From Candidatus Poribacteria bacterium (GTDB lineage: Bacteria > Poribacteria > WGA-4E > WGA-3G), in the NCBI GenBank assembly GCA_965205015.1, contig OZ242029.1, forward strand, positions 4,576,001 to 4,640,000: a stretch of 64,000 nucleotides of DNA, in the 5' to 3' direction. Shown piece by piece: positions 1 to 64,000 of the stretch. The notes below the pieces were generated by a model. That model saw only the letters and a list, made by a program, of their open reading frames with translations, was not told the DNA's origin and did not search any database. Made by a program: the position numbers and the translations under genes. Numbering within the stretch: the first letter of the stretch is position 1; every line of letters starts with the position of its first letter.

Positions 1-2
1 AG

Positions 3-2045
3 AATCGTTCCTCGGCACTGCCTTACGACTATATCAGCAAGGCAGATGAGAAAATCATCCAAGGAGCCATTGACGCGGCACCCTCTCAAAAGGACTATCC
101 AGAAGATGGTGCGGTCGTCCTTTGGGAGAGCGTTGATGTAGACATCGATGAAAAGAGTCGTTATATCTATTCTACACGGCGCGTCGTCAAAATCCTGAAT
201 GAAGATGGTGCAGGTCTCGGCGAAATTAGCATCCCTTATATGCGTGGCAAAGATGATGTCACGATCCATCACGCCCGGACATTTACCCCTGATGGTAGCG
301 TCGTTGAACTGGATTTGAACAATGTGGTTACGAATATCCCGCCACCGAGTGCTGTGGATGCCGGTTTATACGTCGATGCACGCTTGATGTACTTCACACT
401 TCCAGAAATCTCCGATGGCTGCATCATAGACTACGCCTATTCCACGAACAATCTTGGACACGTCATGCGGGGTGAGTTTTGGCGTAAGGTCTATTTTCAA
501 GGCTCACAACCCGTGCAGTACTATCGTTTCACCGTACATATCCCGAAGAAAAAGCAACTTTACTATCAGATTTCAGGCGCGCCGGAGGTTACAGCAGGTT
601 TACAATCAAGTGCTTCTTTTCTCAATATTGAACCCACAATTACTGAGAATAACTACATCCGCACCTATACCTTTGAAGTGCAAGATGTCCCGCCCTTGAA
701 AGAAGAATATCTGATGCCTGCTCCGCAAGATCTCGCTTATAGCATTAGCATCTCCTCCATTGATTCTTGGGATAAATTAGTGACGTGGTATGCGACGCTC
801 ATTCGGGAGCAAGATACCATCACACCCGAAATTACGAAAAAGACCGATCAGATCCTCCGCGGTGCTTGGTCCCGGACGGAAAAAGTGAAACGCCTTTATG
901 AATACGTCGCGACGAACATCCAGTATCTCGGCTATGAACTCGGAATTTGGGCAATCAAACCGTATCCAGCGGACTTCGTTTTGAAAGTCGGGAAAGGGGA
1001 TTGTAAGGACAAAACGACGCTCCTCTCTACGATGCTTTCATCCGTGGGTATTAATTCCTATCCTGTTCTCATCTCAGCTGGCGATACACGCGGCGTTAAC
1101 GCCCATCTTCCTGATGGTGGTTCGGAGGTCGAGGCGGTCCCTTCACTCGCTTATTTCAATCACATGATTCTTGCTGTTGAAGGAAGCAAAAATGAATTCA
1201 TCTGGCTCGATCCGACAGCAGAGACGTGCGCTTTTGGGGATTTCCCTGCCGGTGACCAAGACAGGTGGGCACTGATCATCAACCCGCGGTTTCTAACAGA
1301 TAGCCGTCAGTCTTCGGAAATCGACGGTTCCCGACAATTGACAGCCGATAGCCCATCAATGGAAAACAGGCTCTATCTCTTTCGGAAGAGTCCTTCCAAA
1401 GAGGCAACATCGAATGTGAAACGCGTTCGGACCCGCGTAGCAGTGAAAAAAGATATGAGTGTCTCTGTTCACCAAGAGTTGACAGTGACAGGGGTTTTTA
1501 ACATGAAACTCAGAAGTCAACTCGCGCACCTTCAGACTTCAGAGGAAAAAGCAGAGTTCTTCCATAAAGCGTTGGAATTGGACGAACGTGCCAAGGTCAC
1601 GGAGGTTGAAGTCTCTGGGCTTTCAAAGTTAGATGGCGAATTGAAGGTCGACGTCACGTGGACATGTCAGGAGTATTTGTACGCTATCGGCAGTCAATTT
1701 GTCCTTGAATTACCGATCGTCAAACACCCCTATGCGGAGTTATTGAGTGAAGAACGCCGGATGTACCCTGCTATTATTGGTAAGGCATTAACGCTTGAGG
1801 ACAAGATCAGTGTCAGCACGGATGCCCCCTTTCGGATTGATACCGTTCCTGAGGAGCAAACGTTGAAGACCGATGTCGCAGAAATACAGATCCGCTATGC
1901 GCACTCTAAACGCAAAGCCGAGATGCATCAAACGATCCGTTTCCTGACCCCGAGGGTCACACCGGATAACATTTACCATCTCAAAGATGTCGTCAGAATC
2001 GCCTCAAATCGAGGACCGAAACGATTCATATTGACGCAGGATTAG
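3..2045 (+). CDS. DUF3857 + transglutaminase-like domain protein, 5'-truncated at the window edge
   Basis: Frame is open from base 3 into ORF 240..2045; motifs GDCKDK (catalytic Cys), FNHMI and WLDPT; DUF3857-type 'G.IIDYAY' segment. Confidence 0.9.
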   Translation, partial: NRSSALPYDYISKADEKIIQGAIDAAPSQKDYPEDGAVVLWESVDVDIDEKSRYIYSTRRVVKILNEDGAGLGEISIPYMRGKDDVTIHHARTFTPDGSVVELDLNNVVTNIPPPSAVDAGLYVDARLMYFTLPEISDGCIIDYAYSTNNLGHVMRGEFWRKVYFQGSQPVQYYRFTVHIPKKKQLYYQISGAPEVTAGLQSSASFLNIEPTITENNYIRTYTFEVQDVPPLKEEYLMPAPQDLAYSISISSIDSWDKLVTWYATLIREQDTITPEITKKTDQILRGAWSRTEKVKRLYEYVATNIQYLGYELGIWAIKPYPADFVLKVGKGDCKDKTTLLSTMLSSVGINSYPVLISAGDTRGVNAHLPDGGSEVEAVPSLAYFNHMILAVEGSKNEFIWLDPTAETCAFGDFPAGDQDRWALIINPRFLTDSRQSSEIDGSRQLTADSPSMENRLYLFRKSPSKEATSNVKRVRTRVAVKKDMSVSVHQELTVTGVFNMKLRSQLAHLQTSEEKAEFFHKALELDERAKVTEVEVSGLSKLDGELKVDVTWTCQEYLYAIGSQFVLELPIVKHPYAELLSEERRMYPAIIGKALTLEDKISVSTDAPFRIDTVPEEQTLKTDVAEIQIRYAHSKRKAEMHQTIRFLTPRVTPDNIYHLKDVVRIASNRGPKRFILTQD

Positions 2046-2135
2046 TTGTCAGTTGTCAGTTGTCAGTTATCAGTTATAAGAGGGCTTTGCTAAACGAAAC
2101 CTCTTACCTGAAGACTGCAGACTGTTAACTGAATA
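2044..2135 (+). repeat. Heptamer-flanked MITE/REP-like element, intergenic copy
   Basis: (AGTTGTC)x3+AGTTATC, core AAGAGGG...AAACCTCTT, then inverted ACTG.. heptamers; closely similar to 17898-17990. Confidence 0.8.
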
Positions 2136-2283
2136 GTAATAAAAGATGCCCAGCAACAGTTATCAGATTTTCCGCTATGGAACCGATTGAAATTTACCGC
2201 ACAGATTCTCAAACCCAGTTGGAATTGATCGAGAACCTGCGCGTAATGTAATGGAGCGCAGTCCAGGAGGCCATAATTAAAAA

Positions 2284-3291
2284 ATGCCAGCAACAGAAGA
2301 AGTTCAAGCAATAGAAGAGTTGATGAAAAGCCAAGAGTTGATTTTAGGGCAACTCAAAAAGGTAATCGTTGGGCAAGAGGAAGTTATCAATCAGATGTTG
2401 ATGGCACTTTTTGCTGGCGGACACTGCTTATTAGAGGGTGTCCCTGGGCTTGCCAAAACTCTCATAATTAGGACATTGGCACAAATTCTGAACCTTAAAT
2501 TTAAGCGGATCCAGTTCACGCCTGATCTCATGCCAGCCGACATCACCGGAACCGATGTCCTCGAGGAAGATCGCACGACCGGGCATCGCACGATCCGATT
2601 TATTCAGGGACCCATTTTCGCTAACATCCTCCTCGCCGATGAAATCAATCGGACACCGCCGAAAACACAAGCCGCACTCTTAGAGGCGATGCAGGAGTAT
2701 CACGTTACTGCCGGGGGAACGGAATTCGCATTGGAACAACCTTTCTTTGTGCTCGCTACACAGAATCCGATCGAGCAAGAAGGAACATATCCACTTCCAG
2801 AGGCGCAGTTAGATCGGTTCATGTTCAAAATCGTCATTGATTATCCGACAGAGACAGAGGAAACGGACATCGTTTCCACAACGACCGGTGCAGATATACC
2901 CGAACTTGACACCCTACTGTCTGGACACGTTATCGTAGCACTCCATGATATTGTGAGACGGGTGCCTGCCGCCGACAACGTCGTGCAATACGCTGTGAAA
3001 ATTGCGCGCGCAACCCGTCCGAAAGAGGAGGACGCACCCGATTTCATCCAGCAATGGGTGCGATGGGGCGCGGGACCCCGTGCGGGGCAGTATCTCATCT
3101 TAGGGGCAAAAGCCCGCGCGATTCTACGAGGTCGCTACAACGCCTCTTGTGAAGACGTGAAATCTGTCGCGCCTTCGGTTCTACGTCATCGCGTCTTAAC
3201 CAATTTCCATGCCGAAGCCGAGGGTGTCGACTCTGACACCGTCATCCAACGCCTACTCGACACAGTGCAGGAACCCGCTGCAAGGTTGTAG
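2284..3291 (+). CDS. MoxR family AAA+ ATPase
   Basis: GVPGLAKT Walker [40 protein letters not shown]. Confidence 0.95.
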
Positions 3292-4014
3292 ATGTCAGCA
3301 GAAAAAATCTCGGTTATCATTCCAGTCCTCAATGAGGAAAACGCCATTGCCAACGTCATCACCGATATTCCGAAGACCGTGCGGACCTTTGACGAAAAAA
3401 TTGAGGCCACAGTCGAGGAAATCATCGTTGTTGACAACGGCTGCACGGACAACACCGCCACAATTGCACACCGGAGCGGGGCAAAGGTGATAACTGAACC
3501 ACGACGGGGGTATGGATCCGCGTGTCTCGCCGGAATTGCGGCACTCACGACGACTGAACCGGACATCGTCGTTTTTCTGGATGGCGACTATAGCGACTAT
3601 CCGACAGATATGTCGTACCTCCTCCATCCGATACTTGAAGGCAAAACCGACTTTGTCATTGGTGCGAGAACCGCGGACAACGCAAGGGACGCGTTGTTAC
3701 CGCAAGCACGCTTCGGCAATTGGCTCGCCTGTTTCTTGATAAAGCACTTCTATGGCGTGCGCTATACAGATTTGGGTCCCTTTCGAGCGATCCGGTATCC
3801 GCAGCTCCTCGCTTTGAACATGCAGGATAAAACTTTCGGATGGACGGTCGAGATGCAACTCAAAGCCGCAAAGCAGGACATCTCTGTGTGTGAAGTTCCT
3901 GTTCGTTATCGGAAGCGGATTGGGGTCTCTAAAATCACTGGCACCTTCACCGGCACCCTCAAAGCCGGCTATAAGATCCTCACAACCCTCATCTACTACC
4001 GCTTTACGGAATGA
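3292..4014 (+). CDS. Glycosyltransferase family 2 (Dpm1-like)
   Basis: VIIPVLNEE, VVDNGCTD, FLDGD, R..G.SK. Confidence 0.92.
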   Translation: MSAEKISVIIPVLNEENAIANVITDIPKTVRTFDEKIEATVEEIIVVDNGCTDNTATIAHRSGAKVITEPRRGYGSACLAGIAALTTTEPDIVVFLDGDYSDYPTDMSYLLHPILEGKTDFVIGARTADNARDALLPQARFGNWLACFLIKHFYGVRYTDLGPFRAIRYPQLLALNMQDKTFGWTVEMQLKAAKQDISVCEVPVRYRKRIGVSKITGTFTGTLKAGYKILTTLIYYRFTE

Positions 4015-4015
4015 T

Positions 4016-4996
4016 ATGTTAGCAAAATTTTGGATTATAATTACAGCAGTAATCGTTCTTACTTCACCGGTGGTCGCTGATGAGATAAAGATCGCTAGCT
4101 GGAATATACAACAACTCGGTCAAACTAAGGCGGGGATTAATACGAGTAAGAATGAGAAGACCAAAGCCCGGACTGAATATCATAAGGCTAATGACACCAT
4201 AGGCAAGATAGCAGAAATCATAAAAAAGGGCAAATTTGATGTCGTTGCTATCCAAGAGGTTCAAGATATAGGTTTTAAAACCTTACCAAAACTATTAGAC
4301 ACTTTAGGCGCAAATTGGAAGTATATTGAAAGTGAAAGAACCGGTAGAGAGAAAAAAGAACAATATGCTATATTTTTTAACCCTGTAAAGTTAACACCAA
4401 AAGGCACTATACATCTCCATGATGATATGGAAGATGGTTGGGATCATTTCTCAAGAGACCCTGGATACGCGAGTTTTTCATATCGGGATTTTGAGTTTAT
4501 CATCATTACGTGCCATTTAGATCCTGACACACACGCTGCTTATGAAACAGAGCGTTTGGATGATGTTTATGAAGCCGTGAAACGCAAAACAGGCAATCCA
4601 AATATCTTGGTATTAGGGGATTTCAATTTAGAAGAGGGTCCAGAGGATATAGCATTCCAAGATGAGGGTCTTTTAGATGAGAAAAATTACCCTGAAATGA
4701 AGGCGGTTTTAGAGGCAACTTATGATACAACGGTCGCTGGCGAAAATGATGCAACGACTCTTGATAATATCCTGTTTAATTCTGGCCAATTTGAATTAAA
4801 AGAAAAAGGGGTGTATCGTTTTGATGACGAATTAGGTGAAGGTTATGATAAAGACATCTCCGATCACTACCCTGTGTGGGCTATCTTTGAGATACCGGAT
4901 GTCGAGGCGGCTGATGCCTCTCCATTTGCACCACAAGCCCCTTCTATGACAAAAATTGAACCCTCAACATGGAGCTCTCTCAGAAATCTAAATTAG
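4016..4996 (+). CDS. Secreted endonuclease/exonuclease/phosphatase (DNase I-like) family protein
   Basis: Signal peptide from ATG 4016; motifs SWNI, IQEV, CHL, GDFN, LDNI, SDHYPV; AT-rich. Confidence 0.9.
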   Translation: MLAKFWIIITAVIVLTSPVVADEIKIASWNIQQLGQTKAGINTSKNEKTKARTEYHKANDTIGKIAEIIKKGKFDVVAIQEVQDIGFKTLPKLLDTLGANWKYIESERTGREKKEQYAIFFNPVKLTPKGTIHLHDDMEDGWDHFSRDPGYASFSYRDFEFIIITCHLDPDTHAAYETERLDDVYEAVKRKTGNPNILVLGDFNLEEGPEDIAFQDEGLLDEKNYPEMKAVLEATYDTTVAGENDATTLDNILFNSGQFELKEKGVYRFDDELGEGYDKDISDHYPVWAIFEIPDVEAADASPFAPQAPSMTKIEPSTWSSLRNLN

Positions 4997-5026
4997 AGTT
5001 TTTTCAACTACAATCTATAGGTATCA

Positions 5027-5380
5027 ATGAACATGGATAACTTGCCTAAACATAACCAAAAACCAACAGAAAAAGGCAGAATCAAACTTATAGATATTGT
5101 CGCGCTCACACAGGATGTCCCAGAGCATAATCTTAAATGTGGAGAAGTCGGCACAATCGTTGAAATCCTTGAAAACGGCGAAGCAGTTGAGGTTGAATTC
5201 AGCAATGACAATGGGCAGATGCATAAGGGGCTGAGTTTCCCCGCATCTCAACTTAAGGTACTTTACCAAGAACCGATATCAGAATCAAAGCAGAAACAAA
5301 AATCCACTTCCAAACACACCAAATCCACCAAATCCGATAAACTCGCGATTCAGGCAATAACCACCAATTCCCACAATTGA
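5027..5380 (+). CDS. DUF4926 domain protein with low-complexity C-terminal tail
   Basis: IDIVALTQDVPEHNL..GEVGTIVEIL..GEAVEVEFS..NG pattern. Confidence 0.8.
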   Translation: MNMDNLPKHNQKPTEKGRIKLIDIVALTQDVPEHNLKCGEVGTIVEILENGEAVEVEFSNDNGQMHKGLSFPASQLKVLYQEPISESKQKQKSTSKHTKSTKSDKLAIQAITTNSHN

Positions 5381-5418
5381 CCGCCATAATCCTGCAAATC
5401 TTGATTCAGAAGAGGGAG

Positions 5419-5442
5419 TCGGGATTCGGAGATCCCTCCTAC
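5419..5442. repeat. REP-like hairpin ending in CCTAC (GTAGG on minus strand)
   Basis: TCGGGATTCGGAGATCCCTCCTAC; similar copies at 55143-55166, 29265-29288 and 21372-21394. Confidence 0.75.
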
Positions 5443-5469
5443 CGAAGATAAGCCCCAACCATATTTTCC

Positions 5470-5498
5470 TTGCTTTATTGGCAACGTACTGATATAAT
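5470..5498 (+). promoter_or_regulatory. sigma70-type promoter of the Crp/Fnr gene
   Basis: TTGCTT-N17-TATAAT with extended -10 TG. Confidence 0.7.
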
Positions 5499-5581
5499 TA
5501 AGGAAAAAGAACACTGCAATTTCCAGTGAACGGTCTCAAAAGAGTCCACGCTTAACCAGAAACCGATAGGGTGATCGTAGT

Positions 5582-6463
5582 ATGGTGACACAAAAAAAAA
5601 TCCCAGAGAGATTCTGGTGCGTTAAAGGGATAGACATCTTCCGAGACCTGACGGAAACAGATGCTGACGCGCTCGCACGGATAACGACTTTCGTCGAGTT
5701 AAAACACGGAGACACACTCTCCGCCGAAGGTGTTTATCTGTTGAAGGAAGGTCGCATCAAAATTCATCAAACACCCCCTGAAGGTGAAGCGATCACCTTA
5801 GATGTGTTGGAAGCTGGCGAATTCTTTGGGGCAGTGCGCTGGGAGGATAACGTTGCAGGTCCCAACGTCACCGCTGAGATATTTACAGAGGTTTCCGTTG
5901 TCGGAGTTGTTAGTGTCCAGAACTTCCAATATTTCTTGAAACGAAAACCGCACTTGGCGATGCCAGCGCAGAGAACTTTAGGAAGTCTTCTAAAGAGGCA
6001 TCTACGGTGGCGTGCGGCGGAATCAGGGAATTACAATCTCGTAACTTCATGTCAGAAACCGCGCAGGGGATTGACGAACCCTTTTCTAAACATTGCGTTC
6101 CGAAGTCCGGCGTCGCGACTCGCGCTTCTGTTACAAAACTGTGCCGACGCACCGGAACACAGGCGCACAGCGATGGGACGTAGTGCACAGTGTGTCTTAC
6201 GTAAACTCTCAACGAAGCGGTTGGCACAACTCATCGGCAGTTCCGTTGAGCAGATGGAAGCACTTCTCAATCAGTTTAAACAGCATCAGATCATCAAGAA
6301 ACGGTTTCGGCGGATTCAGATACTTGACCCGTGGCAACTAAAAAAGATTGCCAACGCAAGAATGAAAACGCTACCCCCTGAAACGATCAAAAGTCAAGAG
6401 AACACCCAAAATTATGAGCAAGAAGAACCCTTATTTGCAGCTCGACCAGCAGATGGTCGGTGA
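5582..6463 (+). CDS. Crp/Fnr family transcriptional regulator
   Basis: cNMP-binding barrel (VYLLKEGRIKI...GEFFG) and HTH (LAQLIGSSVEQ...L..F). Confidence 0.85.
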   Translation: MVTQKKIPERFWCVKGIDIFRDLTETDADALARITTFVELKHGDTLSAEGVYLLKEGRIKIHQTPPEGEAITLDVLEAGEFFGAVRWEDNVAGPNVTAEIFTEVSVVGVVSVQNFQYFLKRKPHLAMPAQRTLGSLLKRHLRWRAAESGNYNLVTSCQKPRRGLTNPFLNIAFRSPASRLALLLQNCADAPEHRRTAMGRSAQCVLRKLSTKRLAQLIGSSVEQMEALLNQFKQHQIIKKRFRRIQILDPWQLKKIANARMKTLPPETIKSQENTQNYEQEEPLFAARPADGR

Positions 6464-7793
6464 CATCTACACTTCACAAGAAGTGATGGAAAATCTGACA
6501 GTCTTATGCGATGAATACGGTGCTCGGTTCGCCGGAACACCTGAGGAATATGACGCCGCAAACTTCATCGCTGCGTGTTTCAAACGTTACGGACTCCAGA
6601 ATGTCAAACTTGAGACATATCCCTACGCTGGCTGGACGCGTGGCACGGCGACACTTGAGGTTCTCGAACCGATTCGTCGAACCCTGCACTGCATCTCGTT
6701 ACCCTACTGCCCCGCTGCCGACATCACCACGGAACTGGTCTCTGTTGGATGTGGAAGCCCTGACGAATACACTGCACTCGGTGGTACGGCTACCGATAAA
6801 CTGGTCATGGCAAAAAGTGCCTCGCCGCCGGATCTCGGAAGATGGGTACATCGCAAGGAGAAGTTTGAACGCGCCGTGCTTGCGGGTGCGAGTGGATTTA
6901 TTTTTGTCAGTGAACATCCTGGTGTAGGTCCCGAAACGGGAAGCCTTCAAAATGACAGACGCGCCCCAATCCCCGGTATATCCGTTTGCAAAGAGGATGG
7001 CGAATTCTTGGCACGGTTGATAGCACGAGGAAACGGGAAAGTAACATTAAAACTCCAGACAACGGACATCAATGAACCGAGGACCTCGTGGAACGTTGTC
7101 GCAGATTTGCCCGGTAATGAAAACGCCGATGAGATGGTGGTTGTGGGGTGTCATTACGATGGACACGATATTTCACAGGGCGCGCACGACCCCGCTTCAG
7201 GCATGGTATCCGTCATAGAAGCCGCTCGTGTGCTATCTGCGTATGCCGCTGATTCGCTCAAGTGCACCATCCGTTTCATCGCTTTCGGAACGGAAGAAAT
7301 CGGACTGACGGGTGCATTTCGTTATGTTGACGCGCACGCGGCGGAGTTGGATAACATTCGGTTTATGCTCAATATGGATGCGGCAGGCGGTGCAAGTCGT
7401 AAGGGCATTGTCCTCCACCACTGGGACGCGTTGGAATCCTTCTTTAGCACTGCATGTGAGCAGATGCACGCTGAAATGCCGGTTGGACAAAAGGTGCATT
7501 CCTACTCCGACCATTTTCCATTTTTTCTTAAGGGTGTACCTTCAAGCCACATGGGGGATCCAGAGGCACCTCCTGGTGGTAGAGGTTTCGGTCATACGGC
7601 TTATGATACACTGGACAAGGTGGAATTGGAGAATCTACGGGCTGCCAGTGCGGTCGGCGCACGAGTCGCCCTCCGCTGTGCGAATGCCGATGATTTTCCT
7701 GCCAAACGCCGGACATCCGAAGCGGTTCAAGAAATCGTTGACACTGACCCAGGGTTAGAGGGGTATCGAATCTCACTTAAACTGACTCGCTAA
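6414..7793 (+). CDS. M28 family peptidase with PA domain
   Basis: GCHYD, GAHDPASG, EEIGL, NMD, SDH, HTAYDTLDK. Confidence 0.92.
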   Translation: MSKKNPYLQLDQQMVGDIYTSQEVMENLTVLCDEYGARFAGTPEEYDAANFIAACFKRYGLQNVKLETYPYAGWTRGTATLEVLEPIRRTLHCISLPYCPAADITTELVSVGCGSPDEYTALGGTATDKLVMAKSASPPDLGRWVHRKEKFERAVLAGASGFIFVSEHPGVGPETGSLQNDRRAPIPGISVCKEDGEFLARLIARGNGKVTLKLQTTDINEPRTSWNVVADLPGNENADEMVVVGCHYDGHDISQGAHDPASGMVSVIEAARVLSAYAADSLKCTIRFIAFGTEEIGLTGAFRYVDAHAAELDNIRFMLNMDAAGGASRKGIVLHHWDALESFFSTACEQMHAEMPVGQKVHSYSDHFPFFLKGVPSSHMGDPEAPPGGRGFGHTAYDTLDKVELENLRAASAVGARVALRCANADDFPAKRRTSEAVQEIVDTDPGLEGYRISLKLTR

Positions 7794-7869
7794 GTTAAAG
7801 AATAGCATTGTCCCGCAAGCCCATACGCGGCTTGCGCCGCAGTCGGCTTTCAGCAGCCGGTTCAGATTC

Positions 7870-9297
7870 ATGGGCACTACACATTATCCAATTAAACTCT
7901 TAATCCTCATTTCAATACTTATCGGCGCATTTTGTACCACAGTTTACAGTGCTGGATCCGATAAAGAAGCGGGGGTGGGCAACCTCGCCAGCGACGCAGT
8001 CTCGGTATCGCGGCGCACTGCAATTGTTACAGCAGTCGCGAACGCGAGTCCCGCAGTCGTCAATATCAGTGCTGTCCGGAGCGTTGAAACGCGTACCTCC
8101 TTTGACGAATGGTTCTGGGGCGAAATTCCGTATCCTCGTAGACGCGCCTTACGAGAGGTCGGTTCTGGCGTTATCGTTGATAAGAAGGGACACATCCTGA
8201 CCAACTATCACGTCATCAGAGATGCCGATAAAATTACCGTCGCCATCTCTGATGGACGAGAATTTGAGGCACAGATTGTCGGATATGACCTTTTCTCAGA
8301 CCTTGCCCTCTTAGAGATCGAGACGGACGGGGTATCGTTACCGGAAATTCAGTGGGGAGACTCAGATTCGCTTTTGATCGGTGAATGGGTCGTCGCCATT
8401 GGAAATCCGTTCGGTTTGTCATTAGGCGACGCACAACCCACGGTCACCGCTGGTATCGTGAGTGCGACACAACGGACGCTCACAGTCGAAGACCTGTATC
8501 ATGAAGACCTGATTCAAACGGATGCTTCCATTAATCCGGGCAACAGTGGCGGGGCATTGGTAAACACCCACGGTGAACTTATCGGTATAAACACCGTCAT
8601 CCGTTCAACGAGTGGTGGCTCACAAGGCGTCGGTTTTGCGATTCCAGTCAATAAAGCGAGGCGGGTCGTCCAACAGATTACTGAGTATGGCAGTGTTATT
8701 CCCCCCTACTTTGCCTTGGAGGTACAACCCGTAACGGAAGAATTGGCAGAAAAGTTGTCGATGCCGCGCAACACCGGGGTTTTGGTATCGGAAATAGGGA
8801 AACGCAGCCCTATTGCTAATGCGGGCATTAAACGGGGAGATGTCATTGTTAGCATTTCAGGACAACGGCTCAAAGACGAACAGGACTTTAACGCACGCAC
8901 GCGTCTGCTTCCACTGAATCAACCTGTCCAGTGCGAGTTCATTCGCCGGGGGAAAAGGCGGCAGACTGAATTCACATTGAAAACGCTACAATGGAATTAT
9001 ACACCCCGCGGATGGGGTATAGCGCTTGCCCAACCTGATAAGGCGATGTCCAAAAAATATAAGCAGCGCGGTGTTATTGTCACGCACGTTGAAAAAGACA
9101 GTGGATTGGCGAGCGCGCTGGAACGTGGGGATTTTATCTACCAAATCGACGATACTCCCATCCATTCGCTTGAAATTTTCAAAATTGTTGATGACCATAT
9201 CCGCACCCAAAATAGGGCGCAAGTCTATTTTGAGCGAGACGGCATCTATCGAGCCGTTCCCGTCAGTTTTTTTAATAGAAACAATCGGCGGAGATAA
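7870..9297 (+). CDS. HtrA/DegQ-like serine protease with PDZ domains
   Basis: Signal peptide; catalytic triad motifs TNYHV, DLALL, QTDASINPGNSGG; two PDZ-like regions. Confidence 0.95.
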   Translation: MGTTHYPIKLLILISILIGAFCTTVYSAGSDKEAGVGNLASDAVSVSRRTAIVTAVANASPAVVNISAVRSVETRTSFDEWFWGEIPYPRRRALREVGSGVIVDKKGHILTNYHVIRDADKITVAISDGREFEAQIVGYDLFSDLALLEIETDGVSLPEIQWGDSDSLLIGEWVVAIGNPFGLSLGDAQPTVTAGIVSATQRTLTVEDLYHEDLIQTDASINPGNSGGALVNTHGELIGINTVIRSTSGGSQGVGFAIPVNKARRVVQQITEYGSVIPPYFALEVQPVTEELAEKLSMPRNTGVLVSEIGKRSPIANAGIKRGDVIVSISGQRLKDEQDFNARTRLLPLNQPVQCEFIRRGKRRQTEFTLKTLQWNYTPRGWGIALAQPDKAMSKKYKQRGVIVTHVEKDSGLASALERGDFIYQIDDTPIHSLEIFKIVDDHIRTQNRAQVYFERDGIYRAVPVSFFNRNNRRR

Positions 9298-9411
9298 GTG
9301 TTTTTAAATCAGGAGCAAACGTCTGGTAATTATCCACGATAATGCACAAATCTAATGGAAACAGATGATCCGTCCAACGGATGGATCGTAGCAAGAGGCA
9401 ATAGGAAAAAA

Positions 9412-10128
9412 ATGAAATTGCAACTACCGACACTCATCGCCGTTTGTCTTGCGATCCTGCTCATTGGGGGTATTTACTTCTTCGGCAGAGACAAGGCAGA
9501 ATTGGGAATTGCCGTTAATTTGGAAAGTGAGGAATTCAAGCAACTCCGAACGCATGCCACTGATGCGTTCAACGCTGGGAAATATCAACAAGCCATTGAA
9601 CTTTACAGCACAGCGTTAAAGATGCGTCCTGAGAACGCTGAAATCTATAATGACCTTGGGACGGTCTACTACGAGCAAGGTCTCAAATACGCCGGACCGA
9701 GCTGGCCCTCGTGGGAGAAGGAGTTGAGAGAAGACTCCGTTGACGAGGCAGTCGCGGAACTCAAAGTCGCTGTTAGCAAAACGGGTTCTGGTGTCATTAC
9801 GTTCAAAACACGAGACGAAGCCGTCGCTGATGCGCTCGAACAAGAGGCAGGACACCTCGACGGAGAGGTATATAGACAGCGTTGGGAAAATGAAACAACG
9901 CTTAATGTTCTCATTGGACAGACAAAAATCTATCTGCTGCGCGCTCGCGACCATTACATCCGTGCTTTGGATCTGAAACCCACGCATAGTGTCGCTTATC
10001 GCAACCTCGGTTCATTTTATATGAAGGTAGGCAGAACCGATAAGGCACTTGATTATTATCAAGAAGCCTACAAATTAGATCCAAGGGATGCCGAGTTGGA
10101 AGAATACCTAAACCAGTTCAGAAAATAG
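9412..10128 (+). CDS. Membrane-anchored tetratricopeptide repeat protein
   Basis: N-terminal TM helix from ATG 9412 after AGGA; TPR motifs AEIYNDLG and AYRNLG..Y...G..DKA...Y..A..LDP. Confidence 0.85.
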   Translation: MKLQLPTLIAVCLAILLIGGIYFFGRDKAELGIAVNLESEEFKQLRTHATDAFNAGKYQQAIELYSTALKMRPENAEIYNDLGTVYYEQGLKYAGPSWPSWEKELREDSVDEAVAELKVAVSKTGSGVITFKTRDEAVADALEQEAGHLDGEVYRQRWENETTLNVLIGQTKIYLLRARDHYIRALDLKPTHSVAYRNLGSFYMKVGRTDKALDYYQEAYKLDPRDAELEEYLNQFRK

Positions 10129-10134
10129 TTTATA

Positions 10135-10230
10135 GTTTTCGGTGCGGGTTGCTACGCAACCCTTTCAGTTCTCGGTAACAAAAGGATTTTGTTAGACCAT
10201 ACCCCTCTTTAACCGATAACCGATAACCAT
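10135..10230 (+). repeat. Heptamer-flanked MITE/REP-like element
   Basis: GTTTTCGG..CAGTTCTCGG, AAAAGGATTTTGTTAG core, (AACCGAT)x2 end; same architecture as 2044-2135. Confidence 0.65.
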
Positions 10231-10238
10231 TTAGAAAT

Positions 10239-13200
10239 ATGCATCACAAACGCTGTCCAAATTGTGGATTCTTGAACCCGCCGTTCAAATTCTGCGGTGA
10301 ATGTGGAACGTCCCTTGAAAGTCCCAGACGGTCCCGTCAAATTTCAGCAGTCGATGAACAAGCCTTACCGCATGGGGCAGAACGCCGCCAGTTAACCGTC
10401 CTTTTCTGCGATATTGTCGGCTCCACTGCATTCACCGAAAAACTGGATCCTGAAGAACTCCGCAATCTTTTAGAAGTCTACCGGACCTGTATCATGGAGG
10501 TGGTTTTAGCACAAAACGGACATATCGCGCGTTACTTTGGGGATGGTATCCTCGTTTATTTCGGTTACCCCATTGCCCACGAGGATGCAGCACATCGCGC
10601 CATCCGAGCCGGGTTAGGTATCGTTGCCGCTATTGAGACCCTGAACCCGTATCTACAGGCGACCTTCGGTGTGGAAATCAGCGTTCGACTGAGTATTGAT
10701 ACAGGACTTGTTGTCGTCTGGCATATATCAGCAGAAGCGTCTCCCGAGGCGATTGACATCGTCGGTAAAACGCCGAATATCGCCGCAAGGATGCAAGAGT
10801 TAGCAACACCGAACAGCATTGTCATTGGGGATACAACCCATCAATTGGTTGAAGGCTTTTTTAAAACCGCTGCACTCGGTGCTTTTCCGCTCCGCGGTAT
10901 CTCACAACCTGTGAATGTGTACGAAGTATCAGGTGAAATTCCAGCACAGAGTCGCTTGGATATTGCCAGTGAAAGTGGATTGACCCCTCTGATCGGGCGG
11001 GAACGCGAGGTTGAATCGCTCAAGCAAGGGTGGACACAGGTGCTCGCCTCTAAAGGGCAAGCATTGCTGATTGAGGGTGAAGCCGGCATCGGAAAGTCAA
11101 GATGTTTGCAAGTCATTCAGGAGTACATCAAAGATCACCCAGAAGCGGTGACCATGGAATGTAGGTGCTCACCGTATTACCAGAACAGTCCGCTTTATCC
11201 TATTCTTTCACTGTTCCAAGAGCACGTTGTGCAGTTTTCAAACACCGATACCGCGCAGACACGCCTTAACAAGCTTGAGAGTTTACTCCGCGACTACAGC
11301 ATCCCGACTGTCGGAGGTGATACAGCATCCCTACCAGATTCTGATCGTGAGGTGCCAGAACAGACGCCAGAGACACTCCCACTTCTCGCCGAATTATTGG
11401 AGATACCTTTTGAAATACAACAACAAACAGTAACCGGTGTAGCGACTCGCCCGTACGGTAGACCCATTGAACAGGACACATATCCATCAGGCTGGGGACG
11501 CAGACAACGCCGACAGCAGACTTTGGAAGTCCTCGTCCAAGTCCTGTTGAAGATGGCTGAACAAAAGCCGATACTTTTTATCGTTGAAGATCTTCACTGG
11601 ATTGACCCCTCCAGTATAGAATTTCTTACGCTCTTGATTACACGGATCGAAAATGCTCGGATTTTCGCAGTTTTGTCTTGTCGGACCGATACGCAACATT
11701 TTCAGCACAGTGCGCGGTCTTCTGAGGAAAACGGTCAGTTTCTACAGGATGAAATCTCCGATAGCGATATTGAGAGTTCTGTTCTTGACAGAGAAATGCT
11801 GGATCAACTTCTACACCCAGAATGGGCAAATGCGGTGACATTGGTGGCACTCACACCTCCGCAGGTCGAGGAGATGATTCAACACGTCGCAGGAGACACA
11901 GCACTCCCATCAAAGGCGTTGACCCGGATTATCGAAATGACTGAGGGGGTCCCTCTATTTGTTGAGGAACTCACCCAGATGATGCTTGAAAATGTATCGG
12001 GGTTACAAACCCCTCCCACATCTGACGTGTCCAATGAAACAGACCCACATTCTCAAACAATGGAGGTGCCTGTAACGCTACAGGATTTGCTGACAACGAG
12101 ATTAGACGAACTCGGTGCTGCGAAGGAGATCGTCCAACTCGGGGCAACGCTTGGAAGGGAATGGACAGCGGAGTTATTACACGAGATTGCTTCTGGACTT
12201 GAGTTGGGAAATCGTCTTTTCACTGATTTTGTTTCGTTGAAGAGTGAATTGAGCAAACTCGTAAACGCCTACATCCTCAATCAAAATCCAGTCGCTGACA
12301 ATCAACTCCGGTATACGTTCCGCCATCCGCTCCTGCGTGAAACAGCGTATCAATCTCTGCTCAGGAGTAAGCGCCAGCAGTACCATCAACAGATTGCAAA
12401 GGTGTTGCAAAACGATGGCGGTTTCCAACCGGAGTTGGTAGCACATCATTATACCGAAGCCGGTCTTCCAGAAGAAGCGGTTGACTATTGGCACCGTGCT
12501 GGACAACGCGCACTGGAGCGTTCTGCAAATGTGGAAGGTATTCGCCATATCACGCAAGGTCTCGCGGCACTTGAGGAACTCTCGGTAAACACCGGCACAC
12601 GCGGCGTGGCGTCTACCGCCCAACAAGAATTGGAACTGCAGACGATTCTTGGGAGTGCGCTGATTGCAACAAAAGGGTATGCCGCCCCGGAAGTCGAGGT
12701 CGCCTATACGCGAGCGAGAGTACTCTTAGAAACCCTTGAAGCGAGAGGCGAGGTTACCGCGCCCGTACAGGAACCGACCTTAGGCGAGGCGGGGGATACT
12801 TCGCTTGATCGCATAAAGGATCTCCGCTTTCCGATTCTGTTTGGATTATGGCTCTCGCATCTCGTGCGCGGCCGATTCCTCTCCGCCCGTGAATTCGGTG
12901 AACAGTGCTTTGTAATTGCCAAGCAAGTCGAAGATCCAGCTTTTGAGGTCGAGGCGCATCGAGCCCTCGGCTCAACGCTTTACTATTTAAGTGAATTCAA
13001 AAGTGCCCTCGCCCATCTTGAGGCTGGCATTGAAATCTATCAACCGCAGCTGCATCCGGTTCCAACGTTTCTTCACTTCGTAGCCGATCCTGGGATGACC
13101 TTACTCGCCTATTCTGCTCCACTTTTATGGTCCCTTGGCTATCCCGTGCAAGCCGAGGCTCGGCTTGCAGAAGCTGCAAGAATTGGAAAGGACAGAAGTC

Positions 13201-13919
13201 ATCCGTTCAGTGATGCTGTGTTGCTCTATTTTACAACTGTTCTTAATCAACATCGCGATGACGTTGAAAAGGTGGAGCGCGCTGCAACCGAGATGCTACA
13301 GATATGTCAAGAACATGGATTTTCCCTATGGGAAGCCGCCGCAACGGTCATGCAGGGCTGGGCACTTACAGAATTGAATCACCCGGAAAAAGGGATTCCG
13401 ATGATACGTAAGGGTATTGCCGCATGGGAAAAGACAAGGGCTGAATTGCAACTGCCACTTTTTCTTGCACTCCTCGCACAAGCCTATCAACGCGCAGGAC
13501 AGTATACATTAGCCTTACAAACACTTGATTCGGCATTGAGCGTCGTCACACGAACCGGCGAGCGTGCCTATGATGCGGAGCTCACCCGGCGGAAAGGCGA
13601 ACTCTGTCTCGCACTTGGTAAAACAACTGAAGCAGTTAGCGGAGGGGAATTCGGGGTTATAAACCCTTCCTACAACGCTGTTGAAAAGGCTGAAGCCTAT
13701 TTTCAGGAGGCATTAGCGATCGCGCGCCGCCAAGGCGCAAAATCTTGGGAACTCCGAGCCGCTCTCAGTCTGAGCGAATTATGGTGCACGCAAAACCGTT
13801 CTCGGGAGGCGCACAATCTGCTGAGACCGATATATCTATGGTTTTCGGAAGGTTTTGATACAAGAGACCTTCAACAGGCAAAACACCTGTTGGAGAAGCT
13901 GCAGGCTACCTCAAAGTAA
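10239..13919 (+). CDS. Zinc ribbon - class III adenylate/guanylate cyclase - STAND ATPase - TPR protein
   Basis: CPNC..FCGECG; AERRQLTVLFCDIVGST, FGDG, N.AAR; GEAGIGKS Walker A, EDLHW; C-terminal helical repeats ending WF.EGFDT.DL. Confidence 0.93.
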   Translation: MHHKRCPNCGFLNPPFKFCGECGTSLESPRRSRQISAVDEQALPHGAERRQLTVLFCDIVGSTAFTEKLDPEELRNLLEVYRTCIMEVVLAQNGHIARYFGDGILVYFGYPIAHEDAAHRAIRAGLGIVAAIETLNPYLQATFGVEISVRLSIDTGLVVVWHISAEASPEAIDIVGKTPNIAARMQELATPNSIVIGDTTHQLVEGFFKTAALGAFPLRGISQPVNVYEVSGEIPAQSRLDIASESGLTPLIGREREVESLKQGWTQVLASKGQALLIEGEAGIGKSRCLQVIQEYIKDHPEAVTMECRCSPYYQNSPLYPILSLFQEHVVQFSNTDTAQTRLNKLESLLRDYSIPTVGGDTASLPDSDREVPEQTPETLPLLAELLEIPFEIQQQTVTGVATRPYGRPIEQDTYPSGWGRRQRRQQTLEVLVQVLLKMAEQKPILFIVEDLHWIDPSSIEFLTLLITRIENARIFAVLSCRTDTQHFQHSARSSEENGQFLQDEISDSDIESSVLDREMLDQLLHPEWANAVTLVALTPPQVEEMIQHVAGDTALPSKALTRIIEMTEGVPLFVEELTQMMLENVSGLQTPPTSDVSNETDPHSQTMEVPVTLQDLLTTRLDELGAAKEIVQLGATLGREWTAELLHEIASGLELGNRLFTDFVSLKSELSKLVNAYILNQNPVADNQLRYTFRHPLLRETAYQSLLRSKRQQYHQQIAKVLQNDGGFQPELVAHHYTEAGLPEEAVDYWHRAGQRALERSANVEGIRHITQGLAALEELSVNTGTRGVASTAQQELELQTILGSALIATKGYAAPEVEVAYTRARVLLETLEARGEVTAPVQEPTLGEAGDTSLDRIKDLRFPILFGLWLSHLVRGRFLSAREFGEQCFVIAKQVEDPAFEVEAHRALGSTLYYLSEFKSALAHLEAGIEIYQPQLHPVPTFLHFVADPGMTLLAYSAPLLWSLGYPVQAEARLAEAARIGKDRSHPFSDAVLLYFTTVLNQHRDDVEKVERAATEMLQICQEHGFSLWEAAATVMQGWALTELNHPEKGIPMIRKGIAAWEKTRAELQLPLFLALLAQAYQRAGQYTLALQTLDSALSVVTRTGERAYDAELTRRKGELCLALGKTTEAVSGGEFGVINPSYNAVEKAEAYFQEALAIARRQGAKSWELRAALSLSELWCTQNRSREAHNLLRPIYLWFSEGFDTRDLQQAKHLLEKLQATSK

Positions 13920-13956
13920 CTGTGTTTGGAACGATGAACCAAAATCGTAGCCTGCA
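13900..13956. repeat. Inverted GTAG-REP-like pair overlapping the cyclase 3' end
   Basis: TGCAGGCTAC (13900-13909) and GTAGCCTGCA (13947-13956). Confidence 0.55.
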
Positions 13957-14079
13957 ACAATACGCAGAAATACTTTCTTCGCATTGGATTTTAGCGTTTG
14001 CAAAAACACGCAGGCGGGTATGTGAAACGCACGTAAGCGTCTTAACGCACGCGGTTCTCCCGCAAGGAATAATTAAAAA

Positions 14080-14940
14080 ATGAGACTTGGTGTTGTTGGA
14101 CTCTGTGGGGACTTTCGTACCCTCACATCGGATGAGATCACAAAAATCAAAGCGTTGGAATTTACCGGTTTAAGTTTCCATTTCCCCAGCGCGGAGATTC
14201 CATCTGTACCACCAGATGCTGCCACCCGTTGTGTGCAAATGTTAAAAGCTGCGGAACTTGACCTTGTTCAATTCGGCATAACTTATGAGGAATGCCTTTT
14301 TCATCCCGATGCCGATATCCGAAAAGCTGGGATCGCCAGTGTCCAACGCGGCATACCGACGGCTGCCTCTCTCAACGCGCACCATTATCTATTTCGCGCA
14401 GGGAGTCTCAATCCCGATGGGGCTTGGACCTCCCATCGAGATAACCACCTTCCAGCATCGATGGAGCGTCTGATTGACACTTTGAAACCGATCGCAGAAC
14501 ATGCCGAACGGCACGAACTGACCCTTGTTATGGAGACACATGCCGTTTCAATTATGGATTCACCCGAAACGTGTCGGGAGGTGGTAGAGCGTGTCGGTTC
14601 CGAGAGGCTTCGTATCGTCATGGATTTCGTCAATCACTTTCAAACACTTCGGCAGGTCTATGAAAGCGAATCACGGCTTAACCACATTTTTGACGTCATG
14701 GGACCGATCGCACCGATGGCACATATCAAAGACATTAGCGTCCAGAACGGTTTAGTACTCCATCTCAATGAGGAAGTACCCGGTGAAGGTGAATTGGCAC
14801 TCGGTGTCGCATTAAAGCGTTTTGATGCCCTCTATCCAGATGGCTACGGATTGATAGAACATCTCCCTGCGGAGAAAATTCCGCTCGCGAACGCAAATGT
14901 TCGGCGAATTGCCGCCGAAAACGGCGTCGATATTTTTTAA
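14080..14940 (+). CDS. Sugar phosphate isomerase/epimerase (xylose isomerase-like TIM barrel)
   Basis: VMETH, MDFVNH, AHIKD, PGEG, LIEH metal-binding motifs. Confidence 0.88.
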   Translation: MRLGVVGLCGDFRTLTSDEITKIKALEFTGLSFHFPSAEIPSVPPDAATRCVQMLKAAELDLVQFGITYEECLFHPDADIRKAGIASVQRGIPTAASLNAHHYLFRAGSLNPDGAWTSHRDNHLPASMERLIDTLKPIAEHAERHELTLVMETHAVSIMDSPETCREVVERVGSERLRIVMDFVNHFQTLRQVYESESRLNHIFDVMGPIAPMAHIKDISVQNGLVLHLNEEVPGEGELALGVALKRFDALYPDGYGLIEHLPAEKIPLANANVRRIAAENGVDIF

Positions 14941-15027
14941 TGGTTGTCAGTCGTCAGTCGTCGGTTAAAAGGCTTTCCTCAACCCTATCTCCTGATCAAG
15001 GGGGATCAAGGGGTGAAATCTCTGTAG
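14941..15027 (+). repeat. Heptamer element arm plus G/C-rich palindromic repeat
   Basis: TGGTTGTCAGTCGTCAGTCGTCGGTTAAAAGG followed by CTCCTGATCAAGGGGGATCAAGGGG. Confidence 0.6.
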
Positions 15028-15042
15028 AAAAAAAATGGAGGC

Positions 15043-17571
15043 TTGATGATGAAAGGCTTTCTAAATACATTCATATTCCCCTCTTCACCCCGTAGGGGTG
15101 AAATCTCTATAGGGAGAATAGCATGCTTCATTCTTGTTTCGATCTTTTTCATACTTCTGCACCCAGCGTTCGGGCAAGAATCCAATCTGGTTGAGGAGGC
15201 CCAAAAACAGGCACGGAGTTGGTGGTCGAACTCTCAGGTTTACGTTGGCGTCATCCTTCTCGTCTTCATAATTAGTAGCGTTGGCTATATAATCAGGCTT
15301 TTCAAAAAGGACAAACTTCTTAAGAAACTCCTGAATAAGTACGTTGTTTTTCAGATGAAAGACGGCAGGCGTTACCGAGGCACCATGCGTCTGGAAATCA
15401 CAGGCATGGAGATTATCTCTGAGGAATCCCGGCAACGCGGACACGCCCCAAGTTATATTTTCACCAACGAAGAACGTGATGAGGGAATTGTCGCCTACAT
15501 CCGTTACCATGATTCAATGAATGAGCGTGAACTCAGAGAACGCGCGTGGGAACTTGAGCGCGTCTACCATCCGCCTGTCATCTACAAAATCGGGCGGAAA
15601 ATTCGGAATATGTTCATCGCTCTCAACGAGGCATTGAAAGAAGCCATTAGCATGGCTTGGAGCAGTTTCACAAGAAGCGCGAACAAGCGTTTAGAACGGT
15701 ACGCGGAAGTATATGAAGAGGGTGGCGGTAATCTGGAGCAAAGGCTCGGCAGATTGGAAGAAGAATCTACAGGCTACTTGGAGCAGGAGAGTTATGAACG
15801 TTTGATCGAACGGTTGATTGGAACACGGGTCAAAGTCCGAGTGCGTTTCGGTGAACATACCGCTGAGTACACGGCTATCCTCAAAGACTACAATAACAAA
15901 CATATTGCGCTCATGGATGTGAAGGACAAGGACAACAACGGCTACGCGGACGAGTGGGAATACGAACATGAATTTGAGAAGGATCTCGCAAAACTCAACC
16001 GCCGAGATGACCGCGGATTGCGGTGTCGAGCAGAGGGCAACGAGATCATCTTTGAAAACAATACACCCTATACCATCCAGCTCGGCCGCATTCGATTGAC
16101 AGAAGACTCACCGAAATGGGAAAAGGATTATGAATACAAATACCATATCGGTGCCTTCAGTGTTCAAAGACTTGAGGTCACTCCTGTCGTTAAGCATAAT
16201 GTCGAGCCGTTCGAGCGCGTCGCCATTCGAGACACGCGTGCCATAAACAATTACAAAAAAATTTGGTTCAAGTTTCGCTCTTTCCGAGATGCGGATATCG
16301 TATTCCCGCGTCGCTACTGCACAATTGTTGAAAGCGCGGAAAAATACCAGCCTGAACTTTTCAGTCTTGCCGGCTTGACAGATACTATTTTAGACATGCG
16401 TGATACAGAGAACATCGCTATTACCAACAAAGATGGCAATACTATCCACGGTATCAACGTTGTTCATGGGTATGTGACAAATATCAATGAGGAGCGTATT
16501 GATTTAAAGGCAATCGACGCGAGTTATAGCCGCAGATGGGATGTTGAAAGCGCGTTTCGCCGTTTTGATAATAAACTTCGCCATGGATTTCCTATCTACA
16601 AGCGGCTTCTCCCCATAAATCGCGTCCGGATTACAGCGCATGCTTCGCTCATTGAGCAGATACACAGTACCCCCATTCGGCACGCCGCGTTAGCACCGCT
16701 TATTTATCCACAACCCCGTAACCTCAACACGACGGAACAGCGCACACGTAGACGAAAACGGATGTGGAATCGAATTGTGAGGCGGATAAATGCTGCAATT
16801 TGGAAATCAGGAAACGGGATTTCCAGAACGCCTGATGTAAAACGTTCGGAAGTACCAATCGCGATGCCGTTTAAACTCATGGCACTGACTGGAAATACAT
16901 CCTCCGTCGAATTTCCGGTCCTCGAACGTTTTGAATACATTCAGGATCACCACATGATTTACAACGCGGTTCAAAATTTGCGAACCGATCGGTTAGCAAA
17001 GACTGATATTTTATGGATTGGGAACGGCGAGATTTACAAATCCGGCTATCGATTAAACATAGATACTGAACATCGAATCAAAAATTTCGTCAGTCAAGGC
17101 GGGGTCGTTATAGTTTCTGGACAAGATATCAAAGCCAGCGCCAAACAGCGCCGCGGTACAGGGTGGATTCCGGAACCTCTCACCGGCGTTGAATGTGAAG
17201 AGACTTATGAACTCTCTCCCACATCACAAGGGAAACGCTCCCGTATCTTCCAATATCCGAATCCACTGAATGGGCATCATGCCGATCCAGAGACGCAGGA
17301 TCAGCCCTTTATTCGACTGGATGATATGTGGTTGGATCCGCTGGGAAAATGGACATCTCTCGCCAAAATTAACACAGCCGCTACGGGACTTCCGAAGAAT
17401 GGATCTGAAAATGCCTCCGCGCTTTTACTCCTGCCGTTTCAGCAAGGGTTATACATCGTCACCAGTTTAAGGAATGAGACGGAAGCAGATGTCCAAATCA
17501 ACGATAAAATTATGGAAAACCTGCTCCATTTTTCCGTTAAATGGCTTGATCGGCAACGTCCGACTGTTTAG
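15043..17571 (+). CDS. Hypothetical membrane-anchored multidomain protein (two Sm/LSm-like segments; C-terminal GATase1-like/DUF4350-like domain)
   Basis: 842-aa ORF after GGAGG; signal/TM helices; C-terminal 'IKNFVSQGGVVIVSGQ'. Confidence 0.75.
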   Translation: MMMKGFLNTFIFPSSPRRGEISIGRIACFILVSIFFILLHPAFGQESNLVEEAQKQARSWWSNSQVYVGVILLVFIISSVGYIIRLFKKDKLLKKLLNKYVVFQMKDGRRYRGTMRLEITGMEIISEESRQRGHAPSYIFTNEERDEGIVAYIRYHDSMNERELRERAWELERVYHPPVIYKIGRKIRNMFIALNEALKEAISMAWSSFTRSANKRLERYAEVYEEGGGNLEQRLGRLEEESTGYLEQESYERLIERLIGTRVKVRVRFGEHTAEYTAILKDYNNKHIALMDVKDKDNNGYADEWEYEHEFEKDLAKLNRRDDRGLRCRAEGNEIIFENNTPYTIQLGRIRLTEDSPKWEKDYEYKYHIGAFSVQRLEVTPVVKHNVEPFERVAIRDTRAINNYKKIWFKFRSFRDADIVFPRRYCTIVESAEKYQPELFSLAGLTDTILDMRDTENIAITNKDGNTIHGINVVHGYVTNINEERIDLKAIDASYSRRWDVESAFRRFDNKLRHGFPIYKRLLPINRVRITAHASLIEQIHSTPIRHAALAPLIYPQPRNLNTTEQRTRRRKRMWNRIVRRINAAIWKSGNGISRTPDVKRSEVPIAMPFKLMALTGNTSSVEFPVLERFEYIQDHHMIYNAVQNLRTDRLAKTDILWIGNGEIYKSGYRLNIDTEHRIKNFVSQGGVVIVSGQDIKASAKQRRGTGWIPEPLTGVECEETYELSPTSQGKRSRIFQYPNPLNGHHADPETQDQPFIRLDDMWLDPLGKWTSLAKINTAATGLPKNGSENASALLLLPFQQGLYIVTSLRNETEADVQINDKIMENLLHFSVKWLDRQRPTV

Positions 17572-18734
17572 CCCATCAACACATCATTCAACTTCTCATC
17601 GCCTTCTGTAATAACCAACGCAACCGCTAATACGACTATCGGCAGGTTCCTGTCTTCTACAAAGCCCTCTAATTTCTGTTCGTCTTTTTCCGTTGTGACA
17701 ATCAGATCTGCTCCTGTTTTTTGGAAAGTCGTGTATATCTGCTGTTTGTCGATTTCCGTATAGATATGGTGGTCGGGAAATGCCAGGAGTTCTGCGCTTA
17801 CAACGGAGCATCTTATGAGGGTCGCCACAAACGCGTCCGGATCTCCAATTCCACAAACTGCGAGCACCCGTTTTCCTTTGAGTTCTTTTATATTAGAGTT
17901 ATCGGTTCTCGGTAGTCGGTTTTCAGTTAAAAGGTTTTCGCTTAACAAATCCCTCTTGTAACTGACGACTGACGACTGACAACTGACCGCCAATGGATAG
18001 AGGTGTGTTGGTTGGTGAATGCTTTCCAAGATTAGCGCGTTCGGTGCTGACGATTTCACCAATTTTTTGATATGCGCGGATATGTTGGGTGTATCTGTAT
18101 GCGTTAGTAAGATGAGGTCTGCGCGTCGTAGCGCGGAGGGGGGCTCACGTAAAGTTCCCGCCGGTAGCAAGTGCTGAGGACTCCCGAAGGGGTGTGTCGC
18201 CGGAATAGTGAGAATATCGACGTCGCGGGCAAGCTGCCGATGCTGGAATCCATCATCTAAGAGCAAGACATCCACCTTGAAACGTTCAAGTGCTATCTGA
18301 CCTGCCAGATAACGGCATTTCCCGACAACAATCGGAACGCCGCTGAGGTGTTTCGCCATCATATATGCTTCATCCCCGCTTTCCATAGCGGAAGCATACA
18401 CTTTTTCGCCGTCTGAGACAATTGTCACTTTTTCACGAACGCGACGTTTATACCCGCGCGACAGAATAGCGACGCGCCTCCCCTCTCTTTGAAGATGTTT
18501 CGCAATAGCGATAACAGCAGGTGTTTTACCCGTCCCGCCAACAACAATGTTCCCGACACTGATGACTCGGCACGGCAACCTACGTGCTTTAAGCACCCCA
18601 CGATTATATAAGATATTTCGGAGTTGGACGCTTGCCCTGTAGAGCCAACTCAATGGAATTAATAAAAAACGTAGGGGGGTAGCGAGGATTCTCTGCTGTA
18701 GCGAACCAAGGTCGTGGGTGTGTGTCAATCTCAT
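17568..18734 (-). CDS. lpxK: Tetraacyldisaccharide 4'-kinase
   Basis: VISVGNIVVGGTGKTP, LSRGY, GDE, DDGFQH, LLPAG.LRE, FPDHH, TTEKD. Confidence 0.97.
   Translation of the reverse strand: MRLTHTHDLGSLQQRILATPLRFLLIPLSWLYRASVQLRNILYNRGVLKARRLPCRVISVGNIVVGGTGKTPAVIAIAKHLQREGRRVAILSRGYKRRVREKVTIVSDGEKVYASAMESGDEAYMMAKHLSGVPIVVGKCRYLAGQIALERFKVDVLLLDDGFQHRQLARDVDILTIPATHPFGSPQHLLPAGTLREPPSALRRADLILLTHTDTPNISAHIKKLVKSSAPNALILESIHQPTHLYPLAVSCQSSVVSYKRDLLSENLLTENRLPRTDNSNIKELKGKRVLAVCGIGDPDAFVATLIRCSVVSAELLAFPDHHIYTEIDKQQIYTTFQKTGADLIVTTEKDEQKLEGFVEDRNLPIVVLAVALVITEGDEKLNDVLMG
17898..17990 (-). repeat. 93-bp heptamer-flanked element inserted in-frame in lpxK
   Basis: Minus strand GCGGTCAGTTGTCAGTCGTCAGTCGTCAGTTACAAGAGGGATTTGTTAAGCGAAAACC... 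aligns with intergenic 2044-2135. Confidence 0.85.
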
Positions 18735-18834
18735 CAGAATTGTTAACCCATAATTGCCTCAAGTCTGTAGCGTTGGGAAGTGTTCTAAAGTTAGAAAGTT
18801 CTGACCACAACTTTACGGACTTTACAACTTTCTT

Positions 18835-20145
18835 TCACGCTTGGCGAATCGTTAAAAGAACCAAGTCCGCTGTGCGCTCAGCCGCGCCAGCAGTACCGAG
18901 TTGGGCGTGCACTGCTTGGAGTGCTTCGCGTTGCATTTCCCGTTTCTGTGGATCCTGTAGGAAATCAAGAGCCATTTCCGTCAAAGCCGTCGGTGTCAGT
19001 TCCGTCTGCAGCAGTTCTGGCACAATGTCTCGTCCTGCGATAAGGTTAGGAAGCCCGCTCCGTTCCAAAGGGGTCAACGCCTTGACGATATGCCAGTTAA
19101 GTGGTGCAGTCCGAAAAACGATAATCATCGGTGTGCCAATGCATGCTGCCTCAAGCGTCGCCGTGCCAGAGGTAACCAGCAACAGGGTTGATGCGCGCAT
19201 TGCCGGATACGTTGTATCTTCCACAATTTTGATGGCTGGAATCTGCTGACCTGACAGGCTTTGCTCCTGCTGGCACTTTTCAATGAGTTCATGTGAAATT
19301 CCAGGTGCTAACGGGAGGACCCACTGCGCCTTTGGATAGATCTGAGCGATGTTTGCTGCTGCATTTAGCAGGACCGGCAAAATGTGTCGGATTTCGGAAC
19401 GGCGACTCCCCGGCATCAATCCAATGACAGGCTCAGAGGTCACATCATCACGCTCATCGTGATTTGCCCCGAAACTCGTGCTTTGCTGCCTTGTATCGGC
19501 GTCGAGTTTCGGATCAAATGCCTCCGCTGTATTCTCAGCGTCTTCCGTTTCATATAAATTGAGATGTTCGCGTGCGGCTTGCGTGCTGAGGGATGTCTGT
19601 GCAAAATCAACAAGCGGGTGCCCGACAAATTCGGCATTCGCACCCGCGTTTCGGTAAAATTCTGCCTCAAATGGGAAGATTGCGGCAATAACGTTTGCCC
19701 ACTTTGCCAACTTCCGTGCCCGACTTGCGCGCCACGCCCACGCTTTCGGTGGAATGTAATACACGACCCGGACATCGTGCTTCTGGGCAAACTTTGCTAA
19801 CGGCATATTAAACTCCGCGAAGTCCACGAGGAGAAGAACATCGGGGCGTTCCTCACGGATGCGGCGTTTCAGATACGCTTGTTTCCGAATGAACATCGGT
19901 AGGACCGCGATAACATCCGCAAAACCCATCACAGCCGAATCTCGGATATGAAAATCGAGGGACACGGACGCCTTCTCCATCCAGTCGCCGCCCATTCCGA
20001 AGAGTGTTATATCGGGACAAAGTGCCGTGAGTCGGCGTGCGACGTGAGAAGCGTGTAAGTCGCCAGAGGGTTCTCCAGCAACAATCATAATTTTTGGATT
20101 TCGGATTTCGGATTTCGGATTTCGGTAAAAAGATGTTTGTGGCAT
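18835..20145 (-). CDS. lpxB: Lipid-A-disaccharide synthase
   Basis: IVAGEPSGDLHA, YYIPP.AWAWR, IFPFE, FVGHPL, LMPGSRRSE, SGTATLE, GLPNLIAG; start uncertain (20145 or 20088). Confidence 0.95.
   Translation of the reverse strand: MPQTSFYRNPKSEIRNPKIMIVAGEPSGDLHASHVARRLTALCPDITLFGMGGDWMEKASVSLDFHIRDSAVMGFADVIAVLPMFIRKQAYLKRRIREERPDVLLLVDFAEFNMPLAKFAQKHDVRVVYYIPPKAWAWRASRARKLAKWANVIAAIFPFEAEFYRNAGANAEFVGHPLVDFAQTSLSTQAAREHLNLYETEDAENTAEAFDPKLDADTRQQSTSFGANHDERDDVTSEPVIGLMPGSRRSEIRHILPVLLNAAANIAQIYPKAQWVLPLAPGISHELIEKCQQEQSLSGQQIPAIKIVEDTTYPAMRASTLLLVTSGTATLEAACIGTPMIIVFRTAPLNWHIVKALTPLERSGLPNLIAGRDIVPELLQTELTPTALTEMALDFLQDPQKREMQREALQAVHAQLGTAGAAERTADLVLLTIRQA
20096..20125. repeat. (GGATTTC)x4 heptamer tandem repeat at the lpxB 5' end
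   Basis: Seen directly; encodes RNPKSEIRNP. Confidence 0.9.
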
Positions 20146-20212
20146 CAGCAAATATTGTAACTCCCACAAGAATCCACTGACTGCCGACGGCTGAGGGAAA
20201 CCGACAGCCACT

Positions 20213-21256
20213 CTACGGCATCATCCCCGGTACTTTCAGCCCGTCAGTCTCTTTGAAGCCGAACATCAGATTGAGGTTCTGCACAACGGCACCCGCTGCG
20301 CCCTTACCGAGGTTGTCAATCGCTGCCATCGCGACGATACGACGTGTCCGGGCATCCACTTCAAGCCCAACATCGCAATAGTTGCTACCGAGAACAGCCT
20401 TCGTTTGCGGATAGGTGCCGGTTGGAAGCACTCGAACAAACGGCTCATTCTCATAGAACTTTGCGTACATATCAAGGGCTTCCTCTGTAGAGATATTTTC
20501 TGTGAGACGCATATAGACGGTGCTAAGGATACCGCGTGTCATCGGTACAAGGTGTGGTGTGAACGTTACGCGAACCGGTTCAGATGCGACAGCACTTAAC
20601 TCCTGTTCAATCTCTGGCGTATGTCGATGGACACCGATATTGTAAGCGGTAAAGTTGGACTCTCGATTCGCGTAGTGCGTGTTTTCACTCGGTTTCGGAC
20701 CAGCCCCCGAAATACCCGACTTTGAATCGACGATGATGGAATCTAATTCCACGACCCTGTGTTTCACAAAGGGTATCGCTGCAAGTATGGCACTCGTTGG
20801 ATAACACCCTGGATTCGCGACGAGTTGGGCGGAACGGATACAATCGCGATAGCGTTCTGGCAACCCGTATACAGACCTGGACATGAGTGATGTACTTGTA
20901 TGTTCCACGTGATACCAAGCTTCGTAAGTTTCAGCATCTGCGAGCCTGTAATCCGCACTGAAATCCACGATGCGTAAGCCTTGTGCCAAAATTTGCGGCA
21001 CGAAAGACATCGCCACCTTATGCGGAACGGCAAGAACGACGACATCTACTCTCTCTTTGAGGGCGTCAAGGTCTAAGGCTTCAAATTTCGACGATAGAAA
21101 TCCACGGAGATTCGGGAGGACGCTATCGATACACTGCCCCGCGTAGGTCTCAGACGTGCAGAGTGCGACTTGAAGGTCACCAGGATGGTTAACGAGGAAG
21201 CGTAACAATTCGCTGCCGCTATACCCTGATGCACCAACAATTCCAAGTTTCATCAT
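20213..21256 (-). CDS. argC: N-acetyl-gamma-glutamyl-phosphate reductase
   Basis: GASGYSG, DFSADYRL, ANPGCYPT, SGISGAG, H.H.PEI, IDNLGKGAAG. Confidence 0.97.
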   Translation of the reverse strand: MMKLGIVGASGYSGSELLRFLVNHPGDLQVALCTSETYAGQCIDSVLPNLRGFLSSKFEALDLDALKERVDVVVLAVPHKVAMSFVPQILAQGLRIVDFSADYRLADAETYEAWYHVEHTSTSLMSRSVYGLPERYRDCIRSAQLVANPGCYPTSAILAAIPFVKHRVVELDSIIVDSKSGISGAGPKPSENTHYANRESNFTAYNIGVHRHTPEIEQELSAVASEPVRVTFTPHLVPMTRGILSTVYMRLTENISTEEALDMYAKFYENEPFVRVLPTGTYPQTKAVLGSNYCDVGLEVDARTRRIVAMAAIDNLGKGAAGAVVQNLNLMFGFKETDGLKVPGMMP

Positions 21257-21304
21257 TTAAGTCTCACTGTATGTTTTTTATGAAGGTGTTAATTTTGTAT
21301 AGGA

Positions 21305-21333
21305 ATTTTAGCACATTTCGAGCGAAATGTCAA
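21305..21333 (-). promoter_or_regulatory. sigma70 promoter of argC-lpxB-lpxK with overlapping palindrome
   Basis: TTGACA-N17-TAAAAT on minus strand; ACATTTCG-ag-CGAAATGT at 21313-21330. Confidence 0.8.
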
Positions 21334-21445
21334 ATTATTGTAAGGCACACCCAGAGCCGTTCAACTCTTCTATAGGAGCGAGCTGCGCTCCCGATTTTAC
21401 TGACAGCTGACCGCCGACGGCTGACAGCCATTCCAAAGAAATAAA

Positions 21446-21474
21446 TTGACAGTCCGACCTATACGCGGTAAAAT
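21446..21474 (+). promoter_or_regulatory. sigma70 promoter of the FAH-family gene
   Basis: TTGACA-N17-TAAAAT; AAGGAG RBS before ATG 21527. Confidence 0.8.
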
Positions 21475-21526
21475 ATGACAGACTTCGACTCATAAATTAC
21501 GTCGAAAAACCCAAAAGGAGACTGCT

Positions 21527-22276
21527 ATGAAGTTAGCACGATATGAATTAAATGGAACAATCGGTTACGGCATTGTCTCGGGAGACACTCTGAGCGTCCT
21601 ATCGGGATGCCCGCTCAGTGAATATAGCGAGACAGGAGAGACTGTCGCATTAGCGGACGTCAAACTCCTTGCACCGACGACACCCACAAAGGTGTTGGCT
21701 GTCGGCTTGAACTATCGAAGCCATTTAGGTGGGGCTCCGGAACCGCAAAACCCCGAGATATTTATCAAAACGCCTTCCTGTATCAACGACCCAGAAGGCA
21801 ACATCGAATTGCCCGATGGCGATGATGAAATCCACGCCGAAGGTGAACTCGTTGTCATCATAAAGGAACGGACCCGGAAAGCCACGCCGGAAGAAGCAGC
21901 CGCCAATATTTTGGGCGTAACCTGCGGCAACGATGTCAGTGCACGCACATGGCAGAGCAACGACTTGCAATGGTGGCGTGCCAAAGCATCAGATACCTTT
22001 GGTCCCATAGGTCCCGTCATCGTTACTGACCTTGATTATACCGATGCACAATTGGAGACCCGCATCAACGGCGAAGTCGTTCAGAAGCAGACGACTGCCG
22101 ATCTCATTTTTCCAGTGACAACGGTCGTCAGTTTCATTTCGCAAGCGATTACCCTTGAACCGGGGGATGCGATCTTTACGGGTACCCCCGGCACAACGAC
22201 CGCTTTGAAAGCCGGTGATGTCGTTGAGATTGAGATTGAGGGCATCGGCGTTCTGAAAAACCCTGTCGTAGCATAG
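21527..22276 (+). CDS. Fumarylacetoacetate hydrolase family protein
   Basis: VGLNY.SH, FIK, EGEL, NDVSAR, K..DTFGPIGP, TGTP. Confidence 0.93.
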   Translation: MKLARYELNGTIGYGIVSGDTLSVLSGCPLSEYSETGETVALADVKLLAPTTPTKVLAVGLNYRSHLGGAPEPQNPEIFIKTPSCINDPEGNIELPDGDDEIHAEGELVVIIKERTRKATPEEAAANILGVTCGNDVSARTWQSNDLQWWRAKASDTFGPIGPVIVTDLDYTDAQLETRINGEVVQKQTTADLIFPVTTVVSFISQAITLEPGDAIFTGTPGTTTALKAGDVVEIEIEGIGVLKNPVVA

Positions 22277-22348
22277 TAATTTGATCGGAGACACGCCTTC
22301 CAATCTCTCCACTGGCGGGGTTAGACGAAGTTTAAGGAATCAACGCTA

Positions 22349-23008
22349 ATGACAAAATTGTTTAGCTGCTTCGTGTTATTACTCACAGGTTTGCTCGCTG
22401 TTTCAATGCTCGCCGGCTGCGGTGGTGATGATGACACAGATGAACCTATTCCAGTTAACTTCGTCAGTGCAATCCCGCCGGACGGCGAGATCGCCGCGAA
22501 TGGAACCATCACGGTTACCTTTGACAACACACTCACTGATCTCAATCTCACGATAAGTCGTGGTGATGGAACTATCACGGTCTCAGGCAGAACTGCAACC
22601 ATCCACGGTCCCTTTACCCCTGGTTCCCTCGCGTTGACGCTCGCATGGACTGATGGAACCCAAGTACTCAACTATACCGTTCTCGCGCCGTGCTGTTCCG
22701 CACCGACAATCACAGGTGGCACTGTCAAAGACGGGGACACTGCTGTTGATCCCGAACTTATCAACAGCGACGGGCAGATAGTGATTCAGTTCAGCGAAGA
22801 CGTAACCGGAAACATTGCCCTCCAAACCGAAGGCGGGGATACTGTCGGTTGGCTTGGCAAATTTGAAGGTAGCAAAGGAACGCTTGAACTTGTCAAAGGT
22901 AGAGAGCTCGTCAACGAAACCGTCTACGTCATTGTTGGTAAAGTTTCCACTGCCGAAGGCAACGAGGCTGACTTTAAAGTCACCTTTGTAACCAAAGGTA
23001 AAGCATAG
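22349..23008 (+). CDS. Lipoprotein with tandem Ig-like (Big_5/SbsA-like) domains
   Basis: Lipobox LAG-C; beta-rich repeats 'ITVTFD' and 'IVIQFSE.V'. Confidence 0.8.
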   Translation: MTKLFSCFVLLLTGLLAVSMLAGCGGDDDTDEPIPVNFVSAIPPDGEIAANGTITVTFDNTLTDLNLTISRGDGTITVSGRTATIHGPFTPGSLALTLAWTDGTQVLNYTVLAPCCSAPTITGGTVKDGDTAVDPELINSDGQIVIQFSEDVTGNIALQTEGGDTVGWLGKFEGSKGTLELVKGRELVNETVYVIVGKVSTAEGNEADFKVTFVTKGKA

Positions 23009-23051
23009 ATTCAAATAATGAAGCTAACCGAATCGTAAGGGAAATTAGAAA

Positions 23052-24341
23052 ATGGCGACCTATATTGCACATGGTGGACAAGACACCGTCATCACAACCG
23101 AAGAGAAACGCGCACTCCTACACGAGGCACTCCTCAAATTGGGCGGTATCCCGAAGAAGATATTGGTTATCCCGCCGGATATAACACGCCTCCACTCAAA
23201 CGCTGGCGAACTCACCCGACTTCTTTATGAATTGTGGGACGCTGGCAACGGCACTACATTCGATATCCTGCCCGCTATCGGTACGCATGCACCAATGACC
23301 GAACCGCAGATTGCCGAGATGTATGGCGATCTGCCCAAGGCAACCTACCATGTTCATCATTGGCGGACCGGGTTACACCATTTCGGTGAAGTGCCATCCG
23401 AGTTCGTGCAGGAGGTTTCGGGTGGACAACTCGACTATAGTATTCCTGTCGCCGTGAACCGCCGTCTTGTAGGGGCTGGGTTACCCAGCCCCTACGAACT
23501 TATCATCTCCGTCGGACAGGTGATCCCGCACGAGGTGATCGGTATCGCCAACGGATTTAAAAACATCCTCGTCGGTGCGGGGGGTGTTGAGATGATTAAC
23601 AAATCCCATTTCCTCGGTGCCGTAGACGGCATGGAACGTCTGATGGGACGCACGGATACCTCTGTCAGGAGAGTGCTGAATTACGCCCATGCACACTATC
23701 TGAAGCAGCTCGGTATTGTATATGTCATGAGCGTCATGGATGCCGATGCCTCTGGAGAACGGGTGATGCGCGGTCTTTACGTCGGTGATGACGCGCACAC
23801 GTTTGAGACGGCTGCCGAATTGAGCAGAGCCGTCAATATGACCTTTTTGGACGAACCTTTGGCAAAAGTAGTCGTCTACTTGGATCCGAGGGAGTTCAAA
23901 AGCACGTGGCTCGGCAACAAAGCGATCTACCGCACACGGATGGCGATGGCGGACGATGGCGAGTTGATTATCATCGCACCCGGATTACGTGAATTCGGTG
24001 AGGACGCTGAAATTGACAGGCTCATCCGAAAGTACGGCTATTGCGGCACACCCGCGACACTCAACGCCGTTTCAGAAAACCTAGAGTTGCAAGAGAACCT
24101 CTCCGCCGCTGCCCACCTCATTCACGGCAGTACCGAAGGCCGTTTCAAAGTCACATACGCGACGGAACACCTTACCCAAGCCGAGATCGAATCCGTCGGC
24201 TACCAATGGGCACCCGTGGACGAAGTGATCGCCGAATACAATCCCGCAACACTTACCGATGGATTTAACGATGGTGGTTTTTTCTACATCAGTGAACCCG
24301 GACAAGGCTTATGGGCACTCCGCTCGCGGTTTCGTGAATAA
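23052..24341 (+). CDS. Lactate racemase (LarA/DUF2088) family protein
   Basis: PPDITR, A.GTHAPM, PHEVIG.ANG.KNILVG. Confidence 0.85.
   Translation: MATYIAHGGQDTVITTEEKRALLHEALLKLGGIPKKILVIPPDITRLHSNAGELTRLLYELWDAGNGTTFDILPAIGTHAPMTEPQIAEMYGDLPKATYHVHHWRTGLHHFGEVPSEFVQEVSGGQLDYSIPVAVNRRLVGAGLPSPYELIISVGQVIPHEVIGIANGFKNILVGAGGVEMINKSHFLGAVDGMERLMGRTDTSVRRVLNYAHAHYLKQLGIVYVMSVMDADASGERVMRGLYVGDDAHTFETAAELSRAVNMTFLDEPLAKVVVYLDPREFKSTWLGNKAIYRTRMAMADDGELIIIAPGLREFGEDAEIDRLIRKYGYCGTPATLNAVSENLELQENLSAAAHLIHGSTEGRFKVTYATEHLTQAEIESVGYQWAPVDEVIAEYNPATLTDGFNDGGFFYISEPGQGLWALRSRFRE
23469..23495. repeat. Perfect GTAG-REP palindrome in-frame in the LarA-like gene
   Basis: GTAGGGGCTGGG-TTA-CCCAGCCCCTAC, 27 bp, encodes VGAGLPSPY. 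Confidence 0.85.
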
Positions 24342-24356
24342 ACGCAAAGGTCTGTT

Positions 24357-24399
24357 GCCCCAAATCTAATGGTTACACTTTGGATTTGGGGCTTTTTGT
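24357..24399 (+). terminator. Intrinsic terminator
   Basis: GCCCCAAATCTAA...TTGGATTTGGGGC stem followed by TTTTT. Confidence 0.8.
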
Positions 24400-24642
24400 T
24401 ATTACCGTTGACGGCTCTGGAAAAATATGATATTCTTAATGTGAGCATGTATTGACCTTAACGCATTCAGCCAGCGCTCACAAAGGTTGATCGCGCCTGA
24501 CCCGTTTCGTGCTATCTGAGATAAAATCTGCCCGATTCTGTGCAGTTCCTTCTGAACATAGCACAAAGCGTCCAATCTGTGCGGTATTGTCCGAACTGGC
24601 ACGGGATTTGCTATAAATAAAATCAAACGAAAGGAGTTGCCA

Positions 24643-25551
24643 ATGGAAACCGAACAAAAATATCGTGTTGCGCCCCCCGGATTTACAGCAGAACAGTGGA
24701 AAACCTTTAACGAAGACGGCATCATTTTCATTGAGGACGCAATCTCCGATGCGGATATCCAGACCTATATTGACGCGATAGATCGCGTCGCTGCCACCAG
24801 CCCGAAATATACGCCAGGCGGCTTTCTCCACATGGAAAACATCGTCGAACGTGACCCCGTGTTTACAAACCTTATTGATAACGCGCGGCATGTCGGTTAT
24901 GCCTACGACCTGTTCGGGGAACTTCTTAAACTCCATCAGAGCCAATTTTTCCTGAGACCTCCCGGTGGGACTCAATACAACCAGTGGCATCCGGACGGCG
25001 CACGTGCTCTCCCTTACGGTGTATTTTCACCGCAATTGCCGTTGCAAATCAAAATCGGGTATTGGTTGACCGATCTCCCGAGAGAAAAGATGGGGAACCT
25101 CGTCGTGTTACCCGGAAGCCATCGTCAGCAGTATATGGAGGGCTACGATACACACAAAAGTATCCCCGGGGAAAAGGTTGTCTGCCCGCGTAAAGGCACA
25201 ATGACGGTGATGCATTCCAGCATCTGGCATCGCGTTGAACCGAACGAAAGCGATGTCGTGCGCTATAACATCTTCGCCGCTTATTGTCCATCATGGCTCA
25301 CACCTGCCGACCGATTTCATTCTACACCGGAATGGTTGGAGACACTCAACCGCGAACAACGCATCATCATGCGGAGTTATAGCCATGCGTATCACAACGC
25401 CAAACCGCCTGCGTCTGAATTTCCACTTTTCCTCGAACGCGACACAGGTATTGAAGCGGATGTCGGTACGTATCAGGCGCACGTCCACTTGCACCGCCGC
25501 AAACGACAGACAATGCCCGAGCGGCTTACCCTTTCGGCGGAAAATAATTAA
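24643..25551 (+). CDS. Phytanoyl-CoA dioxygenase (PhyH) family 2OG-Fe(II) enzyme
   Basis: F.EDG.I, WHPD (HxD), VLPGSH, WHR..PN; AAGGAG RBS. Confidence 0.9.
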   Translation: METEQKYRVAPPGFTAEQWKTFNEDGIIFIEDAISDADIQTYIDAIDRVAATSPKYTPGGFLHMENIVERDPVFTNLIDNARHVGYAYDLFGELLKLHQSQFFLRPPGGTQYNQWHPDGARALPYGVFSPQLPLQIKIGYWLTDLPREKMGNLVVLPGSHRQQYMEGYDTHKSIPGEKVVCPRKGTMTVMHSSIWHRVEPNESDVVRYNIFAAYCPSWLTPADRFHSTPEWLETLNREQRIIMRSYSHAYHNAKPPASEFPLFLERDTGIEADVGTYQAHVHLHRRKRQTMPERLTLSAENN

Positions 25552-25577
25552 GGACAACCTGTTATTTAGGGATTGAC

Positions 25578-25871
25578 GTGAACAAATTCAATAAACTGCT
25601 GCGGCTCATGTCACACGCATCAAGTATCATACTCATCATAGTAGAGTTTATATGTGGGGTCTGCATCTGCTTGATTCCGATCGGGTTTTTCATCTATTTC
25701 AACCTCACGGTCTGGCGGACAACAGATCCGACACTCCCCACTATAGAACGTTTGAATCAGACGTTTCATGAAACGTTTTGGGAAAACATTTTCACGTTGG
25801 TGTTAATGATCGCGGTGCGAAATTTCATGTCCTCGGTCATCAAATATTCACGCGAAACCGAATCCGAATGA
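25578..25871 (+). CDS. Small two-TM membrane protein
   Basis: 97-aa ORF with two hydrophobic helices, co-oriented, AGGGA upstream. Confidence 0.65.
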   Translation: MNKFNKLLRLMSHASSIILIIVEFICGVCICLIPIGFFIYFNLTVWRTTDPTLPTIERLNQTFHETFWENIFTLVLMIAVRNFMSSVIKYSRETESE

Positions 25872-25919
25872 TACAGATCATCTGACCAGGGACGTACCTC
25901 ACCTATTGGGAACTGAAAA

Positions 25920-27050
25920 ATGAAGACACTATTCCTCAAAGACATGCGGTATCGCCAAGCGAGAGTTGTGCTCACAACACTCGGCATCACTGTCCTGATC
26001 TCATTGATACTGCTGTTAGGTGGCATCATGAACGGCATGCGCATTCAAGCGCGACAATACGTCGAATCCACCGGTGCGGATGTCTGGATCTCCGCTGAAG
26101 GCTCCGGTGGCGCGTTTATTGGGTTTTCCATGGTCGTTGAGGAATATATGGCGTTTCTGAACGCAGGCCCCGGGTTAGTGCCAGATTCTGCATCGCCCTT
26201 GGTTTTTGCGCAAGCGCGTCCGACCGTCCGTGGCAAATCCACCAAGGCAATCGTTGTCGGCTATAAGTTGGGACAACTCGGCGGACCCAAGAGTACAGTT
26301 GAAGGTAGAATGTTCACTCGGAGTAATTTTGAAGATTATAGACCTGAGGATCCAATCCCTTACGAGGTCGTCGTTGACGAGAAAATGGGACTGGAAATCG
26401 GAGAACAGATTACCCTCAGCAACGAAAAAGTTCGTGTTGTCGGCAAGGCGAAAAGCCTCATGTTTGTTTTAGATACGCCGCTGCTCTTCATGGATGTCCG
26501 CATTGCCCAGAAACTTCTACTCGGCAACACACCACACGTCAACATGATGATCGCTAAAACAAACAAAAGCGAACAACCCGCTCAGATCGCCGCCGATTTA
26601 GATGCCTTAGAAACCATTGAAGTCCGTACCTTAAAACAGACGCTCAGGGACATCATTGCGTACTACGTTGATGAACCGATGAAGGCTGTGCAATTCCTAC
26701 GGGTGATGTTATGGTTAGCGGCGGGCATTCTTGTCGGGATGATTACTTATGTGACGATGCTTGAAAAGACACAAGAAATCGGAGTGCTAAAGGCTATCGG
26801 TGGCTCAAACGGTTATGTGATGGGACTTCTCCTCAAGCAGGTCGTCCTCATCTCCACTGTCGGCGTGCTACTTGGTCTTCTTCTATCGTATGTGTTCGCG
26901 GCGGCAGCACCAATTTTCGTTGCGATTCACTTCGTCGAATCCATCATCGTTGCGTGCATCAGTTTCATTGTGTGTTGCGGTAGTGGGTATTTGGCAGCAC
27001 GCAAAGTGATCGCAGTCGATCCGATGATCGCCTTCCGAGGAGAGATTTAA
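25920..27050 (+). CDS. ABC transporter permease, MacB/FtsX family
   Basis: TM1, periplasmic domain, EIGVLKAIG, 3 C-terminal TMs, DPMIAFR. Confidence 0.92.
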   Translation: MKTLFLKDMRYRQARVVLTTLGITVLISLILLLGGIMNGMRIQARQYVESTGADVWISAEGSGGAFIGFSMVVEEYMAFLNAGPGLVPDSASPLVFAQARPTVRGKSTKAIVVGYKLGQLGGPKSTVEGRMFTRSNFEDYRPEDPIPYEVVVDEKMGLEIGEQITLSNEKVRVVGKAKSLMFVLDTPLLFMDVRIAQKLLLGNTPHVNMMIAKTNKSEQPAQIAADLDALETIEVRTLKQTLRDIIAYYVDEPMKAVQFLRVMLWLAAGILVGMITYVTMLEKTQEIGVLKAIGGSNGYVMGLLLKQVVLISTVGVLLGLLLSYVFAAAAPIFVAIHFVESIIVACISFIVCCGSGYLAARKVIAVDPMIAFRGEI

Positions 27051-27174
27051 CCAGGACTTTTGTGATTTACCATGATGTTAAAATCTCCGATAATCCTGGT
27101 GAATCATAAAAATCGTAGTTCAGACTTTTCCATGATCGAAGGATGATATCTCCGATCCAAGAGGTATATTCAAG

Positions 27175-27849
27175 ATGGCGATAGTAGTAGAAGGAACAGG
27201 CTTAACGAAACGTTTTGGCAGCGGCGATGCCACCGTTGTTGCAGTTGACGCGGTCGATATCCGAATTGAAGCGGGTGAACTGGTGATGCTAATGGGCGAC
27301 AGTGGTTGTGGAAAAACAACGCTCATCAGTCTCCTCGGCTGTATTTTAACGCCGGATGATGGGGAACTCCACATTGATGGCGAACCGATTAACCCTGAAG
27401 TGCAAGATTTGAGCGTCATTCGTCGTGAAAAGATCGGATTCGTCTTCCAACTGTTTCACCTACTGCCCTATCTCACTGCCCTGGAAAATGTCATGGTTGC
27501 TATGGATCTCGCTCGAACAAAGACAACCGAAGCGGAAAGCCGCGCCATAGAACTCCTCACACAGGTCGGTTTGAACGAACGACTTCATCATCGTCCCGCC
27601 CAACTCTCCGGTGGTGAAAAACAACGTGTCTCTTTTGCCCGCGCCCTCGCCAACCGTCCGAAAATCATCTTCGCCGATGAACCTACCGCCAATCTCGACA
27701 GTCGCCAAGGCGACAACCTCATGAACCTTATCCAAGAACTGCGTCAAGAACACCAAACGACTATCGCGATTGTAACACACCACGAAGGATTAAAAGAGAA
27801 TGCTGATCGTGTTATCCAGATGAAAGATGGAAGGATCCTCACCACATGA
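27175..27849 (+). CDS. ABC transporter ATP-binding protein (LolD/MacB-like)
   Basis: [33 protein letters not shown]. Confidence 0.95.
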
Positions 27850-29255
27850 ACAGAAATAACGGGATCGTATATTGTGGAAGATGTATCTTTGCCTCGATCA
27901 TCGGAACCCTAATTTTTTTCTTCATTCTACCGACGCTTACCCCTGCCGAAGAAGATCAAACCTTAACCAAACTGGAACACCCCGACTTCCTAACAAGTGG
28001 ACTGTACGGTGGCGGTCTCACCTTCATCAACGGCGATGCTTACGTCCGACTTCAACTTCAACCGGATATACCGCTCGGAAAAGTCGGCATTGGGTTAGAT
28101 TTAATTCTGCTTTATAACCCTTACGCAGAGGGAGATGATCCCCCAATCCTCGCTGAGGACGGCGAAGCATGGGACAGTCCCAGTACCTGGTTAAGACTCG
28201 TCCGTTATGTTCGCTACGGTCGACCTTACGATCCTTTTTATGCCCGATTCGGGGAGTTAGATTACCTAACCATTGGGCACGGTTCAATTATGTCGGGTTA
28301 TTCTAATTACGATCGGCGCGGGTTACGTCTGAATCTCAGAAATTCCGAAAACCGTTACGGCATTGAAACAATGATGAACGACATCGGTAATCCTACAATT
28401 TTCGGAGGCCGCGGATTTTATCGCCCGTTTCAACGAGAAGAAAATAATAACTTACTGACGCGGTTTGAACTCGGTGCAACCTATCTCACAGACATCAATC
28501 CGAATCTACAAGAAGAGGGGGAAGAACCCTTGAATGCCGTCGGGCTTGATGTGGGATTCCCAATTTTTGAGACAAGCGCGTTTCGACTCGATCTCTATGA
28601 CGACATCGCTTTCCTCAATACATTATCCGAAGACAACACAGAAATAGAAATCACGCTTACAGAAGAAAATCAAGTAACAACGAATCTCGCCTGGGGGAAC
28701 GCTGTTGGCGTTGGATTCTCTTTCACCCAAACGCTCTTCAAAATAGAGTATCGCACGTTTGGAGAGGGCTATATCCCTTCCGTGTTCGATTACACATACG
28801 AATCTGCGAAATCGTTATCCCCGGCGCCAGATATGCCCCAATTCTTGGGCTTAGCGGCAAACACTGAACCGAGACGCGGCTTTTTCTCACAACTTATCTG
28901 GCATCCGATGCCACAAATTCATTTCATGGGGACATTCGAGGATTATACGAACACGGAACCGAAACTCTATATGGCGGTGACAGAGTCGGGATTAGTCCCA
29001 CGTTTTTCGCTGCGGGCATTCTACACAAAACGCGATATCGGTGAGGGTGGAGAGACGAATTTCTTCGGAGATCTGTTCGATTTAGATGAAAAATCGGCAT
29101 TCAGTGTAGAGGTGCGTTATGAAGTCTTTCCACCGGTTGTGACGATTGTTACCCGTGAATACACGTTTCGTCGCGTTGAAACAGCAGAAGGGGTTTCCGA
29201 ATTTGAGCCGATTCATAAAACGTCGTTTATGGTAGGGGTGAGTACAGATTTTTAG
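27846..29255 (+). CDS. Putative outer-membrane beta-barrel protein
   Basis: Signal peptide, amphipathic beta strands, C-terminal ...VGVSTDF. Confidence 0.7.
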   Translation: MNRNNGIVYCGRCIFASIIGTLIFFFILPTLTPAEEDQTLTKLEHPDFLTSGLYGGGLTFINGDAYVRLQLQPDIPLGKVGIGLDLILLYNPYAEGDDPPILAEDGEAWDSPSTWLRLVRYVRYGRPYDPFYARFGELDYLTIGHGSIMSGYSNYDRRGLRLNLRNSENRYGIETMMNDIGNPTIFGGRGFYRPFQREENNNLLTRFELGATYLTDINPNLQEEGEEPLNAVGLDVGFPIFETSAFRLDLYDDIAFLNTLSEDNTEIEITLTEENQVTTNLAWGNAVGVGFSFTQTLFKIEYRTFGEGYIPSVFDYTYESAKSLSPAPDMPQFLGLAANTEPRRGFFSQLIWHPMPQIHFMGTFEDYTNTEPKLYMAVTESGLVPRFSLRAFYTKRDIGEGGETNFFGDLFDLDEKSAFSVEVRYEVFPPVVTIVTREYTFRRVETAEGVSEFEPIHKTSFMVGVSTDF

Positions 29256-29318
29256 AAAAAACGGTCGCGATCGGGAGATCGCTCCTATAGGAAGAATCTC
29301 CAGCAAATAGAAAACACA

Positions 29319-30773
29319 TCAATCTGTTCCACGTTCTATTTCCGCTGCAACAAGTTCACCCAAGAGATTGCCTCTTGCGTTAACCGAGATAACTTTACCC
29401 TCTCGATCCAATAAAAACGGTGCCGGGATACCGCGGACCCCATACTTTTCAACGAGGGGACCGCTCCATCCTCCACCGTCAAAGATTTGTCGCCACGGCA
29501 ACCGGTTCTCCTTGATAAACTCACGCAACACCGCCTCATCCTTATCGAGACTTATCCCGATAACATCAAAGCCTTTGGCGTGGTATTTCTCGTATACCCC
29601 TTTGACGTTCGACATTTCTCCAATACACGGTCCACACCACACTGCCCAGAAATCAAGCAGAACGACTTTGCCACGGTAGTCTGCAAGTGAAATTGGTTCG
29701 CCCTCCAAATCAACTGTTGATGAGAAATCGGATAGGACTTGCCCCACCCACGCCAAAGTGGGATCTGCCGTCACCCGATATGCGTGGGCAAGTTCGGAGT
29801 TGCCTAACTTTTCGTGGAGGTTAGCCAAGCCGCTCCAAGCAGCTCGGTCATCTGGGTTCTGCTTTAATCGACCTTCAAATACCAACTGTAACTTCTGAAA
29901 AACTGCTTGAGCTTCTTTGGTATTCCCTAAGGCTTCGTGAATTTCAGACAACATTCTTGTGTGAATCCAATCGTCAGGTGTCAGTTTTAACTGTTCTTCA
30001 AAAACGTGTTGAATCTTGCCGAGCACTGTAGTCCATCGTTCTCTTAGCGGATGGTCGCCTTCAAGCCGCTGATAAAAATCGTTAGGCCTTGCTGTTACAT
30101 ACTCGTAATCATAACAAAATCGGTATATCCATTGTGACAAAGCAGGTTTTCCACTTTCCTGCAAGTCACCTTGGAAAGGAGATGTCACAGTAAGTGTTTG
30201 ATGTTTTTGATGCCGCTCAAAGAGTCCTTCGAGTGCGGTAACGGCTTCTTCGTGGAGATAATCAAAACCAGCCTTTTCAAAAGCCAAATAGCAGACTTCA
30301 ACATCGTTTGGCAACAGTACCATTGCTTTCTGGACAACATCCCAGAAACCATCATGTGGTATGTCGTACGGGGTTCCTGCGAGTACTATAGCCGAGAATT
30401 TTGCTGCAGCGCCATTGTCGGGATTACTTTCCAAGACCCTTTGGGCATGCTTATATAAGTCTTTACGCAACGCCTCAGGAAAGCTCCAAACGAACTCGTA
30501 CCAAACGAGATTGGACGGGAGCGACGTCTTTCCATTAACAACGCCCGCATCAATTTTTGCCTTGAGGTAAACAGCCAGTGCCGCTTGAAACTCGGGCACA
30601 CTTGCCCAATAAGTCTCCAACTTGCCATTGTCGTTGTGGTGCAGATTCGAGAATACCTCCCATATATCTACAGCATCCTCATCCTGTTCAGAAAATGCCT
30701 GATTCGGAAAGATCGGCACTCCGAAATAAAACCCAATAACCAAAAGTGTTAAACATACACATTCCTTCTGCAT
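29319..30773 (-). CDS. TPR-containing TlpA family thiol-disulfide oxidoreductase
   Basis: Signal peptide, helical repeats, GKVVLLDFWAVWCGPC, cis-Pro GIP. Confidence 0.9.
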   Translation of the reverse strand: MQKECVCLTLLVIGFYFGVPIFPNQAFSEQDEDAVDIWEVFSNLHHNDNGKLETYWASVPEFQAALAVYLKAKIDAGVVNGKTSLPSNLVWYEFVWSFPEALRKDLYKHAQRVLESNPDNGAAAKFSAIVLAGTPYDIPHDGFWDVVQKAMVLLPNDVEVCYLAFEKAGFDYLHEEAVTALEGLFERHQKHQTLTVTSPFQGDLQESGKPALSQWIYRFCYDYEYVTARPNDFYQRLEGDHPLRERWTTVLGKIQHVFEEQLKLTPDDWIHTRMLSEIHEALGNTKEAQAVFQKLQLVFEGRLKQNPDDRAAWSGLANLHEKLGNSELAHAYRVTADPTLAWVGQVLSDFSSTVDLEGEPISLADYRGKVVLLDFWAVWCGPCIGEMSNVKGVYEKYHAKGFDVIGISLDKDEAVLREFIKENRLPWRQIFDGGGWSGPLVEKYGVRGIPAPFLLDREGKVISVNARGNLLGELVAAEIERGTD

Positions 30774-30836
30774 CTGTTTGTCCCCGCGTGCTCTTCGCCC
30801 AAAACCGATAGCAGGCGTCAGTGAGTAGATAAAAAT

Positions 30837-32255
30837 TTAGTCCACTTCACCTGCCAAGTGCTCAGCAACAAGCTTATCCAAAGTGCTACTTCGGACCTTA
30901 ACCGAGATAACTTTGCCCTCTCGATCCAGCAGAAACATTCTCGGTACGCTACGGATACCATACCGCTGTGCTAAGGGACCTTTGAGCCGCTTACCGTCAA
31001 AAATCTGCCGCCACGGCAACGGATTCTCCTCAATAAATTCGCGCAACGCCGTCTCATCTGTGTCAAGGCTTATTCCAATAACGTCAAAGTCTTTGTTATG
31101 ATACTTCTCATATACGGCTTTGATAGTCGGTAGCCCCGCGATACATGGACGACACCACGTCGCCCAAAAATCAAGCAAAATAACCTTGCCGCGATAGTCT
31201 GTGAGTGAAATCGGTTTACCCGCTAAGTCAACAGCAGGTAAGAGATCAGGCAACATCTCCCCCTTAAATGCCAAAGTAGGATCTGCTCTTACCCGATATT
31301 CGCGGGCTAACTCAGGATTTCCAAACTTTTCATGGATACCGGCTAATACTCCCAAAGCAGAATCGTCGTTCGGGTTTCTCTCCAATCGTTTTTCAAAAAC
31401 TGGTTGGACCTTCTTGAAAACCGCCTCAGCTGCTTCGTCATTCCCCAACGTTTCGTGAACATAGGCAACAATATAAAAAACATAGGAATCAGGCTTCTGC
31501 TTCCACTCCCTCTCAAACACAGCGGGAATCTCACTTAACACTGCTCTCCATCGCTCAATCAGTGGATCGTTACTGTCAATTTGTTTATAAACTAAGCTGG
31601 GTGTCATCAAATTTTCGTCACTACTATACAGTCTCATTACCCACTTATATGGAATCGGATAGATGGTTCCACGAAGTCGCTCAAAGAGCCTTTCAAGCGA
31701 AACAAGTGCCTTTTCGTTCATCGGATTACCAATCCGTGTGCATGTTGCATACGCGAAGAAACAAATCTCAATATCATTATGCACCAACACCATCGCTTTT
31801 TCTACAAGGGGATACTTTTCAATCGGCTTTTGAGCATCTATGTCGCCAAATGCCTCAATTGCCAGAAACTTTGCAGCTGCACCGTTGTTCGGGTCTGCCT
31901 TCAGAACATTTTCAGCGTGTGATTTGAGTTCTCGCCGCATCTCCTTCGGAAAGCGGTGGACGTAACTTGGTAAGCGGGGTGGAAGTGATGTCAGCCCGTC
32001 AGAAACGCCAGGATCAATTTTTGCCTTGAAGTAAGTAATTAATTTTTCCTGAGTCTTCGGTTCGATTTCCCAATGTGGGTCCGTAAGCCCGCGGTGGTCA
32101 AGCGTCCTGAGAAAGGTATCCCAAACATCTACAGTGTCCTGTTTCAAGGATTTACCAAAGTCCTTGTCCACATCAGAAAATCCTGGGTTCAGACCAATTG
32201 CCGTTAAACAGAACACGATAAGTAAAAAAACAAAACGTACACCTACTTGCTTCAC
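30837..32255 (-). CDS. TPR-containing TlpA family thiol-disulfide oxidoreductase (tandem paralogue)
   Basis: GKVILLDFWATWCRPC; shares P.NGAAAKF and ADPTLA segments with 29319..30773. Confidence 0.9.
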   Translation of the reverse strand: MKQVGVRFVFLLIVFCLTAIGLNPGFSDVDKDFGKSLKQDTVDVWDTFLRTLDHRGLTDPHWEIEPKTQEKLITYFKAKIDPGVSDGLTSLPPRLPSYVHRFPKEMRRELKSHAENVLKADPNNGAAAKFLAIEAFGDIDAQKPIEKYPLVEKAMVLVHNDIEICFFAYATCTRIGNPMNEKALVSLERLFERLRGTIYPIPYKWVMRLYSSDENLMTPSLVYKQIDSNDPLIERWRAVLSEIPAVFEREWKQKPDSYVFYIVAYVHETLGNDEAAEAVFKKVQPVFEKRLERNPNDDSALGVLAGIHEKFGNPELAREYRVRADPTLAFKGEMLPDLLPAVDLAGKPISLTDYRGKVILLDFWATWCRPCIAGLPTIKAVYEKYHNKDFDVIGISLDTDETALREFIEENPLPWRQIFDGKRLKGPLAQRYGIRSVPRMFLLDREGKVISVKVRSSTLDKLVAEHLAGEVD

Positions 32256-32563
32256 TGTTTCACCTCAATTTTGATCTCCTCATCTTCGACAACTACCGGA
32301 TACGTCCTGATGCGGAGACGTGGGTCGGTTTGGCATTCACCCGTTTTTGTATCGTAGGCATAACCGTGGACTGGACATACAGCGATACCATTGCGGATTC
32401 TGCCCCTACCGAGGGAACCCATTGCATGCGGGCAGGTATTGTCCACAGCACAGAATTCGCCACCCTCATTGAAAATGGCGACCCGCCTTCCGTTAACAGT
32501 AAACGCTTTTCCGCGTCCTTCTCGGATGGCTGATGTTTTCGTAACCGTTGTATAATCTGACAT
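32252..32563 (-). CDS. Rieske [2Fe-2S] ferredoxin (NirD-like)
   Basis: CPH...CPVHG Rieske motifs. Confidence 0.92.
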   Translation of the reverse strand: MSDYTTVTKTSAIREGRGKAFTVNGRRVAIFNEGGEFCAVDNTCPHAMGSLGRGRIRNGIAVCPVHGYAYDTKTGECQTDPRLRIRTYPVVVEDEEIKIEVKQ

Positions 32564-32716
32564 GTTTTAATTATACCTTGCGGATAAGTGGCCGTATTTA
32601 GGAATTTAGCGGTTTCGGTGTTCGAGCCGCCCTCCATTTCATTACGGGCTACCGGTTTTGAATCTTTTTTAGGAGCCATCCCGTGCGACTATTAGCGTTA
32701 TAAGCACGGCACTTCC

Positions 32717-34516
32717 CTATTCCTTGACACTTCCTAAAGTAATCCCCTGCACAAATTCACGCTGCATCGCTAAAAATAGAATAACGATTGGCATGAGCGA
32801 TAGCAACGTTCCTGCCATCAACATGCCGTAATCTTGCCGATAGGTACCCACAAGATTCGCTAAGCCGATCGGTAGTGTATATTTCACCTCATCCCGTAAA
32901 ATGATGAGGGGCCAGAGATACCCGTTCCATGAACCCAAGAACGAATAGATCGTCAACGCCCCAAGCGCAGGTTTGATAATAGGTAACACAATCCGGTAAT
33001 AGATACCGAACTCGGAACAGCCATCAATCCGTGCTGCATCGAGGAGTTCAGACGGAATCGTGACAATGAATTGACGCATCAGAAATACGCCGAACGCACC
33101 GACCGAAAATGGGATGATAATCGCTTTGTAACTATTGAGCCAGCCGATATCATACATCAACCCAAACAACGGAACGAGCAGGACCTGGAAAGGCACCATC
33201 ATGGAAGCGAGGAGGATACCGAACAGAATCTTTTGACCGCGGAATTGATACTTGGCAAACGCATATCCTCCGAGTGAGCAGAAAAACAGCGTGAGTAGCG
33301 TTGACGCGGTCGCAATGAAAACACTGTTGACAAAATACCGATTATACGGCACCGTCTTCCATAAATTCCGATAGTTTGACGTGAACTTATCCCACACAAT
33401 TGAGAGATACGCCGGTTGATGAATCGTTAATTGCAGGAACAATTGACTCCCATTTCCTGTTTCCGCTGTGGATTGGGCAGGCACGGGACCTGCTGATTGG
33501 GCAGGCACGGGACCCACAGGTTCGCCAGGTACAAGACCTGTAGATTGGGCAGGCACAAGACCTGCCCCTACTTTCTGCATGGTGATGTGTGATGATTCTA
33601 ACTCACCCGGGATGCCGTGCAGGCGCCAGACGGAATCTGTCCACAATGCACTGTCTAAAACGAAAGAACGCGTCGGTTGATATGTAACGCCCTCGTTCGG
33701 ACTGCTGGCATTCATTCCAGACTGCGGTACAGACACGGTTAAAGAGAGACGGTGATACGAGGCATCTCCACGCACGGGGAGAATGATGCGCCGAATCCGC
33801 TCAATTGGAATAGCGGAAGAAACCCTTGACGTTATACGCGCAGTGTTACTGCCTTGGAAATTGTAGGATAGACTCACATCCGTCTGGAGATCATCTGATG
33901 TGCGTATACGCGTGCCCGTTTCTACTTCCCAGTTCACACCTTCAATTGGTGTGCGATTGAAGTCGAGGTCTTCTATCTGGAGCGTTCCAACCGCAACTTC
34001 ACGATACACTGATCCCCAGATCGTATCAACTGCCTCAGGAATAACAGCGTCTCGCACCGCCGCGGTAACCGAATCCATTGTGCCGTTCCAGACTTCGTCT
34101 GGTAGCCCTGCGACCAGTTGCTGCCATAAACCCTGTATTATTTCAGTTTGTAATTCTTCGGATGGGACATGGTTAGAAAGCTTCGCACTTGCCGCGATAT
34201 GCGCTTGTGCCTCAGCCCCAATGATTTGTGTGAGTTGGGGCTGCAGGGTTTTCCACTCCGTTTCATCCACAGCCCTCGGTTTTTCAATCTCAGGATAGGC
34301 ATCTTTGACAATATATGGCGATGCTGCGACACGCGGAGGCAGATTCGGGAACCACTGAATAGGGACAGCGAAAATTTCGTTGGCAGTTTTAAATGAGGAG
34401 GTCAATAGCCACAGCATCGGTATCATGGTACAAAACGCTGCCCCTACTAAAAGGAGATAACCGATCCCTCTGAAAATTTTTATTTTAACGCGTTGGTTTC
34501 TTTTGCTGTGATTCAT
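32717..34516 (-). CDS. Carbohydrate ABC permease (MalG-like) with large extracytoplasmic insertion
   Basis: N-terminal TM + SSFKT; C-terminal YF.NS, ELLDAARIDG (EAA), WN.YLWP. Confidence 0.9.
   Translation of the reverse strand: MNHSKRNQRVKIKIFRGIGYLLLVGAAFCTMIPMLWLLTSSFKTANEIFAVPIQWFPNLPPRVAASPYIVKDAYPEIEKPRAVDETEWKTLQPQLTQIIGAEAQAHIAASAKLSNHVPSEELQTEIIQGLWQQLVAGLPDEVWNGTMDSVTAAVRDAVIPEAVDTIWGSVYREVAVGTLQIEDLDFNRTPIEGVNWEVETGTRIRTSDDLQTDVSLSYNFQGSNTARITSRVSSAIPIERIRRIILPVRGDASYHRLSLTVSVPQSGMNASSPNEGVTYQPTRSFVLDSALWTDSVWRLHGIPGELESSHITMQKVGAGLVPAQSTGLVPGEPVGPVPAQSAGPVPAQSTAETGNGSQLFLQLTIHQPAYLSIVWDKFTSNYRNLWKTVPYNRYFVNSVFIATASTLLTLFFCSLGGYAFAKYQFRGQKILFGILLASMMVPFQVLLVPLFGLMYDIGWLNSYKAIIIPFSVGAFGVFLMRQFIVTIPSELLDAARIDGCSEFGIYYRIVLPIIKPALGALTIYSFLGSWNGYLWPLIILRDEVKYTLPIGLANLVGTYRQDYGMLMAGTLLSLMPIVILFLAMQREFVQGITLGSVKE
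33471..33571. repeat. REP-derived tandem repeat in-frame in the ABC permease
   Basis: GGGCAGGCACAAGACCTGCCCCTAC (33547-33571) plus 24-bp period GATTGGGCAGGCACGGGACC copies. Confidence 0.8.
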
Positions 34517-34560
34517 AAGTTTTTTCTACTAATCTGATTGAGATTATCCATGGAAGCTAA

Positions 34561-34923
34561 TCACTCACCCCATATTATTGCTTCAATTTTGTCGGAGACT
34601 GTATCCACCACTTCATCAGGTAAATAACATACATATTTAACCTCTCTTGCATGCCAATCAAGGCTCTTAACCTGATCTACTCGGATAACACCATCTACAG
34701 GAAGTCCATCCGGAATAGGAACTTCAAAAGCAATCCCTCTGACGGTACGGGTAATTGGGCAAACGACAGCAATATTCTGTCTGAGGTTAAAATTCCATGA
34801 GGATACAACAACGGCAGGACGACGCTTCCTGATTTCGCTGCCTTTTTGTGGATCTAAGTTAATCTCAACTACGTCACCTCGCACTGGAATGTAGTCGCTA
34901 TTATATAAGGTTGAACTTATCAT
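34561..34923 (-). CDS. mazF: MazF/PemK family toxin (mRNA interferase)
   Basis: RGD.V.I.LDPQKGSEIRKRRPAVVVS..FN, CPIT, DQVKSLDW.AR. Confidence 0.92.
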   Translation of the reverse strand: MISSTLYNSDYIPVRGDVVEINLDPQKGSEIRKRRPAVVVSSWNFNLRQNIAVVCPITRTVRGIAFEVPIPDGLPVDGVIRVDQVKSLDWHAREVKYVCYLPDEVVDTVSDKIEAIIWGE

Positions 34924-35294
34924 ATTTCATTGCCAACAGCCGGACCGGTATCCCACTCATTAGACTCGTCGGATCCATTATTTTCCGTTGTGTCAATCAG
35001 GAGCTCCTTTAATTTTAAGCGTGGATGTGTCGTAGAGCGTCCGACCTTTTCAACCCGATGTGGCTTAGGTTTTCCAGATTTAACAGTTTCATACTGCTCA
35101 GCACAACCTGATTCTTGAGCCAGTAAGTCGTTCAGTTTCAAGCGTGGATGTATCGTAGAGCGTCCGACCTTTTCAACCCGATGTGGCTTGCGCAGGGCAT
35201 CAGCCTTAGCAGGTACCCGATTTTCGTATTTAGTTTTGGGCGCGATAAGGAAATTAAGATACGCGACAAGGACCAAACATTCTTGAGATGACAT
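34920..35294 (-). CDS. Atypical MazE-like antitoxin
   Basis: Overlaps the toxin start by 4 nt; C-terminus L.ELL......E.DTGPAVGNE resembles the MazE toxin-binding tail. Confidence 0.7.
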   Translation of the reverse strand: MSSQECLVLVAYLNFLIAPKTKYENRVPAKADALRKPHRVEKVGRSTIHPRLKLNDLLAQESGCAEQYETVKSGKPKPHRVEKVGRSTTHPRLKLKELLIDTTENNGSDESNEWDTGPAVGNEI

Positions 35295-35308
35295 TATTCC
35301 CTCCTTAA

Positions 35309-36181
35309 TTATAACCCGAATTCGGATAATTCGACTGTACGTGCGCGCTGGATATCGTCCTGGTATTTGAAGACACAGCCAAGCGTCTCAGCAACGACAT
35401 CCGCGTTCAGTTGCGCTTTACCAAGTGCCACAAGTGCCAATGCCCAATCCAAGGTCTCCGCAACACCCGGTTTCTTATAGTAATCCCCTTGCCGCCACAG
35501 CTGCATCATCCGACATAACTGCTGGGCGAGATGCTCATCAATCTGTGGTAATTTCGTTTGCACGATCGCTAACTCCTTCTCCACAGTCGGATAATCGATC
35601 CACTGGTAGAGACACCGGCGTTTAAGTGCTTCATGAACCTCTCGCGTCCGGTTTGAAGTCAGCACCACATAAGGAATATGTTTCGCTTGAATCGTACCGA
35701 TTTCCGGGATGGTAATCTGGAAGTCGGACAAGATCTCGAGGAGAAACGCCTCAAATTCACTGTCGCTCCGATCTACCTCGTCAATGAGTAAAACGGGCGG
35801 CACATCACCATCGCTTTGGATAGCCTCGAGCAACGGACGTTTCAGGAGAAACGCTTCGCTAAACAGATCCGTCCCGATGTCTTCCTTCTCTCGTCCGCGC
35901 GCTTCATCAATACGAAGTTGCAAAATTTGCCGTGTGTAGTTCCATTCATACAATGCGCTATTTGCATCCAAACCCTCATAGCACTGCAATCGGATGAGTT
36001 TCGCCCCTGTTGAATCTGCGAGCACCTTCGCGACTTCCGTCTTGCCGACCCCCGGTTCGCCTTCGAGAAAGATGGGTTTTTTGAGATGATGCGCGAGATA
36101 GAGGGTTGTCGCTAAACCTCGATCGGCGATATATGCATGTTTTTCACAGGCAACTTGAACGTTTTCGATAGACGTGAACAT
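35309..36181 (-). CDS. MoxR AAA+ ATPase, CoxD-like subfamily
   Basis: LEGEPGVGKTE, RLQCYEGLD, LYEWNY, RPLL.A, TSNRTRE.HEALKRRC. Confidence 0.92.
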   Translation of the reverse strand: MFTSIENVQVACEKHAYIADRGLATTLYLAHHLKKPIFLEGEPGVGKTEVAKVLADSTGAKLIRLQCYEGLDANSALYEWNYTRQILQLRIDEARGREKEDIGTDLFSEAFLLKRPLLEAIQSDGDVPPVLLIDEVDRSDSEFEAFLLEILSDFQITIPEIGTIQAKHIPYVVLTSNRTREVHEALKRRCLYQWIDYPTVEKELAIVQTKLPQIDEHLAQQLCRMMQLWRQGDYYKKPGVAETLDWALALVALGKAQLNADVVAETLGCVFKYQDDIQRARTVELSEFGL

Positions 36182-36220
36182 ATTTTTAATGATTCCTTGC
36201 GGTGCGGTATGGAACTCAGA

Positions 36221-36892
36221 CTATTCAAACAATTGCCCTACGGGACAGGCAAACCCCGGCACGACATCCTCACCTGTCAACGTGGCTTCGTGCGTCAGGG
36301 TCTCAATATCGCTTTTAGAACGATACACCGTCACCGCTTTGGCGATGGGATCAAGGACCCAGACGAGGCGGGTCCCTGCCTCCAGATAGTCTAACGCCTT
36401 GCGGACGATCCGGTAGTGAACATCCGTCGGAGAGACGACTTCAATCGCCAAGTCAGGCGGTATCGGGAATTTTTCGTCTTCGTCGACATCCAGATGGGCG
36501 GTTGAAACGAACGCAACATCCGGCTTCATCACACGTTCTCCGACCTGAAATGCCGTTTCCGCTGTGTACAATTCTCCGAGTCCATTTTCGTAGACATACC
36601 GATCCAAATATCGAATGATGCTGATACTAATCTTACCGTGTCTTCTCGTCGCTGGAGGCATCGGTATTAATTCTCCTTTGGCGTATTCATATCCTGGAAC
36701 ATCGTTTTCAAGAAACTCCTCCAATGTCATCGTGGTAGGGATGGACTTCGGAACGCTTGGCGGTGATTTCAGGACTAATGTGCCTTTAACGTATTCGTAT
36801 CCCGGGACATCGTTCTCGAGAAAATCCTCTAATGTCATCGTGGTAGGGATGGATTCAGGGATTTCTGGTGTGTCTTTACGAGATTCTTTCAT
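36221..36892 (-). CDS. Uma2 family (DUF820) endonuclease-fold protein
   Basis: PDVAFV, PDLAIEVVSP, YLEAG.RLVWV.DP, L.GEDVVPGF. Confidence 0.92.
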   Translation of the reverse strand: MKESRKDTPEIPESIPTTMTLEDFLENDVPGYEYVKGTLVLKSPPSVPKSIPTTMTLEEFLENDVPGYEYAKGELIPMPPATRRHGKISISIIRYLDRYVYENGLGELYTAETAFQVGERVMKPDVAFVSTAHLDVDEDEKFPIPPDLAIEVVSPTDVHYRIVRKALDYLEAGTRLVWVLDPIAKAVTVYRSKSDIETLTHEATLTGEDVVPGFACPVGQLFE

Positions 36893-37001
36893 GTTTTTTC
36901 CCCCGTATGTTTCTGGCAGATTTCAGAATTAATTGAACATTCTCAAAGGCTCCCTCATATTCATCAGCGTCCTTCGGATAGGCACAAACTAACAGTTTAT
37001 G

Positions 37002-37613
37002 CTACAAATTATCTTCCTGTAGGGCGCGTTCATAATCTTCGCGATAATCTATATCGCGGAGGACTCGATCGGTATCGACTGTAACGTAATGAATATCATC
37101 GCCATACCTTTTGAACAGCGTCCGCACGCCGCCGCTCTCCGCTCCCAAGGCAAGAATATCGTCGGCATATCGCCGATGGAAGATGACTGGATGCCCCCGT
37201 TTATAATTATAACTCGGTAGGGCAATCCCCGCGTCCGTTCGGACGTAAGCATCAATGACCTCATCGATTAACACAGAGGTAATAAACGGCTGGTCGACCA
37301 GCATCAGTGCGAACGCGTCGCTCCCTTGCAATGCCCGAATCCCCGCCTGTGCGGAGGTCAGCATCCCCTCGTGATAGCCAGAGTTAAAAACGATTTTGAC
37401 GGGACGTTCCGACAGTTGCTCTTGAATCTGTTCTGCGCAATGTCCGACAATAACGATAACCTCATCAAACTTGGATTCAAGCATACTGTCCACCACGGTT
37501 TCAACAATAGTGCTCTTCCCGAAAGGGAGGAGTTGCTTCGGTTCACCCATCCGAGTGGAGAGTCCTGCGGCGAGGAGAATTCCGGAAATGAAGGTGGGAG
37601 TCGGATACGTCAT
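37002..37613 (-). CDS. Molybdenum cofactor cytidylyltransferase-like nucleotidyltransferase (MocA family)
   Basis: LAAG.STRMG.PKQLL, GMLTS, DQP, GHPV.F, DID..EDY. Confidence 0.88.
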   Translation of the reverse strand: MTYPTPTFISGILLAAGLSTRMGEPKQLLPFGKSTIVETVVDSMLESKFDEVIVIVGHCAEQIQEQLSERPVKIVFNSGYHEGMLTSAQAGIRALQGSDAFALMLVDQPFITSVLIDEVIDAYVRTDAGIALPSYNYKRGHPVIFHRRYADDILALGAESGGVRTLFKRYGDDIHYVTVDTDRVLRDIDYREDYERALQEDNL

Positions 37614-37616
37614 AAT

Positions 37617-38585
37617 CTAATACCGAATGCCGAAAGTCTTATATTCCCCAGTGAACGGACGTTCGTTAACTTCAATCGAATCCACCCTCGCATAACGCGG
37701 ACCCTTCTTTAGCAAAGCGACTAACGCCTCCAACTGCGACTTATCCCCCTCGGCGACGACTTCGACAGTGCCGTTGGGTAGATTCTTGGCATAGCCATTG
37801 ATACCGATCTGCTTCGCGTTCAGTTGTGTGAAATTGCGGAATCCGACGCCTTGCACCTTTCCAGTAATTATCACAAACAGTTGTACTTTCCGGTTGACCT
37901 CAATCGTGAGCATGACAGGTGTCCCAAGTTTTGGCAGTAACGCATCGTTCTTTTTATAGATATTCTCCTCAGAGGATTCAGGAAGCGGATTCTGAAAGAG
38001 CGCACTCGCATCAAAGCGTCTCAAGGCAACAAGGTCATTGCTCATAAACGCCTGCGGGATCATCGCATCCTCATCGTCGCTATCCAAATCTGGCACGATA
38101 CGTGATCCGGAATAGACCCAAGCGACATGTGGCATCGGCTTTTGCGTCTTCACATTGAAAATGAGTTCTTCGGCACGCACCTTCTTCGCTTCACCGCCAT
38201 CCCCCCATTCAACATAGATGAGAAACTCGGTTCCCTTTGGGGATGTCGGTTCATCTTTTTCTTCGTCATAGCCGGGAGGCATTCCTACCGCAACACCAAG
38301 TTTACCAAGCGCGTCATGAACTTCCTTCGCTGTCGCATCGACAACGACAATGCTCTCATACTCCTTGCCATTGCGACCACAAACGAGGTATTCAACCGCT
38401 CCCTTTAAATGTGAATCGTATTCACCAAGTGCTTCAGAAATTTTACCCTTTAAAACGAGCTTCTTCTCTTTCTCCTTGATTTGAAGATGTCCATCTGCCC
38501 ACGCAATATTCGACAGTCCGACAAGACACGCACCGATATAGACGATTACTCCCACCTGCCAAGCATAGGTTTTCACTTCCTTCAT
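37617..38585 (-). CDS. YdjY-like domain fused to acylphosphatase
   Basis: Signal peptide; VEYL.C...GKEYES..V; C-terminal ITGKVQGVGFR and GYAKNLPNGTVEVVAEG acylphosphatase signatures. Confidence 0.8.
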   Translation of the reverse strand: MKEVKTYAWQVGVIVYIGACLVGLSNIAWADGHLQIKEKEKKLVLKGKISEALGEYDSHLKGAVEYLVCGRNGKEYESIVVVDATAKEVHDALGKLGVAVGMPPGYDEEKDEPTSPKGTEFLIYVEWGDGGEAKKVRAEELIFNVKTQKPMPHVAWVYSGSRIVPDLDSDDEDAMIPQAFMSNDLVALRRFDASALFQNPLPESSEENIYKKNDALLPKLGTPVMLTIEVNRKVQLFVIITGKVQGVGFRNFTQLNAKQIGINGYAKNLPNGTVEVVAEGDKSQLEALVALLKKGPRYARVDSIEVNERPFTGEYKTFGIRY

Positions 38586-38644
38586 CAGATGACTCCTTTT
38601 TTAAGGGTTAAAGGTTTTTCGCAGAAAAACCGAACCGATAACTA

Positions 38645-39508
38645 TTAAAAAGTATACCGTAAACCGTTAAATATTTCCACATCATGTTTTTGGATACCGG
38701 TCGGGGGTTCGCTATCGTATCGGAAATTTACTCGGAGCGGAAAGGATAATTTTGTCGTCAGCCGGAATGTAATGCTGCCTTCAAAAAGGACGCGATAGTC
38801 TTGAAAACGTCGGACATAGACCTGATAGTATCCTGTCGCACTCGTCGTGATGCGTTCATCGAGTTGCCCCGTCCAATTGATATAATTCGTTGACCGAACG
38901 ACACGGGTCGTGATCGCGCCACGCGCCTTGTCATTAATGCGTTCGTGTTCCCACATCGCACCGATGCCGAGATAGAGATTAAATCTGGAATCACGCGGAT
39001 GCGAGGCGAACCGAACACCACCGCCTCCCAAATTCCGGTCGCTCAATAAAATAGATTCGTTGAATTGCTTCTGAACAAAGGATTCCAAAAGGAGGTGTTG
39101 CGTCAAATTTCGGATAATTCGAGCGTGTGCCATGCCTTTGTTGATAAAAAACACATTATCCTTTCTACCCTGCTGGAGACTCCCAAAAATAAAGGCGTGA
39201 TACACGTCTGTAAGATAATCCGATCGAAATCGAGTTCGAGTTGTCAGGAGATCTGTGTTACCGGAACGATAGGCTAAATCCAGAGCGATACTGTTATACA
39301 CACCGGATTCCAACTGCATTTGCTTCATGGTTTCACCCGTAAAGATGTTCACCTGTGCTATGAGTGGAGGACAGCAAGCGAGAAATAATATGAAACAGAC
39401 ACCGACAAGTCGATTGCTCTTATTCTGACTGGAATGATTCGAAGGAAAATACAATGGACAAAATCGCTCTGTGGTAGTAAAATCAGTAAAGAAAATGGTA
39501 AAATTCAC
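38645..39508 (-). CDS. DUF481 outer-membrane beta-barrel protein
   Basis: SGNTD, R.LGGGG.R, RYDSEPP, C-terminal LRYTF; start uncertain. Confidence 0.8.
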   Translation of the reverse strand: MNFTIFFTDFTTTERFCPLYFPSNHSSQNKSNRLVGVCFILFLACCPPLIAQVNIFTGETMKQMQLESGVYNSIALDLAYRSGNTDLLTTRTRFRSDYLTDVYHAFIFGSLQQGRKDNVFFINKGMAHARIIRNLTQHLLLESFVQKQFNESILLSDRNLGGGGVRFASHPRDSRFNLYLGIGAMWEHERINDKARGAITTRVVRSTNYINWTGQLDERITTSATGYYQVYVRRFQDYRVLFEGSITFRLTTKLSFPLRVNFRYDSEPPTGIQKHDVEIFNGLRYTF

Positions 39509-39541
39509 CTTCTAAAAATATATCAAAATAGGAAGACACAC

Positions 39542-40501
39542 ATGCAACGCATCCTTATAGATACGGATCCGGGGGTAGACGATGCCCTTGCGATTCTCCT
39601 CGCACTGCTTTCGCCCGAATTACAGATAGAGGCAATAACAACTGTCTGTGGAAACGTTCCTGTCACACAGGGGACAGAGAATCTGTTAAGAATTCTTGAG
39701 GTGCTCGATTTGGTGGAATTCCCACTGATTGCTCAAGGCGAATCACAACCGCTCGTCAAATCCCTCGTGACAGCGGCGCATGTCCACGGTGATGACGGTT
39801 TAGGGAATATTAGTCAACTACGAAATGCCGATGGGAGTCCGCTGTATCCACCCGCTGACACACATATCTCACCTACTTCAGGGGTTGATCTCATTCTTGA
39901 GATGGTAACACGTTATCCAGCGGAACTCACACTCGTCGCCCTCGGTCCGCTGACAAACGTCGCTAAGGCAATTCGCAAAGACCCAGCAAACATGCAACGA
40001 CTGCAGAAGATTGTTGTGATGGGCGGTGCGTTTGAAGACTACGGTAATGTCACAACGACCGCTGAATTTAACATATTCGTCGATCCACATGCAGCCCAGG
40101 AAGTCTTTCACGCCAATATCCCAATCGACATTGCACCGCTCGACGTAACCCATCAAGTTGTTTTAACCGGTGAACGCTTGCACGCTGAACTTGACAATCG
40201 ATCTGACAGAATTTCCCAATTCCTCAAGGATGCGACACACGTCTGTATGGAATTTTATCGTCAATACGTTGGGTTCTGGGGGTTTCATATCCACGACGCA
40301 CTCCCGATCGGTATGCTTACACACCCAGACTATTTTGAAAGTGTTGCGGCTTATGTGCAAGTGGAAACGGAAGGTGCTTTAACAAACGGCATGACAGTGT
40401 CCGATCTACGTCCTGAACGTCGATCTCCGCATCCAAATGCCCAAGTCTGCATTAAGGTAGCAGCGGAGGCGTTTCTGGATCATTTTTTTGAGCGGCTTTA
40501 G
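39542..40501 (+). CDS. Nucleoside hydrolase (IU-NH family)
   Basis: DTDPGVDDALA, GN, VHGDDGLG, LGPLTN, AEFNIFVDP, HDA. Confidence 0.95.
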   Translation: MQRILIDTDPGVDDALAILLALLSPELQIEAITTVCGNVPVTQGTENLLRILEVLDLVEFPLIAQGESQPLVKSLVTAAHVHGDDGLGNISQLRNADGSPLYPPADTHISPTSGVDLILEMVTRYPAELTLVALGPLTNVAKAIRKDPANMQRLQKIVVMGGAFEDYGNVTTTAEFNIFVDPHAAQEVFHANIPIDIAPLDVTHQVVLTGERLHAELDNRSDRISQFLKDATHVCMEFYRQYVGFWGFHIHDALPIGMLTHPDYFESVAAYVQVETEGALTNGMTVSDLRPERRSPHPNAQVCIKVAAEAFLDHFFERL

Positions 40502-40511
40502 TTCCAAGGGC

Positions 40512-40536
40512 GGGCACCCACAAGGGATGCCCCTAC
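40512..40536. repeat. GTAG-REP-like hairpin between convergent genes
   Basis: GGGCACCCACAAGGGATGCCCCTAC. Confidence 0.7.
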
Positions 40537-40568
40537 AAGGCTGATTCTATCGGCTGGCAAAGTCTATG

Positions 40569-41831
40569 CTACAAAAAAGTATTGCTTTCAAATAGAACAT
40601 TTGGATTGGTTTTGCCCCGGACGAATACGGCTTTCCCATCGGTTTGAAAACGGTTGTTATAGAAACGGATGTTGCGAATGCCTTCGCTCACACAATCAAC
40701 CGCGGCAGGGTTTCCATTAGCAGCGCGCGTTGTGGAGATTGTGTTAGCGTAAAAAGTTGTGTCCGTGATACCGCCGCTTGCGCCGGTAGACCAGAGGTGA
40801 ATACCGCCATAACGATTCTTCCGACCATCGTTTACACTCACATTGTGGCGAAGGACGTTCCCATAAAACGCACGGGCATCGCTGAATTGCGCCAGCAAAT
40901 ATCCGGGTCCATCGTTATCGTGGGAATAGTTATGCTGAACCGTCGAATTCCGCACACCACCGTCCAGATCGAACCCGCCCCCATCTTTACTGCTACCTGT
41001 CCGGTTGTGATGAGATTCATTGAACTGAATGACAACGCGGTTGGCGTCCCATGCCCAGATTCCAACGGGACCACCGCCTTCGTAATCGTTTAAACCACCA
41101 TTTTCGTAAGCACGGCACCGCTCAATTACCGCTCCATCTACCTGTGCGAGGACAATGCCGTTCCCTGAGTGACTCCCCTTGCCAGGGATGCCCGCGTTCT
41201 TATAGACGCTGCAATTGCCGAGATAAAAGTCGGCATGTGCATATCCCTCGCGCTCCGGATTCCACACACCGATACAACTGATACCTGCGTCACCGTTGTC
41301 ATGGCTGGTGGTGTATGTAATGTTGACATCACGGAAACCGCTCCAACTCCCATCTGGGGGTTCTGCCACGAAGCGGATCCCAGAATGCTTGAAATCGCTG
41401 ACATCGACGCGATGTATCCGAATATCTCGCAGCTTAATCCCACCGGGAAGTGTATTCATGAACAGGATGCCGGAATTGGTATTCTCAAACGCGCCAGCAC
41501 CGACAAAGTTGAGTTTGCTTAGGTGAACGCCTCCCATATTCTTGGCTATAAAACCGGTACCCTCTCCTGCGTCGATGGTGGCTCTACCGGATCCGTAGGA
41601 GCTTATTGTTACGGCGCACGGCGTGTGTCTACTGCTTTTTGTTACGGCACACGGCGTGTGCCTACTACTTTGCAGACGGAGACTTCCGGGGAAGGTTTGT
41701 TTGGCTTGAAATAGGACAGCATCACCCGGTAACACCTGAGCGGCATTTACGCGTGCAATACTTTGCCACGGGCATGTTTCGGATGTGCCGAGGTTTGAAT
41801 CGTCACCGAACAAACTCACGTAGTAATTCAT
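40569..41831 (-). CDS. Right-handed parallel beta-helix (pectin lyase-like) protein
   Basis: YYVS..GDD.N.G.S..PW.SI.RVN; repeated N.SHDN.G; DGGGFDLD. Confidence 0.85.
   Translation of the reverse strand: MNYYVSLFGDDSNLGTSETCPWQSIARVNAAQVLPGDAVLFQAKQTFPGSLRLQSSRHTPCAVTKSSRHTPCAVTISSYGSGRATIDAGEGTGFIAKNMGGVHLSKLNFVGAGAFENTNSGILFMNTLPGGIKLRDIRIHRVDVSDFKHSGIRFVAEPPDGSWSGFRDVNITYTTSHDNGDAGISCIGVWNPEREGYAHADFYLGNCSVYKNAGIPGKGSHSGNGIVLAQVDGAVIERCRAYENGGLNDYEGGGPVGIWAWDANRVVIQFNESHHNRTGSSKDGGGFDLDGGVRNSTVQHNYSHDNDGPGYLLAQFSDARAFYGNVLRHNVSVNDGRKNRYGGIHLWSTGASGGITDTTFYANTISTTRAANGNPAAVDCVSEGIRNIRFYNNRFQTDGKAVFVRGKTNPNVLFESNTFL
41608..41670. repeat. Two tandem 33-bp REP-like units in-frame (SSRHTPCAVT x2)
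   Basis: GTTACGGC[GA]CACGGCGTGTG[TC]CTACT repeated at 41608 and 41641. Confidence 0.85.
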
Positions 41832-41841
41832 CGCAAACCGC

Positions 41842-42492
41842 TTAAAATACGTTCACGCCACCCAGTGGATGGCTCGGAATATAGCGGAGGTCGTTGTATG
41901 GATCGCGCTGGAGCATCATTGGCACCTCTAACTTCGGAAGTTTCAGTTCAGCGAATTTAACGCGTTGCTGGGGGGTCAGTTCTGCCGCGATTTCCTCAAT
42001 GATGTCCTTAATCTCGTCGAGATAAATCTCGCGTTGCTTTAGAAACTTCCGTGCCTCGTCTCTGAATTGGTTTAGTTCCCGCCGAGAACGCGTATCCATG
42101 AACCCACTTTCGTAGCGATCATAGTATCGTTGCGTCATACCCGCTCGAAATACCTGATAATCCACCTCTAACTGTTTCTTCTCAAAATCGTAATCATCAA
42201 CAATATCACGGATAAGTTTCAGTTTCGGGTGAATTGTCTGCTGCTGTGCCGTTGTGAGTTGCAATGCCGCTGAACTCTTGGATATATCGATCAGTTTGAG
42301 TCCGCCACACGCTTGCAAAAAACCGCAGAGCAGTAAAATGAAGAAGGGGATAGAAGCATGGAAGACTGGAAGCATGGAAGACTGGAAGGTTCCCCCCTCT
42401 TCCAACCTTCCAACCTTCCAGTGAATGCCTTCCAATCTCAGGAGCAAACGAAGAAATCCTGTGTCAGTCCTACAAGTCATACAAGTCACCAT
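41842..42492 (-). CDS. Hypothetical helical lipoprotein (Spy/CpxP-like), start uncertain
   Basis: Lipobox FLQA-C; LT..QQ and ELTPQQR motifs. Confidence 0.7.
   Translation of the reverse strand: MVTCMTCRTDTGFLRLLLRLEGIHWKVGRLEEGGTFQSSMLPVFHASIPFFILLLCGFLQACGGLKLIDISKSSAALQLTTAQQQTIHPKLKLIRDIVDDYDFEKKQLEVDYQVFRAGMTQRYYDRYESGFMDTRSRRELNQFRDEARKFLKQREIYLDEIKDIIEEIAAELTPQQRVKFAELKLPKLEVPMMLQRDPYNDLRYIPSHPLGGVNVF
42353..42420. repeat. Inverted octamer tandem repeat element
   Basis: (GAAGNNTG)x4 then (TTCCAACC)x2-3 in inverted orientation. Confidence 0.75.
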
Positions 42493-43975
42493 ATTTCGCT
42501 CGGAGGTAGGCTATATACGGTTCAATGGAGAGAGGGCCTCCAGTTGCGCGTTGAATAATTTCCGGTGCCGTATACTTCGATCCGTGCTGGTAAAGATTTT
42601 CTTTCAACCAATCGTGGAGCGTAGTAAACTCGCCATTTTCAATTTCAGATGGAATTTCAGTGTGTGCCTCGCATGCGGCTGAGAAGAATTGTGCCCCCAA
42701 AATATTGCCCAACGTATAGCCCTGAAATGAACCCCCAATCAACCCATAATACCAATGGACATCTTGCAAAACGCCATCTTTATCATCAGGAGGGACGATG
42801 CCGAAATCGGCTTCAAACCGTTCACGCCATGCACCCGGCAAATCTCGAATCTCCAAATTGCCTTCCAAGAGTGCCAGTTCGAAATCGAAACGCAACATGA
42901 CGTGTAGATTGTATGTAACTTCGTCCGCATTTGTCCGAATGAGAGAGCGTTCCACCTTATTAATGGCGCGGTGAAACGTCCGTAAGGGGACGGAACCCAG
43001 CTGCTCAGGAAAAACGCTTTGGAGTTGCGGATAGAAATGCTGCCAAAACCCTCGGCTCCGTCCGACAATATTTTCCCAAAGCCTCGACTGACTCTCATGC
43101 ACGCCCGATGAAGTACCACTCGCGAGCGGTGTGCCTTCCAAGTCCATGCGAATCCCCTGTTCATAGAGAGCATGCCCGGTTTCGTGTAGCGTGCTGAAGA
43201 GCGCATCGCCAAGGAAATTCTCTTTTGTACGGGTTGTGATCCGCACGTCGCCAAGCGAGAATTTTGTCATAAATGGGTGGTGTGTCTTATCTTGGCGACC
43301 TCGATTCAAGTCGTAACCGAACTTTTGAGCAACCTCTAAACCAAACGCGAGCTGCTTGTCCTCAGGAAAGTGTTGGTGCAAACAGGAATCGTCGGCGAGT
43401 GCTTGCGATGTAATGGCAGCAGCAATCGGCACAAGTTCCTGCCGCAATTCCGCAAAGACGCGACTCACATCGGTAGCCTTCATTCCGTAATCGCTGAATT
43501 CAATGAGTGGATCGGCGATGTGCTCATACCCCGGAAAGAATTCTGCCGCCTGTCGGCTATAATCCAGTGTTTTTTCGAGATAGGGACGTACCCGCTCAAA
43601 GTCGTTCGCGGGACGTGCTTCCGTCCACACTTGATAAGACTCCGATGTGTGGTTGGTCACCTCTGCCATGAATTCAGCAGGGATTTTGGTAGCCCATTCG
43701 TAGTCTCTACGCGTAACACGGAGCAGACTTGCTGCATCGGAATCGTAAGCGAGACTTTTTTCATACGGTTCGAGGGTGTCGAGTAACCTTCCTACTTCGG
43801 GATCGGTAAACTTTTCGTGTGCCAATCGGCGAAGTGTCGCACTTTGCCGTCCCCGAGCCGGGGCACCCCCGGGTGGCATATACGTGGTTTGATCCCAGTA
43901 GAGGAGTCCGGCGGCGGACGATATATCATCCACCTCAAGCAGCCGGGCTTTGAGTTGTTGGAATTTGGACTGCAT
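42470..43975 (-). CDS. Carboxypeptidase M32 (Taq) family
   Basis: L.WDQ.T.MP.GG, HPF, DVRITTR, HETGHALYEQ, HESQSR.WEN, LQDVHW. Confidence 0.97.
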   Translation of the reverse strand: MQSKFQQLKARLLEVDDISSAAGLLYWDQTTYMPPGGAPARGRQSATLRRLAHEKFTDPEVGRLLDTLEPYEKSLAYDSDAASLLRVTRRDYEWATKIPAEFMAEVTNHTSESYQVWTEARPANDFERVRPYLEKTLDYSRQAAEFFPGYEHIADPLIEFSDYGMKATDVSRVFAELRQELVPIAAAITSQALADDSCLHQHFPEDKQLAFGLEVAQKFGYDLNRGRQDKTHHPFMTKFSLGDVRITTRTKENFLGDALFSTLHETGHALYEQGIRMDLEGTPLASGTSSGVHESQSRLWENIVGRSRGFWQHFYPQLQSVFPEQLGSVPLRTFHRAINKVERSLIRTNADEVTYNLHVMLRFDFELALLEGNLEIRDLPGAWRERFEADFGIVPPDDKDGVLQDVHWYYGLIGGSFQGYTLGNILGAQFFSAACEAHTEIPSEIENGEFTTLHDWLKENLYQHGSKYTAPEIIQRATGGPLSIEPYIAYLRAKYGDLYDL

Positions 43976-44257
43976 ACTATGCTCCTATTGTAACCCAAGT
44001 TGCTACGGACAAGATTTCGGGTGTGCGAACCCCGTTTTTCAGTGAAAAGCGTTCATGCGCCGCGAAGGTCTTGTCGCGTAAACTTTTCGTTTGCGCATCC
44101 ACGGACACAAACTGGAAAGATTGTGCTACGAGTGGCACAATCTCACAGTTTATGCACTCAGGCACAGGAGACCCATGGTTCCCTATGCTACAATTTCAAT
44201 CAGAAATGGTATTATTACTGGATTCAAACCGATTTAGAAAATGTCTGATGTTTACGC

Positions 44258-44953
44258 TTATCGGGCGTTTTTGATGCGTCCCCATGTGGTTGTGAGCTTG
44301 GCTTTAGGGTCTACGGGAAAACTGTCATCGCCGAAGAACTCAATTTCGCCAATTTGAAAGTATGCACCAGCCGGGTTCGATGCGGTGTCAAAAGTAACAT
44401 GCCGAAAAAACCGATACCCGGTTTTTTGAACGTCGTAATCTTCCCCTGCCTCGAAAAGGACGACTTGCAGTCGCTGATCCCAAAAGCTCTTCCCGTCGTG
44501 AGCATAGATAGTCGTAAACTTCTTGCCGTCGTTCGATCCCTGAACCTCCCACACTGTAGGGTCCCTCGGAGGAACATCGTTCGCTGAAGATACGGTGAAG
44601 TGGGTCAATGCGTACTGCTCCTCAAACTCCGCTGTCACGTGTAGACCTTCTTTCGGAATGCCGCCCCCACGTCCGCAGCACCATTTGTCATTGCTGGGGC
44701 CAAGGCGGTTATCGAAGACGTTAAACGCAAATTCACCGCCCGCGAATCCGGGTTCATCGTTGGCTGAGAAAGTGGCGTTGTAACCTTTATCTGCTTCAGG
44801 TTCACCATCGTCTTCTGGGTCGGTTAGGTCGCCTCCCAGCAGTGAATCCGTTCCTGTTCCCAAGACTTCCTCCGCCTGTGCCATATCGCTCGTGCTGATA
44901 ACAAAACAGGTTATCATCAACACAAAACCTACTAATACCAACATAATTTTCAT
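44258..44953 (-). CDS. Secreted galactose-binding-like (discoidin/F5-8C-like) domain protein with C-terminal TWG tail
   Basis: Signal peptide; FD......KW, SANDVP.RDP..W..QGSNDG, Y.FFR, QIGEIEF; ends PVDPKAKLTTTWGRIK. Confidence 0.8.
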   Translation of the reverse strand: MKIMLVLVGFVLMITCFVISTSDMAQAEEVLGTGTDSLLGGDLTDPEDDGEPEADKGYNATFSANDEPGFAGGEFAFNVFDNRLGPSNDKWCCGRGGGIPKEGLHVTAEFEEQYALTHFTVSSANDVPPRDPTVWEVQGSNDGKKFTTIYAHDGKSFWDQRLQVVLFEAGEDYDVQKTGYRFFRHVTFDTASNPAGAYFQIGEIEFFGDDSFPVDPKAKLTTTWGRIKNAR

Positions 44954-45136
44954 GCTGTTCAATCTCCCAGAGAAATGAATCTCACTTTTACGTGAGTTTC
45001 GCACTTCTCATGTTAATTTTAAAATATACTGATAGAATAACACATACACACCCCCATTTTCAAGGAAATGAACAGAATCTTTCAAGGCATCGCACCCCAA
45101 ACACCGTTCAGTCAAGACCTAACGTAGAAAATTTAA

Positions 45137-45175
45137 AGCCCTCCTGCCCCTCTGATAAGGGGATACAGGAGGGCT
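45137..45175. terminator. Hairpin downstream of the LTD protein gene (terminator or REP)
   Basis: AGCCCTCCTG...CAGGAGGGCT stem. Confidence 0.55.
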
Positions 45176-45203
45176 CTTCGATCTGTAGCGGATTAGCCAA
45201 CCG

Positions 45204-46424
45204 TTATTTCTCTGACTGCTTGAGGGATCCCCAGAGTCCTATCTGTTTTCGGAGGAGATGTGGGGCTTGTGGCACAAACGGCTTATGGTAGCCGGGTGTG
45301 CCAATATCCCCTGCTGCCCCGTAGTAATAGTCTGTATCGGTATCAGCTTCGGCATAGCGGGTATAACTCTGTCGCTCCCCATTGACATGCTTTGGGGCAA
45401 CCGGTCGGGATCCTCCAAAATCTTCGCCTGCTTTGGAGATAACACCGCCATTCGCGGTTCTCAAAGCCCAACCTCTTTTCAGCACATTGCCAATCTTCAG
45501 ATCGTAGACCTGATCCTCCGTCACACCGTCAAAACGATTTGGATGAACGGTATGCGTCACAAAGATAACGGCTTTTTCCCCAGGCACGGTGAAGTTGTCA
45601 ACTCGCACATGCTTAAACGTTTTATTGTTGAAATTCTGGTGTGCCACATAACTGAAAAAACAATTATGTAGCAGGATAGGGGTGGAATTCGGATTGTAGA
45701 GTTCAATCCACTGCGGTAGGTTACCGCCGCTGGTCCGACTCCAGTCGCGCACCATATACTCTGTGAGGCGAAGGGGTTGCTGTGTGACTTGCGTTTGCTG
45801 TCGGGCTTGTGTTTGTATCGGTTGTGGGGTGACACCTGTCTGTGGTGGACCTGTCGCTTGGACGGGATTTTGCGTGGGGTTCTGCGTGGGGTTTTGGGGT
45901 GTGCCATCGGGTTGAGCGAGGAGTTCCGGTGTTTTCGTGTCGCCTGGTACTCTGTTTATTCCACCTGTTTCATCTATCTGCACATCGGTGCGAGGTTCCT
46001 CATCAATACGGAAGGGGAGGATTTCTTCGACTTCGATAATTGGTGGTTGTGGGGTATTGATGGATTCCGGTGGTGGAGTCTTCGGGGGTGGTGGATCATC
46101 TGGGTCCTCGAAATCTAAATCTGGGGTGTCGTCAACAAAATCACGGAGTATGTCATCAATCGTATTTCCGTCGTCTCGATCAGCCCTATGGAGTGGACCG
46201 TAGTTGGGGTTAACTTTCGTCGAACCATCGGGACACCGCTTATACAAGCGAGCATGCCTATGCTGCCCTGTTCCAACCGCCCCGTCATCGCTATGACCTG
46301 GAAAGAGACCAGAAGGATGGTTGTCATGTATATGATCTACCCATTCTCCGTCCTCGCATGCACTTCCGCTATCCACTGCAAATAGACACAGGCTTATCAG
46401 CAACAGTCCAATCATTGTTTTCAT
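45204..46424 (-). CDS. Secreted lamin-tail-domain (LTD)-like protein with His-rich N-terminus and Pro/Gln linker
   Basis: AAAGGAG RBS, signal peptide, L.EYM.....PQWIELYN, GTPG; W-containing tail. Confidence 0.82.
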   Translation of the reverse strand: MKTMIGLLLISLCLFAVDSGSACEDGEWVDHIHDNHPSGLFPGHSDDGAVGTGQHRHARLYKRCPDGSTKVNPNYGPLHRADRDDGNTIDDILRDFVDDTPDLDFEDPDDPPPPKTPPPESINTPQPPIIEVEEILPFRIDEEPRTDVQIDETGGINRVPGDTKTPELLAQPDGTPQNPTQNPTQNPVQATGPPQTGVTPQPIQTQARQQTQVTQQPLRLTEYMVRDWSRTSGGNLPQWIELYNPNSTPILLHNCFFSYVAHQNFNNKTFKHVRVDNFTVPGEKAVIFVTHTVHPNRFDGVTEDQVYDLKIGNVLKRGWALRTANGGVISKAGEDFGGSRPVAPKHVNGERQSYTRYAEADTDTDYYYGAAGDIGTPGYHKPFVPQAPHLLRKQIGLWGSLKQSEK

Positions 46425-46480
46425 CGTATATCTCCTTTGAAAGTTCATAATCAACGCTGTATCGGGACACTCCCGATGCA

Positions 46481-46532
46481 ATAAAAATAGCCCGCAACGG
46501 GACACTCCGTCCGAAACAGAATGCCTGCGGGC
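46481..46532 (-). terminator. Intrinsic terminator-like hairpin inside the 5' leader
   Basis: GCCCGCA-GGCATTCTGT..ACGGAGTGTC-TGCGGGC followed by TATTTTTAT on the minus strand, ~57 nt before the start codon. Confidence 0.65.
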
Positions 46533-46779
46533 GCGAAAATACACCGACCCGACAGCGAACTGCCGAGACAGGTCTTGTGAAGTCGTTATGAAGCAAATTA
46601 CTTATCGTTTGTGGTGTAGAAGGGGGGGTAACCTGCTAACAGGTCGACAGAACGCCTCAGAATGCGTATATCTTCACACATACGCAGAGACTTTTTCAAT
46701 TGCGATAGCATACTGCACTTCGTCATTATCGTTCCCAGGTAAAATGTCCGATGCGGACGCAGATTAAGCAACTTGAATT

Positions 46780-46808
46780 ATTATACACAAACACGCGAAA
46801 AATGTCAA
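46780..46808 (-). promoter_or_regulatory. Perfect-consensus sigma70 promoter
   Basis: TTGACA-N17-TATAAT with extended -10 TG. Confidence 0.88.
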
Positions 46809-47081
46809 TTTTTTTATAGGGCGGGGCCATTTAGTTTTAAGAAATTATCAGACTTCACGCCATTTTTGGACGATCCGGTGCGGTTGGATGAAGATTATAG
46901 TAAAGCTCACAATTAAGTTTACACGCTCTTGGGGATCAAAAACGTGTAAAAAAATGGAAAACTTTGGACAAAAGAGCGATACTCCTTTGTAGTCAATTAA
47001 TAACAATTGCGAATTTTGTCTTATTTTCGTAACAATTGTGTGTTACAATTTAGGTTAGAATTTTGTGAGAGAGGTAGCCTG

Positions 47082-48002
47082 ATGGGAATAAACGCTCGGA
47101 TCCGCTTCACGACTCCATATCTGCTCATCGCTTTGGTATGTTGCTTCGTCATGAATGGGTGTTCACCGAAAGACGATACAAGCGTTGCAAAGACAGAGGA
47201 CACACAATTCACTATCAAAAATAAAGGTTCAGACACGATGGTGAATCTGGCACAGGCATGGGCTGAAAAGTATACGAATGTCAGCATGACTGCCTCGGTG
47301 GAGGTGTCAGGTGGCGGTTCTGGAACGGGTGTCGCTGCGCTTATTAATGGCACTGTAGACATTGCGAATTGCAGTCGTCAGATCACGCCAAAAGAACTGG
47401 AACTTTCGACGCAAAATACGGGTAAAGTCCCGCAGGAATTTATCGTCGGCTACGATGCCCTCGCCGTCTATGTGCACCAAGACACGCCCATTGATAGAAT
47501 TACCATTATTCAACTTGCAGAAATTTATGGTGAGAACGGCACCATAAGCAAATGGAGCGATCTCGGTATATCGCATAGCGACTGTCCGAGTGACAAAATT
47601 ATCCGCATCAGCCGTCAATCCAATTCCGGTACTTATTTCTATTTTCGCGAAGCCCTTCTCGGCAAAAGCCGTGATTTCCGCATCGGTTCGTTGGATCTAC
47701 ATGGATCCAAAGATGTCGTAGAAGTTGTCGGTAGAACCCCGTGTGCTATCGGCTACAGCGGCATGGGATATGCCACCTCACATGTGAAAATGTTAGAGGT
47801 CGCTGCTGATTCCAATTCGCCTTACTATCCCCCGAATCTTGAAAATGTCCTTGCCAAAACCTACCCTATCGCGCGTCCTTTATACATGTATTCCCTCGGC
47901 GAACCTACGGGGGAAGTAAAAATATATCTCGATTGGATCTTGTCAACAGCCGGGCAAGAGATCGTTGAGAAGCTCGGCTTCGTACCCTTAGAAAACAATT
48001 AA
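47082..48002 (+). CDS. pstS: Phosphate ABC transporter substrate-binding lipoprotein
   Basis: Lipobox MNG-C; KGSDTM, GGGSGTG, SR, D.LAV, SGT..YF, YPIARPL. Confidence 0.95.
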   Translation: MGINARIRFTTPYLLIALVCCFVMNGCSPKDDTSVAKTEDTQFTIKNKGSDTMVNLAQAWAEKYTNVSMTASVEVSGGGSGTGVAALINGTVDIANCSRQITPKELELSTQNTGKVPQEFIVGYDALAVYVHQDTPIDRITIIQLAEIYGENGTISKWSDLGISHSDCPSDKIIRISRQSNSGTYFYFREALLGKSRDFRIGSLDLHGSKDVVEVVGRTPCAIGYSGMGYATSHVKMLEVAADSNSPYYPPNLENVLAKTYPIARPLYMYSLGEPTGEVKIYLDWILSTAGQEIVEKLGFVPLENN

Positions 48003-48010
48003 AAATATAT

Positions 48011-48919
48011 ATGAACATCCTACGCAAAAAAAGCGCGGCGAATCTGCCATTTTCCGAAACAGCGATTGAATTGTTTATCCGTCTGTGTGGTATCAGTTCC
48101 ATTCTCTTTGTATTCGGTATCTTCTTTTTTGTATTTCGGGAGGGAGCGGGTTTCCTTTTCGGGGGTTTAGATTTAGGGCAATTTCTGACGAGTGTAGAGT
48201 GGCAACCGACCTCATTGAACAATAAAAGGTATGGGGCATTTGCGTTGATCGTTGGCACTTTCAGCGTCACCCTTTTAGCCATGTGTATCGCTGTTCCGTT
48301 TGGACTTGGGGCGGCAATCTTTGTATCTGAGTTTTGTAGCCCGAAACTGAGAGAAGCATTTAAGATCATCATTGAACTGCTCGCGGCCATCCCGTCTGTT
48401 GTGTGGGGGTTCATCGGATTGACTTTGATGAATCAATTGATTATTACAGTGTTCAAAGCCCCCATTGGGTTAACAATGCTCAACGGTAGCATCATGCTGG
48501 CATTGATGAGTGTGCCGATTATCGTTTCTATCGCGGAAGACGCGCTAAAAGCCGTACCGGATTCCTATCGTGAAGCGGCAGAGGCGCTCGGTGCGACTCG
48601 GTGGCAGGTGGTTTATCGTGTGTTGCTACCCGCCGCCAAAAACGGACTCCTCGCAGCTGTGCTCCTCGGTGCGGCACGCTCTATCGGTGAAACGATGGCT
48701 GTGCTTATGGCGACCGGGCACTCCGTTAACATTCCTTCAGGTCCCCTCTCTTGGATTCGCACGCTCACAGCAACAATCGCCGCTGAGTTGGGCGAAGTCG
48801 CAAGAGGCGATGAACACTATCAAGCCCTCTTTATCATCGGTATCCTGCTGTTTACGATTACATTTGTGGTGAATCTCATCGCAGACTTGGTGATTAAAGG
48901 TATCCGTCAAGAGTCATAA
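48011..48919 (+). CDS. pstC: Phosphate ABC permease
   Basis: IELLAAIPSVVWG, ALGATRW, ARSIGETMAV. Confidence 0.95.
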   Translation: MNILRKKSAANLPFSETAIELFIRLCGISSILFVFGIFFFVFREGAGFLFGGLDLGQFLTSVEWQPTSLNNKRYGAFALIVGTFSVTLLAMCIAVPFGLGAAIFVSEFCSPKLREAFKIIIELLAAIPSVVWGFIGLTLMNQLIITVFKAPIGLTMLNGSIMLALMSVPIIVSIAEDALKAVPDSYREAAEALGATRWQVVYRVLLPAAKNGLLAAVLLGAARSIGETMAVLMATGHSVNIPSGPLSWIRTLTATIAAELGEVARGDEHYQALFIIGILLFTITFVVNLIADLVIKGIRQES

Positions 48920-49003
48920 CATAGGAAACCGCAGGAAAGAGGCGCAATAAATTGTGCTACTACGAACAGGGTTTCGTTAAGGTATCCGTCAGCAGTCATA
49001 ACA
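48897..49003 (+). repeat. 25-bp duplication of the pstC 3' end flanking a REP-like hairpin
   Basis: AAGGTATCCGTCAAGAGTCATAACA (48897-48921) vs AAGGTATCCGTCAGCAGTCATAACA (48979-49003); spacer contains GGCGCAATAAATTGTGCTACTAC. Confidence 0.8.
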
Positions 49004-49165
49004 CCGGATAACCATTTCTTTGAGGACATCTAAAGCACGTAGCTCGTAATGAAATTATGCCTTAAATGGCATAATTTGTCTTAGCTTTACATTTGGAGAG
49101 CGGATTTAAGAAACATACTTGATAGTTCAGACGCACGTTATTTAACCGCAAGGTAAAATTAAAAA

Positions 49166-50050
49166 ATGTTTACAGAAACAGCAATCAGCAAACAGAAGCG
49201 GTGGACAGAAAATGTGATGCGCATCTTCTTCCTTGTAATGACAAGCCTGATGATTCTTCCATTACTTCTCATCATCGGTTATCTTATTTACAAAGCACTG
49301 CCGGTTCTCTCACTGGAGTTCCTCTTCACGAATCCAAAGGACAACATGCGTGCGGGGGGACTCTGGGCACCCTTCTTGGGCACAATTTATTTGGTAGTCG
49401 TATCTTTATTAGTGTCGGCACCGATTGGCGTATTTGCCGCAGTATACCTCAACGAGTATGCCCGTGAGAGTTGGTTCACGCGTATCACGAATTTAGCGGT
49501 TGTGAATCTCGCGGGTGTACCGAGTATCGTTCACGCTTTGTTCGGTGTTGGCGCATTTGTGCTTTTCGCGGGTTTAGGAGAATCCATTTTAGCAGCGTCC
49601 CTCACATTAGCCATCATGACGCTCCCAGTCATCATCGCCAGCACAACGGAAGCTCTGAAAGCCGTCCCGATGTCCTTTCGGGAGGCGTGCTGGAACCTTG
49701 GGGCGACGCGCTGGCAAACAATTCGTCGTATCGTTATCCCGAACTCCATCAGTGGCATTTTGACGGGGGTTATCTTACAGGTATCGCGGGCAGCAGGTGA
49801 AACGGCACCGATTATGTTCACGGGTGCGGTTTTTTATAAAGCTATTGCGGAAGGAAACCTTTTTGCCTATAATATAACGGAACAGTGTATGGCACTCTCG
49901 CTACACCTCTTTACGATTTCAACACAGGTCCCGGACGTTACGGAAGGTATTCCATACGGGACGGCAGTTGTCCTTGTCGGCAGTGTCTTACTCGTCAATG
50001 CAGCAGCGATTGTGCTAAGGGTATACCTCCGAACCCGGAAAAAGTGGTAA
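49166..50050 (+). CDS. pstA: Phosphate ABC permease
   Basis: YLNEY, NLAGVPSIV, LGATRWQT, SRAAGETAP. Confidence 0.95.
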   Translation: MFTETAISKQKRWTENVMRIFFLVMTSLMILPLLLIIGYLIYKALPVLSLEFLFTNPKDNMRAGGLWAPFLGTIYLVVVSLLVSAPIGVFAAVYLNEYARESWFTRITNLAVVNLAGVPSIVHALFGVGAFVLFAGLGESILAASLTLAIMTLPVIIASTTEALKAVPMSFREACWNLGATRWQTIRRIVIPNSISGILTGVILQVSRAAGETAPIMFTGAVFYKAIAEGNLFAYNITEQCMALSLHLFTISTQVPDVTEGIPYGTAVVLVGSVLLVNAAAIVLRVYLRTRKKW

Positions 50051-50171
50051 AATGGTTGTCGGTTATCGGACAAGAGGACTTTCGTGAAGATGCGCGCTTC
50101 TTAGAAAACTCCAAGCAAGTTCAATTGAAAGACTTTTTAGCCGAGAACCGAAAACTATTCCTCGAAAATGT

Positions 50172-50909
50172 ATGATGAATAAACAGAAGTTACAGGCGAT
50201 CATAGAAGGAAACATCGTTAGCGGAATAATCCAGTTCCTGATTCTCGCTTCCGCTGTCGTCTTTGTGCTGGAATCTGATAGTGAGGATCCGCATGCCCCT
50301 CATTTCATTGTGCTGGACTCGGTATTTTTTGGTTTATTTTCGATCGAATATATCCTACGAGTTTATATGGAACCCAGAAAGCGGGATTTCATTTTCAGTT
50401 TCTATGGCATCATAGACTTACTCGCTATTTTACCGTCTCTGTTCCTTTTACCGGGGTTCCGTGTACTGAGAATACTGCGATTCCTACGAATTTTCAGAAT
50501 CTTCAAAGCGACCCGATTTATCCTTGCAGTAGATCGGCTCACCGAAGCATTGAATGAAATCCGGCGAGAACTCTTAGCATTGGTTATTCTGTCATTGATG
50601 TTAGTCTATCTCGCGGCGTGTGGTATCCACTATTTTGAAAGAAATGTACAACCCGCGGAATTCGGAACCATTCTTGATTCCATGTGGTGGGCTATCGTGA
50701 CGTTAACAACAGTCGGTTATGGAGATGTCTATCCGATAACACCGGGGGGAAAAATTTTCACGGCTCTCGTCACTCTTGTTGGGGTGGGATTAATCGCGAT
50801 TCCGTCCGGACTCTTAGCTTCAGTTTTAACGGAAGCACGGGTGGAACGTAAAAAAGAAGAAAGCGAAGAAAACGTGGAAAATAGATCCACGGAAGGCATC
50901 GACAAATAG
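50172..50909 (+). CDS. 6-TM voltage-gated-type potassium channel (ion transporter)
   Basis: S4 RVLRILRFLRIFRIFK; selectivity filter TTVGYGD. Confidence 0.93.
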   Translation: MMNKQKLQAIIEGNIVSGIIQFLILASAVVFVLESDSEDPHAPHFIVLDSVFFGLFSIEYILRVYMEPRKRDFIFSFYGIIDLLAILPSLFLLPGFRVLRILRFLRIFRIFKATRFILAVDRLTEALNEIRRELLALVILSLMLVYLAACGIHYFERNVQPAEFGTILDSMWWAIVTLTTVGYGDVYPITPGGKIFTALVTLVGVGLIAIPSGLLASVLTEARVERKKEESEENVENRSTEGIDK

Positions 50910-50911
50910 AC

Positions 50912-51697
50912 ATGAACTCAAATAGTCAGAATGGATCGCAAACGACACCTATAATTGAGGTTACCGACCTGAAGGTGCACTATGGAAATAAATCCGCCCT
51001 GAACGGCGTCTCATTTGATGTATACCAGCACGAGATTCTCGGTATCATCGGTCCTGCGCAATCCGGTAAGACGACACTCCTGAAAGTTATCAATAGGACC
51101 CTGGAATTTACACCGGACACAACCGTAGAAGGATCTGTAAAACTCGATGGTGAAGATATTAGCACAATTGGCGATGTATACGGCTTACGCCGACGTATCG
51201 GTATGGTTCAGCCTTTACCGGTAGGGCTGCCGCTTTCCATATATGATAACGTCGCTTTTGCCCCTCGCACAGCAGGGGTTCGCTCAAAATCGGAATTAGA
51301 CGAAATCGTTGAACGGTGTTTACAGCAAGCGGCACTGTGGGAAGAGGTCAAGGACCGGTTGAACACGCTCGGTACTCAATTATCAGGGGGACAACAACAA
51401 CGCTTGACGATCGCTCGTGCGCTTTCGCATCAACCAGACATTCTCTGTCTTGACGAATTTTCAATCGCCGTCGACCCTGTTACAACGATGCGTATCGAAG
51501 AAGTGCTTAAAACTTTACAAACGGAAATGACGATTTTGCTCGTCACGAATTTGGTGCAACAGGCGAAACGGTTGGCGAATCGCACCGCCTTTTTTCTCAA
51601 CGGGGACCTCATTGAGATTGATACAACAGATATAATTTTCTCTGAAAACCCGTCAGAGCAAGCGACGTATGACTATGTGAACGGGACTTTTGGCTAA
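50912..51697 (+). CDS. pstB: Phosphate ABC ATP-binding protein (copy 1)
   Basis: GPAQSGKT, LSGGQQQRL.IARAL, T.DYV.G.FG; H-loop is VTN. Confidence 0.88.
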   Translation: MNSNSQNGSQTTPIIEVTDLKVHYGNKSALNGVSFDVYQHEILGIIGPAQSGKTTLLKVINRTLEFTPDTTVEGSVKLDGEDISTIGDVYGLRRRIGMVQPLPVGLPLSIYDNVAFAPRTAGVRSKSELDEIVERCLQQAALWEEVKDRLNTLGTQLSGGQQQRLTIARALSHQPDILCLDEFSIAVDPVTTMRIEEVLKTLQTEMTILLVTNLVQQAKRLANRTAFFLNGDLIEIDTTDIIFSENPSEQATYDYVNGTFG

Positions 51698-51845
51698 AAG
51701 TCAGCAGTCGTCAATCCGTATGAAGTTGTTTTTCAACGCAAAGCGATCATTTTTGCGAAAAACTTGGTGTGTTCCGTAACATTTTCGGCAGGCAGATGCA
51801 CAGGCTAACGGTCTCCTATGCTCCAAACTGACAACTCATAAAAAT

Positions 51846-52610
51846 ATGAATTATAGCATTGAAACTGAAAATCTCAGTCTCTGGTATGGTGATTTCCAGG
51901 CACTCATTGATGTGAACGTGAAGATACGGGACGGTCAAATAACTTCGCTTATCGGTCCTTCTGGATGCGGGAAATCAACGCTGCTGCGCTGCTTCAACCG
52001 CGTCAATGAACGCTACGGCAATGTTACGACAAACGGAAAAATTGAGGTTCTCGGAAAAAACATCTATGATGAAGATGTCTCCTTGCCAGAACTCCGAAAA
52101 GCCGTCGGTATGGTATTCCAAAGACCGAATCCATTACCGATTTCAGTTTACGAAAATATATTGTTCGGTCTGCGGATTCACTCTCCAACGCGGCGTATAA
52201 CACGGACAGAATCAGATCAGATTGTTGAAGAAGCCCTTACATCCGTCTTCCTTTGGGAGGATCTGAAGGACAAATTGAAGGTGCGAGCGACCTCACTTCA
52301 ACTTGAACAGCAGCAAAAACTCTGTATCGCGCGTTTGCTGCCCCTGAAACCCAAAATCATTCTGATGGATGAACCCTGCTCCGCCTTAGACACGGAAGGC
52401 ACATTTGCTGTTGAGGAATTAATGGAAGCCCTTGCAGGAACATATACATTCCTTATTGTAACTCACAACATGGCACAAGCACGCCGAGTGAGTAAGGAGT
52501 GTATCTACATGTTTCTCGGAGAACTGATTGAACACAGAGAAACACAAGCACTCTTTGAAACACCCCAACATCCTAAGACAGCGGATTACGTACAAATGCG
52601 GTACGGATAA
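51846..52610 (+). CDS. pstB: Phosphate ABC ATP-binding protein (copy 2)
   Basis: GPSGCGKSTLLRCFNR, MVFQRPNP, DEPCSALD, VTHN; signature degenerate LQLEQ. Confidence 0.9.
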   Translation: MNYSIETENLSLWYGDFQALIDVNVKIRDGQITSLIGPSGCGKSTLLRCFNRVNERYGNVTTNGKIEVLGKNIYDEDVSLPELRKAVGMVFQRPNPLPISVYENILFGLRIHSPTRRITRTESDQIVEEALTSVFLWEDLKDKLKVRATSLQLEQQQKLCIARLLPLKPKIILMDEPCSALDTEGTFAVEELMEALAGTYTFLIVTHNMAQARRVSKECIYMFLGELIEHRETQALFETPQHPKTADYVQMRYG

Positions 52611-52694
52611 GAATAGCCATCCGCCGCCAGTAGGATATCCCTTGTAGTTGTCTTCGTCGACAATTGCCGACAGCCGTCAGTCGATAACGATATT

Positions 52695-53534
52695 ATGAAT
52701 TCTTCGATGATTCGTTCAGAACTCAGAAAAAAAATCGCTTTGCAGGGTGTCGCTGTCATTATAGTAGGAGCCGCGCTGATTTTCTTTTGGAATGACTTAA
52801 AAAAAACAGTGATGGCTCACAGTCAAACGTCGTCAGCATCTCGGATATACAGCATCGTGCCGAGTCTGCTTAGCGATCTCAATTTAATTCTGCTCATTAG
52901 CCTTTTGGCAGTTTTATTCGGGGTAGCCTGCGCTTTTTACTTAGAGGAATGGCTTTCAGCGACAAGTTGGGTTCGGCGTTTCATCGAAAGCCAAGTCGCC
53001 TTTTTGATTGAAATTCCTTCACTTTTGTACGGGCTTTTAGCGGTCGCGGTTCTTTTTCACTACACCGGCGTTTTCAAAGAGATTGGAACGCCTCTTCCTG
53101 TCCAGAATGGGACCGAATCTGGATTAGAAGTCGTTGTCTTTCAGCGGAATACGACAATGTTTGCCGCAGAGGTGTTAATTTTTATTTTACTGGTAATGCC
53201 AATAGCAATCAAAACGACCCAAGAGGCACTTCGATCGGTTGCGACGCCAATCCGTGAATCCGCTTACGTGTTAGGTGCCAATCAATGGCAAGTATTAGGA
53301 AAACAGATCGTGCCGCTTGCCTTTCCGAGGATGCTTGCTGGCGGATGTCGAGCACTGTCGCGAGCACTCGCCGTAGCTGCACTACTTATCGGTATCCACA
53401 TCCCCAACCATACACCAGGTACCAGAGGCATACCGGACAGATTCATGTTATTTTTAGTAGGCGCACTGCTATTGAGTACTATTTCCAGCTTCCTAATAGA
53501 GGTATACGATCCCGCCACAACCCGACACGATTAA
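52695..53534 (+). CDS. Divergent PstA-like permease
   Basis: YLEEW, IPSLLYG, TTQEALRSV...IRES.Y.LGA.QWQ. Confidence 0.75.
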   Translation: MNSSMIRSELRKKIALQGVAVIIVGAALIFFWNDLKKTVMAHSQTSSASRIYSIVPSLLSDLNLILLISLLAVLFGVACAFYLEEWLSATSWVRRFIESQVAFLIEIPSLLYGLLAVAVLFHYTGVFKEIGTPLPVQNGTESGLEVVVFQRNTTMFAAEVLIFILLVMPIAIKTTQEALRSVATPIRESAYVLGANQWQVLGKQIVPLAFPRMLAGGCRALSRALAVAALLIGIHIPNHTPGTRGIPDRFMLFLVGALLLSTISSFLIEVYDPATTRHD

Positions 53535-53586
53535 CTGCTACGAGATAAATGGAGGCGCGAATCCAAAATTTCTCGCGATACCAGCG

Positions 53587-54357
53587 ATGCAAACCGAACA
53601 AAGAGACCCCATCTTGAGCATCCATAATCTAAATGTATGGTATGGCGAGAATCAGATTCTGAACTCCGTCTCATTTGAGGTACAACCGAGACAGGTAACC
53701 GCTCTCATTGGTCCTGCTAATTGTGGTAAAAGCACACTCGTACGGTGCTTCAATCGTTTAAATGACTTTACGCCGAATTTCAGGTTCACTGGCGAAATAC
53801 TTTTTAAGGGCAGTGACATGTATGCGGACAAGACAGATGTCACCGCGCTTCGAAAAAAGATTGGCATGGTGTTCCGAAAACCTGAACCCTTCCGGTGTTC
53901 CATCTACGAAAATGTGGCATACGGGGCTCGGATCTCGGGCATCAATCAAACTTCACAGTTGGAGACCATTGTTCAGAAAAGCCTCCAAAAATCAGGGCTC
54001 TGGAATGAAGTTGAGCCTATTTTGCACGGGAATCCAGAACAACTCTCTATAGGACAGCAACAACTTCTCTGTATCGCACGTGCTTTAGCGGTTGAACCAG
54101 AAATCTTAATACTTGATGAGCCGTGTGGCGAATTAGACCCGATCGAAACCGTTAAAATCGAGACCCTCGTGCGGAATCTCATAAACGATTGCACGCTTAT
54201 TTTCGTTACCAATAAAAGAAGGCAGGCGGCTCGCATCTCAGATGTCGCGGGACTCCTCTACCGCGGCGAATTAATCGAATTCGGAACGACAGAGAAACTC
54301 TTTACAAATCCACAAGATACCAGAACAGAGCAATATGTGACAGGAAGATTAGGCTGA
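53587..54357 (+). CDS. pstB: Divergent PstB-like ATP-binding protein (copy 3)
   Basis: GPANCGKS, LSIGQQQ, DEPCGELDP, TEQYVTGRLG; Q-loop and H-loop altered. Confidence 0.8.
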   Translation: MQTEQRDPILSIHNLNVWYGENQILNSVSFEVQPRQVTALIGPANCGKSTLVRCFNRLNDFTPNFRFTGEILFKGSDMYADKTDVTALRKKIGMVFRKPEPFRCSIYENVAYGARISGINQTSQLETIVQKSLQKSGLWNEVEPILHGNPEQLSIGQQQLLCIARALAVEPEILILDEPCGELDPIETVKIETLVRNLINDCTLIFVTNKRRQAARISDVAGLLYRGELIEFGTTEKLFTNPQDTRTEQYVTGRLG

Positions 54358-54474
54358 TTTTTAAATTAAACAGAACTTAAGCAGCATCCTTTGCTGGCGA
54401 GGTTTGAAACCTCGCCAGCGGCGTGTGGGCAGAGCAATATGTGACAGGAAGATTAGGCTGATTTTTAAATTAAA
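54326..54474 (+). repeat. Exact 45-bp duplication of the pstB 3' end flanking a perfect palindrome
   Basis: CAGAGCAATATGTGACAGGAAGATTAGGCTGATTTTTAAATTAAA at 54326-54370 and 54430-54474; GCTGGCGAGGTT-TGA-AACCTCGCCAGC at 54393-54419. Confidence 0.9.
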
Positions 54475-54477
54475 ATT

Positions 54478-55119
54478 ATGTTAGAACACGAAATCAAGGG
54501 ACTTCAGCATAAAATCTTGGAAATGGCAGGACTTGCAGAACAGATGCTGCGGCAAGCCATTGAATCCGTCTTAACACGAGATCGCGCGTTGGCTCACGTC
54601 GTTGTTGCTACAGACGATAAAATTGATTTGTTTGAAAACGAGATCGAATCCTTGTGTATTCAACTGATCGCCCTCCATCAACCGGTAGCCATAGAACTCC
54701 GCTTTCTCACAACAGCGATGAAGGTTAACCAGAACATTGAAAGGATAGCGGATAAAAGCGTTGCGATCGCCAAACGGAGCATCGAGTTGTCGGAACACCC
54801 GCCGGTCAAACCGTTCGTAGACCTACCATACGTCGCACAAGTGATTCAAGCAATGGTGAAAGACACTATAGATGCCTTCGTCAATCGGAATGCTGAACAT
54901 GCCTTAGAAATCCGAGAGCGGGACAATGAGGTAGACGAGATTTATGAAAGAATGCTCCACGAACTCTTGACGATTTTAAGCGAACATCCGAGACTTATCC
55001 AACCGGGTATCAGCCTCCTCCTCCTTTTTCGGCATTTGGAACGGATAGGCGACCTGGCGGCAAATATTGCTGAGGAGGTCTACTATCTCGTCAAAGGCGA
55101 TGTCATTCGGCACACCTAA
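54478..55119 (+). CDS. phoU: Phosphate signalling complex protein PhoU
   Basis: D..ID..E..IE, QPVA.ELR, ERIAD, D.EVD, LERIGD.A.NIAE. Confidence 0.96.
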   Translation: MLEHEIKGLQHKILEMAGLAEQMLRQAIESVLTRDRALAHVVVATDDKIDLFENEIESLCIQLIALHQPVAIELRFLTTAMKVNQNIERIADKSVAIAKRSIELSEHPPVKPFVDLPYVAQVIQAMVKDTIDAFVNRNAEHALEIRERDNEVDEIYERMLHELLTILSEHPRLIQPGISLLLLFRHLERIGDLAANIAEEVYYLVKGDVIRHT

Positions 55120-55202
55120 GAATAGCGGTCAGCAGCAGTCTGTCGGGAATCGGAGTTCCCTCCTACAGGGGATCCCTTGTGGTGAGCGCCCTGCCTACAG
55201 TC

Positions 55203-56408
55203 CTACTGCTGTTCAAACGGCTGCTCGGTGTCGGTTGGATACAAATGGACATCCCGTTGTGGGAAAGGGATCCTAACGCCATGCTCCTTAAATTTGTCCC
55301 AAATCATAAAATGGAGATCGCTTGCAATATCAAAACGTTGAAAACAATCGGGAATCCACGCCAACAATTCAAAATCCAAGGACGATTCCCCAAAGGCAGT
55401 GAAGCGGACAAACGGGGCGGAGACGTTTTCCATATCAGGATTGGGTTCTTTAATTATCTCCGGATGCGCGTGGGCGACTTCAAGAAGGACCTTTTTCACA
55501 AGTTCCACATCCGAATTGTATGATACACCCACCGAAATCTGAAGACGATACCGGTTGTTATAGTGGGTAAGATTATGAACCGGTTCCGTAATCAATTGAG
55601 AATTCGGGACGATAATTTCCTTTTCATCAAGTGCGACGATAATCGTTGAACGGAGATTGATGCTGCCGACCCTCCCAAATATGTTAACGTCCATAATCTC
55701 CACGAGATCCCCGATTTTGATAGGACGTTCAAAAATCAGAATGAACCCAGAAACGAGATTTGAGGCGATATTCTGTAAGCCGAAACCGATACCGATACTC
55801 AACCCCCCGAAAATCAATGCCACACTCGTGAAACTCACCCCGATGGTGCTGAGACTGATAATGACGCCGATGATGATAAGACTAAAGTGAAGGGAACGGA
55901 GTAGGATAAATTGGGTATGCGCCTCAATTTGAAACGCCTGTAACACCTGTCGCCGCATCACCCATTGGACATATTTTGAGAGAATAAACATCCCGAAGAC
56001 AATTACAAACCCATAAAAAAGTCTCGCCAACGTTAATTTCGCTACATCTGTAGTGGCATCGGTCTCCCCAAGTTTCTGAGGCGGTTGAAAAAGGTCGGTA
56101 AGCGGATAATCAAAAAGTTTACCAAAGACCCCAGTGCTAATCCCTGCGAACCGGAATGCCAAACCGATCCCAAAAATCAGTACGACCAGAAATAGGAGGG
56201 CAAGTAATCGATTTCTGAGACTTTGTGGTATTCCGAGCCTATCGAAAAGACGCCGGAACCATCGGCGCAAAAAGCCTGCGATTGTCAATGTGGCTGCCAA
56301 AGTGACAATTAACCCAACAATTTGGATGATTTTTACAGGTTCCTCACCTAAAGTGATGACCCGTGTTTGAAGTAAATCAAGAACTTGTGGAATCAACTCA
56401 TTCATCAA
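55203..56408 (-). CDS. MscS family mechanosensitive channel
   Basis: GIGFGLQNIASN.VSG.IL.FERP...GD, VPNS, VGVSY.SD, IPFPQRD. Confidence 0.93.
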   Translation of the reverse strand: MMNELIPQVLDLLQTRVITLGEEPVKIIQIVGLIVTLAATLTIAGFLRRWFRRLFDRLGIPQSLRNRLLALLFLVVLIFGIGLAFRFAGISTGVFGKLFDYPLTDLFQPPQKLGETDATTDVAKLTLARLFYGFVIVFGMFILSKYVQWVMRRQVLQAFQIEAHTQFILLRSLHFSLIIIGVIISLSTIGVSFTSVALIFGGLSIGIGFGLQNIASNLVSGFILIFERPIKIGDLVEIMDVNIFGRVGSINLRSTIIVALDEKEIIVPNSQLITEPVHNLTHYNNRYRLQISVGVSYNSDVELVKKVLLEVAHAHPEIIKEPNPDMENVSAPFVRFTAFGESSLDFELLAWIPDCFQRFDIASDLHFMIWDKFKEHGVRIPFPQRDVHLYPTDTEQPFEQQ

Positions 56409-56420
56409 GCCCTACCTCTA

Positions 56421-58712
56421 TTAATCAATTGAAATCTGTTCAATTGCGTGAACAAACAACACGTCGTTGGCAGCCCCATAGGCTCGCAGCGTTTCCGCCA
56501 ATTTTTCAGAGTCAAGTTCTGCGCCTGTTAATCCCGCAATAACCAAATCGCTCTGAGACGACCGATGCTCTACCTCCTGTTCCAAAGCCTCCTGACTGCT
56601 GTAAGACACAGAAGTCACGTTATGCCTTGAAATCGGCAGTCGTCCTTCCTCCATTAGCATCGACAACCTGTTTGCTTCACGCACAGCGTCCGTTGCCTCG
56701 GAACAAGCAAAAAGTCGGATTTCAGCACGCCTCCAATCTGGGTGTCCAACAATGATATATGCAAGCAACAGCATCATCGGGGCATTTTTCAAGTTGTCCT
56801 CCGTCACCCACACGTCAATCAAAGAGCGATATCCAAAGCGATATCCGGTTGTTCGCAGGACCAAGACATTGAACAAGGAACTCGCGACCAGACGTATTCC
56901 TTCCTTAACCTCTTCAATCTCGTCAGGAGTGTCCCGATCGAACTCAAGGAGCACACAATTATTTGGCAATCCTGAAATTCCGGGCATTTGCAATATTTGT
57001 GCCAGCGCGAGTTTAAACGTCGGACAAATGACGGAATCGACGAAGATACCGGCTCTACTGACTTCTGTTCTTTTAATCAATTCATCCACATGGACCCGTG
57101 CCTGGAGTTCGCTGGAAAACGAGTAGTCCCCATGGAACAGACGGATGAAGTGCCCAAACCCGTGCCTGTGGCAAATCCAACGGAGCAAATCGAAATGTCC
57201 AAGTCGTCGTTCACCGAATCGGGTCACAGCGACAATCGAGGGGCGCCATCCCCCTTCAGACGAAATGACCCGACTTTTCTGCAAAGTAATCTGCAGCCAC
57301 CGGGTTAATTGAAACATCGTTCCTTGGAAGATTGCCGTCAAGTCGCGATGTCCCTTGTGGACTCTACGGAGCCCGAGGTAGGTCACCGCCATGAGTCCAA
57401 TTGAGATAAACGCATAGAGCGCGCTTATTTGGAACATCATCAAACCGCACATGACAGTCCCTAACAGAGATAAGTACCAGCGAGAATGGAAGGTAGGCCG
57501 ATAGGACGGATTGCTTGCAAAATGCTCAAGGAATGACACCGCACAGAGTGCACCGTATGTTACCATAAAGAACATCGTTAGGATCCGTGCGATAAAGTCC
57601 AATTCACCGATTGCCACAAACACGATGGCAATTATGCCGGATACAAATGTCGCATATACAGGTTCCTGCGACTCGCCTGCCCCTTTCTCCATAAGGCGGT
57701 TCAGCTGCGGAATAGGTAGCACATTGTCTCGGGCAAGCATTTGCAATGTTCTCGGAGCCACCATAATTGATCCAAGAGCAGAGGAGAACGCGGCAGCCCC
57801 CAATCCGACGTAGATAGCAGGCCCCCAGAGAGAAATTTTTGCCATGATAAACTCATCCCCATCAAGCACCTCAGGCGTCGCACTCTGTCCGAGCTTAATA
57901 GCGACCAGTACATAGATGACCATACCCGCAAATGTCGCAGCGATTGTGCCAAGTGGTATACTTCTTTGAGGGTTTTTCAGATCACCGGATAATCCGAGTC
58001 CTGCAATCATACCGGTGAAAGCAGGGAAGCATGTCGCAAAAACCACACCAAAACCATCAGGATTCTCGATACGTGCTGTAAGATTCAATCCGTCGGGTCG
58101 AATGGATTCAGCCCCTTGCCCAAACAGGAACGAAAATATTGAGACTGCGAGGATCGCACACACGACCCACAGCAGTCGAACCCCGATATCAGCTCCCTTC
58201 GTTAGCATCAGCACAAGCATCATAACAGTGAAAGGAAGACTTATCCAGCGAGGGTCAGGAATCAACCCATACGTCGTCGCGACCCAGTCATAAACAGGTT
58301 GAAAAGATTGCGCGAACGCCACAATATAAAAAGCGACCGAGATCGCTTGGGAGATATACAACGCAATTCCAATAGAACCTCCGATACTCTCACCAAAGGA
58401 TCGACTCACAATATAGTATGCGCCCCCCCCCGCCACGCGACGGTTCGTCGCAATTTCAGACACCGCCAGAACCGTCGGAACCGTCACAAGATGCCCAAGG
58501 GCTATGACCATGAGGCTCCCCCAGAGCCCCACATGTGCAACGGCGTAACCGAATCGCAAGAAGAGAATAGCCCCGAGGATAGTACTCACCGAAGCCAGGA
58601 ATACAGGAGCGGTCCCAAAACCGTGCCCGTGTTGGGAACCCGAAGCATCACTGCCCAGTTGAGATTCGGATTGTTGTCCAGGGTTTGAAAACATCGTCAA
58701 TTTTCCTTTCAT
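56421..58712 (-). CDS. Cation-chloride cotransporter (SLC12-like)/APC permease
   Basis: ILGAILFLR, IATN..V.GGGAYY..SRS.G, FPAFTG..AG...SGDLK.P.RSIP.GT, WRP cytosolic domain. Confidence 0.9.
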   Translation of the reverse strand: MKGKLTMFSNPGQQSESQLGSDASGSQHGHGFGTAPVFLASVSTILGAILFLRFGYAVAHVGLWGSLMVIALGHLVTVPTVLAVSEIATNRRVAGGGAYYIVSRSFGESIGGSIGIALYISQAISVAFYIVAFAQSFQPVYDWVATTYGLIPDPRWISLPFTVMMLVLMLTKGADIGVRLLWVVCAILAVSIFSFLFGQGAESIRPDGLNLTARIENPDGFGVVFATCFPAFTGMIAGLGLSGDLKNPQRSIPLGTIAATFAGMVIYVLVAIKLGQSATPEVLDGDEFIMAKISLWGPAIYVGLGAAAFSSALGSIMVAPRTLQMLARDNVLPIPQLNRLMEKGAGESQEPVYATFVSGIIAIVFVAIGELDFIARILTMFFMVTYGALCAVSFLEHFASNPSYRPTFHSRWYLSLLGTVMCGLMMFQISALYAFISIGLMAVTYLGLRRVHKGHRDLTAIFQGTMFQLTRWLQITLQKSRVISSEGGWRPSIVAVTRFGERRLGHFDLLRWICHRHGFGHFIRLFHGDYSFSSELQARVHVDELIKRTEVSRAGIFVDSVICPTFKLALAQILQMPGISGLPNNCVLLEFDRDTPDEIEEVKEGIRLVASSLFNVLVLRTTGYRFGYRSLIDVWVTEDNLKNAPMMLLLAYIIVGHPDWRRAEIRLFACSEATDAVREANRLSMLMEEGRLPISRHNVTSVSYSSQEALEQEVEHRSSQSDLVIAGLTGAELDSEKLAETLRAYGAANDVLFVHAIEQISID

Positions 58713-58728
58713 TCAAGGCACGACATTA

Positions 58729-58968
58729 CTACACTGTAACGCGCAGCACTGATAAACATGTGTAGTGCCATGTCTCTGTTAACGGTTCACTATTATAAGT
58801 CATAGCGCCACTTAAGCGCAACCTTAATCGAGTAGATAGACGCAATGTGATAGCAGGCTCTGCTGAAAATGTGAAGTTCTTGAAACCCACCTCTGGTGCG
58901 AATTTTAACGCCGTATTGAGCCTTCGCCGTCCGATAGATGAAAATACCAACCCCCGGTGGGTAGTCAT
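58729..58968 (-). pseudogene. Probable C-terminal remnant of a DUF481-type beta-barrel gene
   Basis: FKNFTFSAEPAITLRLSTRLRLRLSGAMTYNSEP aligns with FQDYRVLFEGSITFRLTTKLSFPLRVNFRYDSEP of 38645..39508. Confidence 0.55.
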
Positions 58969-58974
58969 ATAGTA

Positions 58975-59003
58975 ATCATATCCACTAACAGCGTATTTGT
59001 CAA
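58975..59003 (-). promoter_or_regulatory. sigma70 promoter for the cotransporter-mscS unit
   Basis: TTGACA-N17-TATGAT on the minus strand. Confidence 0.72.
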
Positions 59004-59033
59004 ACGAAACTGAGAAGCAACATCGTTTTCAAT

Positions 59034-59062
59034 TTGCCCAAAAAACGTATCCATGATACGAT
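59034..59062 (+). promoter_or_regulatory. Probable sigma70 promoter for the Gfo/Idh/MocA gene
   Basis: TTGCCC-N17-TACGAT with extended -10 TG. Confidence 0.5.
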
Positions 59063-59099
59063 AACGCATTAGATATTTTAGCCAAAGAAGGGGAACATT

Positions 59100-60287
59100 A
59101 TGGCGGTTCAAATTGCAATCATCGGCTGTGGTGGGATGGCAAACGGTCATCTCAACGCTTATCTCACAATACACCAAACGGCACCGGGTAAAGTAGAACT
59201 CGTCGCGATGTGCGATGAAGTTAAAGACCGAGCAGATCAGTTCGCTAACCGGGTTAAAGAGGTAACGGGTAAAAAACCTGCGGTATTTGACGACACCGAC
59301 ACAATGCTTGCAACAACGGATTTAGACGGCGCAGATATTTGCACATCGCATGCACACCACCATATCAACGCCATAAAGTGCCTCAACAGTGGCGTCAACG
59401 TCATGGTGGAGAAACCGATGGGTGTCACCGTCAAAGCCAGCCATGCGATCATTGCGGCAGCAAAAGCGAACAACAAAATCGCTGCAACTGCTGAGAACAT
59501 CCGTCGAATGCCGAGTCGGCGCACTGCGGAATGGTTAATGAACGAGAAACAGATGCTCGGAGATTTACGGATGTTTTCCGCCCAACACGCCTCCTATCGG
59601 GAACCGGAGCCGCAAAGTGATTGGCACTGGCGACTCGACCTAACCCTCGGCGGCGGTGGTATGGTGATGGATTCTGGGGCGCACTATTGTGATACCATCC
59701 GCTATCTCTTCGGCGACCCAGACACCGTGTACGGACGCGTTTGTCAATTTGAGGATTTGCAAGTTACCAAAGCCGGGCAACTCGTTAAGAACGAGCAAGA
59801 GGACACTTGGGTCGCAACCATCAACTTCAAAAATGGAGTCCTCGGACTCTGGACGTGTACATGGGCAGCCGTCGGACACGACTACCATCATGTTGTCTAC
59901 TACGGTAGCGAAGGATGCCTGCTCGATGATGGCGACATCTTTCACGGTCCGTTTGATGGCGCGGAAGTGATTCTTAAAGATGGCACTCGCCATAGCATGG
60001 AAAACCTTATCAGCGAATATAGGTCAAGTCTTTCGGATGAAGAAGAAGCGCGGCTCTTTCCCCACAACTTCACCGATGGAGTCGTCCTTGAATGCTACGA
60101 TTTCGCGGATGCAATAGAAAACAACCGTCCTCCCGAACTGGATGCAGAGGTAGGGCTTCGGGCGAAATCTATCTGCGAAGCGATCTACGAGTCTAATGCC
60201 TGTGGACAGGCAGTTGACTATGAAGAGGTCGTCGCAGGCAATATTGAAGTCTACCAGAAACCGATTAACGAACGGTGGAATCTCTAA
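59100..60287 (+). CDS. Gfo/Idh/MocA family oxidoreductase
   Basis: IIGCGGMA, VEKPM, GGG.VMD.GAH..D. Confidence 0.93.
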   Translation: MAVQIAIIGCGGMANGHLNAYLTIHQTAPGKVELVAMCDEVKDRADQFANRVKEVTGKKPAVFDDTDTMLATTDLDGADICTSHAHHHINAIKCLNSGVNVMVEKPMGVTVKASHAIIAAAKANNKIAATAENIRRMPSRRTAEWLMNEKQMLGDLRMFSAQHASYREPEPQSDWHWRLDLTLGGGGMVMDSGAHYCDTIRYLFGDPDTVYGRVCQFEDLQVTKAGQLVKNEQEDTWVATINFKNGVLGLWTCTWAAVGHDYHHVVYYGSEGCLLDDGDIFHGPFDGAEVILKDGTRHSMENLISEYRSSLSDEEEARLFPHNFTDGVVLECYDFADAIENNRPPELDAEVGLRAKSICEAIYESNACGQAVDYEEVVAGNIEVYQKPINERWNL

Positions 60288-61577
60288 TTGTCTAAACAGG
60301 AACGTTCCTCAACACAGCCCGCGGATGAACAACGGGACATTGGAAAACCGGTCGGCTATTTTGAACTGATTCTACAGAACGCTAACTTCCGCTGGCTCTG
60401 GGGCGGGCAAGTCGTCAGTCTACTCGGGGATTGGTTTAACCTCATCGCCTCTGCCATACTCATTGCTGAACTCACTGACTCTGGTCTCGCATTAGGCGTT
60501 CTGTTTACAATCCGAATGCTGGCTCCCTTCGCTGTTGCCCCGATTGCGGGGATATTCGCTGATAGATACAACCGGAAGCATCTGCTCATCATCACTGATC
60601 TCCTGCGCGCCGTCCTCGTTCTCGGATTTCTCTTTGTCCGAGACGCAAACGATATCTGGTTGCTTTATACGCTCACGACACTTCTGTTCGGTGTCAGCGG
60701 TTTCTTCAGTCCGGCACGGAGTGCTATCCTACCTGATATTACCTCCGCGCAAGAACTCGGCACTGCGAATACGCTTGGGGCAGCGACCTGGTCGGTGATG
60801 CTTGCCGTTGGTGCCGCCATCGGTGGTCTAACAACAGGTCTCTTTGGCAGTCAGACAGCCTTCGTTATTGACGGATTCACCTTTGCTATTTCAGCAGGAC
60901 TCTTGCTTAAGATTAGACTCCCGGGTTCGTCATCCACGGCTGGCGGGGTTCCGACGCGTGCGAAGTTAACGGCACTCCGTTATATGCTTCAGCATCCCGA
61001 CATTCTCATCATCGCCATGCATAAAGCAGCGATATCCCTTTTAATGTCCTCTGGCGTTCAGATTGTGTTGGTTGAGATCGCAAAAAATTATTTCGTTATT
61101 GGTGTCGGTGGCGCCCTGAGTTTAGGAATAATGTACTGTATGAACGGCATTGGCAGCGGCGTTGGGCCAATTCTCGCACGGCGTTGGACCGGCGACCGAG
61201 ACAGCCCCCTGAGAACAAGCATTAGTTGGGGTTACTTGATTGCGTCAATTGGAATAGCGATTACCGCTTCTCTTTATAATTTTGGAATGGTGCTTTTCGG
61301 TGGGCTCGTTCGGAGCATTGGTGGTGGCATCGCATGGGTATTTTCAACACAACTGCTGCTGCAACGTGCCCCAAACGAGATTCGAGGCCGTATCTTTGGC
61401 ACTGAGTTCGCCCTTTTCACACTCATGGGTGGCGCCAGCTCACTCATCACTGGCGCGCTATTAGACCGGTTTCAACTACAGGCTATCCTAAACGGCATGG
61501 CAGCACTCAACCTCATCCCAGCCCTGCTATGGTGGCTATGGTATAAACATCAGAGCCGGACCGGAGAGAAAAGGTAA
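60288..61577 (+). CDS. MFS transporter (DHA3/MFS_3-like)
   Basis: FR.LW.GQ.VS.LGDW, G.FADRYNRK, 12 TMs, RGR.F. Confidence 0.92.
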   Translation: MSKQERSSTQPADEQRDIGKPVGYFELILQNANFRWLWGGQVVSLLGDWFNLIASAILIAELTDSGLALGVLFTIRMLAPFAVAPIAGIFADRYNRKHLLIITDLLRAVLVLGFLFVRDANDIWLLYTLTTLLFGVSGFFSPARSAILPDITSAQELGTANTLGAATWSVMLAVGAAIGGLTTGLFGSQTAFVIDGFTFAISAGLLLKIRLPGSSSTAGGVPTRAKLTALRYMLQHPDILIIAMHKAAISLLMSSGVQIVLVEIAKNYFVIGVGGALSLGIMYCMNGIGSGVGPILARRWTGDRDSPLRTSISWGYLIASIGIAITASLYNFGMVLFGGLVRSIGGGIAWVFSTQLLLQRAPNEIRGRIFGTEFALFTLMGGASSLITGALLDRFQLQAILNGMAALNLIPALLWWLWYKHQSRTGEKR

Positions 61578-61579
61578 AG

Positions 61580-62173
61580 TTAAAATTCTTTCCATCTCTG
61601 AATCAATTCCGTATCTATCCCAAACTGATCCAAGATTTTTGTAACAACGAAGTTGAGTAGATCGTCCACGTTTTTGGGATAGTGATAAAATCCCGGCATC
61701 GCTGGTAACACGCAAACGCCCAGGCGCGACAATTTCAGCATGTTTTCCAGATGGATGGGACTTAAGGGCGTTTCACGCGGGACAACCACGAGTTTGCGAT
61801 TTTCCTTGATACATACATCCGCGGCGCGTTGGATAAGATTGCGCGATATTCCGCCAGCGATAGACGCAATGCTCCCCATACTACACGGCACAACGACCAT
61901 CCCTTCCGTCCGGAAAGAACCACTGGCAATCGGTGCGGCAATGTCGGATTGATGATGGTAAATAACTCGGTGTGAAGAAACACCAATCAGGGACTCCAAT
62001 TTGAAGTTGTCAAGGTCAACGTCAATCTGAAGTTCCTCTGACAAGGCACGCGCTCCAGATGAAGAAATTGTTAGGTGGACCTCTATATCCTCATGCGCCG
62101 TGAGCACTTGCAGCAGACGGACCCCATATATACCTGCGCTGGCGCCGGTGATGCCTACAATTAATCGCTTCAC
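61580..62173 (-). CDS. ubiX: Flavin prenyltransferase
   Basis: VGITGASAG.YG, IASGS, PCSM, NLI.RAADV..KE.R.L..VPRETPL, PGFY; GTG start after GGGAG. Confidence 0.95.
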   Translation of the reverse strand: MKRLIVGITGASAGIYGVRLLQVLTAHEDIEVHLTISSSGARALSEELQIDVDLDNFKLESLIGVSSHRVIYHHQSDIAAPIASGSFRTEGMVVVPCSMGSIASIAGGISRNLIQRAADVCIKENRKLVVVPRETPLSPIHLENMLKLSRLGVCVLPAMPGFYHYPKNVDDLLNFVVTKILDQFGIDTELIQRWKEF

Positions 62174-62286
62174 TGTATTAAAATCTCCCGTGAGAAAATC
62201 ATGCGCACCCTTCAAATCGTGCGTGCCTGCAAGCCGAAGAAAGCCCTATGTGCTGCCCTAAAACCGTCCCTGCCACGTGTGGTGTG

Positions 62287-63921
62287 TCAAGGAGTGTTTG
62301 AAGGGATTGCTTGTATGACTGGAATAACGTAACTCCGAATGTCCACATCTCCTACGGTTTCCATTTCCACGCGAGGTTCCGGTTTTTGTCGGTGATCAAA
62401 CACGACATAGTATCCTTCCGTCACGCCTTCCGACTTGAGATACGCCGATAGTTGCTGCTTTCCCATCTGGTAGCGGACATCCCCGCGCCAAATCTTTGTC
62501 TCAACGATATATTTCCGTCGATTGTGAGTGATACAGAGATCCATTTTGCCCGCCCCTGTTGGCACTTCAAAGGACATGACCCCGCCGACTGCCTTGACGA
62601 ATGAATCCAGATAGGTGAGGAGAAGATGCCTGCCGACATACTCTTGTGGCGTTTCTGGTACCTGGAGTATTTTGAAACCTACGCGTGTGATGAAATCCCG
62701 GAAGTTATCCAGAAGCCGCGCGATCTCAAGATGCCCTTCGGGTGTGAGATAATTTTGAAATTCGCCGGTCGTGTTCTCTGCAAAGTAGTCGCGCTCCAAT
62801 CCATTCACTGTTGGTGTGAACGCCTGCATAATGTGATGGAGATAGATAGGGTTAACAATCTCACATCTTCCATCAGTTCCATTTTGAATGACCCCATAAG
62901 TTGTGAGTTCACTGATAATATCGTCGTGTGGATTGAAGCGAACGCCTTCTTCATACGTCATGATTCGCATCAGGAGGCTTTCAAACTTCTGATTTTTGCG
63001 GACATTGATGATGAGATGATCGATGTTGGTGTTGCCCTTCTCAAGCAGCTGCCGATGTGCTGCTGTGAAGTGATCCAGCGTAATCCTCTCGGTTTTGGGA
63101 ACGTTCAGTTCTTCGGTAAGGATTTGTGCTGCGCGGTTGACGAGGAAAGGTTGTCCGTTCGTCTGTTTATGTAACATCTCAATGACTTCTGGTGCGAAGG
63201 ATTGTCCAACTTCCGCCGTATACTGCCCCAGGAGTTCACGGACCTGTTCGAGGGTAAAATTTGGCACGACGAACTCATCTTGGATATTGAAGGGTGAAAT
63301 AGAATCGTCATAGTTGAGTTGCCTGATATTCTTCACACCGACGATGCCAACGCTGTGCGGGCTGCGCGGCTTCCCGGCGACGTAAATGTGGCGAAGCGAG
63401 TGGAGAAACCCTTGCAGCACATCACGCGGAATGCCATCAAACTCGTCAATGAAAAGGACGACTCGCTGCGTGTGGGCAGGCGTTTGTGCTGCGTGCCGTC
63501 CATCACGCGACAGAAATTTTGCGAACTGCCGAAAGAATCTGCGCATAGCGCGGTGATCGGTAATCGGGTTGCGACTCTCCAAAAAGTCTGCTAATGGCAC
63601 AGAAGGCATCTCGCGGCGTTGCTCAAAAACGTTCTCTATCTGTTCGAGGATATCTTCATAGAGTCCTCTGTAAAAATCAGCGGCAGTTTCGTCCGCAGCC
63701 TCTTCAAAATTGAGTTGGATCGGAAAATAGTGTTGTTCCTGGGTTGTGAGCGTGTCCAAGGCGCGTTGAAAGAACGTTGTTTTTCCGGTCTGTCGAGGCG
63801 CGAAGATGACGATGTATTTTCCATTTTTGATGCGTTCGATGAAATCAGCAGTTTCTTTAGAGCGTGTGACAATATAGTTATCGTGAGGGTTGACAGGTCC
63901 CTGTGTTCCGAAGGTTCTCAC
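62287..63921 (-). CDS. AAA-like domain (AAA_35) protein with C-terminal PD-(D/E)XK nuclease fold
   Basis: APRQTGKT, IDEFD, SPFNI, GQP.LVN; G.MDL...YIVETK. Confidence 0.88.
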   Translation of the reverse strand: MRTFGTQGPVNPHDNYIVTRSKETADFIERIKNGKYIVIFAPRQTGKTTFFQRALDTLTTQEQHYFPIQLNFEEAADETAADFYRGLYEDILEQIENVFEQRREMPSVPLADFLESRNPITDHRAMRRFFRQFAKFLSRDGRHAAQTPAHTQRVVLFIDEFDGIPRDVLQGFLHSLRHIYVAGKPRSPHSVGIVGVKNIRQLNYDDSISPFNIQDEFVVPNFTLEQVRELLGQYTAEVGQSFAPEVIEMLHKQTNGQPFLVNRAAQILTEELNVPKTERITLDHFTAAHRQLLEKGNTNIDHLIINVRKNQKFESLLMRIMTYEEGVRFNPHDDIISELTTYGVIQNGTDGRCEIVNPIYLHHIMQAFTPTVNGLERDYFAENTTGEFQNYLTPEGHLEIARLLDNFRDFITRVGFKILQVPETPQEYVGRHLLLTYLDSFVKAVGGVMSFEVPTGAGKMDLCITHNRRKYIVETKIWRGDVRYQMGKQQLSAYLKSEGVTEGYYVVFDHRQKPEPRVEMETVGDVDIRSYVIPVIQAIPSNTP

Positions 63922-64000
63922 GATTTTTTTCTCCTTGCGAAGCGTTGGGGTAAGTTACTCCTACAGTTTTAGACCAAGCTATCAGAGGGGAAACTTTAGA

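Follow-up and report, generated by a model that had tools for sequence, protein, structure and literature searches.

The lpxK gene of a Candidatus Poribacteria bacterium carries in frame a palindromic element with inverted, heptamer-built arms, which is likely a copy of a selfish, clade-restricted repeat that derives from a four-helix-bundle cassette and sits in a tolerated, neutral loop. The element works like the Rickettsia palindromic elements (RPEs) and is built of a known heptamer of the TAACTGA type; it probably represents a heptamer-armed cassette that has no gene. As far as sequence and structural model indicate, part of a core enzyme appears to have been rewritten by repetitive DNA without visible breakage. 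In-frame repeats in bacterial enzymes are already known from Rickettsia, where each looks as if it had been inserted once. By contrast, a comparison of 120 close orthologues allows one LpxK loop to be followed as it is replaced, rewritten, lost and exchanged between strains, which opens the life cycle of inserts of this kind to measurement. A literature search, with thin coverage of subscription journals, found no description of a heptamer-armed repeat family in Poribacteria.

An in-frame palindromic element within lpxK

The window analyzed, a stretch of 64,000 nt, contains lpxK on the minus strand (17568-18734), coding with an intact frame for a tetraacyldisaccharide 4'-kinase of 388 aa (PF02606, E 9e-92; TIGR00682, above cut-off). 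The element occupies positions 17897-17991, also on the minus strand, with a left arm at ~17958-17991, a core at ~17925-17957 and a right arm at ~17897-17930; the arms are inverted series of the type (RGYNNTC)n, and bases 17898-17990 are the codons for LpxK residues 249-279. The predicted RNA fold reaches z scores of -3.0 (sense) and -3.7 (antisense), and no Rfam match was found in the 64-kb window.

The original prediction held that this segment is homologous to an intergenic one at 2044-2135, and this was borne out: their local alignment scored 93, which was reached by none of 1000 dinucleotide shuffles (best, 30). The 33-nt core without arms also found its best match in the window in the 2044 copy (score 39, vs a maximum of 31 in 50 shuffled windows), and a profile made solely from 24 copies of the sister genome G001 and then run on the window gave 63 bits for the lpxK element, with control maxima of 4.2 bits in five shuffles and 9.8 bits in the reversed window. 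Chance similarity through low complexity is thus ruled out by the match of the core alone and by the independent profile. Likewise, an assembly artefact is ruled out by contigs from two other studies that cross the element gap-free (X4, 17304-18264, 12 differences; X5, 17520-18260, 36 differences). Among the matches listed for X2, X4 and X20 there was no clean joint skipping the element, and among those listed for X5 one low-depth contig skips 17786-17992, with unknown letters in between. In the RNA run X20, a low-depth set from a related strain available as contigs only (share 0.07), one contig enters the element by 16 nt, without bridging it. The presence of CGA, and never TGA, among in-frame right-arm codons (9/9) was set aside as circular.

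Residues K70/T71, D121/E122, D160/D161 and H322, whose roles are described in PMC6286764, are kept in the element-bearing protein and invariant in a 55-row alignment. Sequence and model together display the hallmarks of LpxK (P-loop, Walker B, catalytic Asp/His and two Rossmann-like domains), and structure comparison of the model with Aquifex LpxK (4EHY) gave a TM of 0.87 on the target. The gene is single-copy in 5/5 relatives; the word "essential" in the original prediction goes back to E. coli lpxK (PMC6286764). Mapping of the insert on a structure prediction, as had been proposed, gave pLDDT <50 at residues 251-279, which for a poorly aligned insert is no proof of disorder.

The element replaced loop codons

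According to the original prediction, a mobile element had inserted and added 31 residues. The element does encode 31 residues, but not all of them are additional: the loop segment is 44 aa long in the window LpxK vs 25-26 aa in the closest orthologues with an unfilled loop, therefore 12-13 original codons were lost and the net gain is 18-19 residues. What stands is a dispersed palindromic family with in-frame copies in lpxK and further genes; what we observe is replacement instead of clean insertion. The replaced stretch lies on the surface, in a loop after the inter-domain strand. No target-site duplication was found at lpxK or at the DUF3857 gene (see below), where the target codons are gone; one A shared at two junctions is a possible 1-bp duplication that frame constraints could also explain.

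A conserved LpxK subdomain was ruled out, as the segment occurs in 0/38 parsed loci of a distant LpxK set (49 loci, 11 unparsed); the conservation in distant orthologues that would have spoken against the original prediction was thus not found. A segment of 20-26 aa is present in 25/31 close LpxK loci.

The LpxK loop is repeatedly rewritten

Longer versions of the loop, of several types, occur in 116/120 close LpxK orthologues, and the segment ranges from 17 to 81 aa among these 120 proteins (P0085 unparsed). Since related strains carry different repeat versions at this place, repetitive DNA keeps rewriting it, and the comparison reveals the predicted loop as a hot spot that has been rewritten many times. 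Changes include different cores, steps of 21 nt in arm units, nested repeats of other kinds, deletions and unfilled alleles; as an example, P0098 is unfilled and P0016 filled, and both proteins are 99.4% identical outside the loop. Loop types, set by our own patterns and of which A, D and E possibly belong to a single core family, show 24 state changes on a tree of 44 rows that were chosen after viewing an earlier tree. Monophyly was rejected for types A (p-AU 0.0002), E (0.00002) and B (0.029), with B-type rows thinned and trees from quick searches. The cores from L004 and L002 had no significant match in the 567 kb searched, and that from L013 had only a marginal one.

The predicted loop peptide evolves neutrally, with a dN/dS of 0.93 vs 0.14 elsewhere in the gene (window vs L001) and of 0.73 vs 0.20 (vs L028), on a basis of 31 codons and two pairs. 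With loop dN/dS at about 0.9 and in-frame copies depleted (6/66), there is no sign of a usefulness of the new loops. Despite the neutral amino-acid change, nucleotide identity in the loop (80/93) matches that of the remaining gene. Synonymous differences between the window and L001 drop to 4/38 codons in the loop flanks vs 72/231 further off (p 0.01), a dip seen in one of six pairs examined and absent in two control pairs.

An abundant repeat restricted to one group of sponge-dwelling Poribacteria

In the window, a full intergenic copy whose core is that of the lpxK element lies at 2041-2135 (plus strand; 48 bits; fold z -4.9), starting at the TAG stop codon of a DUF3857/transglutaminase-like gene (3-2045); at this 3' junction, L105-L108 have other cores and L109 has no element. 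The same gene contains a decayed in-frame copy at 1299-1356 (plus strand) that replaces a loop of 13-16 codons; its 8.5 bits fall in the control range, and it was accepted because, in a comparison with orthologues L105-L109, L105 has a clearer copy and L106, L107 and L108 have an unrelated loop there. Further intergenic copies, all on the plus strand, comprise a full one at 10130-10230 (27 bits for the profile match at 10124-10227), whose left arm contains another small hairpin, a left arm with only the start of the core at 14941-14978 (19 bits), a right arm alone at 21395-21432 (27 bits) and a full one with a different core at 50052-50158 (16.5 bits; fold z -3.9), which fills the gap between a pstA-like and an ion-channel gene. 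These recover the copies predicted at 10135-10230, 14941-14975, 21400-21430 and 50052-50160 as well as, through its orthologues, that in the DUF3857 gene. Three others did not hold: 38600-38645 and 55121-55140 had no profile match and 52613-52690 reached 2.2 bits, so that they are at most decayed fragments.

Genome-wide counts were taken from genomes of relatives. A pattern of 3.4 arm units, counted with overlapping matches, occurs 298, 701 and 711 times in G001-G003 and 17 times and once in the more distant Poribacteria G004 and G005 (reversed-pattern controls for G001-G005: 11, 45, 13, 0 and 0). The hairpin repeat of ~95 bases thus appears to be abundant and restricted to one group of sponge-dwelling Poribacteria. 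The scan for intergenic vs in-frame copies that the original prediction called for found 52 of the 66 clusters from the sister genome G001 to be intergenic, eight at ORF ends and six internal and in frame, fewer than expected from coding density; the latter are in pbpC (two), recD2, a DUF4175 gene (two) and a DUF4159 gene. Gene junctions hold the majority of copies, which often run from the stop codon to just before the next start codon, and a minority lies in frame in tolerant loops.

The stretches from G001 include 24 full copies of 81-142 nt, and a strict detector found inverted-arm pairing in 24/60 stretches. Arm units are degenerate (RGYNNTC) and vary mostly between purines or between pyrimidines at fixed positions; the commonest, AGTTATC (29/267 units), is the TAACTGA heptamer on the other strand. 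The arms have a preferred terminus, AAT(A/G)G(C/T), and T precedes 62/77 left ends.

Comparison with known repeats

Judged by behaviour and not by the sequences of RPE-1 to RPE-10, the analogy with RPEs drawn in the original prediction is fair in the sense of "works like". RPEs are dispersed palindromes of ~100-150 bp that occur in intergenic regions as well as, in frame, within housekeeping genes unrelated to each other (Ogata et al., 2000, 2002, cited after PMC10969869 and PMC3733652); the Poribacteria element is likewise a dispersed palindrome, in frame in conserved genes (lpxK, the DUF3857 gene, pbpC, recD2) and compatible with the protein fold. It differs in host phylum and in its tandem-heptamer arms around a variable core, it replaces loop codons and rewrites the same loop repeatedly, and it yields many unrelated peptides at one site, whereas each RPE family has a conserved peptide. 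Additionally, 6/66 of the sampled copies are internal, unlike nearly half of the RPEs.

Another comparison is with heptamer repeats of the TAACTGA type, a group in which we include the cyanobacterial STRR and SDR repeats reportedly treated by Elhai et al. in 2008. TAACTGA repeats are described from Beggiatoaceae, Cyanobacteria and Bacteroidetes by MacGregor (2015; PMC4679880), whose main text does not contain the word Poribacteria. They share with our element the heptamer, a mostly intergenic location, frequent ends right before a start codon and some copies in ORFs. However, the TAACTGA sets consist of direct repeats whose unit hardly varies, with a single inverted case among 170 sets, and their ORF copies are mainly at protein ends (PMC4679880), whereas the Poribacteria units are degenerate, form inverted arms around a core and are found inside a core enzyme.

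Four-helix-bundle cassettes and the probable origin of the element

In relatives, but not in the window, whose copies lack an ORF, inverted termini of the same kind enclose a PF05635 gene (L082, L089, L091, L094). A left arm upstream and a right arm downstream were found at 4/8 four-helix-bundle loci (3/5 distinct sites), against a background of 3/236 ordinary ORFs. Several states of the livG-livF and YegS-like junctions were seen, namely empty, truncated, gene-filled and gene-less. Searches of the 64-kb window and of three of eight arm-rich genomes (G001, G006, G010) turned up no four-helix-bundle gene of the arm type, and 3/8 arm-type loci are broken; the gene is thus not needed to keep the repeats. 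As the same arms wrap this gene at junctions that also exist in an empty or gene-less state, a direct test of the origin of heptamer repeats and of the function of the S23p family is at hand.

These cassettes recall the ORF-bearing intervening sequences (IVS) of the S23p type (PF05635/TIGR02436) in 23S rRNA, as in Coxiella (PMC4990558): the arms enclose a PF05635 gene, the inverted termini form a stem, heptamers precede the ORF and occurrence is sporadic. Unlike IVS, which lie in rRNA genes, all eight arm-type loci are between protein genes. RNase III excision, a trait of IVS, could not rescue an in-frame mRNA copy.

We favour a scenario in which the short elements would be gene-less derivatives of this cassette, with the same arms as around the PF05635 gene. 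Ancestral Leu-Val/Ala codons (TTRGY) in lpxK may have resembled the end of the element and seeded the first event; later variants would have arisen where arms of dispersed copies recombined or underwent conversion with each other, and also through homologous exchange of short tracts between strains living together. All that selection would do is keep the frame open, the loop peptide being neutral.

It is conceivable, though doubtful, that the lpxK copy belongs, as a non-autonomous form, to a class of mobile cassettes not described before, whose sole gene codes for an Avd/S23p-like four-helix-bundle protein that would recognise its own heptamer arms and spread by copy-and-replace. If true, this would explain the scattered heptamer repeats of bacteria as well as repeatedly rewritten protein loops, and it would provide a function for the orphan family PF05635. 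We regard as unlikely the joint claim that the S23p/Avd-like protein is the mobility factor, binding the heptamer arms as RNA or ssDNA, with a host or borrowed enzyme driving copy-and-replace into junctions and loops and short elements mobilised in trans. The arms do abut the four-helix-bundle gene far above background; closely related genes, with 84-96 of 115 residues identical between the four sites compared, occupy five unrelated junctions, each filled in few genomes. Other four-helix-bundle subtypes are flanked by other repeat units (L083, L088, L092; L090, L093), and both lpxK and the DUF3857 gene show replacement instead of insertion. Against this, no reverse transcriptase lies in the 1.5-kb flanks of arm-type genes, and in G001 hundreds of arms occur without any arm-type gene. 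Variation in diversity-generating retroelements (DGRs) is adenine-specific, a pattern that the arms lack. Tandem heptamers ahead of the S23p ORF in the Coxiella IVS speak for the claim, and the lack of a known catalytic activity in the S23p family speaks against it (PMC4990558).

That the element is an ordinary MITE, mobilised in trans by an IS transposase, and that the codons were lost by later deletion, appears improbable. Inverted ends with a preferred terminus, empty and filled sites, a copy in the virus contig L170 (the one element match in viral contigs) and the shared A at two junctions would suit it, and MITEs and the GTAG/CGTC REPs associated with RAYT are also small non-autonomous palindromes, some of them in frame (PMC3184786 and PMC3733652). 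However, the terminal inverted repeats are degenerate, periodic arms instead of fixed TIRs, the cores vary freely, and there is neither a clear duplication nor a GTAG/CGTC tag. Arms were found at 0/18 Y1 (PF01797) transposase loci in three genomes, in a search confined to this transposase family, which speaks against RAYT/Y1 mobilisation. With no target-site duplication or transposase found, the data do not support calling the element "mobile" in the MITE sense.

A very improbable reading sees the repeats as domesticated regulatory RNA elements that, as has been suggested for TAACTGA repeats, serve as signals in translation or in the processing of mRNA, with the lpxK copy tuning expression or activity: the strong junction preference, hairpin folding and high nucleotide identity of the loop would fit it, but orthologous junctions are freely empty or hold different cores, near-identical strains have unfilled lpxK alleles, and the low divergence reaches into the flanks as in a recombination tract.

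A putative new start for LpxB

The window has one more full copy, absent from the original prediction, at the argC-lpxB junction (20092-20212, minus strand; 30 bits). Judging from the alleles compared, it probably took the place of the original lpxB start, with the element supplying a new LpxB N-terminus. Element-derived loops and false upstream starts such as this will mislead annotation and phylogeny in Poribacteria. The unfilled L029 retains a GTG start and a ribosome-binding site at lpxB, and the frame from core to lpxB is open in 6/6 alleles of the 20092-20212 subtype, whose right arms differ by 21 nt.

The Element Copy Within lpxK and Other Copies in the Window

The lpxK gene (17568–18734, minus strand) lies downstream of argC and lpxB and was present as a single copy in each of five relatives; its closest relatives among GTDB genomes are Candidatus Poribacteria by title (76–83% identity), and the sequencing runs containing the window stretch include sponge metagenomes. 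The element within the gene (17898–17990, minus strand), which codes for LpxK residues 249–279, aligned to the intergenic copy at 2044–2135 with a score of 93 (maximum of 30 in 1000 shufflings), and its core, used alone, retrieved this same copy. Against a profile constructed from 24 element copies in the sister genome G001, and therefore independent of the window, the lpxK element scored 63 bits and six other window copies scored 16–48 bits, with controls reaching at most 9.8. The lpxK element is covered without gaps by contigs of two other studies, and is predicted to fold as a hairpin in both strands (z −3.0 and −3.7). Its core is equally close to an intergenic copy from G001 (score 51) and to the lpxK orthologue in relative L001 (score 50), and we found no clear match for the cores of three other LpxK alleles in the 567 kb searched.

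The original prediction listed nine further copy sites: those at 2044, 10135, 14941, 21400, and 50052 were recovered with the profile and that at 1299 by comparison with orthologues, but not those at 38600, 52613, and 55121. An additional full copy, absent from that list, occupies the argC-lpxB junction. In the DUF3857 gene the element sits where loci L106–L108 have an unrelated loop of 13–16 codons, a replacement as in lpxK. The argC-lpxB element eliminated a GTG start that six relatives keep; all six alleles of this subtype are in frame, with the core reading into lpxB, and the lengths of their right arms differ by exactly 21 nt, which suggests that lpxB may have acquired a translated new N-terminus. 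Possible decayed copies at 51697–51840 and 7839–7866 scored 5.9 and 6.7 bits, inside the control range.

Replacement and Possible Exchange in the LpxK Loop

The LpxK loop segment, taken as the stretch that separates two conserved motifs, spans 44 aa in the window and 20–26 aa in most close loci (25/31; mostly titled Poribacteria). Since the nearest unfilled alleles have 25–26 aa, the element took the place of 12–13 codons; the proposed addition of 31 aa is correct for the residues encoded, but the net gain is only 18–19. The unfilled site starts with Leu-Val/Ala/Gly codons, often TTRGY, and resembles the end of the element. A structure model (mean pLDDT 82), confident except for residues 190–193 and 251–279, matches the fold of Aquifex LpxK and places the insert, which would be translated as part of the protein, after strand 234–247 and before the first strand of the C-domain; the equivalents of the catalytic residues named in excerpts of PMC6286764 are invariant in the alignment. 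Over 31 codons, dN/dS in the loop was 0.93 against L001 and 0.73 against a second relative, L028, compared with 0.14 and 0.20, respectively, elsewhere in the gene. As anticipated, the segment is not conserved in distant LpxK, the peptide occurring in none of 38 parsed loci. One of these, from Acidobacteriota (L035, lpxK at 5119–6195), contains in the same loop an unrelated in-frame run of CAAAAT(C/T)-type heptamers, an independent strike on this site by another repeat family.

Among 120 close LpxK proteins parsed (of 121), 116 contain a segment of 32–81 aa, three the 26-aa unfilled form and one 17 aa, and several pairs differ by 7 aa, equivalent to three heptamers. The unfilled protein P0098 is nevertheless 99.4% identical to filled proteins outside the loop. 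Loop types were discordant with the tree of the remaining LpxK sequence (24 changes over 44 rows, versus 26–35 with shuffled labels) and monophyly was rejected for three of them, in a quick search with rows picked after an earlier tree was seen. The window and L001 belong to different clades and have one common loop type, and their synonymous divergence falls in the loop flanks (4/38 vs. 72/231, p 0.01), a drop not found in two control pairs; this pattern fits short-tract exchange between strains. LpxK also accepts such inserts at other sites, near the C-terminus (L006, L008). In a second enzyme, a YegS-like lipid kinase (L081, L101–L104), an in-frame hot-spot loop contains four different element-derived peptides across five genomes.

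Architecture and Distribution of the Element

Full elements, in the set used for the G001 profile, are 81–142 nt long; several RGYNNTC units make up the left arm, and a variable core separates it from the inverted right arm. The commonest arm unit is AGTTATC (29/267), corresponding to the heptamer TAACTGA on the opposite strand. Left ends usually follow an AAT. The arm pattern had 298–711 matches, overlapping ones included, in three clade genomes, and 17 and 1 in two more distant Poribacteria. From 60 stretches of G001 around listed matches (57 around the first-listed arm-pattern matches and three from another search), 52 of 66 clusters were intergenic, eight touched ORF ends and six were internal and in frame (two each in pbpC and a DUF4175 gene, and one each in recD2 and a DUF4159 gene). 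With a coding density of ca. 0.90 in neighboring loci by our own ORF calls, in-frame copies are therefore strongly under-represented. In many copies the element begins at a stop codon and ends just 5′ of a start codon. One virus contig has a full element between two genes.

Association With a Four-Helix-Bundle Gene and Possible Origin

Arms occur at four of eight loci of one subtype of PF05635 four-helix-bundle genes, using a strict detector, versus 3/236 ordinary ORFs; of the remaining loci, one has a right arm but no left arm, and variant arms were recognized by eye at three. These arm-type genes occupy five unrelated junctions. The livG-livF junction was empty in three of seven genomes, the others containing a full cassette, a truncated cassette and, in two cases, gene-less elements; likewise, the YegS-like junction in five genomes was empty in two, and contained the gene, a gene-less element or another insert in one each. 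We consider it probable that the element is a selfish foldback repeat derived from such a heptamer-armed cassette. It would land at junction-like motifs, presumably through some enzyme and a nucleic-acid intermediate, replace a few bases, and later be rearranged by recombination, whether of arm with arm or of strain with strain, with coding copies persisting where a loop tolerates them. Of this, the distribution, the replacement, the polymorphism and the cassette states were observed directly. That the four-helix-bundle protein is itself the active mobility factor seems unlikely. We recovered no arm-type gene in the window or in three of eight arm-rich genomes, and the gene is broken in three of eight copies, which counts against a required role. 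None of 18 Y1 transposase loci had arms. A conventional MITE is more doubtful still, and we regard a domesticated regulator as highly improbable.

Inverted 8-nt arrays of two types (GGAAGAC and CTTCCAAC) lie at 42353–42420 (minus strand), at the 5′ end of ORF 41842–42492; similar arrays flank another four-helix-bundle subtype (L083, L088, L092), and similar peptides occur in the LpxK loops of P0084 and P0108. A third subtype (L090, L093; ca. 1400–1950) is flanked by yet another repeat type, which suggests that there may be one repeat family per protein subtype. Avd-like genes in L084 (1500–2200) and L095 (1300–1680) lack arms, and the ORF following that in L084 reads, by eye, like a DGR reverse transcriptase.

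Comparison With Known Repeats and Other Features of the Window

The suggested analogy with Rickettsia palindromic elements holds in that the element works alike, but it lacks a conserved peptide; the likeness is one of behavior. The unit is common to the TAACTGA repeats (MacGregor, 2015), although the layout differs. S23p-bearing rRNA intervening sequences are alike in gene and layout, in relatives only, whereas the element cassettes sit in mRNA operons. The literature records listed in our search included no description of this repeat family in Poribacteria.

Within lpxB, a loop at 19431–19558 (minus strand) is 32 aa longer than in L001, and relatives have other sequences there; contig depth rises to ca. 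1800 from 290 and part of it matches locus L122, and it thus has the look of another in-frame repeat, unrelated to the element. Short GC-rich palindromes (5418–5441, 29264–29290, 40512–40536, 55142–55165), several with a CTAC end, look like GTAG-type REPs, a family name used in the excerpts of PMC3733652. In-frame tandem or near-tandem duplications are found in genes for an ABC permease (33471–33565, 24-nt spacing), a beta-helix protein (41601–41671, 33-nt) and a Uma2 protein (36661–36853, 108-nt), and in the gene before a PemK-like toxin (34998–35189, 123-nt). An extended phosphate-transport cluster (47007–55119, plus strand) encodes three ABC ATPases and several permeases, and also includes phoU and a gene for an ion channel.

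Follow-up and report, generated by a model that had tools for sequence, protein, structure and literature searches.

The closest described counterparts of the C-terminal peptide reported here, which we call the TWG-tail, are the T9SS CTDs, namely type A (TIGR04183), type B and the short CTDs of Prevotella intermedia. Like the tail, they are C-terminal and modular, accompany a Sec signal peptide and contain no TM helix. However, T9SS CTDs have 40-80 residues, form a β-sheet and carry GxY and a terminal KxxxK, whereas the tail has about 20 residues, is predicted to be helical and has neither motif. It also differs from them in having internal copies and lipoprotein carriers, and the T9SS CTD models gave no match for 27 and 46 tails. 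Type-A CTDs co-exist and swap with the tail in the same organisms.

PEP-CTERM/exosortase, LPXTG, GlyGly-CTERM and MYXO-CTERM signals resemble the tail as short paralogous C-terminal tags on surface-type passengers. Choice-of-anchor domains are common to PEP-CTERM-type signals and the tail, and there are weak matches to the PEP-CTERM families ScyF and PepA, but the signature-TM-basic layout is absent from the tail. The GlyGly-CTERM signature (GG motif plus TM helix) was not seen in the tails either. Exosortase (PF09721) was found in none of five genomes, in a search whose controls were positive in only 1 of 14. The dockerin-cohesin pair and donor-strand systems such as type V pili can be likened to the tail as portable docking modules. 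Dockerin is built of a duplicated Ca-binding loop-helix, whereas the tail has no Ca-binding loops or repeat (no Pfam match among 27 tails).

We analysed a window of 64,000 nucleotides from a Candidatus Poribacteria bacterium, in which three exported proteins end in such a tail:

4016..4996, plus strand: exported EEP-family (DNase I-like) nuclease of 326 aa (PF03372), signal peptide at about 4016-4078 by eye
4928..4993, plus strand: divergent TWG-tail of the nuclease with an A-P-S junction, from sequence and profile scoring
44258..44953, minus strand: exported discoidin/F5-8 type C-like protein of 231 aa (F5_F8_type_C below cut-off), signal peptide at about 44873-44953
44261..44320, minus strand: canonical Poribacteria TWG-tail of the discoidin protein, V-D-P-x-x-K-L-x-T-T-W-G-x-I-K, 50.2 bits
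45204..46424, minus strand: exported Pro-rich/LTD protein of 406 aa (PF00932 below cut-off), signal peptide at about 46359-46424
45207..45275, minus strand: divergent TWG-tail of the LTD protein with a Q-A-P junction, 7.6 bits

The preliminary description had pointed to three similar ends on different folds. The sequences stand where it placed them, and Pfam assigns their carriers to unrelated folds (Exo_endo_phos and, both below cut-off, F5_F8_type_C and LTD). Signal peptides were called by eye and with a hydrophobicity heuristic, SignalP not being used. Scored on a profile that left out the window rows, the discoidin tail is canonical at 50.2 bits, the LTD tail is divergent at 7.6 and the nuclease tail is marginal at 2.2, with the next gene at 1.3; on a profile from outside Poribacteria the nuclease tail reached 8.6 bits.

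Of the 54 window genes only these three end in W[GSA]x[ILVM][KR], a pattern absent from 18,399 internal residues. The chance expectation is 0.04 genes, for a motif derived from the same three genes, so the real test lies in other genomes. A 326-aa database protein is 100% identical to the nuclease. Most nuclease homologs at 81-88% identity keep the tail, and 16 homologs at 37-68% stop before it. The discoidin homologs keep it in 116 of 120 cases. Three of these 120 bear the NCBI name 'PEP-CTERM', and all three carry the TWG-tail and have no PEP motif or TM helix.

Genome-wide counts were taken from a relative, G001, whose discoidin protein is 97% identical, and not from the window genome. In 1.2 Mb of G001, 47 of 953 genes end in a tail (0.7 expected), and all 46 profile matches are C-terminal. 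By the heuristic, signal peptides precede 43 of the 47 tail genes in this sample and 153 of the 906 others (p=5e-27). Among exported proteins, 1 of the 32 with a lipobox has a tail, vs 42 of the 164 without one (p=0.004). The preliminary description had expected numerous copies in each genome, with very few away from the C-terminus or on proteins lacking a signal peptide, and this was borne out. At least 150 proteins of the closest genome end in the tail, which is present in 120 of 120 Poribacteria genomes. The passengers of 481 tail ORFs fall into 111 clusters, a few regex false positives among them, and are mostly small binding domains such as LamG, CBM9 and discoidin. The TWG-tail is a portable C-terminal peptide of about 20 residues on many unrelated signal-peptide proteins. 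It shows the general features of C-terminal protein-sorting signals: C-terminal location, paralogy, unrelated exported passengers and exchangeable anchors. Its probable role is that of a hitherto undescribed tag for export to, or anchoring at, the cell surface.

The absence of a TM helix was confirmed: within the last 25 aa of 47 tails, no 15-residue stretch has a hydropathy above 0.87. The short helix proposed earlier begins at the tryptophan in AF2 models and is predicted to span only about 6-10 residues; in the discoidin model it starts at W224, with a tail pLDDT below 50 (36-37). The tails are basic, with a median charge of +2. Position +4 is K in 95% and R in 4%, with R in the nuclease family. 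In about half of the tails the junction is A or S followed by V/I, usually with L or F in front. As the preliminary description supposed, the tail is not an already known domain among the models searched: Pfam and NCBIfam gave no domain match for 27 and 46 tails (one weak SBDS match, E 0.16, in 1 of 27), PDB nothing below E 0.58 and the ESM Atlas no usable match. A search of the openly accessible literature found no account of the motif. Free synonymous codon variation at conserved positions rules out a DNA- or RNA-level repeat, and a BMC encapsulation peptide does not fit proteins with signal peptides.

The tail had been called lineage-specific, which proved too narrow. A related subtype, TWGxIKxLYR, is present in Ca. 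Eisenbacteria and Ca. Krumholzibacteria. The two subtypes are unlike outside the core, and the non-Poribacteria profile matched none of 100 Poribacteria genomes at E<=0.001. We consider them homologous because of hhalign (95.8%), because one of the 111 passenger clusters contains both, and because of cross-scoring, although that is circular in part. Outside Poribacteria, 51 of 62 5'-closed tail ORFs have a signal peptide, some lipoproteins carry the tail, and tail-bearing contigs also encode type-A CTD proteins.

The sorting or anchoring role suggested earlier is supported by anchor swaps. Relatives among 50 CTD proteins, at up to 57% identity, were found for 15 of 481 tail ORFs. A lipid-anchored, tail-less HmuY adjoins a 45%-identical non-lipoprotein HmuY with a tail. 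Of 105 tail proteins, three, none of them from Poribacteria, matched choice-of-anchor V, J and P above cut-off, and on choice-of-anchor V passengers the tail and dockerin alternate. None of the 47 tail genes is among 11 CTD genes, and the median length is 254 aa with the tail vs 906 aa with a type-A CTD. Taken as a whole, the earlier interpretation is partly supported.

We favour, at a probability of about 0.42, the reading that the apparently motor-less T9SS-like apparatus encoded by these bacteria recognises the tail as an outer-membrane export or anchoring signal. We infer this link from position, signal-peptide coupling, portability, swaps and gene presence. A SprA-like ORF was found in 10/10 genomes, and the PorV family in the same number above cut-off (11-17 matches each), with three orphan orthogroups. 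C25 (PorU-like) proteases occur in 5/5 genomes and a second SprA-like barrel in 40/41. GldM and GldN were found in none of five genomes, where the control searches were silent too. In 17 of 23 Poribacteria CTD proteins the CTD is preceded by an AAP/APS junction, as are two of the window tails. Kamke et al. 2014 (PMC3909097) did not find the Por structural genes and for that reason left the poribacterial surface-export route open; our analysis finds SprA-like, PorV-family and PorU-like genes in Poribacteria.

The passenger would be exported by Sec and cleaved by signal peptidase. A SprA-like translocon, either the 2.2k-aa barrel or the second one of 1.1-1.3k aa, would then engage the tail, which probably becomes a short helix once bound, and could pass it on to one of the three orphan PorV-family barrels. 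The passenger would be shown on the surface, possibly following PorU-like cleavage at the junction. The tail may serve small single-domain cargo and the type-A CTD large cargo.

Several observations speak against the T9SS-like reading. The SprA-like matches are under the curated cut-off, and tail genes are not preferentially located next to PorV paralogs. The junction only partly fits the PorU consensus PT/GI, since L or F predominates before the site. The CTD swap concerns few tail ORFs, and the choice-of-anchor matches all come from outside Poribacteria. Some non-Poribacteria lipoproteins carry the tail, and an internal copy is kept in 4/4 tandem lipoproteins, which argues that a free C-terminus is not strictly required. 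Bacteroidota have the T9SS and are not known to carry this tail. The T9SS signals described in PMC11969387 and PMC5445135 are β-sheet domains that measure 40 residues or more and bear GxY and basic motifs, and the tail has neither.

The main rival explanation, which we consider unlikely, is donor-peptide docking: the tail, a short strand with a helix, would insert without a covalent bond into a lipoprotein acceptor of the NTF2/SnoaL-like type. One lipid-anchored hub would then display hundreds of interchangeable passengers, and acceptors with their own tail could chain head-to-tail. The AF2 model of the tandem SnoaL-like lipoprotein P0287, with a predicted NTF2-like fold, orders both tails (pLDDT 77 and 79-81) after a disordered linker, in contrast to the unordered discoidin tail. 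However, it was built on a 4-sequence alignment, and predictors may fill NTF2 cavities. The internal copies in the four tandem proteins are 38-55% identical to the first, and near-identical members of the family have no tail; the family was not found in 41 Poribacteria genomes. In Poribacteria the candidate acceptor is a SnoaL-like lipoprotein, small and acidic, whose gene adjoins one of Wzz/Wzc type. It is present in 41/41 genomes with many invariant D/E residues, and the gene order DUF5683-lipoprotein-Wzz is conserved. Its SnoaL matches are below cut-off, though, and beyond the signal peptide it has no profile similarity to the tandem family (prob 5%). Docking is consistent with the basic tails and with the alternation of tail and dockerin, but leaves the crossing of the outer membrane unexplained. 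Candidate readers of both kinds are, like the tail itself, near-universal in Poribacteria, so their distribution within the phylum does not discriminate among them.

A direct amphipathic cationic anchor to membrane, LPS or peptidoglycan, with no protein reader and possibly with a conserved-Lys cross-link, seems quite unlikely. The tail combines tryptophan and basic residues on a short helix, takes the place of the lipid anchor in the HmuY pair, and its preference for K over R at +4 could signal a chemical role. Against this, the helix is very short, the nuclease family has R at +4, and the fixed V/P/K/L/T/W/G positions imply a shaped partner. Another outer-membrane route, either type II secretion or an unrecognised channel, would draw on the same positional and swap evidence as the T9SS-like reading; we hold it distinctly improbable, as no candidate was identified and the T2SS is not known to read short linear C-terminal motifs. 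Self-association of the helix into multivalent homo- or hetero-oligomers would suit small lectin-like passengers but is very improbable, since it explains neither the near-exclusion from Poribacteria lipoproteins nor the alternation with CTD, dockerin and lipid anchors, and the net positive charge is unfavourable to self-packing.

With about 5% of sampled Poribacteria genes tagged, the tail would mark a large share of the surface proteins of a dominant sponge symbiont, and likewise of other uncultured lineages. It may be, although we hold this doubtful, that an unrecognised surface-display system built on a 20-residue helical plug is common to several uncultured phyla, its reader being either a second SprA-like translocon without a Gld motor or a lipid-anchored NTF2-like socket, and that one hub displays about 200 interchangeable binding proteins, some 5% of the genes in Poribacteria. 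A TM-less signal of 20 residues would undercut the length of the T9SS signals described in PMC11969387 and PMC5445135. With a profile of the tag, thousands of hypothetical proteins could be labelled as probable surface proteins and wrong 'PEP-CTERM' names corrected.

Contigs from four RNA libraries span relatives of the discoidin gene, with the LTD gene left almost uncovered, a weak observation because the runs were found via the discoidin gene and may hold DNA. A scan of phage sequences gave two exact motif matches. One lies outside any tail ORF, and the other is a true tail on viral contig L301, where a canonical-tail LTD protein is 36% identical to the window LTD protein over 212 aa.

The preliminary description had reported similar C-termini on three proteins, and all three were confirmed in the sequence at their places. 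Their starts are best set as follows:

start at 4016: nuclease, 326 aa
start at 44953: discoidin-like protein, 231 aa
start at 46424: LTD protein, 406 aa

Gene ends of the form W[GSA]x[ILVM][KR] were found on 3/54 window genes, these three only. With a profile made without the window rows, the discoidin-like tail scored 50.2 bits, the LTD tail 7.6 and the nuclease tail 2.2, so only the first is canonical. The other two are supported by their relatives. Most nuclease homologs of 81-88% identity end in the form A-P-S...K-L-S-T-W-A-S-L-R, and 16 homologs at 37-68% identity terminate ahead of the tail. The sole LTD-protein relative in the analysed data, on a viral contig (L301:314-1438) and 36% identical to the window LTD protein, has an AAPS junction and a canonical tail, and adjoins a 1643-aa ORF of unknown kind. 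The AF2 model of the discoidin-like tail has pLDDT <50, with a helix starting at W224. Homologs assign the window to Ca. Poribacteria; of 80 loci, nearly all bear this name in their title, and three have the label 'uncultured bacterium'.

A 27-row tail profile matched 120/120 Poribacteria genomes and gave 284 candidates in the related genome G001, with E <0.001 for all 150 scored. The sample from G001 was 1.2 Mb, in 60 loci that were read one by one and have 953 called genes. All 46 profile matches of at least 5 bits end at most 7 residues from the stop, and a regex found the tail on 47 genes against 0.7 expected. A heuristic detected signal peptides on 43/47 tail genes vs 153/906 others; the remaining four have signal-peptide-like N-termini by eye. 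The Poribacteria consensus is [LFT]-[APS]-V-[ESD]-P-x-[GD]-K-L-[TA]-T-T-W-[GA]-x-[LI]-K, the last position being K in 95% and R in 4%. Since synonymous codons vary freely in the tail, the constraint acts on the protein. The tails have a net charge of about +2 and no TM segment, and their passengers are small (median 254 aa; the median of 11 type-A CTD proteins is 906 aa). Arrays of LTD/Ig proteins of 730-1000 aa whose tails have a variant 'G-H-I-G' junction lie at L298, L102 and L136 of G001, and also on a 145-kb second contig. A sigma-factor-like/TolB-like fusion (L110:744-2423) has a truncated tail, with the junction kept and the W-G helix missing, beside an exported paralog, 70% identical, whose tail is complete. 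An anti-sigma-like protein lacking a signal peptide (L044:45-758) has a tail-like end.

We consider the tag real and, in a general reading, working like a sorting or anchoring signal (probability about 0.85). A relative among 50 CTD proteins was found for 15/481 tail ORFs, and among these tail/CTD swap cases identity is 51-57% in one family and, for a beta-helix, 33% over 354 aa. In G001, a tail-less lipoprotein HmuY adjoins a tailed non-lipoprotein HmuY (45% identical), and the tail occurs on 1/32 lipobox proteins, that lipobox being doubtful, vs 42/164 other exported proteins. Choice-of-anchor V, J and P domains matched above cut-off on 3/105 tail proteins, all non-Poribacteria; a choice-of-anchor V domain in G001 bears a dockerin in place of the tail. 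The PEP-CTERM families ScyF and PepA matched tail proteins below cut-off, and no model matching the tail itself was found. The TWG-tail falls outside every family tested. NCBI gives three database proteins (P0038, P0054, P0102) the name 'PEP-CTERM sorting domain-containing protein', yet they have a TWG-tail and no PEP/TM segment. On a non-Poribacteria contig (L195:6004-7445, P0301, P0367) a cohesin-like domain with tail lies beside a similar-looking domain with CTD.

No published description of the tag was found in the literature searched. A term search of bioRxiv 2023.06.07.544157 gave no mention of these phyla, and PMC11495043 mentions them with no C-terminal or sorting term. The TWG-tail is a C-terminal tag so far undescribed.

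The tail may, tentatively, direct export through a T9SS-like machine that apparently lacks a motor, a reading that is supported rather than demonstrated. Kamke et al. 2014 saw TIGR04183 domains in Poribacteria but not Por structural genes (PMC3909097). We found a SprA-like ORF of 2.1-2.3k aa in 10/10 Poribacteria genomes (as collinear segments, below cut-off), 11-17 PorV-family matches per genome in 10/10, and C25 proteases and 23-110 TIGR04183 matches in 5/5. GldM and GldN had no match in 5 genomes each, where the controls were equally silent, and exosortase had none in 5. Another SprA-like barrel, so far without a name and 1.1-1.3k aa long, occurs in 40/41 genomes. The G001 loci are:

L127:483-7337, L280-L290, L294: T9SS-like set (SprA-like, many PorV-family barrels, three PorU-like C25 proteases)
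L291:6592-10548, minus strand: second SprA-like outer-membrane protein, ~1.1-1.3k aa, no Pfam family

Several PorV orthogroups sit after one large CTD-like cargo gene, as in the type B pairs described in PMC12618676; three orthogroups are orphans phylum-wide. In the G001 set, GldM/GldN were undetected and a giant cargo gene precedes several of the PorV paralogs. Of 23 Poribacteria CTD proteins, 17 have an AAP/APS junction upstream of the CTD, and such a junction also stands ahead of two window tails. The main tail junction fits the PorU consensus PT/GI, as given in PMC11969387 and PMC5445135, in part only. A dockerin protein (L116:3830-5056) terminates precisely at the AAP junction, and in most Poribacteria type-A cargo a conserved, helix-like stretch of ~50 aa links AAP to the CTD.

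Counting against T9SS-like export are tandem SnoaL-like proteins outside Poribacteria, 4/4 of which keep an internal TWG..LYR copy (K changed to L in one); three have a lipobox and one a damaged N-terminus. AF2, from a 4-sequence alignment, predicts both tail copies as ordered (pLDDT ~77-81) on an NTF2-like fold. Order and retention together suggest a donor peptide that docks into a lipoprotein, which we regard as unlikely. An acidic SnoaL-like lipoprotein does occur in 41/41 Poribacteria genomes (1-4 matches each), in most of 30 loci read within the order:

L106:17417-18558, L336: DUF5683, acidic SnoaL-like lipoprotein, Wzz/Wzc-type gene

However, the tandem family had no match in 41 Poribacteria genomes and no profile similarity to this lipoprotein beyond the signal peptide.

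Outside Poribacteria, a pattern for a variant of the motif, which fixed the core residues and the stop, matched at least 129 metagenome stretches. Signal peptides, unforced by the pattern, were found on 51/62 5'-closed ORFs of at least 100 aa. For 10 proteins that were looked up, cluster names pointed to Ca. Eisenbacteria once and to Ca. Krumholzibacteria once; the Krumholzibacteria protein so named has no tail itself. The motif was C-terminal in every one of 120 proteins among the profile matches listed; three carried organism names (two Eisenbacteria, one Krumholzibacteria). Judged by sequence, the two subtypes are likely homologous, short of proof: their alignment gave 95.8% probability, and the Poribacteria profile matched 111/118 non-Poribacteria tails vs 0/501 other C-termini at 5 bits or more, a partly circular comparison. 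Against homology, the non-Poribacteria profile matched 0/100 Poribacteria genomes at E<=0.001, and only 1/111 passenger clusters is common to both groups.

The window further holds a DUF3857-transglutaminase with a MoxR ATPase (240-3291), an exported-looking protein of 842 aa whose sole match, to a transposase model, is weak (15043-17571, plus strand), a 469-aa exported protein ending in Phe with no Pfam family (27846-29255, plus strand) and tandem thioredoxin-like exported proteins (29319-32255). Also observed were a PemK/MazF-type toxin, possibly paired with an antitoxin (34561-35294), a DUF481 barrel (38645-39508, minus strand) and a phosphate-transport-like cluster that encodes PhoU and three ABC ATPases (47007-55119).

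Follow-up and report, generated by a model that had tools for sequence, protein, structure and literature searches.

The DNA analysed here, a window of 64 kb, is assigned through its relatives to Candidatus Poribacteria, a sponge-dwelling bacterial group. It harbours numerous short palindromic elements of the REP type, located between genes and also, in frame, within genes for a LarA-like protein, an ABC permease, a beta-helix protein, an HtrA protein and an adenylate cyclase-AAA-TPR protein (Table 1). As expected of REPs, they are hairpins within the 20-40 bp range with a 5' GT[AG]G tag; their unit size is 22-33 bp, and in some copies the tag reads ATAG or is gone. The six intergenic hairpins listed in the first-pass annotation are all present, all lie between ORFs and are all REPs. 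The GTAG ending ascribed to them holds for most, but 21372 and 29265 carry ATAG and 54393 is tag-less. A profile search at threshold 20, with profiles derived in part from these same loci, gave 22 matches in the window, whereas eight triplet-shuffled copies averaged 0.0 per 64 kb, so that the expected excess over codon-shuffled controls is borne out.

Table 1. REP elements of the window, with position, strand and individual characteristics.
Feature	Position	Strand	Characteristics
GTAG REP, intergenic	5417..5442	-	profile match; class in common with 55141-55166; class adjoins RAYTs L490, L493, L496
Decayed 54393-type REP, HtrA (7870-9297), N-terminal part	7969..7992	+	about +15 nt
In-frame REP, adenylate cyclase-AAA-TPR gene	11994..12019	-	antisense; reads SGLQTPPT; net +9 nt
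In-frame, partly decayed REP, adenylate cyclase-AAA-TPR gene	12747..12768	-	reads RGEVTAPV; net about +24 nt
In-frame REP, adenylate cyclase-AAA-TPR gene	13648..13673	-	reads FGVINPSY; net +18 nt
ATAG-tagged REP, intergenic	21372..21397	+	profile match; class adjoins RAYTs L481, L482, L484, L488, L489, L491, L492
Double-tagged perfect 27-bp REP, LarA-like gene (23052-24341)	23469..23495	+	reads VGAGLPSPY; fold z -6.8
ATAG-tagged REP, intergenic	29263..29288	-	profile score 21
REP array, ABC permease (32717-34516)	33471..33571	-	one tagged, then three tag-less copies; net +75 nt
REP with a tag that provides the TAG stop for ORF 37002-37613	36980..37005	-	profile match
GTAG REP, intergenic	40512..40536	-	fold z -2.6; under profile threshold
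REP dimer, beta-helix protein (40569-41831)	41608..41671	-	reads SSRHTPCAV twice
Multi-class REP cluster, intergenic	44073..44191	-	profile matches
GTAG REP, intergenic, absent from the first-pass annotation	48935..48960	-	profile match
REP with altered tag, intergenic, absent from the first-pass annotation	51799..51824	-	profile match
Tag-less perfect 27-bp palindrome, intergenic	54393..54419	.	fold z -7.1; bracketed by two identical 45-bp direct repeats
GTAG REP, intergenic	55141..55166	-	profile match; class as 5417-5442

The perfect in-frame palindrome reported for the LarA-like gene is confirmed as a REP and is missing in 72 of 81 orthologue rows. It occupies the place of a 15-nt V-x-x-x-Y segment, with a net gain of 12 nt. 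All 72 empty rows measure exactly 15 nt at this point, and the nine filled rows comprise four types, in all of which the same middle is replaced. The site was filled at no fewer than seven tree positions, by two REP classes and their hybrids, in which an arm of one class is joined to an arm of another at a common core. A single clade for the filled rows is rejected (p-AU 4e-40; at least seven changes on the tree). The arm type tracks the class common in the respective genome (17 matches in G012, 8 in G013 and 0 in G001). In an AlphaFold model used solely for loop position (mean pLDDT 74, 23 sequences), the REP lies in a coil flanked by helix 137-140 and strand 150-156. It is retained in a contig from another study; 12 letters are absent in two related runs.

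The other coding copies are likewise patchily distributed. The permease insert is REP-derived and present in only 2 of 31 orthologue rows; the relative has +51 nt, and the class of the array has 0-41 matches per genome. The beta-helix insert, also REP-derived, occurs in 7 of 26 rows, as a dimer in five and as a single copy in two. The HtrA insert, thought to be akin to the palindrome at 54393, is indeed REP-derived but decayed, its fold being lost in the window (z -0.02). Of 31 rows, 25 are without it, while L189-L191 carry a better-kept copy of the 54393 type and L196 and L198 another REP class at this site. Three in-frame REPs in the adenylate cyclase-AAA-TPR gene (10239-13919) had been overlooked. 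The first occurs in 2 of 11 distinct alleles; the second, with a profile score of 21 and a weak fold (z -1.3), in 1 of 16; and the third in 2 of 22, next to one longer allele of decayed appearance.

Two further candidates did not hold. The proposed TlpA insert (~30150-30200) has neither a tag nor a profile match (fold z -0.86), and its 48 nt are present in six of six orthologues, a fixation that the first-pass annotation had itself named as speaking against a REP; it was rejected. The AAA_35 candidate (63468-63508) is unsupported, with no profile match and a fold z of -1.2; four of five close orthologues have a divergent insert of equal length.

The genes expected to mobilise REPs were found in related genomes, where some ten REP groups each adjoin a Y1/RAYT gene of their own. 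Among them are the LarA-type, the adenylate cyclase (11994-12019 class, RAYTs L483 and L485-L487) and the beta-helix class (Y1 genes in L121 and L503). PF01797 is present in 24 of 26 genomes, and NF047646 exceeds its cut-off in 27 of 38; some REP-flanked Y1 proteins score under that cut-off. Neither the 64-kb window itself nor the surroundings of permease-class REPs in related genomes yielded a RAYT gene. The RAYT type adjoining LarA-class REPs was found in one of five complete genomes searched and not in the other four. In the window, ORF 44258-45004 was considered as a RAYT and rejected, with no family match and no HUH motif seen. REPs lie on the flanks of this ORF, which is strongly conserved at non-syntenic places.

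Two traits of the TnpA-Y1 subclass 2.4 REPtrons (Quentin et al., 2018, PMC6006769) recur here: the double-foot REP, as at 23469-23495, and REP copies lying in frame within tnpA, in the stretch that separates HUH from Y; L518, L519 and L522 carry 3-7 such copies. The Poribacteria proteins are assigned to this subclass tentatively, on the strength of these traits and not of a tree.

Genome-wide pattern searches gave 0-41 strand matches per genome and 0 in all genomes for the reversed control; REP density, all classes combined, is about 119 elements per Mb. A metagenome scan returned three loci only, none of them close, and a single RNA run contained 6% of the words; contigs cannot reveal transcription. 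GTAG REPs proved to be normally extragenic, as presumed, with 168 of 190 elements not called coding (66 of 75 in pattern-drawn samples). Several classes do enter coding sequence, and empty orthologous sites exist. An invasion of genes in the sense of an excess is contradicted by the proportion of coding copies, 22 of 190 (~12%; pattern-drawn samples, 9 of 75), where at least 75% of the DNA is coding. A coding location is commoner among classes of the GTAGGGG type (12 of 27, versus 10 of 163 for the others), and how many open frames a class has does not account for which classes are coding. The predicted frame bias is absolute in the event sample, drawn from 4.2 Mb of partly overlapping loci: all 25 of the 25 coding alleles with non-zero net change differ by a multiple of three (row L293, outside any ORF, was dropped), as against 38 of 113 outside genes (P about 1e-10). 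Coding REPs sit in length-variable loops, and the same sites are reused, those in LpxB and LpxK among them. No protein class is favoured among the 20 host proteins scanned. Unrelated short repeats also fill the REP-bearing loops.

To call the coding copies inserts is imprecise, as most replace target bases instead of adding to them. Of 27 allele rows, 23 have lost at least 5 nt of target, and their net changes include -12, -9 and -3; clean insertions account for three rows, two of which show target duplication (3 and 29 nt). With duplication in only 2 of 27 rows, the combination of terminal inverted repeats and regular target-site duplication typical of MITEs was not found. The empty orthologues are only 57-94% identical in their flanks and the loops are hypervariable; for this reason, the bases missing from the aligned coding sites may reflect later or unrelated changes. 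Of 20 tag ends, 7 align with a tag-like tetramer in the empty orthologues, compared with a background of 4.6% (P 2e-5); the other 13 have no such match. The left end of site 683 and site 80 had been removed as doubtful, which lowered the count from 9 to 7 of 20. This comparison is confined to coding sites, many non-coding 'empties' being decayed or other-class REPs. No fixed C|T motif was found beside the tag; across 486 independent copies, pyrimidines make up 90% of position -2. Part of the footprint pattern could also arise through divergence and through selection acting on the flanking residues.

These observations are probably accounted for by an ordinary but class-rich REP/RAYT system, copies of which sometimes land in genes through RAYT patching, followed by purging of frameshifts. 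A single-stranded REP fragment cut by the RAYT would be patched into single-stranded target DNA, usually replacing 5-45 target bases and often landing where the target already looks like a REP end. Events that shift the frame or break the fold would be purged, so that near-neutral in-frame copies in tolerant loops remain. The same few sites would be struck again by whichever class abounds in that lineage. The gains at coding sites are lineage-specific, and some of the coding copies have since grown in tandem or decayed. Because REPs are depleted from genes (22 of 190), the coding copies read as neutral survival in tolerant loops. It is possible, if doubtful, that subclass-2.4-type RAYTs overwrite short tracts with tag-like ends. 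Such sequence-guided patching would strike the same codons in independent lineages with different classes, and roughly 75 proteins per genome would form a large natural record of REP spread in vivo.

Plain insertion at random or C|T sites, followed by selection for rebuilt flanking residues and by later deletions, seems unlikely. The tag bases at LarA coincide with Val and Tyr codons nearly fixed among the 72 empties, three clean insertions exist and loop lengths differ among empties, all as this course of events would predict. It does not readily explain why every LarA empty has 15 nt and all four filled types replace the same middle, why tag matches remain when LarA is left out (5 of 18, P 1e-3), or why the two single-copy beta-helix alleles differ from their closest empties by +3 and -12. 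Spread independent of RAYTs, by short-tract homologous recombination or by host gene conversion or template switching with few true landings, is improbable. L001 and L015, whose genes are far apart, have their nearest local LarA flank in common, a sign of one or more putative recombinational transfers at LarA; the hybrid alleles and the cognate RAYT missing from four of five genomes also fit. Against such spread, the window, L025 and L011 have flanks that come closest to empty alleles, for the most part from the same clade as themselves, the similarity among filled flanks is ordinary (82 of 300 random sets are equally low), and in both HtrA and LpxB one site is used by more than one class. That the system is kept partly for beneficial loop remodelling is very improbable, since the recurrent reuse of sites (LpxB and LpxK included), the coding tendency of GTAGGGG-type classes that open frames alone leave unexplained, and a signalling protein with three copies are set against strong depletion from genes, decay of old copies, unrelated short repeats in the same loops and the lack of a preferred protein class among the 20 hosts. 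A useful role in protein-loop diversification, as suggested by the first-pass annotation, is not established.

The neutral patching reading draws on known chemistry. RAYTs cleave REP DNA in its single-stranded form, at C|T, and transfer it to other strands (PMC3333891, PMC8266576), and such cutting and rejoining has been shown for three other systems (PMC8266576). The TnpA-REP systems of E. coli, Stenotrophomonas and Marinomonas share the GTAG guide, the hairpin and the HUH-Y1 enzyme with the one described here, for which C|T chemistry is assumed. Their REPs are described as intergenic and as spreading in BIME/REPIN pairs (PMC3333891, PMC8266576), whereas the Poribacteria copies are partly coding.

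In-frame REPs are not peculiar to this lineage, contrary to what the first-pass annotation implied: intragenic GTAG REPs are already described in PMC6006769 and in Di Nocera et al. (2013, PMC3733652), the latter for Opitutus terrae, Thauera, Xanthomonas and others. The cases in PMC3733652 likewise include single, dimeric and clustered in-frame copies in known proteins and TAG stops derived from tags, most REPs being intergenic, and neutral loop insertion was proposed for them. The cited sections of that paper contain one shared-site remark (Xanthomonas recB) and no filled/empty phylogeny or replacement footprints, and do not name Poribacteria; its bias towards DNA-repair genes is not seen among the 20 Poribacteria hosts scanned. 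PMC6006769, in its cited sections, mentions REPs in unrelated genes by citation, without the comparison of empty and filled alleles made here. Rickettsia palindromic elements are also palindromic, lie in frame inside unrelated proteins and were proposed as a source of novelty (PMC10969869, PMC3733652). According to these sources they are about 150 bp long or CGTC-tagged, have no known transposase and are nearly half coding, unlike the Poribacteria REPs, which measure 22-33 bp, carry GTAG tags, are linked to RAYTs, are coding in about 12% of cases and are thus not of that kind. Among the openly accessible main texts searched, no publication dealt with REPs or RAYTs of Poribacteria or listed REP replacement footprints; subscription journals and the supplements of PMC3733652 and PMC6006769 may bear on this.

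According to PMC8266576 and PMC3333891, the in vivo route of REP spread has yet to be worked out, and it is hard to trace partly because intergenic flanks align poorly. Coding flanks can be aligned, so filled and empty alleles reveal what landing does to its target; other bacteria were already known to have in-frame REPs, and what is gained here is a set of alleles from before and after landing, a handle on that process. The LarA site offers a defined 15-nt target with four outcomes, open to in vitro testing. Tag-guided overwriting, if true, would be a reaction absent from the literature found; it would explain the hot spots and would be a recurring source of new loop peptides, those in LpxB and LpxK included. 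For annotation, peptides such as VGAGLPSPY, RGWVTQPL and SGLQTPPT in Poribacteria proteins are best regarded as repeat-derived and not as functional motifs.

REPs, short mobile DNA hairpins of 22-33 bp that mostly carry a GTAG tag, were compared between orthologous sites that hold the element (filled alleles) and sites that do not (empty alleles). A LarA-like protein query matched 80 loci (77 Poribacteria, 3 'uncultured bacterium') that share 74-95% identity with it; orthologous loci of five other genes, syntenic blocks and transposase loci were added, giving a 4.2-Mb event analysis sample of partly overlapping loci. A tagged-hairpin scan defined 23 REP classes with at least three independent sites. 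With a score threshold of 20 the window contains 22 matches to the class profiles, to which some of these loci had contributed, whereas 8 triplet-shuffled copies averaged 0.0. In four pattern searches, each covering 5 genomes, there were 0-41 strand matches per genome and none for the reversed control. All six hairpins described as intergenic were found between ORFs, two with an ATAG tag and one with none.

Six coding copies had also been proposed. Those in the LarA-like, permease, beta-helix and HtrA genes stand, most orthologues at each site being without a REP. The TlpA insert was rejected, as it is untagged, common to all 6 orthologues and folds no better than shuffles; the AAA_35 insert, divergent and common to 4 of 5 close orthologues, is unsupported as a REP. 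The LarA palindrome is not an assembly artefact: it is kept gap-free in a contig of another study, and in two related runs the contigs are 12 letters short at this place. After landing, copies have grown in tandem (permease, beta-helix) or decayed (HtrA), and some REP-bearing loops are also occupied by unrelated short repeats.

Positions of genes, REPs and other repeats in the window (rows are single orthologues in an alignment)
Feature	Position	Observation
HtrA gene	7870-9297	REP decayed; of 31 rows, 4 with the same type, 2 with another class
Adenylate cyclase-AAA-TPR gene	10239-13919	three additional in-frame REPs
ORF	15043-17571	
Weak ATAG-type class match	15079-15104	near start of ORF 15043-17571; may precede the true start
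LpxB gene	18835-20211	
In-frame stretch in LpxB	~19465-19515	11-bp inverted repeat outside known REP classes; same site REP-filled in five relatives; two related runs shorter by 33 nt
LarA-like gene	23052-24341	REP in 9/81 rows
LarA REP	23469-23495	perfect 27-bp double-tagged palindrome
ABC permease gene	32717-34516	REP in 2/31 rows
PemK/MazF-type toxin gene and upstream partner	34561-35294	predicted to be an ordinary toxin-antitoxin pair
Beta-helix gene	40569-41831	REP in 7/26 rows
7-nt tandem units	2039-2079, 14937-14977, 17899-17994, 42365-42422	second repeat kind; intergenic and inside ORF 41842-42492
Secreted-looking ORF	44258-45004	no family match
ORF	45204-46544	terminal W-G-x-(I/L)-K motif similar to that of 44258-45004
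45-bp direct repeats	54326-54370, 54430-54474	identical; flank the 54393 palindrome
AAA_35 gene	62287-63921	family of 1-21 paralogues per genome (E < 1e-150, 30/30 genomes)

An orthologous site without a profile match was available for 232 of 705 elements. Coding status was assigned from these empty orthologues, so frameshifting alleles would be counted; the comparison excludes mixed-status sites and elements with a score below 24. A non-zero net length change was a multiple of three in all 26 coding alleles (22 sites; 25 of 25 minus one false site), against 38 of 113 non-coding alleles, alleles at one site not being independent. The suspected frame bias of coding copies is thereby borne out. 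Coding copies are nevertheless depleted: in 1.6 Mb of blocks drawn from 11 complete genomes, a non-random choice near window-syntenic loci, at least 75% of the DNA is coding, yet 22 of 190 elements were called so. Extrapolated from these blocks, a 5.5-Mb genome would hold roughly 650 REPs and have a REP in about 75 of its proteins. Pattern-drawn samples contained 6/20, 3/27 and 0/28 coding elements (the first two each including one borderline case added by hand), and 38 of their 75 elements lie near a stop codon. Coding copies are more frequent in GTAGGGG-type classes (12/27) than in others (10/163). The proteins that carry them are of many kinds, among them LpxB, LpxK, an aminotransferase, an oxidoreductase, a sigma-54 activator, a glycosidase and a kinase.

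At the LarA site all 72 empty alleles measure 15 nt and run from a Val codon to a Tyr codon, both tag-like on their respective strands; the left end reads GTAG in 26, GTGG in 22 and GTTG in 13, and the right end is an exact tag in 27. Filled alleles are of class A (+12 nt, 4 rows), class B (+18 nt, 1 row) or A/B hybrids in both arrangements (+15 nt, 3 rows and 1 row). In a tree built without the site and 60 nt on each side, a single clade of filled rows is rejected (p-AU 4e-40), and at least 7 changes are needed. The B arm is abundant where the LarA allele carries it (17 and 8 matches) and absent from a genome with an A allele. In a structure model the REP forms coil that links a helix to a strand, and the alignment with PDB 4NAR has a gap of 5 residues there. 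A second in-frame site near the LarA C-terminus (L025, L041, L044, L046, L048) holds another class in two separate lineages, at +33 to +45 nt. In two rows the LarA-like match covers much more DNA than elsewhere: 1864 nt in locus L012 and, in L057, 1333 additional nt beyond the gene.

HtrA and LpxB likewise each have a site used by different classes, and in LpxK different classes lie at neighbouring sites. At least 5 nt of target were lost in 23 of 27 coding allele rows, 3 being clean insertions and 1 uninterpretable; outside LarA this loss is suggestive, because flank identity of the empties is only 57-94%. For 9 of 20 tag ends, a tetramer that differs from GTAG by at most one base is present in most clean empties; dropping two doubtful ends leaves 7 of 20, compared with a rate of 4.6% when positions are shifted (P 2e-5). 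The match is 5/18 without LarA and 5/20 with the closest empty only.

According to PMC8266576 and PMC3333891, TnpA-REP cuts single-stranded REP DNA between C and T under GTAG guidance and then transfers the strand, a chemistry established in systems other than Poribacteria. A cut REP fragment is probably patched into its target, often where the target looks like a REP end, and selection would retain only in-frame copies in tolerant loops. A serious alternative is plain insertion, in which selection acts on the flanking residues and bases are deleted later. Recombination as the source of shared alleles accounts for some of the sharing: one lineage pair has common local flanks at LarA, which suggests one recombinational transfer, but flank sharing there is not unusual overall. 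The proposal that coding REPs serve protein diversification, an adaptive role, has little support. The 45-bp repeats at 54393 take in the final codons of the ABC ATPase gene upstream and represent a local duplication associated with a REP; the LpxK REP of L032 is accompanied by a 29-nt duplication. Units related to the 7-nt repeats occupy protein loops also used by REPs in L132, L133 and L374.

PF01797 matches occur in 24 of 26 genomes, the best-scoring being IS200/IS605 TnpA, and NF047646 lies above cut-off in 27 of 38. The expectation that each class flanks a RAYT (a Y1 HUH transposase gene tied to REPs) holds in part. Among the matches listed, single-class arrays surround Y1/RAYT genes in about ten groups, including the classes of window 5417/55141, 21372, 11994/13648, 36980 and 41608 and LarA-class variants. 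The permease class has no RAYT beside it among these matches, and the 64-kb window contains none. A search of 5 complete genomes found the L519-type RAYT, which lies beside LarA-class REPs, in 1 of them. The top-scoring NF047646 group (L474-L480) has at most one profile match of the 23 tagged classes nearby; L117, which covers the gene of L478, shows an ATAG/CTAC-ended palindrome pair instead of tagged REPs. The RAYT-like genes L518, L519, L522 and L508 contain their own REP in frame, in variable copy number (up to 7 in L522).

PMC3733652 already describes GTAG REPs translated in frame, tags acting as stop codons and a neutral-loop reading; in-frame copies within tnpA appear in PMC6006769, and the classic in-frame palindromic case, the Rickettsia RPEs, in PMC10969869. 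The Poribacteria REPs are of the same kind, but the set is unusually class-rich. Literature searches on Poribacteria with palindromes or tyrosine transposases, and for empty-site or replacement analyses, gave nothing relevant among the papers listed. With the coding alleles, filled and empty, the way in which these REPs land can be tested. Apart from REPs, ORF 44258-45004 keeps 91-95% DNA identity in many genomes at non-syntenic places, above its neighbours, and was probably exchanged recently.
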